IMG/VR virus record: IMGVR_UViG_3300020003_000009 | Location: 1-34,116 of that record | DNA length: 34,116 nt | DNA from: a virus | Lineage: Duplodnaviria > Caudoviricetes | Reading direction: 5' to 3' (one strand) | In this document: positions 1 through 34,116 of the stretch, one piece after another | How positions within the stretch are numbered: the first letter of the stretch is position 1 | Layout: each line of letters starts with the position of its first letter | Notes under the pieces: model-generated | Told to the model about the DNA's origin: nothing | What the model saw: the letters and a program-made list of their open reading frames with translations, nothing else | Databases searched by the model: none | Made by a program: the position numbers and the translations under genes

Positions 1-174
1 CCCAATGATGAAGGTAAACCGTTCGACTTGATTATCTACGGGAGAACAGCAGCAGAGCTTATGACTGTACCTAACGAGGTCGTTCAGAGCATTGCGCGAC
101 GTTATCCTGACTACACATCTTCCATCTTTCTATTGAAGGATTATAACAGTGCAGATAGACGGGATAGATGTTAA
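1..174 (+). CDS. 3' end of a probable upstream gene (partial, hypothetical)
   Basis: Frame +1 is open from base 1 to TAA at 172-174 (PNDEGKPFDLIIYG...DRC*); the other two + frames close within 30 nt. Confidence 0.35.
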   Translation, partial: PNDEGKPFDLIIYGRTAAELMTVPNEVVQSIARRYPDYTSSIFLLKDYNSADRRDRC

Positions 175-970
175 GTCTCTCGCAGAAAGTGAGCAACGCT
201 TTTCGCTCCTACTTTGGGGGTTGGCAGGGTGTGGGAAAACTACCCTCGCAGCTAGTGCTCCTGGTCGAAAGTTGCTCATCAATTTTGATCCTGACGGTCC
301 TGTTAGTTTGGGTGCTAGAGACGATATTGTTCTCATTGATCTATCTGCTGAAAGATATGGCATCGTAGATGTATTCAAGCTAGACGATGATCCTATGCTG
401 CCGCTCGGTGAGAAGAAGTATCGGTTGAGTAAGATCATCGAAGCGTTGGAGATTGAAACAGTTATCGTTGATAGTGTTACTGCGTTCACCGATCAGGCGG
501 TGCAGAAGGGTATCAGTGTAACCAAGGGTGCTACTATCGAGCGTCCTTCTCCCGGTGCGTATGGTGCTCGTAATGCTCTCACTCTGCGTATGATGAGTGG
601 CATCCTGCGTCTAACCAAGCGTATGAACGTGAATGTGATCTTTATCACGCATGAGGATGATAGTGGTGTGCGTGATAAGGAGGGAAACCTGTTGCACATC
701 ACAATGCTACTAGGTGGTAAGCTTAGTGGACAAGTAGGACTACAGATCAGTGAAGTTTGGTTCATGTCAGACGATGGATCGAAGCGCAAGTTAGCGTTGC
801 GTCCTGCACGTACGCGCAAGCCAATGAAAACGCGTATGTTCGATGCACGAGATAGAGTTGAGTTTGTGTTGCAGTACGATCCCTACAAGGATGTGTACGG
901 TAAGCACTCATTAACAAGTTTCATCAAGGAGTGGACAGACAATGGCAGAAACAAAATCCAAGTCCCGTAA
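149..970 (+). CDS. Sak4-like (AAA_24, RecA/Rad51-fold) ATPase / single-strand annealing protein
   Basis: Walker A LWGLAGCGKTT, LLINFD, Walker B VIVDSVT and IFITHE motif; GTG start with AAGGA RBS; adjacent to an SSB-like gene. Confidence 0.8.
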   Translation: MQIDGIDVKSLAESEQRFSLLLWGLAGCGKTTLAASAPGRKLLINFDPDGPVSLGARDDIVLIDLSAERYGIVDVFKLDDDPMLPLGEKKYRLSKIIEALEIETVIVDSVTAFTDQAVQKGISVTKGATIERPSPGAYGARNALTLRMMSGILRLTKRMNVNVIFITHEDDSGVRDKEGNLLHITMLLGGKLSGQVGLQISEVWFMSDDGSKRKLALRPARTRKPMKTRMFDARDRVEFVLQYDPYKDVYGKHSLTSFIKEWTDNGRNKIQVP

Positions 971-1478
971 TAAGGGCAAGGGTGCAACACGTGTTGAGGC
1001 GAACGATGTTGCTAAAGAAGCCTCGCTTGCAAGCAAGAAGAAGGAAGAAAAGAAAATGGTAGATAATGCATTACCGTCAATCATTGAGTTTGACGAGGAC
1101 ATTGCAGAAGCTGAAGCTCCTGTTCCCCTACCTGTAGGTGACTACCCCGCAGAAGTTCGCGGCGCTGTTCAAAAGACTGCTAATCAGTCTGGCAATCCTT
1201 ATGCCAGCGTGCAGTTCTTCATCAACGCTGATGCGTACCCTGCGGATTACACTGAGGGTGAACCGGATGGTATGCTGCTTACGTTCAACCGCGTGAGCTT
1301 GCAGAACACTCCTGCGGGTCGTCACCGTCTGCGTAAGTTCCTCGAAGCTATTGGCGCACCCGCTGGTAGCAAGATCGACCTCAATGATTGGGTTGGTCGT
1401 ACTGCAACTGTCACCATTTCCCATGATGAGTGGGAAGGTGAAACGCGCGCCAATATCGCCAAGGTCACTGCGGCCTGA
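942..1478 (+). CDS. DUF669-like phage ssDNA-binding protein (alternative start at 1056)
   Basis: PLPVGDYPAEV...SGNPY...WVGRTATVTISHDEWEGETRANI pattern typical of OB-fold DUF669 proteins that follow Sak4; AAGGAG RBS upstream of 942. Confidence 0.7.
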   Translation: MAETKSKSRNKGKGATRVEANDVAKEASLASKKKEEKKMVDNALPSIIEFDEDIAEAEAPVPLPVGDYPAEVRGAVQKTANQSGNPYASVQFFINADAYPADYTEGEPDGMLLTFNRVSLQNTPAGRHRLRKFLEAIGAPAGSKIDLNDWVGRTATVTISHDEWEGETRANIAKVTAA

Positions 1479-1489
1479 CGGTAGGACTA

Positions 1490-1524
1490 GAGGGCCACTT
1501 TCTGCTTGACAGGGGTGGCCCTTT
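1490..1524 (+). terminator. Hairpin after the SSB gene, probably an intrinsic terminator, with TTGACA in its loop
   Basis: AGGGCCAC (1491-1498) pairs with GTGGCCCT (1515-1522), followed by TTACTT. Confidence 0.6.
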
Positions 1525-1543
1525 ACTTCACAACAAGTGTTGC
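1506..1543 (+). promoter_or_regulatory. Putative sigma70-type promoter overlapped by a palindromic site
   Basis: TTGACA at 1506-1511, 17 nt spacer, weak -10 CACAAC at 1529-1534 overlapping CAACAAGTGTTG (1531-1542). Confidence 0.45.
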
Positions 1544-1575
1544 CCCGAATGGAGGGCAAGATGAAAGGACGAACA

Positions 1576-1836
1576 ATGCCAGCAGATGCACCCAAAAAGC
1601 GTCGGGCTTCCGGCCCCCGTACTCAGCGCCCGATTTTCGCCGTGGTCCGGTACACGGATCAGGACGGTTCGACGGTCCAGCTTGAGCAGTCCAGGCTTTC
1701 GATCCAGATCGAGCGGGACAGCGGCAAGTTGGTTGAAATGCTGACGGGTGGCGGTGACTTCACAGGGGCCGCAGTGGTCAAGGTGCAGTTGCCAGCCCCG
1801 ACGCCTCGTGCGAAGCCTGAGCAGCTTCCAGCTTAG
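1576..1836 (+). CDS. Hypothetical 86-aa protein with basic N-terminus
   Basis: ATG at 1576 preceded by AAAGGACGAACA; visibly GC3-rich codons; flanked by two hairpins. Confidence 0.75.
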   Translation: MPADAPKKRRASGPRTQRPIFAVVRYTDQDGSTVQLEQSRLSIQIERDSGKLVEMLTGGGDFTGAAVVKVQLPAPTPRAKPEQLPA

Positions 1837-1859
1837 TCTGGAGCCTGTTACTAAGCATC

Positions 1860-1893
1860 AGGGGGGTCGGGCTAGTAATCCGGCTCCCCTTTT
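1860..1893 (+). terminator. Intrinsic terminator
   Basis: GGGGGGTCGGG-ctagtaa-TCCGGCTCCCC stem followed by TTTT. Confidence 0.75.
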
Positions 1894-1928
1894 GTCAGTT
1901 GGAACAACAAACGCCTTGGAGAGTTGTC

Positions 1929-2177
1929 ATGAATATGGTAGTAAGCGGGCTAGAGGACTTGACCCTTACTATCCCGGTCCCAAGCTACATACCCCGCGCT
2001 CGGGGCATCCATGCAGTCGGGAAGTTCGGTTCACTACTCAAGGCAAAGTGTACCCCTAGAGAAAAGGAATTGTCACAACAAGCAGCAGACAAGTTGAATA
2101 TCTCTCATGCAGAGTTTATTCGATGGTGTGTTACATGGTGTGCCAAGGAGGTATTACATGATGTTCCAGATGCTTGA
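1929..2177 (+). CDS. Ribbon-helix-helix DNA-binding protein (putative regulator)
   Basis: LLKAKCTPREKELSQQAADKLNISHAEFIRWCV fits the RHH strand-helix-helix pattern (MobC/DUF1778-like); GGAGAG RBS before ATG 1929. Confidence 0.6.
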   Translation: MNMVVSGLEDLTLTIPVPSYIPRARGIHAVGKFGSLLKAKCTPREKELSQQAADKLNISHAEFIRWCVTWCAKEVLHDVPDA

Positions 2178-2400
2178 TCGCGTTGACAAGGCTCTCCGTG
2201 CTCGTATCGAAGCAGTTGCTACTCGCGCTGCTGTTGATGGCGACCGGGGCATTGTCGAATGGGCGCTTCGTGCAACTGACGATGCACTTGCTCTTGGTCG
2301 TATGCGCGACCGGGATCGTGCTACTCTAGCTCGCCTTGAGGACACGTATGGACACGAACAGCTTAATGACAATGGAGGCAGAGTCCTCATTCACGCTTGA
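2158..2400 (+). CDS. Hypothetical protein
   Basis: Strong AAGGAGG RBS before ATG 2158; fills the gap between the RHH gene and the helicase. Confidence 0.6.
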   Translation: MMFQMLDRVDKALRARIEAVATRAAVDGDRGIVEWALRATDDALALGRMRDRDRATLARLEDTYGHEQLNDNGGRVLIHA

Positions 2401-3655
2401 TCCAAAGCAGGATGAAGCTGTAGCACTGTGCTGCAACTTCACAACACGTGTTGCCGGTGTTACCGGTCCTGCTGGATCAGGTAAAACAACCATCCTAAAG
2501 AAAGCTTACAACGAGATACAAGACGCAGGATACCAAGTTGGACTTGCTGCTCCTACTGGTAAAGCTGCTAAACGTATCTACGAAGTCACTGGCATCGAAG
2601 CCATGACTAATCATCGCCTGTTGGAATACACCCATCCCGGTGATCCAGATCCCAAGACAGGCAAGCCCGCACAATTCTCTTATCCTCGTCGTACTAGACA
2701 GCATCCTCTCGATTTAGATGTTCTGTTTGTGGACGAGTACGCGATGGTCAACAATGAGTTGCACCGATCGCTCTTTGATGCGCTCCGTCCTGGGGCGTGT
2801 ATTCGTGTGTTCGGAGACAATAACCAGCTACCGCCCATTGAAGAGGATAAGCGCCTTGAAATGCTTCCATCTTCTTTCATCCAGTTGCTTGACAAGTTCC
2901 CATCCGTGCGATTGGATACAATCCATCGGCAAGGAAAAGACAGTGGTATTCTCCTCAACTTACAACAAGTGTTGCGGGGTAGAATGCCCACACGCAACGA
3001 TCAGTGGACTATGCACTTCACAGACACGCCAGTGGACGCTCTACGTGACTACATCCATGTGAGCATGGCTAAGGGAGTGGACTTCACTGATCCCAGGAAC
3101 CAAATCCTCACACCGCAGAACACAACATGGGTTGGCACTGTAAAGCTCAACCAAATGATCCAATCTCTGTTCCATAACCGTCTCGATCCTGCTTGCATGA
3201 TCCCGCGTCATAAGTGGGTGAAGGGAGAAGGAGACGAGAAGGGTGGCCTGATGCGTATGTACGTCGGGGATAAGGTCATTATCACTCGCAATATGTACGA
3301 ACTCGAGGTTTTCAACGGTGAGAGTGGTAAGATCATTGAGATCACCAATGATGGTGAATTGATCCTTGATTTGGGCGACCGTGAGCAAGCAATTCCACCT
3401 ATTATGATGGTGCAGAACCGTTGGGGTAAGATTGTAGAGATTGATCCCCGTAAGGATGTGGATTTAGGCTATGCAATCACTACGCACAAGTCCCAGGGTT
3501 CAGAATATGACAACGTGTGTTACGTGTTGAACAAAAGCACTGGCTATATGCAGAATAGGCGTAATTTCTACACCGCAACCAGTCGTGGTAGAGAACACGT
3601 GCACCTTATTACCGATCAGCGTTCCCTTTCACTCTCATTGAACAAAAGAGGCTAA
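2336..3655 (+). CDS. RecD/Dda-like SF1B DNA helicase (true start probably 2348-2372)
   Basis: GPAGSGKTT, AAPTGKAAKR, TNHRLL, VDEYAMV, GDNNQLPPI, IHRQ, YAITTHKSQGSEY, YTATSRGR motifs. Confidence 0.92.
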   Translation: MRTRMDTNSLMTMEAESSFTLDPKQDEAVALCCNFTTRVAGVTGPAGSGKTTILKKAYNEIQDAGYQVGLAAPTGKAAKRIYEVTGIEAMTNHRLLEYTHPGDPDPKTGKPAQFSYPRRTRQHPLDLDVLFVDEYAMVNNELHRSLFDALRPGACIRVFGDNNQLPPIEEDKRLEMLPSSFIQLLDKFPSVRLDTIHRQGKDSGILLNLQQVLRGRMPTRNDQWTMHFTDTPVDALRDYIHVSMAKGVDFTDPRNQILTPQNTTWVGTVKLNQMIQSLFHNRLDPACMIPRHKWVKGEGDEKGGLMRMYVGDKVIITRNMYELEVFNGESGKIIEITNDGELILDLGDREQAIPPIMMVQNRWGKIVEIDPRKDVDLGYAITTHKSQGSEYDNVCYVLNKSTGYMQNRRNFYTATSRGREHVHLITDQRSLSLSLNKRG

Positions 3656-3656
3656 C

Positions 3657-3938
3657 ATGGGCGAGTATCTTGAAGAAAGCGGAGACAAAGACAGACTAAC
3701 CAAGACCCTTGAAGTTGCTCCAGGCATTCCAGTGTACGCATTGGACTTGCATGGGGCTACTGTTGGAGAAGGATCAGACGAACACGCTCTTATCTTCGTC
3801 ACACTCTATGATGCTGCGGGCAATCCACACAACTTTGTGTTCCATACGGAAGCAGCAGAGTCACTATCCAAGGCTTTAGGCGAAGCCATCCCTATGCTCA
3901 TCAAACTAGAGGAACACTTAAAGGCTAGGAGGAACTAG
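3657..3938 (+). CDS. Hypothetical protein
   Basis: GAGG RBS, tightly packed between the helicase and the kinase. Confidence 0.7.
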   Translation: MGEYLEESGDKDRLTKTLEVAPGIPVYALDLHGATVGEGSDEHALIFVTLYDAAGNPHNFVFHTEAAESLSKALGEAIPMLIKLEEHLKARRN

Positions 3939-4530
3939 TGGCTAATCACCAAAAGATCATTGTCTTTAATGGCCCTCCTGACTGTGGAAAAGACACTGCG
4001 TCGGATGCAGTACGCTCGTACATCCAAATCCATGCCACTTGGATGCGGCCAACGCACATGAAGTTTGCTGAACCACTCAAACAGGGTGCTCACGCGTTGT
4101 ATAGTGCGTTCCACAACTACGACTACTACGACAATGACGGTCGCAGGGAGAAGAACAACCCTTCAATGCTTTGGAGAGGTTACATGGACCGGAAGCCCTC
4201 GGGTACATCATGCGCAAACGGCTCGTGCGTAATAGCTTTAATAGTGTCGTGGTGTGTAGCGATGGGGGTCGTTTGGGGGATTTGGCGCCTGTTATCGAAC
4301 ACGTAGGCCAGAAGAATGTGCTGATCGTAGAGATACACGCAACAGGTGTTACAGAGTGGGACAACCGCTGTTACATTGGCGATGATGTTCAAGCTATGTA
4401 TCCCGATGTTACTGTGAAGAAGATACCTAACAAGATAGGAGGACGAAGCGACAGAGAGATATTCAGGATGCTGTGCCAAGGCGTAGCTAAGAACTGGTTA
4501 GACATTACAGAGAAAGAGGACGCGTTATGA
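3938..4530 (+). pseudogene. Deoxynucleoside monophosphate kinase-like gene split by a frameshift/deletion near 4165
   Basis: N half has P-loop FNGPPDCGKDT and KFAEPLK; C half (LERLHGPEALG...VVVCSDGGR) lies in the -1 frame. Confidence 0.7.
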
Positions 4531-4715
4531 TTGAAGATATTGGTAAGTACTTTGTCGAAGGCTTGAAAGCTCTTGGCGAAGAGGGACTTGATGGTGCTCA
4601 CAAGATCATTGAGGCTGTTCAAGCTGTAGAAGATGAAGATGATGTCACGAACATCAACGAAGGCTTGGTACAGTTCGATGAGATCTTGGATCAGTTAGGA
4701 CAAGAGGAAGCGTAA
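4527..4715 (+). CDS. Small, highly acidic hypothetical protein
   Basis: GAGGA RBS, ATGA and TAATG overlaps on each side; 18 D/E and 3 K in 62 aa. Confidence 0.75.
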   Translation: MIEDIGKYFVEGLKALGEEGLDGAHKIIEAVQAVEDEDDVTNINEGLVQFDEILDQLGQEEA

Positions 4716-7195
4716 TGGCTAATACAATCGCAGAAATGAACAGAGAGATACAAGTACGCGCAAAGGCGTTAGGACTTGAAGTTGACTGCGGTTGTGATGG
4801 TATGTTCGGCGCAGAGGTAGCTATCATCGGTGAAGCTCCAGGTGAGCGGGAACGCGTGATGAAGATGCCTCTCGTCGGCAGCAGCGGTAAGTACCTTTGG
4901 GACAACTTACGCAAGTACGGACTGTCACGCCAGAAGGTGTATGTGAGTAATGTAATCAAGCGTCAACTGCTCTCTGTCAACATGGCTAACATGAAGGAGA
5001 AGATCAGTGACGGGGAAGTTTCACACTACACAACGATCCTGTTGTGGGAACTCGCTCAACTCCCAAATCTCAGATATGTTGTCTGCCTTGGTAACTATGC
5101 TCTCGCTGCAATTACGGGACTTAGAGGTATCACTAATTATCGAGGGTCGGTGTTCGACGTGCAACTCGGTAGTGTTCATGGAGAAGGAGAGACGAGCAGC
5201 AGGGACGTTAAAGTCGTCGTAATGTACAATCCAGCACACGTGTTGCGTGAAGCTAAGAACGAAGTGATGTTCAAGTTCGACTGCTACAGGCTTAATCAAG
5301 TGATTACGGGGGAGTTCAAAGAGCATGAGATTAACGCCCGTATCAATCCGACGTTCGATGAGGCAATGTCATGGATCGACAAGATGCAAACAGGAGGAAA
5401 GCCTGTTGGACTGGATATTGAGACTTCCAGCGGGGAAACCATTTGCGTGGGGCTTGCAAATGATGCCCATGAGGGACTGTGCATCAACTTCAGAACCAAA
5501 GATGCGAATAGATGGACAGTAAAGGAGGAAGCGCAACTATGGCTGAGGCTTCAGAAGCTCGTAGCAGATCCGTCCGTGCGTCTTGTTACTCAAAATGGAA
5601 TGTACGACTCGTCGTGGACGTATTTCCTGGACAGATTGCGGTTCGGGCCTATATGGTTCGACACGATGCTGGCCCATCACACGCTGTATCCCCGAATGCC
5701 CCATTCGTTGGGCTTCTTAACCACGCAGTATACAACGCACCCTTTCTATAAGGATGAAGGCAAGATTTGGAAGGAAACAGGCGATATTGACGCTGAATGG
5801 GTGTACAATGTCAAAGATGTTTGCCTCATGCTCGCTAGTCAGCAACAAATGTTGCAAGAATTGGAGCAACAAGGACTCAGCGAGTTTTTCTTCAATCATG
5901 TGATGTTCCTGCAACCACATCTAGTCGATATGACTGTTCATGGAGTGGCGATCGACAAGGAGTTGAAGGATCAGATAGCCCAGGATATGAAAGTCACTAT
6001 TGGAGCAATGCGTGATGAGTACTTTGCAATGGTTGCTGACTGCACAGGTGATGTCGAATTTCGTCCTAATCCTAATTCTCCTAAGCAGATGGCCGAACTA
6101 TTCTTCAAGCGACTTAAACTCGTTGGAAGGGGAGTGGCGACTGACAAGGAAAACCGTCGCCGTATGCGGGATCATCCTCGTACTCCAGACGATTGCCGTG
6201 CTTTACTGCTTCACATTGACAACCTCGCTGTAGAGCAGAAGTTCTCATCCACTTATGCGGAGATGTCGGTCGATGAAGATAACCGAATTAGATGTGAATA
6301 TAAACAGACTGGTGTTAGCTCCGCCCCCGGTAGGCTCTCCTCTGCAAGTACTGGTTGGGGGACTGGAACTAACCTTCAGAACCAACCGGGACGGGCACAC
6401 AATATGTTCGTTGCAGACACCGGATACGAGTTTAACTATTTCGACCTCCAACAAGCTGAGTCACGAGTTGTCGGTTTTAGAGCCGTAATCCCGCACTGGA
6501 TGGAACAATTCAACGACCCAAGCGTTGATAGTCATAGAGCACTTGCCTCTATCATGTTCAACGTGCCGTACGAGGATGTACCAGCCACGGATTACAGCAC
6601 TGAAGGCCCATTCGCTCCATTCTCAATTCGTTACATTGCCAAACGCTGTCGTCACGCTCTCAACTACCGCATGATGCCAGATCGGTTGGCTACTACACTG
6701 CAAACCAGTTATGGCGTTGCAGAGTATTTGTGGCACCAGTATCACAAGACGAACCCACAGATACAAGAGTGGTGGGAATGGCAGATCAAGCAAGTGCAAG
6801 AGAAACGGAGGATATACAACGCATACGGGAGGCGATGGATCTTACAGGAGAAGTTCAGTGATGATGCCCTCGAACCTGTTATTGCTTTCTATCCTCAGTC
6901 TACCATTGGTGATAAAGTTGCCAGGGTTATTTATCGGTGTCACACTGACCCTGATTGGCCTAGAGATAGTGCAAGGATCTCACTCAATATCCACGACGCC
7001 CTTATTGCTCTTAATAAGCGGGGTCATGGCGACACAGTTAGACGCGTGATGAAGAAACACGCGCTGGAACCTCTACTGATCGAAGGCATGGACGGTCAGA
7101 TTAGGGAGTTAGTAATTCCATGTGATCTCAAGTGTAGCGAAGCCGATGAGAAGGGCGTTCATCGGTGGAGCACGTTAAGAAAGGTAGAAGCATGA
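4715..7195 (+). CDS. Family A DNA polymerase with N-terminal UDG-like domain and 3'-5' exonuclease
   Basis: UDG family 4-like GEAPG...PLVGSSG...YVSNVIK...VCLG...YNPA; ExoI LDIETS, ExoII QNGMYD, ExoIII YNVKD; GRLSS, NLQN; motif A DLQQAESR, motif B RYIAKRCRHALNY, motif C IHDA. Confidence 0.92.
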   Translation: MANTIAEMNREIQVRAKALGLEVDCGCDGMFGAEVAIIGEAPGERERVMKMPLVGSSGKYLWDNLRKYGLSRQKVYVSNVIKRQLLSVNMANMKEKISDGEVSHYTTILLWELAQLPNLRYVVCLGNYALAAITGLRGITNYRGSVFDVQLGSVHGEGETSSRDVKVVVMYNPAHVLREAKNEVMFKFDCYRLNQVITGEFKEHEINARINPTFDEAMSWIDKMQTGGKPVGLDIETSSGETICVGLANDAHEGLCINFRTKDANRWTVKEEAQLWLRLQKLVADPSVRLVTQNGMYDSSWTYFLDRLRFGPIWFDTMLAHHTLYPRMPHSLGFLTTQYTTHPFYKDEGKIWKETGDIDAEWVYNVKDVCLMLASQQQMLQELEQQGLSEFFFNHVMFLQPHLVDMTVHGVAIDKELKDQIAQDMKVTIGAMRDEYFAMVADCTGDVEFRPNPNSPKQMAELFFKRLKLVGRGVATDKENRRRMRDHPRTPDDCRALLLHIDNLAVEQKFSSTYAEMSVDEDNRIRCEYKQTGVSSAPGRLSSASTGWGTGTNLQNQPGRAHNMFVADTGYEFNYFDLQQAESRVVGFRAVIPHWMEQFNDPSVDSHRALASIMFNVPYEDVPATDYSTEGPFAPFSIRYIAKRCRHALNYRMMPDRLATTLQTSYGVAEYLWHQYHKTNPQIQEWWEWQIKQVQEKRRIYNAYGRRWILQEKFSDDALEPVIAFYPQSTIGDKVARVIYRCHTDPDWPRDSARISLNIHDALIALNKRGHGDTVRRVMKKHALEPLLIEGMDGQIRELVIPCDLKCSEADEKGVHRWSTLRKVEA

Positions 7196-7659
7196 CTGAC
7201 AGAAAAGTTGAGGACACGAAAACCTTCGGTCCCAAAACGAAAGACAGCAAGCGTGCTGGCTCTGGCTACAGTGATGATAAGTCGGAGAAGCAGACACGCG
7301 ACTTGCGTAGTGATCCGATGGATGCAGAAGAACGCGCTGGTCGCAGTGCAGAAGAAGTGAACGCCATGTGCACAGACCAAGCCATCGAAGGTGCTAATCA
7401 GCATCTACACGATGTAACTGCGGGTCACGTGTTTGGTGACACTACTTCGTCAAGCGGTGGTGCAAACAATCCCGGTCAGCATGGCCGTGACGGTGGCGAA
7501 GTCGATGGTGAGGACAGCAATCCTTCACCTGAAGATCCGACACCGGAAGAAGAACTCCCCGTGGAAGATGGTTCCGCTGGAGACGAGTCGGGAACAGTTA
7601 CCGACTTGGGACTGAAGAAAGAGAACGAGCAGAAGGCTCCAGAAGTCAAGAAGCTCTAA
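7192..7659 (+). CDS. Acidic, low-complexity hypothetical protein
   Basis: ATGA overlap with the polymerase stop; D/E/G/S-rich, likely disordered. Confidence 0.7.
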   Translation: MTDRKVEDTKTFGPKTKDSKRAGSGYSDDKSEKQTRDLRSDPMDAEERAGRSAEEVNAMCTDQAIEGANQHLHDVTAGHVFGDTTSSSGGANNPGQHGRDGGEVDGEDSNPSPEDPTPEEELPVEDGSAGDESGTVTDLGLKKENEQKAPEVKKL

Positions 7660-7719
7660 CAACAGGTGTTGCACCCCCGCGCCCGAAGTGCGATAAGGCG
7701 CGGGAGATTGCGGGGGTTT
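7660..7719 (+). promoter_or_regulatory. Leader of the HNH gene: palindromic site, putative promoter and RBS-sequestering hairpin
   Basis: CAACAGGTGTTG at 7660-7671; TTGCAC-N17-GATAAG with upstream TG; ACCCCCGC pairs with GCGGGGGT just before ATG 7720. Confidence 0.55.
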
Positions 7720-8181
7720 ATGAAAGAGATACAACTGACTAGAGGCTATGTTGCTCTTGTCGATGACGAGGACTACGAACTTGTGTCACAATACAACTGG
7801 TCTGTTAGTATAAAGAACCACACGTGTTACGCTCGCAGTCGTCTTGGCAAGGCTGACAACCCTGATACGCTGTTGCACAGGTTCCTACTAAATGCTCCTG
7901 CTGGAGTTGAGGTAGACCACAAAGATGGTAACGGTTTGAATTGTCAAAGGTCTAACATACGTTTGGCAACGTCAAAACAGAATAACTGCAACAAGTGGGT
8001 GCAGGGTGAGGGCTATCGCGGCGTTACACTACGTCCGAATGGTCGTTACCAAGCACGCATAAGAGACGACGAGCGCAGAATTGTTATTGGTACCTTTGAT
8101 ACAGACCTAGAAGCTGCAAGAGCATATGATGAAGCTGCCAGGAAGTATCACGGAGAGTTTGCAATGTTGAACTTTAACTAA
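7720..8181 (+). CDS. HNH endonuclease with C-terminal AP2 DNA-binding domain (free-standing homing endonuclease type)
   Basis: ALVDDEDY, LHRFLL, VDHKDGNGLNCQRSNIR (HNH), then YRGV...YQARI...IGTFDTDLEAARAYDEAARKYHGEFA (AP2). Confidence 0.93.
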   Translation: MKEIQLTRGYVALVDDEDYELVSQYNWSVSIKNHTCYARSRLGKADNPDTLLHRFLLNAPAGVEVDHKDGNGLNCQRSNIRLATSKQNNCNKWVQGEGYRGVTLRPNGRYQARIRDDERRIVIGTFDTDLEAARAYDEAARKYHGEFAMLNFN

Positions 8182-8191
8182 GGATAAGCCA

Positions 8192-8353
8192 ATGCCTAAA
8201 GCCAAGACGCCAGAGCAGCTAGAGAAGGCGCTTCAGGACAACCTAGACCAGTTTCCTGAAGTCACTGCTGATGATCCGTACCTATCGGATGCTAAAGCGT
8301 TCCTTCAACAAGCTATTGCTTGCTTAGGGAAGCAGATCAGAACTAATGTCTAG
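8192..8353 (+). CDS. Hypothetical 53-aa protein absent from the ORF track
   Basis: AAGGA RBS, then MPKAKTPEQLEKALQDNLDQFPEVTADDPYLSDAKAFLQQAIACLGKQIRTNV*; overlaps the next start. Confidence 0.7.
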   Translation: MPKAKTPEQLEKALQDNLDQFPEVTADDPYLSDAKAFLQQAIACLGKQIRTNV

Positions 8354-9611
8354 AGTCAACTACAAGAAGTTAGCGAGGGAGGACTCCTTTGTCGGACAAT
8401 ATCTTGCCTTTTCGGAAAACTCCGAAACTCCCTACGCCTACGACTTCTGGACAGCACTATGGTGTATATCGGTGGCTCTCGGGAGAGATATTGCTGTTGA
8501 TCGGCCTTCCGCTCCTGTTTATCTTAATCTTTACTGTGTCTTGGTTGCTGAGTCGGGAGTTACTAGAAAGTCAACGGCAGTCCGTAGGGCGGTATCCTTT
8601 ATACGTGGAATGTGTAACGATACCAACCAACTCATCGAGTCAAAGATCACACCTGAAAAACTCGAGTTTGATCTTGCTCTGCAATCCATTGAGTTCGGTT
8701 CCGCAAGAGCGTCAATCGCAATAGATGAAATGGTGAAGTTTCTAGGGAAAGAGAAGTATGTCGAAACCATGCCCACCCTTCTCACTGATCTTTACGACTG
8801 TCCTTCGCTCAGGGTTGGGGGCGGAACCCTTCTTCGTGGTAGCACAGTACTTCGGGATGTACACGTTAACTTCCTTTCTGCTTCGACACCCTCATGGCTG
8901 TTGCGAGCTGTTAATCCCGATGTTATCGAGGGAGGCTTCACCTCACGAGTGGTGTTCGTGGTCAGCGAGAAACCAAAGCGTACTGCCCCTTGGCCCACGA
9001 AGTCTGACGATGCAATAAGACAACAGTTGTTGCTGCGCCTCGCTACTATAAGTGAGGAAGCAAAGAAGTTTCCCACTATCGCACTCAGCGAAGGAGCGAT
9101 GTCACGCTTCAAGTCATGGTACAAACACAGGGAGTTGAAACGTGATCCTTACAGAGCTTCTTTCCAAAGTCGGGAGGATAGTCACATCCTCCGCGTGGCT
9201 GCTTTGCTATGCGTTAGTGACGGCACTTGGGAGATACAAGCTTATCACATTACCACTGCGATTAAAGTTGTTATCGAAACTCGTGAAGATGGTGCCGGGA
9301 TATTTGAAGGCACGGGCACCAACTCAAGACTTGTCCTGGGAGTTGACGCCATACGAGACAAGCTCCTTGCGGCGGGGATCGGAGGCATCAAGCACAGCGA
9401 ACTCAGTAAAGCAGTGCAACGATTTATGGACGCCGAACACACACGAACCGCCCTCGATGTGATGCACGAGCTTCAGATGGTACAGAAGTTTGAGAACGTG
9501 AGTGTGGGTCGCGGTAGACCAACTACGATATGGAGAGCGAAGCAAGGCTTAGTGTCTAGCAACGCTCTCGATACCATTCTCAATGCCATTACCCCTACTG
9601 CGGGGGGCTGA
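8346..9611 (+). CDS. DUF3987/YfjI-like AAA+ ATPase with C-terminal winged helix (candidate replicative helicase)
   Basis: NLYCVLVAESGVTRKSTA (Walker A-like), IAIDEM (Walker B), GGFTSR (Arg finger), GRGRPTTIW wing. Confidence 0.7.
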   Translation: MSRVNYKKLAREDSFVGQYLAFSENSETPYAYDFWTALWCISVALGRDIAVDRPSAPVYLNLYCVLVAESGVTRKSTAVRRAVSFIRGMCNDTNQLIESKITPEKLEFDLALQSIEFGSARASIAIDEMVKFLGKEKYVETMPTLLTDLYDCPSLRVGGGTLLRGSTVLRDVHVNFLSASTPSWLLRAVNPDVIEGGFTSRVVFVVSEKPKRTAPWPTKSDDAIRQQLLLRLATISEEAKKFPTIALSEGAMSRFKSWYKHRELKRDPYRASFQSREDSHILRVAALLCVSDGTWEIQAYHITTAIKVVIETREDGAGIFEGTGTNSRLVLGVDAIRDKLLAAGIGGIKHSELSKAVQRFMDAEHTRTALDVMHELQMVQKFENVSVGRGRPTTIWRAKQGLVSSNALDTILNAITPTAGG

Positions 9612-12600
9612 ACGGACGTAGATACTCTTCTGGGTTGAAGTCCTCGAATGTAAACTCTCTCCCAATGTCCTGAGAGATCGTCTCTTCATACTCCCGCACA
9701 CTCTGCAACATCAGCATACGGCGATACTTGACCTCATCTACAAGAGGATTAACTTCTGCGTTCTTCTCTGAGATAGTCTTGTTCGTTGCAGCTTTGATGC
9801 TCTCGATCCGCTTCGAGATTTGTCTAATCTCTTCCTTGGCTTTGTTGTTGTCGATGTACAGCCTGTTAGCCATCGAACCGATGTGCAGCATTTCTGTCCC
9901 TGCTAAGTCTGTGCGTAACTCCATCGCACTTGGATCAATAGGTTGACCAATCCTGGCACTAGACCGTGAGGCACTGGTGTAATCACCTGTCTTATAGTCT
10001 AGTGTTAGGAAGTTGTTAGCAGTCTCAATACCCTTATCCCTGTCCTTCAACAGTGCGTAGTTGGTATCAGCAGCACTTTTGCCTTCTGCACGATCACCGA
10101 AGAGAGGCTTCAGAGGTCCAGCGCCTTTCTGTGCTCCTTCCTTCCACTGATCTGTGACCATTTGCATAGCACGCTTGTCGTTGTCAGGATCTTTGTCGTT
10201 CAGAAGCCTCCACGCATCTTCTGCTATTTCCAATAGACCAGCACCAGCAGACGAGAACAGCGTACGCATTATCACTTCTTGTTGTGATCCCACCAAACTC
10301 TCAGGGCGATCTGCGTCAGCCTCCAGGCCAGTGATCTTCTGTGTCTTGGGACCGACAACTTCACCTGTGAGTGTGCTCATGCCGGGGTCCACACCCATAA
10401 CACCCATCAGTGCTTGTAATGGTGGTATGCTACTAGCATCGCCAGTGTACTTGATCCCCGGTAGCCCTCCTTCGGGCTTAAGGTTCACGCCAGCCGCTAA
10501 CAGCGAGCTAGGCATATTAGCTCTTAGAGCTTCATTGAACCTCATTTCCCAATCTTTCCATGCCTCCTCGTCCATCTGTGGACCTTCGCCCTCCACCATC
10601 TTCTGCATAGACTTGATGAAGCCTTCGTCCCACTCTCCAGTGTTCATGCCACTCATCTGATCGGTGATTGGCATGACACCACCTAAGAAGAGCCGTTGTA
10701 GCTGATCCAATGGCAATTCTGCACCACCAAACATAGTGAGCTTGTTCGCTCTCTGTTGAGGTGTCTTTGCTTGGTGCTTCGCTCTTGCCTCTTCATCGTA
10801 GTATTGAGACAAGTAGAACATAGCAGCAGCAGTGGCACCAGTCTGTGTCACGTTGCGGCCGAAGTTGAGTGGATCTTCTTTGAACCTCTTCCCTACTTGA
10901 GCCAGCGTAGCTAGTGAGATAGGACCATACAGGTTGGCTGATGCTAGATAGTTCACAGCCTTACTTGATCCGTGAATAGAAGGGTCAGCAGAGAGCCGAC
11001 GCATATCAGAGATAAACTCATCCAAGTCTCTCACTCTGCCTTTGTTAGCTCTCACCGCTTGATACCGCGCTCCATTGTGCATTGCCTCTAACAGTCCACC
11101 ATACTGACGTATGAATGGCATTGTCTTAGCTTGTACCCAACGATTGTTGATCTTACTCATGCGTCCACGGATAGCACCAATGCCTCCATTGGGATCATTC
11201 AGTGACTCGTTGATGTCGTCAATTACTCTCTGCGACTGCTGACGAGCATACTCAGGGACTTGTCCTTCAAGTCCTTCCATAACATGAGTTGGGTCTTGTG
11301 ATCCCCACGCAGATTTAGAGGTAATTCCCATCCTGTCCATGTCAGCTAGTGTAGACTGCTTGTAATGGTTCTCCAGGAATGTAGTGAACCTCTCTGCTCC
11401 GTTGGGCATCTTGTTTAGCATATCACGGAGCCACGAGTTCTCACGGATCATGTGCATACGCATCCGTGTTGCCATTTCACGCCCGATCATGTCACCCGCA
11501 GCACGAACACCTCCGATGTGACCACCAGCGAACAGACGATTAGCCAACCCGACTTTGTGGCTCTTACCCTTAAGTGTAGATGCAGCCATGCTATCCATGA
11601 TTGGTGCAGCGACAAGCCCAAACAGGTTACGACCAGTAGCTACAGCACCAGTAGTGAAGTTCTGATACATCTGGCGCATTTCTTCGAGGTACTTAACAGT
11701 CTCTCTAGGACTTAGATGCAGTGAACTAGCTAGTTGGCTATCGGTGACATCATATCGTACAACACCTGTTGGCGTTTGTACTTCATGTACATCACGACCA
11801 GTCTGATCGCCTCTGAGCTTACGTACAACTAGGTCGCCGTTCTTCTTACGCGCACCAGCGTTGCTCATCTTCTCTAGGTACTCACGCCTAAACTCGTTTG
11901 TCTCTGCTCTGCGAATGGTGTCAGACCATTGCTCGAACAACATTGAGAGAGGATTAGCAACACCCTCACTTCCCTTAAGACCAGTCTCAGGGAGAAGGTT
12001 ACGAGCGTTCTTAGCGTCCTCGTTAGCAGAGTATCTCATGCTAAACGGAGAGTACGGAGCCTCTTGCTGTAAGTTGCCCTTCAGTGGCACGTAGTTGGGC
12101 CTCTCAGCACGCATCTTAGCATAGTCAGCTTGTGAGATTAGCCCACGATCTACTTCATAGCGCAGCTTATCATCGTAGAACTTCTGTATCTGAGTGAAGT
12201 ACTTACCCAACTTGGGATCAGCTTTTACACTGTCTACTAGCTGCTGCATCTGCCTTGGATTAACTCTGTTCCCAAACTTGTCCTCAAACAGAGAAGCATG
12301 ATTGCCTGTACGATTGATGTCGTCTAGCGATGATGCTGCTACAAGTGCATCGTTCACACGGAGCTGTTCAGCACCATCCAACTCATCAGCAAATGTGCGT
12401 GACCAAGCACCAAGGCTTTCTGTCCTCATATTAGAGCCTGGAGCTTCACCTGTGCGGAGCCAGTGAGAGAACCTAGCTTGAATAGAAGAGTTGGTGAGTG
12501 CATCCAACCTAAAGCCGAACTTCTTAGCTTGGTTTCTACCAAGGAAGCGATCAGCCATAGTAGTGATTGGGCGTGTCTTTTCAAACGCACCTCCGATCGC

Positions 12601-13746
12601 ACGATCACCTAGTCCGTGTTCTCTTCCTTCCCACTTAGTACCAACGTACTGTGGCTCTCCTTCAGAAGCTTCTCTACCCGCTGGTGCAACGGAGCGTTCC
12701 GGTACGTCAGCATCTACGTCAATAGGTGCAGTCTCTGCATAATCATCAGGATCATCGAACTTACCGACGTTGCGAGGATCATTGATAGCAGCCTTACGAG
12801 CTTCAAGGTGTGTCTTGGCGATCTTACCAAGCCTGCGATGCCCAACAGTTGCTCCTAGTGCAGCAGTCAAGAATATCCCTGCATCCTTAGCCTTCTCGTT
12901 CCACACGGCACTGTCTGTTGCAGCCTCATCCTCTACAGAGGGTGGCGAAGCAATGTACGCATCTATCTCTTCATCAGTAATCTCACCAGCTTCGTAAGCG
13001 TCATTCAACATGAGTTGATCTAACTCTTGTAGCTGTGCTTGTTCCTCCTTGGATGAACCTACTGGTGCGTTGTCTCTGCCTGTCAGGCCACGCACAAGCT
13101 CTGGAACAGTACCATCGTACTCCTGTCCATCAGCAGTAGTGCCTTTGTCCATTATGACATCTAGAGTACCATGTACAGCAGATGCCAATGGTACAGCAGT
13201 GCTCAACTTAGTCTGTCTGAAGGGAGTAGCAAGCTCTGCTGCAACCTTAACAGGCTTTCTGATGATGCCTGGAGTCTTGTTCAGCGTCTTGAGTATCTTA
13301 CCACCCTTGGAAGTAGCACCGAGCAGTCCCACTGGACCTCTAATGAGGTTCGGTAAGCCATAACGTAGCAGTGACTCCTTCAAGTTGGTAGGGTCACTAA
13401 CACCAGCAAGCTCGTTGCCCGCCTCTCTAGCTACATCCATTTCTTCGTAAGCTTGGTTCAGCACTCGTTCGGCAATGTTGTTACCGGAGAACGGCTTACC
13501 AGTCTTTTCAGTACTAGCCTGTCCAGAAGGCATATAGCTCTTGACCATTGCTGGTATACCAATGGTCTGTGGGATGATCGCAGGCTTGTAGTGGCCCTTA
13601 CGCTTGTCCACATCAGCAGTTACAAGCTCGTGCAGTCCTGCACCAACTTGTCTAGCGTCTTTCAGCCATTGCTGGTTAGGACCAAACAAGTAGTCGTACG
13701 CCATGTACGCACCACCAGTGGGGCCACCGACATATCTCTTAGCCAA
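9595..13746 (-). CDS. Large internal virion / DNA ejection protein
   Basis: 1383 aa, helical composition, last gene of the podoviral late operon after two other ejection-type genes and the SLT-bearing gene. Confidence 0.7.
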   Translation of the reverse strand: MAKRYVGGPTGGAYMAYDYLFGPNQQWLKDARQVGAGLHELVTADVDKRKGHYKPAIIPQTIGIPAMVKSYMPSGQASTEKTGKPFSGNNIAERVLNQAYEEMDVAREAGNELAGVSDPTNLKESLLRYGLPNLIRGPVGLLGATSKGGKILKTLNKTPGIIRKPVKVAAELATPFRQTKLSTAVPLASAVHGTLDVIMDKGTTADGQEYDGTVPELVRGLTGRDNAPVGSSKEEQAQLQELDQLMLNDAYEAGEITDEEIDAYIASPPSVEDEAATDSAVWNEKAKDAGIFLTAALGATVGHRRLGKIAKTHLEARKAAINDPRNVGKFDDPDDYAETAPIDVDADVPERSVAPAGREASEGEPQYVGTKWEGREHGLGDRAIGGAFEKTRPITTMADRFLGRNQAKKFGFRLDALTNSSIQARFSHWLRTGEAPGSNMRTESLGAWSRTFADELDGAEQLRVNDALVAASSLDDINRTGNHASLFEDKFGNRVNPRQMQQLVDSVKADPKLGKYFTQIQKFYDDKLRYEVDRGLISQADYAKMRAERPNYVPLKGNLQQEAPYSPFSMRYSANEDAKNARNLLPETGLKGSEGVANPLSMLFEQWSDTIRRAETNEFRREYLEKMSNAGARKKNGDLVVRKLRGDQTGRDVHEVQTPTGVVRYDVTDSQLASSLHLSPRETVKYLEEMRQMYQNFTTGAVATGRNLFGLVAAPIMDSMAASTLKGKSHKVGLANRLFAGGHIGGVRAAGDMIGREMATRMRMHMIRENSWLRDMLNKMPNGAERFTTFLENHYKQSTLADMDRMGITSKSAWGSQDPTHVMEGLEGQVPEYARQQSQRVIDDINESLNDPNGGIGAIRGRMSKINNRWVQAKTMPFIRQYGGLLEAMHNGARYQAVRANKGRVRDLDEFISDMRRLSADPSIHGSSKAVNYLASANLYGPISLATLAQVGKRFKEDPLNFGRNVTQTGATAAAMFYLSQYYDEEARAKHQAKTPQQRANKLTMFGGAELPLDQLQRLFLGGVMPITDQMSGMNTGEWDEGFIKSMQKMVEGEGPQMDEEAWKDWEMRFNEALRANMPSSLLAAGVNLKPEGGLPGIKYTGDASSIPPLQALMGVMGVDPGMSTLTGEVVGPKTQKITGLEADADRPESLVGSQQEVIMRTLFSSAGAGLLEIAEDAWRLLNDKDPDNDKRAMQMVTDQWKEGAQKGAGPLKPLFGDRAEGKSAADTNYALLKDRDKGIETANNFLTLDYKTGDYTSASRSSARIGQPIDPSAMELRTDLAGTEMLHIGSMANRLYIDNNKAKEEIRQISKRIESIKAATNKTISEKNAEVNPLVDEVKYRRMLMLQSVREYEETISQDIGREFTFEDFNPEEYLRPFSPPQ

Positions 13747-15214
13747 CTCGTCTCCCCTTGTCGTACTTCACAACCCTGCCGTTCTTCAGTTTGGCTGTGA
13801 TAATACCAGCATCATCGACACTTACATCAGCTACGTGTGGTAGTGCTCTGAGCCTTGTAACACGGATGTTGTTCGGATCAGCAGAGGGACGAACACTTGC
13901 GTAAGCTTCTGGAGAGTCCACTCGACGCTTATAGTCTTGTGCTTCCTTCGATCCCCATGCACCACGCGCCTTTGGTCCTGCATTGTATTCTAACACAGGG
14001 TCTTGGCCGCGCTTGATGCTGTCACTCAGATGTATAGCTGCACTCTCAGCAGCAGCTTGAGGACTAGACCAAGGATCAATCTTCCACCGCTTGATGAAGT
14101 GGTCACGCGTTCCTGGAGTGAACTGATACACAGTGCGAGCACCCTTCGGTGATACACTTCTAGGACCAGTAGCATTGGTACGTTCACCAAACACACGGAT
14201 GCGCTTCATCAATCCTTGTGGTAGACCGTACTTCCTTTCTAGTCTGTTCTCGATAGCGTCATAGCCAGCATCGCGGTAATCAGTGAGATCACCACGGATC
14301 GGTTCAGCGGCTGATGTAGCTGGTGCAGCGCCGCCCTGTGCACCAGCATTAGGGCTTGGTGAAGGCGCCATTCGCCTAAACACTCTGCCAGTCTTAGGAT
14401 CAATGCCAGCAGCCATTGCCTCTGCTTGTGCTTGAGCAAGCGCACCAGCACCAGCTTTAGAAGTCCACTTAAGCCCCATCGACACTCCAGAAGGATTGAA
14501 GATTTGTTCAACAGTTACGCCACCGTTGTTCTTTTGGTTAATCTCTGCAACGGTAGTGTCACGAAGATACCGATCTTCAGGAGTGTCCTCTGTGTAAGCA
14601 TCAATCTCGTCGCTTACATTCATTCCCTTCACAAGCTCTGGCAACTTACCAGTGACAGGATCACGTATCAGATGTTGCTTGGCTTCGTCGGAGAGAGTAG
14701 TGCCAGTCTCACCAAGTGTCTTGAAGCTGGTAGCAAACTTGTCGAGCGTCTCAGCACGCTTCATACCAAGATTGTACACGTTGCCAACCTGTTGCTGCAA
14801 CGGATTGCGAACGATCCTGCTCTCACCCGTTACAGGATCAGTTTCTACAGTCTCAAGACCACCAATACCTTCCTGAGTATACTGAAGGTTGCGATCACCT
14901 ATATCAGCTTCTCTTTCAGCGAAGAGATCACGCTTCTGTGCGTCGATCTGCAAATCCTGTGCGCGCTTAAGCATTTGGGCGTATCCCTCCTGCTCATTTC
15001 TCTTCTCATTGCGTAAAGCCCAAGCATTAGCTGCTGCTAAAGCGGCACTAGAGCCTTGGCTCTGATCCGCAGCAGTGCTTTGCAAATACCCTGCATACCC
15101 TGGAGTGAAAACTCCATACTGCTGCACTTCTGGAGTAGGAATGGTCGTAGTCTGACGCTTGTTCCTAGCCCTTAGAGCAACGCTCTCCCTCGGCTTACCT
15201 GCTGTGTCGGCCAT
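13739..15214 (-). CDS. Internal virion protein with lytic transglycosylase (SLT-like) domain
   Basis: ERKYGLPQGLM...GERTN...SPKGARTVYQFTPGT...YNAGP SLT motifs in the C-terminal third. Confidence 0.8.
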   Translation of the reverse strand: MADTAGKPRESVALRARNKRQTTTIPTPEVQQYGVFTPGYAGYLQSTAADQSQGSSAALAAANAWALRNEKRNEQEGYAQMLKRAQDLQIDAQKRDLFAEREADIGDRNLQYTQEGIGGLETVETDPVTGESRIVRNPLQQQVGNVYNLGMKRAETLDKFATSFKTLGETGTTLSDEAKQHLIRDPVTGKLPELVKGMNVSDEIDAYTEDTPEDRYLRDTTVAEINQKNNGGVTVEQIFNPSGVSMGLKWTSKAGAGALAQAQAEAMAAGIDPKTGRVFRRMAPSPSPNAGAQGGAAPATSAAEPIRGDLTDYRDAGYDAIENRLERKYGLPQGLMKRIRVFGERTNATGPRSVSPKGARTVYQFTPGTRDHFIKRWKIDPWSSPQAAAESAAIHLSDSIKRGQDPVLEYNAGPKARGAWGSKEAQDYKRRVDSPEAYASVRPSADPNNIRVTRLRALPHVADVSVDDAGIITAKLKNGRVVKYDKGRRVG

Positions 15215-15217
15215 AAC

Positions 15218-16207
15218 TTAGCCTCCGGTTGGTGGTTTAGCGAAGCTACTAGCAGCATTGCCTAGACCAGTAAGTAGCTTACTAGTTGGAGACGCAACAC
15301 GTGTTTTGGCGAAAGCATCGTAGCCTTGGCGCAAACCAGTTCCAGCATTAGCCAAAGTCTGTCCAGCTTGTGAGCCTCCACCCATAGCAAGATCGAGCTT
15401 GCTCATGTCAAAGTCCATCTGCTTCCCTAGGTTCTCTCTGCCAAGTTGCTCGTACGTAGAAGGAGCAAACTGTGCATCGTAGAAGTTGCTACCAATGCCG
15501 TGCATCTGTCCATACACACCGTAGTTCTGCTGATTGCGTCCTTGGTTTATCCCTTCCGCAAACTCAAGACCTTCGAGGCCAGGCGTACCCAAACCTGCTT
15601 GTGCACGAACCCTATCACGCGCAAGAGAAGTAAGAGCGTCACCAACTGCACTAGATCCAGTACGGAGTTGCATCGTTCTCGCAGCGCGTTCAGCATCGTC
15701 ATATCCTGCATTGAGTTGGCCTGTACGGCTAGCCATCAGTTGACCAGCAACGGCAGCGGGATCAACCATCCCAATGCCTCGTCGAGCCGCGTCAATATCA
15801 GTTAATGCTCTATCAGCCCGACCACTCGCCATTTGGCGCATTCGTTCTGCGTCGAGCAGTCCTTGGCGTCGCACTCCTTGATCGACTGTGTTACGTAACA
15901 GTTCCTCTCCGTACGAAGCACCTTGTATGCCTTGCTGCTCTGCTCCTAGAGCATACTCGTACTTGCCCGTAGCAGGGTTGAAGCGAGTAAACCCACCACT
16001 AGGATCGTAGACATCGGACGAAGTAGTAGCTGCTTGCTTCGCTAACTGACTGATGTAGTCAGCGATGCCAGACTGCTTATCAGCTAGCTTCTTCTGATCC
16101 TCATAAGCCTTCTTAGCAAGCTTGTTAGTTTTCTTGTCACCAAGGAAGCCAGCAATAGAGCCAGCTGCTCCTAATCCAGCACCGATTGCTGCTAATGGAA
16201 GTGGCAT
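15218..16207 (-). CDS. Internal virion / ejection (pilot-type) protein
   Basis: Hydrophobic Gly/Ala N-terminus PLAAIGAGLGAAGSIAGFLG; Q/G/A-rich body; synteny. Confidence 0.7.
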   Translation of the reverse strand: MPLPLAAIGAGLGAAGSIAGFLGDKKTNKLAKKAYEDQKKLADKQSGIADYISQLAKQAATTSSDVYDPSGGFTRFNPATGKYEYALGAEQQGIQGASYGEELLRNTVDQGVRRQGLLDAERMRQMASGRADRALTDIDAARRGIGMVDPAAVAGQLMASRTGQLNAGYDDAERAARTMQLRTGSSAVGDALTSLARDRVRAQAGLGTPGLEGLEFAEGINQGRNQQNYGVYGQMHGIGSNFYDAQFAPSTYEQLGRENLGKQMDFDMSKLDLAMGGGSQAGQTLANAGTGLRQGYDAFAKTRVASPTSKLLTGLGNAASSFAKPPTGG

Positions 16208-17121
16208 CAGAACGCTCCTTGAGAGCCTAGCCCTCTGCTCTGTGTGTTAAGTCTCTTACGTTCCCCTAGTGCGGTAGCTACATCAGTATCACGCAGATTG
16301 AGTGCTCCCTGTGCACCACCAACAGCACCGCCGATCTTCCCAAAGTCAAAGAAGTTCTTTCCGCCTATAGTGCTGCGAAGAGCACCTTCTGCACCTGAAG
16401 TGGTGCGGCCTAGATAGTCAGTCCTGTCTCCGATGTACGGATCAAGGGAGAAGGTAGTATCGCCTGGAGTAAAGGATTGGTAAGCGTCCCAAGCTTTCGT
16501 GTCAATGTCGTTAAGACCACCGCGCCATTGATCTATAAGGCCACTACCAAGATTACCAAGTTCGGACCTTGCTGTTCCCGCAGCGGTATTGATCGCTTGC
16601 TGTCCAGCATTGTATCCTACATCGTTGTAGATACCTCGTGCCTTACCAGCTTCTAGCTTTCTTTGTGCGTCAGTCTGCTGGCCCTGTATGATGTTGTTGA
16701 TGGCATCATCTAGCATGGTGCTTGGTAAGGCTGCTCGATCAGCACTCTGCCCAAACTTGTTCTCGAAGCTGCTTGTGAACTCGCGCCTCTTGTCCTCGTT
16801 GACAGCTTTCACAACATTTGTTGCGATGTCGTCACCGAACACTGAGTAAGGGTCTTTACTCAACATAGCAGTTTCTGCTGCTCTATCGAACTCTGCGTTG
16901 ATCTGATCCATGTAGAGTGCAGGATTAAGCCCTTGTGCGCGCAAGTTGAGCGTTGCTCTATTGATAGCAGCACTGCGAGCCATCGCCATCTTAGCAGGAT
17001 CAATGATCTCTGGCGGAGGCGTTACCGCTGCGGGTGCCGCAGGAGCAGGAGTTGCAGGCTGCAAGGCTTCCCGCGCCAACCTGCTTTGCTCTGCATTTCT
17101 CATTACATCAGCAAAGTTCAT
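16207..17121 (-). CDS. Putative internal virion protein
   Basis: ATG at 17121 in a TGATG overlap with the upstream stop; A/G/Q-rich; synteny. Confidence 0.6.
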   Translation of the reverse strand: MNFADVMRNAEQSRLAREALQPATPAPAAPAAVTPPPEIIDPAKMAMARSAAINRATLNLRAQGLNPALYMDQINAEFDRAAETAMLSKDPYSVFGDDIATNVVKAVNEDKRREFTSSFENKFGQSADRAALPSTMLDDAINNIIQGQQTDAQRKLEAGKARGIYNDVGYNAGQQAINTAAGTARSELGNLGSGLIDQWRGGLNDIDTKAWDAYQSFTPGDTTFSLDPYIGDRTDYLGRTTSGAEGALRSTIGGKNFFDFGKIGGAVGGAQGALNLRDTDVATALGERKRLNTQSRGLGSQGAF

Positions 17122-18593
17122 CACAGTTGTCCTATTGCGATCCAAGTGTAAGTGGCAGTACCACCACCACCATTGATGACATTCATACCGGAGACAGTAG
17201 GCGTTCCGTAGTTGTGGACATCACTATCATCAGACACAACACTCAACCCACCGTTAGCCATTGCAAACGGAGCAATAGAGTAAGGCGTTGGGAAGGTAAC
17301 TACACCTAGACCATCAGGACCAAGTGTTCCGATACCAGCCTGTATCATCATGGTCTGTCCGGTGCTGAAACCAAGACGTATATCTAGTACGTTAGCAGCA
17401 AAGGACGCTGTTATACCAGCAACTGCACCAGTGAGTGAGCGTGCTGCTGCTGCATCAGCTAAAGTCAGCATAGAGCGGCCAAACGCAGTTGTAGTCAGTG
17501 CAGCTATAGCGGCTAAGTCTGCGTCAAACTGCTGCACATCGAGGTTGGTTCTGGCAGTAGCAGCATCACTAGCGCCAGTACCACCATTAGCGATGGCAAG
17601 ATCAGCACCAGCCCAATTATCATTGTTGATCGTGTTCAGTGTGGCAATGGTGCCAAGGCCCAAGTTAGTCCGAGCAGCAGCAGCAGTGGCCGCTCCAGTA
17701 CCACCTTGTGTGATTGGAAGCGGGTTAGCAAGGTTGCCTGTGATCGTACCGCTAACAAGCAGATTACCACTTATAGAGGTAGTGCCAGTGACATTCAGGC
17801 CGCTATGGATTGTAGTCAGACCTGATACCGTATCTATCTGAAGCCCATTGATGGTGGCAGATGATCCAAGTCTAACTGTGTTAGGGCTAGTATCCTCTGC
17901 AATAACGAAGTCATTGACACCAGTGAGGTCCATTCTGATTGGACCCAATGTTCTGAGGCCAGTTGGGCCTATCCCTAGAGCAGCGATACCGTTCCTACCA
18001 AAGATAAGCTCATCAGTGGTGTGAATGTACTGTATGTAGCCAGCGAGAGCATTCTCTGGATCACCGAACGCTATCGTGCCTGTTGAGTTGTTGGGAGTGA
18101 GTATACTTATTCCTGCTGGTTGATTTGAGGAGATCACTAAATCATTGGCATCAAGATGAGGAGAAGCACCGCTAGGTCCAGCAATGATATTGATCTGTGA
18201 GAACTTCTTCAGCGGTGCTACAGTGTTGAAGCTCGTTCCATTGTAGATTGCCTTAACAGGTTCACCAGCTAGGAAGTCTCCCATTGCAACAGGGATGCCT
18301 AACACGAGTAGTGGCTTCGCTGCTTGGCCATCTACTGCAATAGTAGTTGGACCAGTAGGAGAAAGATTAGGGATGAACACCACAGTGAGGCCATTAGCTA
18401 GCACTCGATCCGGTGTATAGTCCAATGTGATTGCATTAGCAGTCCCACCCACTACAGGGAGAGGTACGTCACCGAAGGTAGCCTCTAGCAAGCTGTCCAG
18501 GAGTGTCCAGTTGTACCATTCATCCCCATGCCAGTTGTCGGAGTTGAAGTCGATGAGCTTAAAGCCCTTGTACGTGTATCCGTAAATGCTCAT
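17121..18593 (-). CDS. Tail fibre/spike protein
   Basis: Two GGTGA..A..ARTNL repeats; C-terminal MIQAG...VTFPTPYS...WIAIG fibre-tip domain; follows the nozzle gene. Confidence 0.75.
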   Translation of the reverse strand: MSIYGYTYKGFKLIDFNSDNWHGDEWYNWTLLDSLLEATFGDVPLPVVGGTANAITLDYTPDRVLANGLTVVFIPNLSPTGPTTIAVDGQAAKPLLVLGIPVAMGDFLAGEPVKAIYNGTSFNTVAPLKKFSQINIIAGPSGASPHLDANDLVISSNQPAGISILTPNNSTGTIAFGDPENALAGYIQYIHTTDELIFGRNGIAALGIGPTGLRTLGPIRMDLTGVNDFVIAEDTSPNTVRLGSSATINGLQIDTVSGLTTIHSGLNVTGTTSISGNLLVSGTITGNLANPLPITQGGTGAATAAAARTNLGLGTIATLNTINNDNWAGADLAIANGGTGASDAATARTNLDVQQFDADLAAIAALTTTAFGRSMLTLADAAAARSLTGAVAGITASFAANVLDIRLGFSTGQTMMIQAGIGTLGPDGLGVVTFPTPYSIAPFAMANGGLSVVSDDSDVHNYGTPTVSGMNVINGGGGTATYTWIAIGQL

Positions 18594-20257
18594 CTGTTGA
18601 TCCCCCCAAGGAGATAGTGCAGGGAGATCGACACGAAGCTTAAGCCTGCATCGCTCAATCCACTGAACCTAAGTTTCGCTATCTGGAACTTGCAAGGCCA
18701 GACGTAATGCCACTTACGAGCAGTGTTCCGTCCACCGCCATAAGGTTGTGGTCCTCCACCAAAGTGTCCTTGTCCCCCTCCACTAAACTCAGTTGTGAGT
18801 GCGGGACTGTCAACTCCTGCGTTGGTGTAGAAGTTATCAACGTACATTCGAGTGTCGAACTCGGACAACCCGCGTGTATCAAAAGATATATGTTTAGAAG
18901 TCTTAGACTTTGTTCGCTGTCCGAAGTCCAACCACGGCAACTCCCAATCGAAGGGTATAGGAGCGCCATTGTCTGTGTAGATTGGGTCATCGTCACTTCC
19001 TAACACCCAAATCTTGGCATCCTTATCACCAAAGAATACGCGTCCGGTGAGTGAACGTACTCCACAAGTGAAGTTCCAGTTGCCGTATAGGCTCCAAGCA
19101 TCTTGTTGCAGTGATGGGCGATAACCGTAAACGAATGCTTTAGTTTCGGTTGTCTCAGCGACTGTCTCTGCGTTGGGGACAAACAACATGAATTGCCCGT
19201 TGGCTCTGTTGTAGACAGAAAAGACATGGTTCTCCATCGCTTCAAAGCTAAGAGGCTTCAGTGCTGCTTTTATCTCTGGATCAATAAGATCGGAAACCCG
19301 TTCCGGCTTGAAACTCGTTGACAGTGCAGTACGCTTAATACTAGGCACTCCTTCAAGGTCCATAAACAGCCCATCGTCACCGTAAGCAATCCCACTGCGA
19401 TGAGAGATTGAGCCATAACCGGATACTCCGTCCTCAAAGTTGGGAGTATGATTGCCATTCTCATCGTAATCCCCCAACTGTCCAAACAGCAGACCTTCTG
19501 CGAACATCACAATGAGCTTACCACGGAAGGTAAGCAGACCGCGAATGGTTGTTGCACCTGACAGGATAGAGCCAACATCAAGCCTTGTGCCATCATTAGG
19601 CTCGTCGTCACCGTACCATGTACCATGAGCATCACGAGCACTAATGTGAACACGATCAGGCTCTAGCGGATCACCAGCCATTACTAAGTAGCGGCTAATA
19701 GAAGTGACGTACTTACAGATAGGCACATTGAGGTTGCTGTTAGTAGCTGCGTCTTGTAAGTATTCCACTCTGAACTGATTGTCTATGTCCAGAGGCTTCT
19801 CTTGACCATTGCAGATCACCAAGTGGTCATTGAACTCTGCAAATGACACGAAGTCAAGTGAGTGCCAACCAGTGACTATAGGACTTCCAGGAGGATGAGG
19901 GAGTGTGTTGGCAATAGCTTCGTTCCAGATCACTGATACTAAGCCGTTGCCAAGGATTTTGCAGATCTCTCCGTTGCTGAACACAACGATGAGTGCTGAG
20001 TTGAAGTAGTAAGCATCAACTGCATACGAGGGAGTGGAGAGATAGGGGAGGCAGTTAGCAAACAACCTGTAGCCTTGCCTCACCGATACGCTTCCATCGC
20101 TGTCAGCATAGACATTGTAAGCTATTCTGGCGTACTTGTGGCTTAGGTTCATATCATCGTCAAGCACATTCCATCCACCACTGAACTCACGCAGCGTTAC
20201 TGGCCGCAAGTTCTGTGATATGCGGAATTGCTTAGGCATGATCTTCTCTAAGCGCAT
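18590..20257 (-). CDS. Tail nozzle / tubular protein B (P22 gp10 / T7 gp12-like)
   Basis: 555 aa, beta-rich; N-terminal FSGGWN and VSVRQG motif; follows the adaptor gene. Confidence 0.7.
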   Translation of the reverse strand: MRLEKIMPKQFRISQNLRPVTLREFSGGWNVLDDDMNLSHKYARIAYNVYADSDGSVSVRQGYRLFANCLPYLSTPSYAVDAYYFNSALIVVFSNGEICKILGNGLVSVIWNEAIANTLPHPPGSPIVTGWHSLDFVSFAEFNDHLVICNGQEKPLDIDNQFRVEYLQDAATNSNLNVPICKYVTSISRYLVMAGDPLEPDRVHISARDAHGTWYGDDEPNDGTRLDVGSILSGATTIRGLLTFRGKLIVMFAEGLLFGQLGDYDENGNHTPNFEDGVSGYGSISHRSGIAYGDDGLFMDLEGVPSIKRTALSTSFKPERVSDLIDPEIKAALKPLSFEAMENHVFSVYNRANGQFMLFVPNAETVAETTETKAFVYGYRPSLQQDAWSLYGNWNFTCGVRSLTGRVFFGDKDAKIWVLGSDDDPIYTDNGAPIPFDWELPWLDFGQRTKSKTSKHISFDTRGLSEFDTRMYVDNFYTNAGVDSPALTTEFSGGGQGHFGGGPQPYGGGRNTARKWHYVWPCKFQIAKLRFSGLSDAGLSFVSISLHYLLGGINR

Positions 20258-20258
20258 A

Positions 20259-20903
20259 TCAACTCCACTGTGTAGGGATTTGTTCGCTCCGTGGGTTCAG
20301 TAACACCACGTTGTCGAACTCTGAGTCCTCAAGAGCTTTCATTCTGCTATCAAACAACCCTTGCATCTTGGCAGCGGCGCCAGCATTACTTGCATCATCA
20401 ACTAGGTAATCCCAGGCGGCATAGTAACACAGCGCAAGGCTGTCGAACGGCACTATATCTGTCATAATGAACTCAGTAGCAGGGCGTTCGCGTCCAACCA
20501 CCACAATGTTGCCTGTTGATCCTAGCGGATAGACTGTGAACAGCGTCGCGTCTGCTGTAGGTTCGAGAAATCTTGGAGTCGTTCCATCAACCAAACCCAA
20601 CAGGTTGTAGCTGAGGGGCATGGTGGGGATTGGGTGTTGACTATTCGCTCTAAAGACATCGCTGACATCTTTCCACTCTTTAATGAGGCTGAACGGGAGC
20701 ACAGGTTTCCCCGTAATCCCGTCCAGCATCCTTGCCTCGCGTCGAACAAATGAGGGCCAAAACTTCGCTGTGAAGCAATGGTCAAAAGCGTGTTGCAGCT
20801 TTTGCATTATGACATCTTGAGCATACACTTGAGTGTTGACACCAGCAGCTTGATAAAGCATACGTTCTGTGTCAACAGTCAGTTGCATTAGTGTCTTGAG
20901 CAT
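20259..20903 (-). CDS. Head-tail adaptor (tail tubular protein A-like)
   Basis: 214 aa, helical termini, position between head genes and nozzle. Confidence 0.6.
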   Translation of the reverse strand: MLKTLMQLTVDTERMLYQAAGVNTQVYAQDVIMQKLQHAFDHCFTAKFWPSFVRREARMLDGITGKPVLPFSLIKEWKDVSDVFRANSQHPIPTMPLSYNLLGLVDGTTPRFLEPTADATLFTVYPLGSTGNIVVVGRERPATEFIMTDIVPFDSLALCYYAAWDYLVDDASNAGAAAKMQGLFDSRMKALEDSEFDNVVLLNPRSEQIPTQWS

Positions 20904-20913
20904 AACGACCCCT

Positions 20914-20987
20914 CAAAGAAAGCGGGAGTGGTTTCGACGCAAGGACGAATATACGCTTAGACCACTCCCTACCGTCACGAATGACGG
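20914..20987 (-). terminator. Double-hairpin element, probably a terminator or attenuator after the head genes; possible sRNA
   Basis: On the - strand: CCGUCA-UUCG-UGACGG, then a GGGAGUGGU/ACCACUCCC stem followed by GCUUUCUUU. Confidence 0.7.
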
Positions 20988-20989
20988 GT

Positions 20990-21622
20990 TTAGGCCGCTT
21001 GCATACCGTGCAATCCCCCGTTGCCATTGGCATTGAGGATGTTGTACGGCTGGAACTTAGCCATAATCCGGTTACTGCCATTGAGTGCAGTAGTCGGGGC
21101 GTAAGTACCACGCGGATCGCCAGTGGTTGAGGTCTGCGGATCAACAAGCGAACCGGGAACCAAAGCTCCAGGCGCTGCTTCAACACCATTAGCTACTTCT
21201 TCCATCACCGCAGCCATGCGATAAGGAAGTCCTAGCAATGCACCCCAACCAACAATCACTGCACCAGTGAAGGGATCAATAGCGTCAATCCACTTGAACG
21301 CCTTTTTGCCCGCTGCTGATGCACCAATTGTTTCGGTCACGCCTTGACCAAGGTAGTCTTTGCCGCGCACAGTAACAGAACCGCCAGCACCGTTCGTAAC
21401 ATTGCGTCCGAACGGAGCATCAGCAGTATCCGCACCGAACACCGTCAACGGAGTGCCAGCTACGCCAGCAACACTGTTGAGAATGTTCGTCGCCACAGCA
21501 GCGACAGGGGTTAAGAAATCCACAACATACGCAGCACCGTGGATTACATCGGCTGCATATCCCATCGCAGGGACGTAGGCATTGTACCTACGGTTGCGAA
21601 ACGATGCTACTCTCTGTACCAT
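20990..21622 (-). CDS. Putative head decoration / minor capsid protein
   Basis: 210 aa, G/A/V/T-rich, lies upstream of the head-gene terminator so probably high copy; AAGGAG RBS. Confidence 0.55.
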   Translation of the reverse strand: MVQRVASFRNRRYNAYVPAMGYAADVIHGAAYVVDFLTPVAAVATNILNSVAGVAGTPLTVFGADTADAPFGRNVTNGAGGSVTVRGKDYLGQGVTETIGASAAGKKAFKWIDAIDPFTGAVIVGWGALLGLPYRMAAVMEEVANGVEAAPGALVPGSLVDPQTSTTGDPRGTYAPTTALNGSNRIMAKFQPYNILNANGNGGLHGMQAA

Positions 21623-21990
21623 TATTCGCTCCTTACTTTCGTTTTGGCGGGACGGTGTTCTACTTCTTCATCTTCAACCAACACGTTGAGGTCAACCTCT
21701 CCTTGTGGGTTGTTGGCGAAGTCGTAGGGATCACCGCCAATGTCGATAACATCACCAGTTTCCATATCAACCATTCGAGGCTTAAGATGGTAGCCCATAG
21801 ACTTAAGTTGCTCGAACGATGTTACACGAATGCTGTGGCCCTGCGGAAAGTAGATCATGTAGCAGTCACGTTCTTCCGTGACGGTTTCCTGTTGGAGTGA
21901 CTTCTCTTCAGGGTCCATCCAACACTTTTGGTAAGTGACCATTTCCTTCCGCGGGCCTTTAACAGCGTATCGGGCGCGTATTCTTGCCAT
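21622..21990 (-). CDS. Hypothetical protein downstream of the major capsid gene
   Basis: GGAAGGACGAAACA leader, TAATG coupling to the next gene. Confidence 0.75.
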   Translation of the reverse strand: MARIRARYAVKGPRKEMVTYQKCWMDPEEKSLQQETVTEERDCYMIYFPQGHSIRVTSFEQLKSMGYHLKPRMVDMETGDVIDIGGDPYDFANNPQGEVDLNVLVEDEEVEHRPAKTKVRSE

Positions 21991-22011
21991 TGTTTCGTCC
22001 TTCCAATAGCG

Positions 22012-22959
22012 TTAGTTGTTGAGCACACCGTGCGTACGATATGCTTTCCATAGAGTGAACTGGCCCTGCCATACAACTCTTGAACCATGAGCGTCAGTAT
22101 CCCAAGGCGCAGAGAGGGACTTCACCTTCATGTTCACGTGCTTAAGGATTGTAGTCCTCAAGTACTTGCTGTTGATGAAGTAAGCCTTATTCACCGGACA
22201 ATCCTCATCATACAAGATGGGAATGTTCTGGTGACTAATGCCAGTGAAGCCAAGATCCATCATGCGCTTACCATTGCTGGTATCGCTCAAGTTGAACACA
22301 ACCTTCTCCCGAACCGCAGCACGGTACAGGCGATAGATGTTGCGACCAACAAGGATAAGATCAGGCTTGTCACTCTTCAGCGTAAGATCGAGCAAGATGT
22401 CGTCAAACGCTTCCTCAATGTTGCTCGCGTTCAATGCACCAGCGAACTGATACGAACTCGTGCGCCATTGTGGTTCAGTAGCACGATTGATACCACCGAG
22501 CACACCTGTCGTGGGATCATCAGGGATAAGCGAAGCCAAACCCAACGGATCAGTACCACCGCCCGCTGCGTATAGATATTCGCTGAACTTTTCCTTGATG
22601 CTCTCTTCCAGGACATCCATCTTGGCTTTCATAAGCTTGAAGATGGCTGCTTCACCACGGTTCTCATCTTCTTCCTGATCGGAAATGATGACAGTACCAG
22701 CCACACGTGACCAGTAGTACCGTGCCGTAGTGAACTCGTTGGTCTGTGCCACTGGTAGCTGATCGTAGTATTCGTACGATGCTACGTTGGGGTTGCGACC
22801 AGTAGTGAGAGGATTGGTGATGTCGTAACCACCATCCTCGTAATCGACGCGATCGTTGGCGAAAGCCCATGCCATTAGCGCATTGCTGCGTACTGACGCC
22901 ATGATTAGCTTCCGCCTCGACTTAGTAAGCGTCGAGTTAAGTACGGTTGCTAGTGCCAC
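22012..22959 (-). CDS. Major capsid protein
   Basis: 315 aa after the scaffold; HK97-type features (PLGLASLI, YFINSKYL, WQGQF); AGGAG RBS. Confidence 0.85.
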   Translation of the reverse strand: MALATVLNSTLTKSRRKLIMASVRSNALMAWAFANDRVDYEDGGYDITNPLTTGRNPNVASYEYYDQLPVAQTNEFTTARYYWSRVAGTVIISDQEEDENRGEAAIFKLMKAKMDVLEESIKEKFSEYLYAAGGGTDPLGLASLIPDDPTTGVLGGINRATEPQWRTSSYQFAGALNASNIEEAFDDILLDLTLKSDKPDLILVGRNIYRLYRAAVREKVVFNLSDTSNGKRMMDLGFTGISHQNIPILYDEDCPVNKAYFINSKYLRTTILKHVNMKVKSLSAPWDTDAHGSRVVWQGQFTLWKAYRTHGVLNN

Positions 22960-22968
22960 TTCATTCTC

Positions 22969-23976
22969 CTAGATGTTAAGGCCACTTTCTCTCATCGCTT
23001 GTCGCACGATGTCTCCAGTGTCCATATCGTCGGATGCGAGAGTGGTTACTTCAGCAGAATTGATTGGTGCATTCGCCGCGTTGTTTCCTGCGGGTAAGGG
23101 TGCTCTATTCTGATGTTGTTGACCACCTGCATTTGCTGGATCAGCGCCCACCACTCCAACATTCTGTTCGAGAGTGAGGGACCAGTCATAACCCTTCTCA
23201 ATGAAGGCGTCTCTGACTTGGTAATACGCGTCCTCTAAATCGAGGCCGGGGTGATCTCGCAAGACAGTCGCAAGTAGCTTATCATGCGGTCTAGCGTCGG
23301 GGTGTCTACCAAAGAAAGCATTTGCTTCGTTAGCAGCTTCGTCAAGTATTTCCTCGTCGCTTTGGTACTCATTGTTGTCTTGTTGCGGTAAGCGTTCGTC
23401 AATCATGCGCTGTATTGCGGCCATGTCAACACCGCTTCCGATGTCGTCAATACTATAGCCTTGTGCCGCCGCTTCTGCAAGCAATTTCTTCAACGTCCCC
23501 TGGGGGTCTCTTTGAAGATCCACAATGATACGTGCTCCCAACGCAAGTTGATCGGGCGCAATACCATGTAATGACTGCACAGACTGCTGAACAGCAGCTA
23601 ATTCGTTCTGCACCTGCGCTAGTTGGTTGCGTGTATTGTTAAGCTCTTGTTCCTTTGTGTGTAGCTGCGCTCGTGCGACCTCACGCTGTTCATAGAACCT
23701 ACGTTCCGGCCCGCCCTTGACTACTGTTCCATCTTGTAGCTTTAAGTCCTTGGGATGAGGAGCACTTGGTGCTGGCGGCGCTCCTTCTTGCTTAGGCTTC
23801 GGTTGTGTGCCACTGTCGCCATCACCGCTTGGGCGATCTTGAGGCTGCTGCTGTGTACCATCTTCGCCCTCTTTGTTTTCTGTTGGCGTAGTCTCAGCTT
23901 TGCCATCCTGTGCCTCAATCGCAATGTCGATGTTGCGTTCAATGTTGTCGGTGATAGTGTTTTCATCGGGAAGCAT
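22969..23976 (-). CDS. Capsid scaffolding protein
   Basis: Acidic disordered N-terminus, coiled-coil core, short C-terminal helix; between portal and MCP. Confidence 0.75.
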   Translation of the reverse strand: MLPDENTITDNIERNIDIAIEAQDGKAETTPTENKEGEDGTQQQPQDRPSGDGDSGTQPKPKQEGAPPAPSAPHPKDLKLQDGTVVKGGPERRFYEQREVARAQLHTKEQELNNTRNQLAQVQNELAAVQQSVQSLHGIAPDQLALGARIIVDLQRDPQGTLKKLLAEAAAQGYSIDDIGSGVDMAAIQRMIDERLPQQDNNEYQSDEEILDEAANEANAFFGRHPDARPHDKLLATVLRDHPGLDLEDAYYQVRDAFIEKGYDWSLTLEQNVGVVGADPANAGGQQHQNRAPLPAGNNAANAPINSAEVTTLASDDMDTGDIVRQAMRESGLNI

Positions 23977-23994
23977 TGTATTCGTCCTTCTCTC

Positions 23995-26169
23995 TTACGA
24001 GGGTTGTAGTCCACCCAACTGTGCCTCAATCTGTTGTAATGCTTCGCTTGGAGGCACACCAGCTTGCACCATTTCCTGCAACTTAGCTTGCGCTTGCGGC
24101 GGGAGTTTAGCTATCTTCATCTTTAGTTGTTGCAGCATTGCTTCGTCTGTTAACGGAGGTCCAGGAGGTTGTTGTCCCGGCGCACCTTGCCCCTGTGCAC
24201 CGGGACCACCGCCAGCTTTCTGAAGTCCCTGCATCATCGTTGTTTCGACGCGCTCCCAATCTTCATCAGCGACAGTGAACTCATCGAACGCACGTTCAAA
24301 CATCTTAAGCATCAACACAACAACAGCAGGAGAAGCAGAAGCAAACTGCCCCATCACCTGTCCCATTTCAATTGCTTGTTGCTTTTTCTCACGGCTATTT
24401 GGTTTCGCACTAGAGCCACTCTCCACTCTAACTGCAAACTCCTTCTCAAACTCTCTAGGAGAGTTAACCTTCTGCCAAGTTTTCGCAAGTTCCGGTCCTA
24501 TGAACGGAGAGACATCCTCTGCATCCCACTCTGTGCAACACAGCAAGCAGATGTTCCAACTGATGTCAGCGATGAAGTCCTCAATCAAGTCCACTCTTTC
24601 CTCAACACGGATGTCTGTGTTCTTGTTGTAAGTCTCCACTGCTTTGTTCGTGGTGTTGGTCTTGAACTGAGCACCACGTTGTGCTTCATTGATACCAGTG
24701 ATCCTGTTGATTGCTTGGAACTTGCTATCAGGAGAGAAGAACTCAGGAATGTTCAATCCCGGTGGAATGAAGCTGAAGATGTGATCTGCAAGCTTACTAC
24801 CTTCTGGAAGGTCAATACCACGCGCAGTGCCATCATCACCTTTCAGTACCTTCTCAACGTCCTCTTGGTTGATTGCGTTCTTGTTATACAGCACGTTGCG
24901 ACGCGCCCACTGTCTGCCGCGCCTGACTTCATCTGCAATCTCGTTGATCGCATCCTGTTGATCTAAGTAGTACGTGACTTCACCCTTCGGTGCGTGAGAG
25001 TTAGTGCTCTCATGGAACCACAAGCGGAAGTACGGGAAGAAGCGAGGCAATTTGTGTGGATCATCCCACACCCACAGCGGCCAAGTCCAGTGGTTGTCAG
25101 CATACATCAGGACTCGTCTTGTGGCTTTGTCCCAGATGTACCAAACCTTCGTGTGCTTTGCTTTGTCGAAGGCAACTGTGTTGTCGTATCCGTAAGTGGC
25201 GGCGTTTGCGTCCTCAGCAGAGGAGAAGAGTGAAAACGTGTTGACCTGCTCTTCAACATCACTAGTGCTGCCAGTTCCGGCGTCAAGAATGTGCGTTGGC
25301 GAGTATACCGACCGCGTTTCTTTACCATGTTTGCTTCCATATACTGCGTTGATGTAACTCGTTGGTAGATAGTCCCACTCCATCATCCACATAGCATCAC
25401 TGCCATCAGGCTCAGTAGAGCTAGGATCAACTACAACACGATCAGGTAGAAGGTTCTTCATGAAGGGGCCAGAAGGATTGAGCAAGGCAATCTTCTCTTC
25501 GAGTGCCATCAACTCACCTTCAAGCTTCACTACTTCCTTCTTGTCCGTTGCATTCTCTAAGTCCTGCGAGATACGCTGCAACTCTGCAATAGCAGCTTCA
25601 TTCCCATCCTGCTTCAGTGTAAAGCCGATCTTGATGAAGCCAGAGTTGGTTAGCAGTGTCGTGAGAACGGTGCGGCGTAGCTTCGGCTTTGCGTTAAGGC
25701 CGGGGAGCGACTTCTTCGCAAGCAGCGTGTTGATAAGTCGTTCGATCCCTTTGGCACGTTCAAGGTTAGCATCAATATCTGAAGTGATAGTGATGGTTGG
25801 GTTCTTTGCATACAGCATTGGAACCATGATAGAGCAATTAGAGAACACCACGTTCTCAGTCTCTCTCCACTCGCCACTAAGTCTTGTTCCCGGCTTGTTA
25901 CCTGCGCGTTCTTCGCTTGAAGTGCGATGGATGAGTTGGTCGTTGTCGTAGTAGCGGATCGCTTCACTCCAGGCATCTTCTGATCCCTTACGGTTGCGTA
26001 GTCCCTGCTCCTTACGACTGTTCCACACCAAGCCAACTGCTTTGGTTACAGGTATCTTAGTGTCACCGACCATCTGATAGACAGGCTCAACTACAGCCTT
26101 CTTCTTGCCGCCGCGACCAGCACCGACCCGCTCTAGGTTCTTTTCAATCGGATCATATTCTTCAGCCAT
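23995..26169 (-). CDS. Portal protein
   Basis: 724 aa immediately after TerL; ENVVFSN, VVVDP, QQDAINE, RITGINEAQRG segments; Q-rich tail. Confidence 0.85.
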   Translation of the reverse strand: MAEEYDPIEKNLERVGAGRGGKKKAVVEPVYQMVGDTKIPVTKAVGLVWNSRKEQGLRNRKGSEDAWSEAIRYYDNDQLIHRTSSEERAGNKPGTRLSGEWRETENVVFSNCSIMVPMLYAKNPTITITSDIDANLERAKGIERLINTLLAKKSLPGLNAKPKLRRTVLTTLLTNSGFIKIGFTLKQDGNEAAIAELQRISQDLENATDKKEVVKLEGELMALEEKIALLNPSGPFMKNLLPDRVVVDPSSTEPDGSDAMWMMEWDYLPTSYINAVYGSKHGKETRSVYSPTHILDAGTGSTSDVEEQVNTFSLFSSAEDANAATYGYDNTVAFDKAKHTKVWYIWDKATRRVLMYADNHWTWPLWVWDDPHKLPRFFPYFRLWFHESTNSHAPKGEVTYYLDQQDAINEIADEVRRGRQWARRNVLYNKNAINQEDVEKVLKGDDGTARGIDLPEGSKLADHIFSFIPPGLNIPEFFSPDSKFQAINRITGINEAQRGAQFKTNTTNKAVETYNKNTDIRVEERVDLIEDFIADISWNICLLCCTEWDAEDVSPFIGPELAKTWQKVNSPREFEKEFAVRVESGSSAKPNSREKKQQAIEMGQVMGQFASASPAVVVLMLKMFERAFDEFTVADEDWERVETTMMQGLQKAGGGPGAQGQGAPGQQPPGPPLTDEAMLQQLKMKIAKLPPQAQAKLQEMVQAGVPPSEALQQIEAQLGGLQPS

Positions 26170-27688
26170 AACGGTGCTTCCTATTATCAGGAGTAGTGTT
26201 ATCGTTCACTTCACCCCAACGCATATAGCTAGGCTTAGAGTTGAACACTCGACGCGCATACAACGCTAAACGAGGTCGATTGGTGAAGAAGTACTTAGTC
26301 ATGTCCATCGCGTGATCGTTCTTGTCGTTGGGCACATCCTGGACTTGTCCTGCGGTGTCCTTCTTCCAGTAGTAGTCAACGATCTCTCGATCCCACCAAT
26401 CCAAGTGATTAGAGATAAAGAACCGTGGTGATCCTAACTCTCCTGTCATTGGATGAGGATGCTTCAGATCAATCTCCAAATAGCTCTGTACCTTAGCCAA
26501 TCCACTCACAATGTTGTTGTTCGCTCTAGTGCAGCCTACTTGGAGTTCCCTAAGCATCCCGGCGACTGTAACACCGACCGTTTGAGTACTACCTGGACCT
26601 CTTCTGAAGATAGCCGGGTCTGCGAGTACAGGGCGGAAACTTGCATCGAAGCCGATCTCTCTGGCAATTTCTCTACGATGATCCTTGATGCGGGTGGCGA
26701 TCTTTTCTGGACTAAGTTCTGCTTCATAGAAACCTCCCATCAAGAACGCGTTGCCGTAGCTGTCGCTAAAGCCAATGCCGTAACAAGCAGGAACCGCAAT
26801 GCCATGATCGTACGCTTCGATAATCTCGGGCCTAAGACCTTCTCTAACCTGCCTAGCAAAGTAATCAATGATTTGATCTTGAGGGAGTAGATGCACCATC
26901 TGATTATATTGCGGATAAACCAAGCCCTCAAAAGCACCCCACCCTCCCATCAGGTAGCGTTCGCGCATTTGTCCTTTGTATGCACTCTCCAGCCCCTGAA
27001 TGTAATCTTCTGGAAGGTTCTCTGCATTTGTGTAAGTTGATCCCTCGAACAACTCGATGATTGGCTCCTTAGTGTCTCTGTCAACCAGCAAGTCAGGATT
27101 GTACAAGCCAATGCGATGATCCAGCACAGGCTTGACAAGCTTACGGTATACCCAATTACGTGTTGGGTTGCACAGCACAAGCATCCAACGTGGTCCAGTG
27201 CGAGGCATAGTAGGATCGTCGCCATCATAGATAGCATTGCCACGCAAGCGGCCTAACAGATCGAGAAAGTCCTTCTCACTAATCTCAGGATCTTCTATCT
27301 GATCTACGACAATCCAATCATAAGTGGCACTGAGTAGGTTGGAACTGGAGCCTTCACCGCTCTTACCATGCTGTTGCACGTAGCGGAAGTTAACAACCGT
27401 TCCGTTCTCTAGCTCAATCAGGTTCTCAACAGATAAGGCTCTACGCTTGATCCAACTGTCAGGACACCAATCTAGGAACTCTTTCCGAATGGTGTCATTG
27501 AGTTTAGGATAAGTACTACGAGCAATAAGACCATTAGACCCAGGATAAGCCTTAGCGAGCTTGAGTGCTTTGATGACACCTGCTGTCGTCTTTCCATTGG
27601 CGAAACCGCCGCCAAAGATTTGCACCTTCGCACGCGAGTTCTGAAACTGGTCCTGTAACGAACCTCTTATCTGTTTGTACTGCTTCAC
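26162..27688 (-). CDS. terL: Terminase large subunit
   Basis: Q motif, Walker A GGFANGKT, Walker B variant WIVVDQIE, coupling motif CNP, nuclease AYDHG / ADP / NDHAMD. Confidence 0.92.
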   Translation of the reverse strand: MKQYKQIRGSLQDQFQNSRAKVQIFGGGFANGKTTAGVIKALKLAKAYPGSNGLIARSTYPKLNDTIRKEFLDWCPDSWIKRRALSVENLIELENGTVVNFRYVQQHGKSGEGSSSNLLSATYDWIVVDQIEDPEISEKDFLDLLGRLRGNAIYDGDDPTMPRTGPRWMLVLCNPTRNWVYRKLVKPVLDHRIGLYNPDLLVDRDTKEPIIELFEGSTYTNAENLPEDYIQGLESAYKGQMRERYLMGGWGAFEGLVYPQYNQMVHLLPQDQIIDYFARQVREGLRPEIIEAYDHGIAVPACYGIGFSDSYGNAFLMGGFYEAELSPEKIATRIKDHRREIAREIGFDASFRPVLADPAIFRRGPGSTQTVGVTVAGMLRELQVGCTRANNNIVSGLAKVQSYLEIDLKHPHPMTGELGSPRFFISNHLDWWDREIVDYYWKKDTAGQVQDVPNDKNDHAMDMTKYFFTNRPRLALYARRVFNSKPSYMRWGEVNDNTTPDNRKHRYG

Positions 27689-27897
27689 TTAGCGACCCAA
27701 CCAGTGTTGCCACTTCCACTCTCTTTAACATAGAACGAAGTGAGAGCACCACCATCGGAGCGATGATAGTGAGCACCTACGTTAGCAGTGATAACACCGT
27801 TAGGTGATCCTGTGCCTCTGTACACAACACCACCAAGTGCAGGGTTGTCGATCAGTGCACCGCCACCGTTACCGCTCAAGTCACGATAAAGAACCAT
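27685..27897 (-). CDS. 70-aa Gly-rich putative virion protein
   Basis: AGGAGG RBS; GTGSPNGVITANVG..Y.RSDGG...YVKESGSGNTGWVAK resembles a module seen at the ends of fibre/spike proteins. Confidence 0.7.
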   Translation of the reverse strand: MVLYRDLSGNGGGALIDNPALGGVVYRGTGSPNGVITANVGAHYHRSDGGALTSFYVKESGSGNTGWVAK

Positions 27898-27906
27898 CTT
27901 ACCCTC

Positions 27907-28434
27907 CTATATCTCGACTGTTGCGTTGAAAGCTACTTGAGCATTGTCAAGCAACACGCTGTCACTGATGCGACGAATTTGCAGTTGCATCTGAGCGTTA
28001 GCAACTCCTGGAGCTGTTCGAACGACTGCCCACGAGCGCGTTGTACTTAGAGGCAACCATGATCCGAAGGTGCCACTAAAGAAGCTGCCACTAGTAACAG
28101 TCGCTAACGCAGCGTAATCACCTGCTGCACCACTTAGTAACCATGCCCAAGGCGTAACACCTGATCCAGATGTCATGCCACTTGCGTTCAAAGCAAAGTT
28201 AGCGTTAGCATCAGCAGGGTCGATAGCGATGGCATCACAAGACACATTATATATATCTACAAGCCCTGTCGGTGTTCCTGCTGAACGGCCAAGGAAGTCT
28301 AAGAAGCCTAACACTCCTGATGCTGGAGCACCACCTAAGCCATAGAAAGCTCCTGGGAAGATTGAGGTTGCAGGGATGCTAAACTCAGCAGCTATCTGAG
28401 TAATTGTGATCGGCGGTGCTAATGGCAGTGTCAC
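27907..28434 (-). CDS. Putative fibre-tip / receptor-binding protein
   Basis: N-terminal TLPLAPPITITQIAAEF...LGFLDFLG motif typical of adhesins that follow fibres carrying an S74 chaperone. Confidence 0.55.
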   Translation of the reverse strand: MTLPLAPPITITQIAAEFSIPATSIFPGAFYGLGGAPASGVLGFLDFLGRSAGTPTGLVDIYNVSCDAIAIDPADANANFALNASGMTSGSGVTPWAWLLSGAAGDYAALATVTSGSFFSGTFGSWLPLSTTRSWAVVRTAPGVANAQMQLQIRRISDSVLLDNAQVAFNATVEI

Positions 28435-31004
28435 CTAGCAGCCTCCAACTTCTGTACTCTGTTGGTTAGCTCCTTAACAGCTTCAATGAGTACAGCAGTA
28501 ATGCGTCCGTAGTCTACAGACAGCATTCCCTCTGCATCCTCGCTCACCAATTCAGGCAATAGCTTCTGTACTTCCTGGGCTATAACTCCTAGATCTGGCT
28601 TATCATCCTTAATGAACCTCACACCACGCAGAGCGTTCACAATCCTTAGCCCGCTGGTTAGCCCCCGGATATTAGTCTTAACTCTCCTGTCTGACAGCGA
28701 ACTGATGTTACCACCAGCAACAAATGCACCACTATGGTACATTTCACCGCTTGGCGCCCAACGTATAGCCGACCATTGCGTTGAAACCGGATTGTCGGTG
28801 ATCTGCATATAAGCATAACCACCCTGTCCACGAATACGAACGCCACCAGTTGATCCAGAGTTAGGTGATAAGAAGTCACCAATGCCGTTAAGTGCTAAAC
28901 CAGTAGCATCAAGGATACCAAAGGTTGCGTCAGCGGCAAGGTTGTAGAAGGTGTAGTTATTCGACCGATACTGGAAGCCAGCGGATGTGATAATCATTCT
29001 GGCCCGCACCGCCATTGCGCCGCCAGCGGCAACATTATACTCATGAAATTGATAAAAGTTTGATGAGTAATAATTCATTACGAGATCAGACGCCGCGCCT
29101 GTCTGTGGGCCAAGCCAGAACGTGTTTCTGTCTACACTCAGACCAGCAGAACCGAGAGCCATATAGGTGACGTTTGCTGCGCTGCGGAAGTTGAAATTGT
29201 TGCTGCCAAAATAAGAGGTCTGATTGCCACACTGTAAATTAAGTCCCTCAGTAACCAGTCCGGTAGCACCTTTCAGTTGCAGGAACGAATAAATGTAACC
29301 GGGAGAAGGGCTAACGGTCAGCATCCCATTATCGCCACTCGCAGGCGGAGTAACATTCAGCACACCTGCAATAGTTCCACCCGTTAGCGGAAGGTAATTC
29401 GCCAGTTGGGAAACGGTGGCAACTGCGTTACCGCCTTGAGTGATTGTGCCAGTGACTGCGAGATTGCCTGCGTCGCTTAACGTGGCGCGGGGTGCTCCAG
29501 CGGAATAGAAAGTGAGAATACCACTGGTGTTGACCGAGAGGATGAAATTGTTCCCAAAGTCACGAGCGGTGAGGTTCATGCCCGCACTCGTGCCCTGTGT
29601 AGTGATTAGGCCAGTGACTGTAGTGTTTCCGTCTACAGTGACGGTAGAACCAGTAAGGACCAATGGTGCAACTGCACCAGCCGTTCGATTGTAGGAATTG
29701 ACATAGCTATTACCAGCAGCTTGATACAACTCCAGGCCAATACCAGACGCTCCAGTTGGTGCTCCAGCCCCTCCACATTGGATACGTGTAAAGATAGACC
29801 CAGAATGGAATTGACCAGCAGAAGTGTTGAGTTGTCCAGTAACAGTTCCACCTGCCAGCGGTAGATAGTTGCCAAGCTGTACAACAGTCGCTTTAGCATC
29901 AAGTGCAGCTTGCAATCCTGTTACATCAGTTATTACGTGCGTATGTACTGATGCAGCCTTGCTATCAAGTGCGGCTTGCAGTCCAGTCACGTTAGCTATT
30001 GCGTGAGTATGGTTGAGTGGTGCAGCACCAACAGTGTTGTAGCTAATGGTGCGAGCTACAGAGCCATCGAATGTTGCAGGACTGGCAGCAGCACCACCAT
30101 CACTGTTAATAGTGAGTGGGAAGGTTGTAACACCACCACCAGGAAAAGAAGGAGCAGCCCAAGCACCATCGGCACGAAGGAAGGCAGTAGTACCACCGGG
30201 ACGCGTTGGTGCTAACCCTGCTGCACTAGTTGATACAAGTGCAAGGCTGGCCTTCGCATCCAGTGAGGCTTGCAGATTAGTCACATCAGCAATGACATGA
30301 GTGTGAACCAATGGAGCCTTAGCATCTAGCGTCGTCTGCAAGTTGGTTACATCAGCGATCACATGGGTATGCACGAGTGGTGCTTTACCATTCAGTGTCG
30401 TCTGTAGATTAGTGACATCTGCAATCACGTGAGTGTGTACTAGCGGCGCTTTACCAGCTAGCGCAGTGTCCAATCCACTGATGTCAGCAGTAGCTAATGA
30501 CTGTATCTTGTCATACACTGCGTTCTTGGTTGGAACTTGTGTTGAGTTGTTCCAAGCAACACCATACACTTGATCGGTGACTGATATGTTGGCAACAGCA
30601 AAAGTTCCACCAACAGTCAGGTTGCCACTTACACTGACACTACCATTGAATGTCTGATCGCCAGTGAATACATTACCACCTGTGATGTTCGCCTTGCCAG
30701 ACATTGCTGTCATAAGATTATTCTCAAGATCAGTTAGATCTTGAGTGAAGGTATCCATGTCACTAGTGAAAGCTACTTCATCACCACCAGGAGTATAACC
30801 GTCACCAACACGCAACCGCTGCGAGGTCCGTGCATAAGCAAGCTCACCCTGTTCTAGAACAAAGGTGTCTAGTGGAACAGGATCATCTGCGATTGGGATA
30901 CGGTTGTCAGAAGGCCACACATTCAGCGCAACACCCTTACCGTTGCCGCTTTCATCTACAACATCAGTGACGCCATCATACGGCAGTCCAGGAATATCAA
31001 CCAT
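28431..31004 (-). CDS. Long tail fibre with C-terminal intramolecular chaperone (peptidase S74-like)
   Basis: HTH.I.DVT.LQ..L repeats, YLPL.GGT motifs, SDRRVKTNI...GVIAQEV...VDYGRITAVLIEAVKEL chaperone. Confidence 0.9.
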   Translation of the reverse strand: MVDIPGLPYDGVTDVVDESGNGKGVALNVWPSDNRIPIADDPVPLDTFVLEQGELAYARTSQRLRVGDGYTPGGDEVAFTSDMDTFTQDLTDLENNLMTAMSGKANITGGNVFTGDQTFNGSVSVSGNLTVGGTFAVANISVTDQVYGVAWNNSTQVPTKNAVYDKIQSLATADISGLDTALAGKAPLVHTHVIADVTNLQTTLNGKAPLVHTHVIADVTNLQTTLDAKAPLVHTHVIADVTNLQASLDAKASLALVSTSAAGLAPTRPGGTTAFLRADGAWAAPSFPGGGVTTFPLTINSDGGAAASPATFDGSVARTISYNTVGAAPLNHTHAIANVTGLQAALDSKAASVHTHVITDVTGLQAALDAKATVVQLGNYLPLAGGTVTGQLNTSAGQFHSGSIFTRIQCGGAGAPTGASGIGLELYQAAGNSYVNSYNRTAGAVAPLVLTGSTVTVDGNTTVTGLITTQGTSAGMNLTARDFGNNFILSVNTSGILTFYSAGAPRATLSDAGNLAVTGTITQGGNAVATVSQLANYLPLTGGTIAGVLNVTPPASGDNGMLTVSPSPGYIYSFLQLKGATGLVTEGLNLQCGNQTSYFGSNNFNFRSAANVTYMALGSAGLSVDRNTFWLGPQTGAASDLVMNYYSSNFYQFHEYNVAAGGAMAVRARMIITSAGFQYRSNNYTFYNLAADATFGILDATGLALNGIGDFLSPNSGSTGGVRIRGQGGYAYMQITDNPVSTQWSAIRWAPSGEMYHSGAFVAGGNISSLSDRRVKTNIRGLTSGLRIVNALRGVRFIKDDKPDLGVIAQEVQKLLPELVSEDAEGMLSVDYGRITAVLIEAVKELTNRVQKLEAAR
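30255..30452 (-). repeat. Three tandem 66-bp (22-aa) phage tail repeats; two more near 29896-30027
   Basis: KAPLVHTHVIADVTNLQ(TT/AS)L(N/D)(G/A) x3. Confidence 0.9.
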
Positions 31005-31605
31005 GAGCAACTTCCTCTGGAGTTACGTCGATCATTGGTACATCTTCGTTGGCTTTCTTCTCGATGTACACAATGTTGAGGGCATCCTCCATCTTGTGAC
31101 GGTGCTCTACCACATCAGCAGGACGATGGCCCGCACGATCCAACACATCCTTCGATGCAGTGAACGCAAGCACATCATTGTCTGACTGTGATAGGTTAAT
31201 GATCTTAGTAGCTGCGTGACTAGCATGGGTCTGGAACATTTCGCGCACGGTATCCGATTGCGTGTGTATCATGTTAGCCTTAGCAGTTTCCATGAACTCG
31301 ATGTAAGCATCAAGCGTACGAATGCGCTCAATCTGCTCTATAGTCAGAGAGCTGTCCAACGCGATGCTGATGTCTTGGTCATTCAACCCAAACAGAGTGT
31401 AGAACGCAACTAGGGCAACGCCACTGAGTTGCTTAGGGGGTAGTGGCAACTCAGTGACGCTCTTACGCGTACGGGCCACAATCCGCTGTGCTTCCCCTGG
31501 GCTAGGAATAAGCACAAGCGGTTGTTCTTTAATTGGCTTACCAGTTGACGGATCAATCTTCGTTCCATCAGCAAGTACCAGTGGTTCGTCAGCTTCGGGT
31601 AGCAC
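30997..31605 (-). CDS. Putative terminase small subunit
   Basis: HTH-like GLNDQDISIALD segment, helical core and ASKDVLDRAG motif common in TerS-like proteins. Confidence 0.55.
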   Translation of the reverse strand: MLPEADEPLVLADGTKIDPSTGKPIKEQPLVLIPSPGEAQRIVARTRKSVTELPLPPKQLSGVALVAFYTLFGLNDQDISIALDSSLTIEQIERIRTLDAYIEFMETAKANMIHTQSDTVREMFQTHASHAATKIINLSQSDNDVLAFTASKDVLDRAGHRPADVVEHRHKMEDALNIVYIEKKANEDVPMIDVTPEEVAHG

Positions 31606-31609
31606 AAAC

Positions 31610-32224
31610 TTACCTCTTCATTAGATTGTTCTTGCTCCAATCGACACCCTTACCACTCCATTTGTATGGACGGGGTTTGGGCTTGGGCTTAGGTGCATTA
31701 GGAGTGAGCAAACGCGGTGGACGACTAAACTTCTCCACTCCTTGCGCTTGCTTACTAGTTCCAGCAACATTCACCGGACTAGTAGGACGTACTCCCATCA
31801 CAGGAGCACTGCTACGCTTTCTAGCAGCGATTGGTGCAATGATAGCAGGAGGCGGTGCAATCGTAGGAACATTAGTGAGAGCAGACACATCTACAGGCAC
31901 TTGTTCCGGTACAAGCGGGCCAGTGTTCTGAACACGGTTAGGATCAGGGGGCTCTATTCCCATCGAAGTGTTAAGCGGTAAGCCCTGTGTCTGTATCGGT
32001 CCCTGCGACAACACACCGATCGGATCTTCTGGCGGTACTAAGTCGTTAAGCTTAGGACCGTTATCCAATACGTTGACTGGTGCAACAGAGGTATCTACCG
32101 CACCGGGAGCTATTGCTGGAGGCATCCCAGGAACAGGAGCAACAGGAGCAGCGACGGGAGCACGAGGAGCACCGATGTTGCCACTACCGATTAGCTTCTC
32201 TAACCACTCTAGGATGTTTGCCAT
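31610..32224 (-). CDS. Proline-rich hypothetical protein
   Basis: Amphipathic N-terminus ANILEWLEKLIG, P/V/A-rich body, basic KPKPKPRP tail. Confidence 0.7.
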   Translation of the reverse strand: MANILEWLEKLIGSGNIGAPRAPVAAPVAPVPGMPPAIAPGAVDTSVAPVNVLDNGPKLNDLVPPEDPIGVLSQGPIQTQGLPLNTSMGIEPPDPNRVQNTGPLVPEQVPVDVSALTNVPTIAPPPAIIAPIAARKRSSAPVMGVRPTSPVNVAGTSKQAQGVEKFSRPPRLLTPNAPKPKPKPRPYKWSGKGVDWSKNNLMKR

Positions 32225-33526
32225 CTACTTGCCCTTTGCCTTCTTGCGTTCAGATAAAGTCTTTGGCGTTGTCTTGCCTTTACGCGCAGTTTCAATCTTG
32301 CGTTTGGCAAGCACTTGAGCAACCGCAGGCTTTGGTGGACCTTTGCGCTTTGGCTTCGGTCCCGGCTTCTTCTTCGGTAACTCTGGACCTACATAAGCTT
32401 TCTTCGGTTCCTTAAGCCAAGGCTTTAGATCTTTCACTGCTTCCTTTAGTGGTCGCTTCGCATCACGAATAGCCTCTACGACTTCATTAAAGGATTTGCG
32501 TTCGCCTTCTTCACGCGGAACTCTGCGGTCTGGCGTGAATTGCTGAGGAGGCTTGCCAACAGCACCGGGACGCCTTCTGTTTATGCGTTCCGTCTTTGCA
32601 GCAGACCGCGCACGATCACGCGCAATCTGGCCTGAAACTCTAATCGCTTTCGCTAACTCACTGCCACCAAGATCAGCTGCTTCATCTAATGGAGCCGTAT
32701 AAGTGGGGAGTATAGGACGCGGTGTTACAGGCGGCGGCGGCGGTAATTGGCCTTCACCGGGAACACGAATGTTGCCTCTTGCACGTTCCGCAAGTGCTAA
32801 TGGTATCTCTGATGTTACATCAGTGCGCGTAAGTGTTGGCGGCGGTAATGTACCATCAGCATTAGGTATAACAGAACTAGCAGCAGCACCAGGAGTAGGC
32901 ACAACATCTGTTAGATCTAGTGGAGGTTCAGCACCAGCAGCAGGACGGTGAGGCCCATACACAGGAGGTGAAGGGGGATAGTTGTGTGGTTGCGTTGGAC
33001 CGTAAGTACCTCCCGGTCCCGGTTTTGGCGGGGGGCGTTGGGGTCCGTATGGTTGGTGTGGTCCGTAAGCACGACCGGGATGCTTAAGCGGAGGCTTACG
33101 CATTTCACCAGCAGCAGTGTCTACAGTTTTCTTACCACCTTTAGCTTTGCGCGCAAGTCCTTTGCGTCCCGCTAGTGCAGCAATAGCAAGGGGTAACATC
33201 CACCAAGGACTAATCCCTCCACCGTCACCTTCAGCAGTTTTCTTGGCAACGACTGGTTCTTCTGGAGCTAGTTCTGTTGGTGGAGGTGCAGCAGCAGGTG
33301 GAGGCGGTGCAGCAGCAGCAACCATTGCAGCACGGCGCTTATCACGCTCTGCCATTATAGCTTCAACAGCAGATTGCGGTTGGGGTTGTCCACCGACAAA
33401 CTCAGGTGGAGGCATCACAGAGGGAACACCCTGTGACATATTCAACCCCAGACGCCGCAACTCTTCTTCTATTGCTGATATTGGTACAGCAGGATCAATT
33501 GCGGCGCCTGAAGCTTGAATTGGCAT
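32225..33526 (-). CDS. Proline/lysine-rich hypothetical protein with one hydrophobic segment
   Basis: 433 aa; PWWMLPLAIAALAG segment, four YGPx(Q/R)P repeats, Lys-rich C-terminus; GGAGAGG RBS. Confidence 0.75.
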   Translation of the reverse strand: MPIQASGAAIDPAVPISAIEEELRRLGLNMSQGVPSVMPPPEFVGGQPQPQSAVEAIMAERDKRRAAMVAAAAPPPPAAAPPPTELAPEEPVVAKKTAEGDGGGISPWWMLPLAIAALAGRKGLARKAKGGKKTVDTAAGEMRKPPLKHPGRAYGPHQPYGPQRPPPKPGPGGTYGPTQPHNYPPSPPVYGPHRPAAGAEPPLDLTDVVPTPGAAASSVIPNADGTLPPPTLTRTDVTSEIPLALAERARGNIRVPGEGQLPPPPPVTPRPILPTYTAPLDEAADLGGSELAKAIRVSGQIARDRARSAAKTERINRRRPGAVGKPPQQFTPDRRVPREEGERKSFNEVVEAIRDAKRPLKEAVKDLKPWLKEPKKAYVGPELPKKKPGPKPKRKGPPKPAVAQVLAKRKIETARKGKTTPKTLSERKKAKGK

Positions 33527-33615
33527 TATAGGTTGATCCTCTCCAGAATGAGAAGAAGAAACAAGATCGAACCTAGCAAATAGAACGCTAGAGTGAACAA
33601 TCTATCAACAGTCAC
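33526..33615 (-). CDS. 29-aa single-transmembrane peptide absent from the ORF track
   Basis: GAGGAGGTGA RBS, GTG start, MTVDRLFTLAFYLLGSILFLLLILERINL*, TAATG overlap with the next gene. Confidence 0.8.
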   Translation of the reverse strand: MTVDRLFTLAFYLLGSILFLLLILERINL

Positions 33616-33633
33616 TGGATCACCTCCTCTCGG

Positions 33634-33972
33634 TTATGAACGCGTAAAGGCGGGACCACCATTCCCACTCAAATCCTTGGGAAATGCGAAAGAGGGTTTC
33701 TTCTTCGTGAACCTCTGCTTGAGTGCAGTAACATCAGCAGCAGTAGAGTTGCGGTTGATGAGGGTTTCACTCTCAACAGCACCAATCTCTTCGTTCACGT
33801 TAGTAGGATGCTTGCGGCGACTCTTTACAACACTTGTTGCGACACCTGGAGCAGCACCCGTTGCAGTGTCTACGAGTTTGTTGCGTACAAGGCGATGAGT
33901 GAGAGGAGTAGTGTTACGAGGGAGTATGCCACGTTCCGTACCACCTTCAAAACCGGGAGCATTCTCTGCCAT
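33634..33972 (-). CDS. Hypothetical protein, first gene of the late operon
   Basis: AGGAGA RBS; C-terminal KDLSGNGG motif. Confidence 0.75.
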   Translation of the reverse strand: MAENAPGFEGGTERGILPRNTTPLTHRLVRNKLVDTATGAAPGVATSVVKSRRKHPTNVNEEIGAVESETLINRNSTAADVTALKQRFTKKKPSFAFPKDLSGNGGPAFTRS

Positions 33973-34016
33973 TTGTGTCTCCTGTGTATGTAGTTGAGTT
34001 GAAATAGTGTAGTACT

Positions 34017-34045
34017 ATTATATACCACCATCCCCTCCCAACCAA
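34017..34045 (-). promoter_or_regulatory. Putative sigma70-type promoter for the late operon
   Basis: TTGGTT (34045-34040)-N17-TATAAT (34022-34017) on the - strand. Confidence 0.55.
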
Positions 34046-34062
34046 CCTCAGCTTATCTGTTG

Positions 34063-34090
34063 TTTTTACATATAGCAAGGGGGGTGTCAA
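34063..34090 (-). promoter_or_regulatory. Second putative sigma70-type promoter
   Basis: TTGACA (34090-34085)-N16-TAAAAA (34068-34063) on the - strand. Confidence 0.55.
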
Positions 34091-34116
34091 GCAAAATCGA
34101 CCATCAGCACAGAAAA

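Follow-up and report, generated by a model that had tools for sequence, protein, structure and literature searches.

Palindromes that are scattered along a genetic element and recognized by a single dimer encoded on that element are familiar from the inverted repeats of the phiC31 repressor, the KorB operators of RK2 and the dispersed centromeres of N15. In phages that are not temperate, dispersed dyad arrays are known from the Cluster O mycobacteriophages such as Corndog, in which a 17-bp dyad repeat occurs in dozens of copies and, in the portion of the published account drawn on here, has no assigned binder or function (PMC4351075). The authors of that account took the distance of the sites from promoters as an argument against a transcriptional role. 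The stoperators of Cluster A, in the part of the work that concerns us, are asymmetric 13-mers that are oriented with transcription and lie in short intergenic spaces, and their repressor (L5 gp71, TipsytheTRex) is a monomeric, two-HTH protein of a temperate phage (PMC9283540). Here we describe an array of the palindrome CAACA-N2-TGTTG, for which the Cluster O dyad repeat is, as far as that account goes, the closest published case.

The window, i.e. the whole stretch of 34,116 nucleotides that was analysed, covers part of the genome of a podovirus-like phage; the first ~10 kb are absent and most of the early arm falls outside. What is present comprises a replication arm on the plus strand (149..9611; Sak4-like protein, SSB, RecD-like helicase, dNMP kinase, UDG-fused PolA, HNH and primase) and a late or virion arm on the minus strand (9595..33972; internal proteins, capsid, portal, terminase and tail fibres). 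The closest cultured phages among the matches listed in polymerase and capsid searches are only 25-30% identical, and searches with the ribbon-helix-helix (RHH) protein or the PD-(D/E)XK nuclease returned no cultured relative. No prophage of the family was found in 185,579 genomes, barring one phage-only contig in a MAG, and none of the 37 window ORFs or 25 early ORFs of the closest relative, G001, matched an integrase, ParA/B or a repressor, although remote homologues may be present.

A selected and repeated DNA site

The window holds 10 exact copies of the palindrome, compared with a mean of 0.06 in dinucleotide shuffles (0 of 100 reach 10), and 17 copies with at most one mismatch, compared with a mean of 1.97 (0 of 100 reach 17). 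Enrichment survives the codon-preserving shuffle that the earlier note had proposed: when synonymous codons were shuffled genome-wide across the 35 called genes, the coding sequences contained 7 exact copies against a mean of 0.17 (0 of 1000 shuffles) and 14 copies with up to one mismatch against 2.13 (0 of 200). Chance and codon bias as the source of the array are ruled out by the two kinds of shuffle. When spacers of 0-15 were compared, enrichment was confined to N2 (10 copies, with 2 for N1). The longer form TTYACAACA-NN-TGTTGC suggested in the earlier note survives only as a weak flank preference (-1 G 0.43 or A 0.29; -2 C 0.41; -3 T 0.43), computed over 51 non-orthologous contexts in the clade (10 sequences).

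Seven of the exact sites lie in the replication arm. The site at 985..996 falls between the Sak4-like gene and SSB, or within a 5' extension of SSB if that gene starts at 942, and is intact in G001 and in L045, a close relative of 44.8 kb that was compared in part, but lost in a further relative, G002. The site at 1531..1542 lies ahead of the small-ORF, RHH and helicase genes, where a predicted promoter has TTGACA at 1506 and its 17-bp-spaced -10 position within the site; this copy is intact in G001, G002 and L045. The helicase gene carries 2442..2453 at codon 32, intact in the same three relatives, and 2963..2974, which is intact in G001, has one mismatch in G002 and is lost in L045. The DNA polymerase gene contains 5843..5854, intact with an altered centre in G001 and G002, while the intergenic site ahead of the HNH gene (7660..7671), overlapped by a -35-like TTGCAC at 7669, is intact with an altered centre in G001, and 9021..9032 lies in the primase/helicase gene. 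The late arm has three exact sites, at 11760..11771 in a gene of 1383 aa, at 16812..16823 in a late gene (intact in G001, G002 and G010) and at 33828..33839 in the last late-arm gene, which adjoins the missing early arm. Seven one-mismatch copies (3123, 4340, 11138, 13006, 15295, 27698 and 32902, together spanning 3123..32913) compare with about two by chance, and in one or more of G001, G002 and G010 those at 3123, 4340, 13006 and 27698 have no more than one mismatch. The earlier note had placed all ten exact and all seven one-mismatch copies correctly, and its two promoter overlaps, at 1531 and 7660, are on inspection as it described, the promoters being predicted. Its count of eight sites in ORFs holds if SSB starts at ATG 942; if the start is 1056, seven sites are coding and three intergenic.

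All ten sites are intact in G001, and 0 of their 100 fixed bases differ from the window, compared with 3 of 20 centre bases and 30 of 240 flank bases. At synonymous third positions none of 24 within sites differs, as opposed to 2166 of 7552 (29%) elsewhere (P=3e-4), and the comparison of G001 with L209 likewise gives 1 difference in 30 synonymous third positions in sites (P=1e-3). This is the conservation in related phages for which the earlier note had asked, and it agrees with its claim that the constraint is on DNA rather than protein, as does the codon shuffle. Coding sites occur in three frames and on both strands, and in the early arms the centres are found in both senses (GT 9, AC 5; related genomes pooled). 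The frames, the strands and the synonymous conservation together rule out constraint at the protein level. These data show that selection maintains the palindrome as a repeated DNA site, with ten fixed bases under purifying selection within genes and a two-base centre that is free to vary. At greater distance among the relatives the positions of the sites turn over.

Three near-complete relatives carry 26, 21 and 7 copies. In the two closest the density is ~1.4 copies per kb in the early arm versus ~0.15 in late genes; the values for early, replication and late regions are 1.41, 0.91 and 0.17 per kb in G001, 1.36, 0.33 and 0.13 in G002, and 0.44, 0 and 0.08 in G004. The array is thus genome-wide, as the earlier note had it, but with a strong bias toward the early arm, which is mostly outside the window. 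The sites of G001 are ~0.6 kb apart and evenly spaced (CV 0.45 vs 0.93, P=0.0002), as are those of L209 (P=0.004); in G002 (P=0.07) and G004 (P=0.28) the evenness does not reach significance. In G001, 15 of 19 early and replication sites are in genes, and 11 of these 15 lie no more than 150 nt from the start codon.

Lineage-specific spellings and the first early gene

Within the family, about ten lineages have palindromes of their own, all dyads of 10-16 bp. When 11 motifs were counted across 35 genomes the result was near-diagonal, i.e. the spellings are mutually exclusive between genomes. Of the 13 array calls, that of TGTC-N3-GACA in G032 is the weakest; the motif is also common elsewhere, with up to 7 copies in other genomes. 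The earlier note had supposed a dimeric binder encoded by phage or host. A dimer is the natural inference from the site, and of the two sources a phage-encoded protein is favoured because the spellings are lineage-specific and are linked to the first gene of the early arm.

That gene lies outside the window. In G001 it occupies 28509-29450 and encodes ~300 aa, and the copy belonging to the window's phage is inferred from relatives that have 80-88% DNA identity to it. All 13 strong-array genomes in which the start of the arm is covered have a first ORF, of 227-459 aa, and none of 8 genomes that lack the gene has a strong array (Fisher P=0.007 before kinship), a value that overstates the support because those 8 fall in about three groups, 6 of them in one starred clade. 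The gene also occurs without a strong array in 11 of the 24 genomes that have it, including clear homologues in G011, G012 and G049. In 9 of 17 genomes the lineage's own site overlaps the predicted -35 of the first gene or lies within 30 bp of it; 7 of these placements are independent and involve five different motifs, each with a chance of 0.02-0.07. No site was found near the first promoter of G032, G036 or G060, and no first-promoter match in G007 or G042. Related first genes accompany related-looking sites in G007, G041 and G047, where the RHH strands differ or the RHH protein is absent, whereas G032 and G058, which are 87-95% alike and have copies of TGTC-N3-GACA in common, have dissimilar first genes. 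Groups of first genes show weak homology to one another (A6 vs A10, probability 56%, E=1e-4; A6 vs A7, E=0.028; A10 vs A7, none detected), so they may belong to more than one family. Of the 70 most widespread BLAST protein clusters, none occurs in every one of the 13 array genomes while missing from the 12 others; the first gene escaped this screen because it is split over several clusters. Scans for further first-gene loci gave no new lineage.

The model of the first-gene product (pLDDT 92.6; core 96.6, pTM 0.91) predicts a long N-terminal helix, a confident alpha/beta core, a basic linker and a C-terminal helical hairpin, with conserved basic residues 124, 129, 148 and 154 on a predicted helix-turn-long-helix. 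Pfam and PHROGs returned no known DNA-binding family, Foldseek nothing in the PDB at E<=0.001, and a PDB sequence search nothing under E=0.08; VIA gave nothing clear (best Z 4.6 with the core and 5.0 with the N-terminal helix), and BFVD a single uncharacterised viral protein (E=8e-4). Its atlas neighbours are viral clusters without names; DUF3102, at 0.83, is no more than a lead. These absent matches do not show that the predicted fold is new. This protein of ~300 aa with no family or fold match is the best candidate for the binder.

Proposed mechanism and rival explanations

We propose, giving it somewhat less than an even chance, that a dimer of the first-gene product binds the palindrome, represses its own promoter and damps transcription of the early arm. 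Once the DNA has entered, the first strong sigma70-type promoter would drive synthesis of the protein, which would occupy the site adjoining that promoter, giving negative feedback; sites spaced at ~0.6 kb, often a short way into a gene, could then act as promoter blocks or as obstacles to elongation, and site and protein would drift together into lineage-specific pairs. The majority of sites are far from any predicted promoter, which counts against a transcriptional role, as the Cluster O authors argued for their repeat in the part of their account that we use (PMC4351075). An extension of this scheme, speculative and rather unlikely, is a lock-and-key immunity code, in which an established phage would use the first-gene protein, of undescribed fold, and the matching array to silence the entire early arm of any incoming relative with the same spelling, with neither integrase nor classical repressor, and competition between relatives would repeatedly drive the re-spelling of both site and protein. 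With ~ten natural spellings, each paired with a candidate protein, cross-binding could identify the binder and decipher how its specificity is encoded. Should this prove to be the first-gene product, its fold would be a new one among sequence-specific DNA-binding proteins, and the family would supply orthogonal pairs of repressor and operator; it may also reveal that phages can shut off early genes, or have superinfection immunity, in the absence of lysogeny.

The same protein might instead be architectural or protective, coating or bridging the first-entering DNA at regular intervals (for entry, compaction or as a nuclease shield), with effects on transcription secondary. The even spacing in G001 and L209, the preponderance of in-gene sites in the early and replication regions of G001, the turnover of positions and the predicted N-terminal helix and separate C-terminal hairpin, which could oligomerise, are consistent with such a role. 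We nonetheless consider it improbable, since sites recur beside the first promoter across lineages with different motifs, the crowding of in-gene G001 sites near start codons suggests a link to expression, and spacing in G002 and G004 is not even. If the sites formed DNA or RNA hairpins or cruciforms, or served as points of recombination, no sequence-specific protein would be required; they are inverted repeats, and indels in Cluster O are, in the part of that account used here, partly explained by recombination between repeats (PMC4351075). This we regard as very unlikely, as the arms are invariant in sequence and not merely in pairing, complementarity of the flanks is at chance (17, 13, 15 and 11 of 51 vs 15.6, 14.8, 14.9 and 13.0), and with only two bases in the loop a 5-bp stem would not be stable.

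Other binders can be weighed against the first-gene product. The window encodes an RHH protein on the plus strand (1929..2177; NikA-like, Pfam PF21983 at E=0.0016, below the Pfam cut-off; atlas neighbours RHH_5/RHH_1), with an orthologue in 66 of 87 related sequences, that could read the sites through its beta strand. Its fold is recognisably that of a dimeric DNA-binding protein, and its operon has a predicted promoter that site 1531 overlaps. Lineages whose motifs differ also differ in the strand, and G024 and G029 have both strand and motif in common despite a 10-point difference in GC. Arrays nonetheless occur without it (none at the syntenic place in G047 and G035, none detected in the locus of G050), it occurs without an array (the G016 clade, G062, G065, G040, G011, G012 and others), G003 has the same K-A-K strand yet lacks the site throughout 6.7 kb, and near the RHH operon of G004 there is none. 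Gene and site therefore do not co-occur as RHH operator systems of the Arc/MetJ/omega type require; the protein is neither necessary nor sufficient for the array, and we think it quite unlikely to be the binder. Recruitment of a host DNA-binding protein (LexA-, TetR- or ParB-like), with motifs that differ as the hosts differ, is quite unlikely too. We take the geometry CAAC-N4-GTTG to resemble the Gram-positive SOS box GAAC-N4-GTTC, and the centres of several family motifs, CACGTG, to be parS-like. The SOS-box form itself is not enriched (0-5 copies), however, and a host protein would have to account for some ten mutually exclusive spellings of similar dyad geometry in one phage family and for lineage sites set beside the phage's own first promoter.

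Comparison with described arrays

Unlike the systems of phiC31, RK2 and N15, the early and replication proteins scanned here include no match to a c-type repressor, ParB/KorB or ParA. The parS/matS-type analogy of the earlier note found no parS/ParB or matS-type partner; ParB in particular had no Pfam or PHROG match and was not listed in the fold searches, although a remote homologue is possible. Its other analogy, with stoperators, does not hold, since the sites are symmetric; no integrase was found among the ORFs scanned. Compared with Cluster A as described in the part of that work used here, there are common features, in that sites are dispersed (more than 20 in Cluster A), some lie at promoters and specificity diversifies among relatives, whereas the perfect 5-2-5 dyads of the present phage have no orientation and are mostly in genes, and it has no integrase or repressor match (PMC9283540). 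In the portion of PMC12658196 considered the motif words occur only in oligonucleotide tables and in an unrelated operator.

No Cluster O phage is among the top 30 polymerase or capsid matches listed. The resemblance to the Cluster O array is, within the portion of that account used here, in its organization: invariant dyad arms around a free centre, many copies in and between genes, one third or more of them in genes and many near gene starts, and a density that rises toward one genome end (PMC4351075). Cluster O also has no integrase, and none was matched among the ORFs scanned here. The site described here differs in being 12 rather than 17 bp and in its motif. To what that account provides, our analysis adds a measurement of selection at synonymous positions, some ten lineage spellings of the site, and a candidate binder in the first-gene product, with a recurrent site at its predicted promoter.

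Enrichment, placement and conservation of the palindrome

The array of CAACA-N2-TGTTG palindromes is real and under selection. Ten exact and seven one-mismatch copies had been claimed from inspection by eye, and every one was recovered at its position. A dinucleotide shuffle predicts 0.06 exact copies in the window and none of 100 shuffles reached ten, while the codon-preserving shuffle that the earlier note proposed, in which synonymous codons are permuted and every protein and the codon usage retained, gives 0.17 coding copies against the seven observed (0/1000 as high). Enrichment is restricted to the two-base spacer. The in-gene sites occupy all three frames and both coding strands, as suggested; their assignment to ORFs needs the qualification that site 985 is coding only if the SSB starts at 942.

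Conservation in relatives, also proposed as a check, bears the array out: all ten exact sites are intact in the near-complete relative G001, with differences at 0/100 fixed bases, 3/20 centre and 30/240 flanking positions. Synonymous third positions differ at 0/24 inside sites versus 29% elsewhere (P=3e-4), and between G001 and the related locus L209 at 1/30 inside sites, the two pairs sharing ancestry and so not being independent. Only 3/7 coding sites stay exact in G002 and 0/7 in G004, and site 2963 is lost in the 97%-identical L045; since positions turn over with distance, the presence of sites is selected more than their exact place. A hairpin reading is disfavoured because complementarity in the flanks does not exceed chance.

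Exact copies number 26 in G001, 21 in G002 and 7 in G004, with none for the reversed control and none in two short fragments. Density per kb is 1.41, 1.36 and 0.44, respectively, in the early arm of small genes and 0.17, 0.13 and 0.08 in the late genes. Sites are spaced more evenly than expected at random in G001 (P=0.0002) and in L209 (P=0.004), and not significantly so in G002 (P=0.07) or G004 (P=0.28). By our own gene calls, and counting one site via an overlapping ORF, 15/19 early and replication sites of G001 lie within genes, 11 of these 15 no more than 150 nt from a start codon.

Different palindromes across a phage family

The window array represents one of several spellings within a system that spans the phage family. 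An unbiased palindrome scan (Markov nulls, best P 8.6e-6 in 50 runs) returned lineage-specific arrays: CAACG-N2-CGTTG in G006, GTAAG-N2-CTTAC in G007 (borderline genome-wide, 5e-7 in the arm), CATT-N2-AATG in G024, G028 and G029, ACACGTGT in G041, TAACA-N2-TGTTA in G044, TTATA-N2-TATAA in G047, TTAC-YGCR-GTAA in G035, GCACA-N3-TGTGC in G036, G038 and G039, TCTACA-N2-TGTAGA in G050 and, weakly, TGTC-N3-GACA in G032. Counting 11 motifs across 35 genomes produced a near-diagonal matrix, TGTC-N3 being the exception; in many genomes of the family the scan detected no array. Helicase and nuclease alignments comprised the best 80 loci each, out of more matches in both scans.

The window is a complete linear virus record and, judged by relatives of 42-45 kb, lacks the opening ~10 kb, a region of small early genes. 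Genes for a Sak4-like protein, SSB, RecD-like helicase, dNMP kinase, UDG-fused PolA, HNH and primase form the + strand arm, and the virion genes the - arm. The polymerase (4715-7195) is of family A with an N-terminal uracil-DNA-glycosylase-superfamily domain, and the HNH endonuclease gene (7720-8181), directly after site 7660, is missing there in G001 (an aligned gap). At 4162-4165 the window has 49 bases fewer than the otherwise identical locus L001, with the same break against L045, and the dNMP kinase is therefore split into ORFs 3938-4306 and 4171-4530; this gap is probably an assembly slip.

The family looks non-integrating. Integrase, partition and repressor families were matched by none of 37 ORFs in the window and 25 early ORFs in G001, and no prophage of the family turned up in two scans covering 185,579 prokaryote genomes. 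Their single match was a MAG contig, of which the 16 kb examined carries only phage virion-type genes. This stretch (L319) belongs to a family member, with a capsid protein 77% identical, binned in a bacterial MAG, and offers no host evidence because the examined part holds phage-type genes only. Cultured phages reach at most about 30% identity among the matches listed.

Candidate binding proteins

The array is likely bound by a phage-encoded dimeric protein. The best candidate, and a reasonably likely one, is the putative DNA-binding product of the first early-arm gene (28509-29450 in G001). Among 32 genomes with the early-arm start covered (G013, G026, G044 and G057, with arms <6 kb, being excluded), a first ORF of 227-459 aa opens the arm in 24, and a strong array, taken as P<=2e-6 for the best dispersed palindrome, occurs in 13/24 of these versus 0/8 of those without it; six of the eight fall in one clade of a quick tree, so that only two or three contrasts are independent. 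In addition, in 9/17 motif-assigned genomes (G001, G002, G048, G004, G024, G029, G038, G041 and, as a one-mismatch copy, G047) a copy of that lineage's motif either sits 8-29 bp upstream of the first-gene promoter's -35 or overlaps this element, against a chance of 0.02-0.07 per genome; promoters were predicted with a TTGAC-type pattern devised in this analysis and motifs came from the genome-wide scans. Because the site-promoter distances vary, repression would be a better fit than phased activation. The most likely role, tentatively, is repression of the early arm combined with autoregulation.

A profile search collected 82 relatives of the first-gene product, none with a convincing PHROG match, and eight queries had no Pfam match at cut-off. 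The confident AlphaFold2 model opens with a long N-terminal helix followed by an alpha/beta core, from which a basic linker leads to a helical hairpin at the C terminus; the core contains a helix-turn-long-helix (123-166) with conserved basic residues and, at the start of its second helix, variable ones. Fold searches gave no clear match.

Several observations count against the first gene. G011, G012 and G049 have clear homologues and no array; G032 (first ORF 41554-42468) and G058 are 87-95% alike along most of each genome but have dissimilar first genes, for which a recent swap is possible; and homology between first-gene groups is suggestive only, centred on one helix. The rival candidate reader of the sites is the ribbon-helix-helix (RHH) product of window 1929-2177, encoded 5' of the helicase in 66/87 sequences, with a conserved N-terminal arm and a beta strand that differs widely among relatives. 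That this strand changes among lineages speaks for the RHH protein, but in G047 and G035 an array exists while the syntenic place holds no RHH gene, and a large clade around G016 has the gene and lacks an array. In the G001 orthologue (40200-40424) an in-frame deletion removes 8 residues from the first helix, and yet G001 is the genome with most sites (26).

A small early ORF of G001 (33422-33652) ends in a Fis-family HTH (Pfam HTH_8, E=1e-9); it was ruled out as the array binder because tblastn found no match in G002 or G004.

Comparison with known systems

phiC31, KorB, N15, LexA and parS serve as comparison systems. A literature search, with few subscription journals in its scope, returned no paper on CAACA-N2-TGTTG or the phage family. 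The stoperator-like reading of the earlier note did not hold in its strict form: Cluster A stoperators are asymmetric, oriented and monomer-bound (PMC9283540), unlike the present array, which is therefore not a member of that class, although it may work partly like them. In Cluster O mycobacteriophages a 17-bp dyad with no known binder recurs 34 times, in the same distribution as the present array (PMC4351075).

What the first reader, a model, noticed from the sequence alone, without database searches (positions are those of the whole stretch)
20914..20987. Late-operon hairpin displays a loop antisense to the ribosome-binding sites of head genes (candidate 3'-UTR sRNA)
Seen: the - strand RNA folds as GGGAGUGGU...GCGUA[UAUUCGUCCU]UGCGU...ACCACUCCC followed by a U-rich tail. 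The inner stem needs G-U pairs, so it forms only on this strand. UAUUCGUCCUU (20951-20941) is perfectly complementary over 11 nt to the scaffold leader AAGGACGAAUA (23989-23979). It matches 9 nt of the leaders of gene 21990 and of the early gene at 1576, and pairs with one bulge to AAGGA(G)CGAAUA of the 210-aa gene. The MCP leader (AGGAGAAUGAA) does not share the motif. A UUCG-loop hairpin lies just 5'. Established: antisense and 3'-UTR-derived sRNAs use loop seeds to block SD sequences. Inference: accumulating head-gene mRNA ends could repress scaffold and accessory genes while sparing MCP, a feedback on capsid stoichiometry that I do not recognise as described.
Basis: partly seen in the sequence, partly recalled or inferred. 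Interest (0 to 1): 0.8.

Follow-up and report, generated by a model that had tools for sequence, protein, structure and literature searches.

The report
Phage RNA loop addressing head-assembly leaders
A large family of uncultured bacterial viruses keeps, between its head and tail genes, a predicted RNA hairpin whose loop is the complement of a short sequence at the translation starts of the two genes flanking the capsid gene (and, in about half the genomes checked, of an early gene on the other strand); loop and sites have changed together across the family, so the RNA likely pairs with those messages and likely turns their translation down while sparing the capsid gene.

Summary
The hairpin (20969-20924, - strand) sits between the head module and the tail-adaptor gene. 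In 102 of 108 distinct spacers from relatives a long hairpin stands there. Its stems are G-U-polarised to the late strand (76 G-U vs 3 A-C). The loop matches its own genome's leaders of the putative scaffold and of the 122-aa gene after the capsid gene far better than other genomes' leaders (permutation p=5e-5 in each of two clades; independent pairs 21:7 for scaffold, only 19:11 for the 122-aa gene). It also matches the early gene at 1576 (8 of 16 lineages >=7 nt, p=2e-5). That gene lies on the opposite strand, so pairing there would be in trans. Portal, capsid, 210-aa and tail leaders show no such signal. So the 210-aa target, the UUCG loop and the U-tail terminator are not supported family-wide. 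No Rfam match and no paper found. No RNA was observed, so repression and the form of the RNA are inferred. The scan has noted similar designs on other phage DNA (unchecked notes).

The parts
20924..20969 (-). main hairpin: 9-bp lower stem, internal loop, 5-bp upper stem with two G-U pairs, 10-nt pyrimidine-rich loop (20951-20942); 11-nt seed 20951-20941
   Evidence: fold; loop unpaired probability about 1.0 in a 190-nt context; compensatory changes among 6 near kin; a positional equivalent in 102 of 108 spacers
20972..20987 (-). small 5' hairpin just after the 210-aa stop codon; mainly in the window's own clade
   Evidence: 2 pairs with change on both sides; 13 of 88 loop-bearing spacers have a 5' structure of -5 kcal/mol or better
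20914..20923 (-). U-rich tail, not conserved
   Evidence: >=5 U in 8 nt in 17 of 88 relatives
23979..23989 (-). address site 1: 11-nt complement of the loop, covering the SD of the putative scaffold gene
   Evidence: co-variation
21994..22002 (-). address site 2: 9-nt complement of the loop, covering the SD of the 122-aa gene
   Evidence: co-variation (independent-pair test not significant)
1565..1573 (+). address site 3: 9-nt complement of the loop at the start of the early 86-aa gene after SSB, on the opposite strand
   Evidence: co-variation
22969..23976 (-). 335-aa putative scaffolding protein (predicted target)
   Evidence: named from its position between portal and major capsid genes; no family match, so inferred
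21622..21990 (-). 122-aa conserved protein of unknown function after the capsid gene (predicted target)
   Evidence: 143 homologues, 264 cluster representatives; no family or clear fold match
1576..1836 (+). 86-aa conserved early protein of unknown function after SSB (predicted target)
   Evidence: homologues after SSB in all 10 long relatives mapped; no family match
22012..22959 (-). major capsid protein (not addressed)
   Evidence: phrog_9953, E 2e-54; no cognate pairing
20990..21622 (-). 210-aa beta-rich protein, likely a virion decoration protein; its stop codon precedes the hairpin. Its leader pairs with a bulge in this clade only
   Evidence: model pLDDT 89; best VIA Z 5.9, a common jelly-roll level; no co-variation
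20259..20903 (-). 214-aa likely head-to-tail adaptor, first gene after the hairpin
   Evidence: Pfam SU10_adaptor E 7e-4, below the curated cut-off

Best explanation
The predicted hairpin at the end of the head-gene module is likely an antisense regulator: its exposed loop is complementary to a genome-specific 'address' word at the translation starts of the putative scaffold gene, the 122-aa gene and often an early gene after SSB, and it would pair there and likely block ribosome loading while leaving the capsid gene free. Shown: the hairpin, its strand, its fixed place, the complementarity, the joint change of loop and sites, and the absence of that signal at five other late leaders. Inferred: once late transcription runs, head-module RNA ending in or carrying this hairpin would accumulate, either as a nuclease-stalled mRNA 3' end or as a processed piece. 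The loop would nucleate on the address, the weak upper stem would open to give 8-12 bp, and 30S binding would be blocked. The two head-module sites (3.0 and 1.0 kb upstream) could be reached in cis or in trans; the early gene only in trans. The likely result is fewer copies of scaffold and helper proteins per capsid protein, and a late shut-down of the early gene.
For: (1) Place and fold are kept while stem sequence turns over: 102 of 108 spacers, median core 12 bp; the 31-hairpin alignment has 43% column identity. (2) Strand-blind best stems hold 76 G-U and 3 A-C oppositions. (3) Cognate vs permuted leaders, all 102 hairpins: scaffold z=-10.4 (n=95), 122-aa z=-11.0 (n=101); no positive signal for portal, capsid, 210-aa, adaptor or nozzle. 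After dereplication, p=5e-5 on WC run for both genes in each of two clades (n=34 and 36; n=24 and 26); among the five controls the only value under 0.05 is 0.043, for the 210-aa gene. (4) Independent pairs on the capsid tree: scaffold 21 better vs 7 worse, p=0.006. (5) Many different address words occur. Scaffold and 122-aa leaders share a 7.9-nt word on average where the loop exists (n=82) and 4.7 nt where it is lost (n=13). (6) In a screen of 64 ORF clusters across up to 12 long records, the top three are exactly scaffold, the 122-aa gene and the early gene. Early gene: p=2e-5 over 16 lineages, p=0.009 in the 6 added later. (7) A held-out AT-rich clade repeats the pattern (6 spacers). A hairpin predicted from shared leader words in L110/L112 was found ~730 nt further on. 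(8) In many clade B genomes the 122-aa address lies between the SD and the AUG or covers the AUG (median run -8 to 0), which fits occlusion rather than recruitment.
Against: No transcript seen: the one RNA run has no contig over the hairpin, which proves nothing either way. The independent-pair test for the 122-aa gene is not significant (19:11, p=0.10), and permutations do not fully remove relatedness. G-U vs A-C inside the loop-target duplexes is mixed: 11:2 in the held-out clade, 11:8 in clade A (non-cognate 421:489), 21:37 in clade B (non-cognate 704:763). So the pairing polarity is not shown by the duplexes themselves. The early site is missing or weak in about half the lineages (8 of 16 under 7 nt by the automatic start rule, which mis-picked two starts). 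One clade of 12 plus L151 has a short-loop hairpin with no complement, and L030, L034, L374 and L375 have no spacer, so the element is dispensable. Duplexes are short (7-12 bp). The target proteins' roles are unproven.
Confidence: 0.68

Rival explanations
1. Cis-only fold-back: the hairpin acts only on its own polycistronic mRNA (icaR-like), closing the scaffold and 122-aa starts once transcription reaches it, as a timer. No diffusible RNA exists.
For: Both strongest targets lie 3.0 and 1.0 kb upstream on the same strand. No conserved terminator or promoter signal. For icaR, ectopic 3'-UTR did not act in trans (PMC3868564, passage).
Against: The opposite-strand early gene co-varies with the loop (p=2e-5, n=16; p=0.009 in the 6 later genomes), which needs trans action. 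Cis action on the head genes can still coexist.
Confidence: 0.12
2. The pairing is real but its effect is not simple ribosome blocking: it directs nuclease cleavage, or protects or activates the addressed messages.
For: Nothing here measures the sign of the effect. icaR pairing also creates an RNase III substrate (PMC3868564, abstract).
Against: Sites overlap the SD or the AUG, and the leaders are mostly open (mean unpaired 0.75 and 0.68), so there is no inhibitory structure to relieve. The address-to-AUG spacing varies from about 7 nt to 0, which is unlike a surrogate anti-SD.
Confidence: 0.1
3. Same-sense decoy or protein site: the address is bound by a protein (for example Csr/Rsm-like, as the words contain GGA), and a + strand hairpin displays a copy of it.
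For: A same-sense copy would co-vary too. The duplex wobble test is inconclusive and in clade B leans to A-C. The + strand also folds in the window.
Against: Stems tolerate G-U only on the late strand (76:3), and the late strand is the more stable one in 80 of 102. The word changes freely between lineages, which a fixed host protein would not follow.
Confidence: 0.05
4. Ordinary terminator or stability hairpin with a generic anti-SD-like loop; the matches reflect each genome's SD habits.
For: The position after the head genes is typical for a terminator (own knowledge). Loops are C/U-rich. One clade keeps a hairpin without the loop.
Against: Five other late leaders of the same genomes show no cognate signal. 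The match extends beyond the SD core. The U-tail is present in only 17 of 88. A stability or step-down role may be a second function.
Confidence: 0.05

Closest known systems
C4 antisense RNA of phages P1/P7 (PMC5320573, passages; PMC12197685, passages)
   Same: Phage RNA whose loops pair with the phage's own mRNA at ribosome-binding sites; loop sequence sets the specificity.
   Different: C4 is a three-stem, RNase P-processed 77-nt RNA controlling antirepressor synthesis. Here there is one hairpin in the late operon, the targets are predicted assembly genes plus an early gene, and there is no Rfam match.
Staphylococcus aureus icaR 3'-UTR anti-SD motif and RNAIII 3' domain (PMC3868564, abstract and passages; PMC4615179, passage)
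   Same: A C/U-rich motif at the 3' end of a coding RNA pairs with SD regions and blocks initiation (icaR on its own mRNA, RNAIII on several mRNAs).
   Different: Those are bacterial and use a fixed UCCC-type motif. Here the loop is lineage-specific and tracks its sites, and it picks genes out of its own operon while skipping the capsid gene between them.
Cuckoo (RSs0680/ar14) RNAs of Alphaproteobacteria (PMC4615179, passages)
   Same: Variable stems carrying anti-SD-like loops.
   Different: Cuckoo RNAs have 2-4 hairpins with an invariant CCUCCUCCC. Here there is one hairpin with a variable loop (CCUCC in 39 of 88).
P22 scaffolding-protein translational autoregulation (bioRxiv 10.1101/2022.12.13.520362, passages)
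   Same: Scaffold synthesis is limited after transcription; the scaffold is recycled.
   Different: P22 uses the protein's own N-terminus. Here an RNA loop is the predicted repressor and it addresses further genes.
CisR (PMC13250501, abstract); VpdS and PreS (PMC12197685, passages)
   Same: sRNA control of a phage life cycle; CisR is 3'-UTR-derived and represses a phage mRNA.
   Different: CisR is host-encoded and Hfq-assisted; VpdS and PreS act through Hfq, largely on host functions. None is a late-operon hairpin co-evolving with the phage's own leaders.

Membership tests
C4 antisense RNA | match to an Rfam c4-type model | tested here: not met
   No Rfam hit in the window, in 20800-21100 at E<=10 or in 10 related loci.
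C4 antisense RNA | three stem-loops, RNase P processing to ~77 nt | tested here: not met
   One conserved hairpin, with a second only in 13 of 88. Processing itself is not testable here.
C4 antisense RNA | loop complementary to the phage's own RBS regions, specificity changing with the loop | tested here: met
   By sequence comparison only.
Cuckoo / RSs0680 RNAs | 2-4 adjacent hairpins each with CCUCCUCCC | tested here: not met
   Single loop-bearing hairpin with a variable loop; CCUCC in 39 of 88.
Intrinsic terminator | stable G+C-rich stem | tested here: met
   Median core 12 bp, -21.6 kcal/mol.
Intrinsic terminator | U-tract right after the stem | tested here: not met
   5 U of 8 in the window, but only 17 of 88 relatives reach 5; not listed by the terminator scan, whose loop limit is 8.
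3'-UTR-derived sRNA | discrete RNA from an internal promoter or by processing, with a defined 3' end | not testable with these tools
   Only assembled contigs of one RNA run were available, none over the hairpin; no clear synonymous-site peak before it.
3'-UTR-derived sRNA | Hfq or ProQ dependence | not testable with these tools
   Host unknown; no data.
icaR-type 3'-UTR/5'-UTR pairing | anti-SD motif and target on the same mRNA | tested here: inconclusive
   Same strand and 1-3 kb apart for two sites, but transcript limits are unknown and the third site is on the other strand.
Csr/Rsm-sponging RNAs | GGA shown in hairpin loops of the transcribed strand | tested here: not met
   The GGA-bearing strand is the disfavoured one (G-U 76 vs A-C 3); the family's features are recalled, not from a call.

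The most novel reading that the evidence does not exclude
A lytic-type phage family runs a private RNA addressing system. One late-operon hairpin carries a re-writable loop, and any gene that acquires the matching word at its start joins the regulon. These genes include the scaffold, a helper gene, an early gene on the other strand, and genes newly inserted in the head module. This sets capsid-protein stoichiometry and closes the early phase without a protein repressor, and it may be one case of a wider, undescribed class of phage morphogenesis riboregulators.
Probability: 0.5. Interest if true: 0.87.

Novelty: new variant of a known kind. Interest (0 to 1): 0.77.

Why it matters
How a phage makes hundreds of capsid subunits but fewer scaffolds and helpers from one transcript is known in few cases, such as protein autoregulation in P22. 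This would be an RNA solution, with dozens of natural compensatory loop/site pairs that make it directly testable with reporters. It would add phage self-regulation of assembly to the short list of phage small-RNA functions, link the late head RNA to an early gene, and group three proteins of unknown or inferred function into one regulon. The natural orthogonal pairs could also serve as compact riboregulator parts.

Tried and rejected
Rfam: nothing. blastn of the spacer against cultured phages: nothing. Five distant annotated phages (capsid 27-30% identical: Mx8, BUCT555, ppBjS10J-1 and two spring isolates) show no comparable hairpin with a loop matching the scaffold leader. The 210-aa, portal, capsid, adaptor and nozzle leaders were rejected as family-wide targets. 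The duplex G-U/A-C polarity test was inconclusive. The clade split was mis-drawn (10 rows), so its larger set is a family-wide set of 36; the split was redone. The careful capsid tree did not finish and the quick tree was used; FastTree was used for pairs. Four-fold-site conservation gave no clear sign of a promoter before the hairpin or the scaffold gene. RNA run X1 (small share, contigs only) gave 5 pieces in 15000-28000 and 5 in 1-15000, none over the hairpin; this is no evidence either way. 122-aa protein: no PDB, Pfam, PHROG or Atlas assignment; best VIA Z 2.8 to the CarD N-terminal domain is too weak to use. 210-aa protein: no Foldseek hit, best VIA Z 5.9. 86-aa protein: nothing. The host was not determined; two MAG contigs carry relatives but may be mis-binned. 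Literature: ten searches found no description of this element. In PMC10690425 four supplementary files held none of six search terms, but its zip and PDF files could not be searched and may list this RNA.

Full report
Setting. The window is a 78%-complete virus record of a podovirus-like phage. Replication genes lie on the + strand; terminase, portal, capsid and tail genes lie on the - strand. The closest cultured phages share only about 30% capsid identity. The order on the - strand is portal, 335-aa putative scaffold, major capsid protein, 122-aa gene, 210-aa gene, an 86-nt spacer, a likely adaptor, and a 555-aa gene. The scaffold name rests on position alone; no family matched it.

Observation. 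The spacer folds as described: a small hairpin (20987-20972) and a main hairpin (20969-20924) with a 10-nt open loop. The loop's complement occurs three times outside the loop at 9 nt or more: at the starts of the scaffold (11 nt), 122-aa and early 86-aa genes, against 0.25 expected for the 9-mer (the model ignores SD enrichment). Among 33 window leaders the best five duplexes are scaffold, the gene at 3657, 122-aa, 86-aa and 210-aa; the capsid leader is far weaker. Rfam has no match.

Relatives. Six scans gave 292 loci (plus one locus). Of these and the window, 228 had the end of the 210-aa homologue with downstream DNA, and they collapse to 108 distinct spacers. A leader-blind search found a strong hairpin in 102 of 108. 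Of the six misses, L177 and L210 have loop hairpins with interrupted stems that the search missed, L110 and L112 have one ~730 nt further on, and L030 and L034 have no spacer. Thirteen hairpins (a clade of 12 and L151) have short loops with no complement. These 13 and the distant L292 were kept and left out, which used 88 loop-bearing rows. Stem sequence is not conserved. Among six near kin, 4 of 23 pairs change on both sides and 97.8% of cells pair. Strand-blind stems hold 76 G-U and 3 A-C oppositions, so the fold belongs to the late-sense strand.

Loop and leaders change together. The 18 nt at each apex were scored against the -20..+12 region of seven late genes. Over all hairpins, own-genome pairing beats permuted pairing for scaffold (z=-10.4, n=95) and the 122-aa gene (z=-11.0, n=101), and not for portal, capsid, 210-aa, adaptor or nozzle. 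After dereplication the result holds in each of two clades (p=5e-5 on WC run for both genes; 36 of 53 and 26 of 35 rows used). Among the five controls the only value under 0.05 is 0.043, for the 210-aa gene in one clade. Of 82 genomes with both leaders, 76 have 7 or more WC pairs with at least one and 55 with both; the capsid leader reaches 7 in 1 of 88 and the 210-aa leader in 3 of 88. On phylogenetically independent pairs the scaffold holds (21:7, p=0.006), the 122-aa gene is suggestive only (19:11, p=0.10), and the five controls lean the other way. Where the loop is lost, scaffold and 122-aa leaders no longer share a word (4.7 nt, n=13, vs 7.9 nt, n=82), though this is mostly one clade. A later-fetched AT-rich clade repeats the pattern: in its 6 spacers the 122-aa leader pairs best in 5 and nearly ties with the scaffold in the sixth; the scaffold site fails in L373. 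L374 and L375, two more distant loci of that scan, have no spacer, and L370 is too short to tell.

The early gene. Its homologue follows SSB in all ten long relatives mapped. In a screen of 64 ORF clusters (my count of the printed rows; many are spurious ORFs; near-duplicates and three other records were left out), the three best are scaffold, 122-aa and this gene (p=0.0002, 0.0002, 0.0014). With six further genomes and a loop-blind start rule, 8 of 16 lineages reach 7 nt against 7% of non-cognate pairs (p=2e-5; the six new ones alone p=0.009). The rule mis-picked two starts; with the homologous start L010 has 8 nt. The gene is on the strand opposite the hairpin in the window and in the long records checked, so pairing there cannot be in cis.

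What is not supported. The U-tail (17 of 88), the UUCG loop and the 5' hairpin (13 of 88) are local. The 210-aa target shows no co-variation. Wobble counts inside the duplexes are mixed (11:2, 11:8 and 21:37), so the case for antisense pairing over a same-sense decoy rests on the stem polarity. No RNA evidence was obtained.

Mechanism. Shown: the structure prediction, its strand and place, the complementarity and the co-variation. Inferred: late RNA carrying the hairpin accumulates, the loop nucleates on the address, and the weak upper stem opens. That bulged upper stems aid antisense pairing is my own recalled knowledge. The sites cover the SD or, for the 122-aa gene in clade B, the spacer and AUG, so repression of initiation is the simplest outcome. 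The scaffold is recycled in P22 (bioRxiv 10.1101/2022.12.13.520362, passage), so damping it while the capsid protein is made freely makes sense. Whether the 122-aa and 86-aa proteins share that logic is unknown. Whether the active form is an mRNA end or a processed sRNA is open.

Comparison. It works like C4 of P1/P7, the icaR 3'-UTR and RNAIII: loop-to-RBS pairing (passages or abstracts only). It fails the membership tests for C4, cuckoo RNAs and plain terminators. Ten literature searches found no description; the unread zip and PDF supplements of PMC10690425 may bear on this. The scan's own unchecked notes describe similar designs on other DNA. Look-ups by this window's capsid, 210-aa protein and spacer region found no look-alike, so those notes are probably on other families. 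I did not test them and do not count them as support.

Verdict. A real, family-wide, co-evolving loop/leader system; most likely a phage antisense riboregulator of head-assembly and early genes; function untested. New variant of a known kind; interest 0.77.

Noticed in passing
L110:2091-2872, L112; L032/L348:132-774: Genes inserted in the head module carry the same address word in their leaders as the scaffold and 122-aa genes, as if new genes join the regulon.
   Followed up: partly
L072, L267 vs L040, L110: With an inserted ORF, the hairpin stays just after the 210-aa stop in some genomes and just before the adaptor gene in others.
   Followed up: partly
window 3657-3670 and 4507-4527 (+): Two more early genes pair with the loop in the window (-13.1 kcal/mol with G-U pairs just after the start at 3657; -9.9 at the 4527 leader). 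Too few homologues to test.
   Followed up: no
window 1561-1576 (+): The early 86-aa gene has a second in-frame ATG five codons upstream with a stronger SD; the address would then lie in codons 2-5. The same two-start layout is in L003 and L113.
   Followed up: partly
window 21622-21990 (-): The 122-aa model's best, weak structural neighbours are CarD/CdnL/Mfd RNA-polymerase-interacting domains (Z 2.8 or less). A lead only.
   Followed up: partly
L029, L035, L041, L045, L053, L058, L074, L076, L247 spacers: The clade without the loop keeps a long, near-palindromic hairpin with a conserved UUAUAC/GUAUAAG-type apex and a strong SD for the adaptor gene; possibly a different element.
   Followed up: no
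clade B spacers, e.g. L068, L080, L264: An outer stem pairs the 210-aa stop region with the bases just before the adaptor AUG, which lacks a clear SD; a possible step-down from head to tail genes.
   Followed up: no
window 1899-2177 (+) and 7666-8181 (+): A small NikA-like (ribbon-helix-helix-type) gene, E 0.002, below the Pfam cut-off, conserved before the helicase; and a free-standing HNH endonuclease.
   Followed up: no
window 23995-23979 (-) and relatives: The scaffold address abuts or overlaps the portal stop codon in many genomes, so pairing could also break translational coupling.
   Followed up: no
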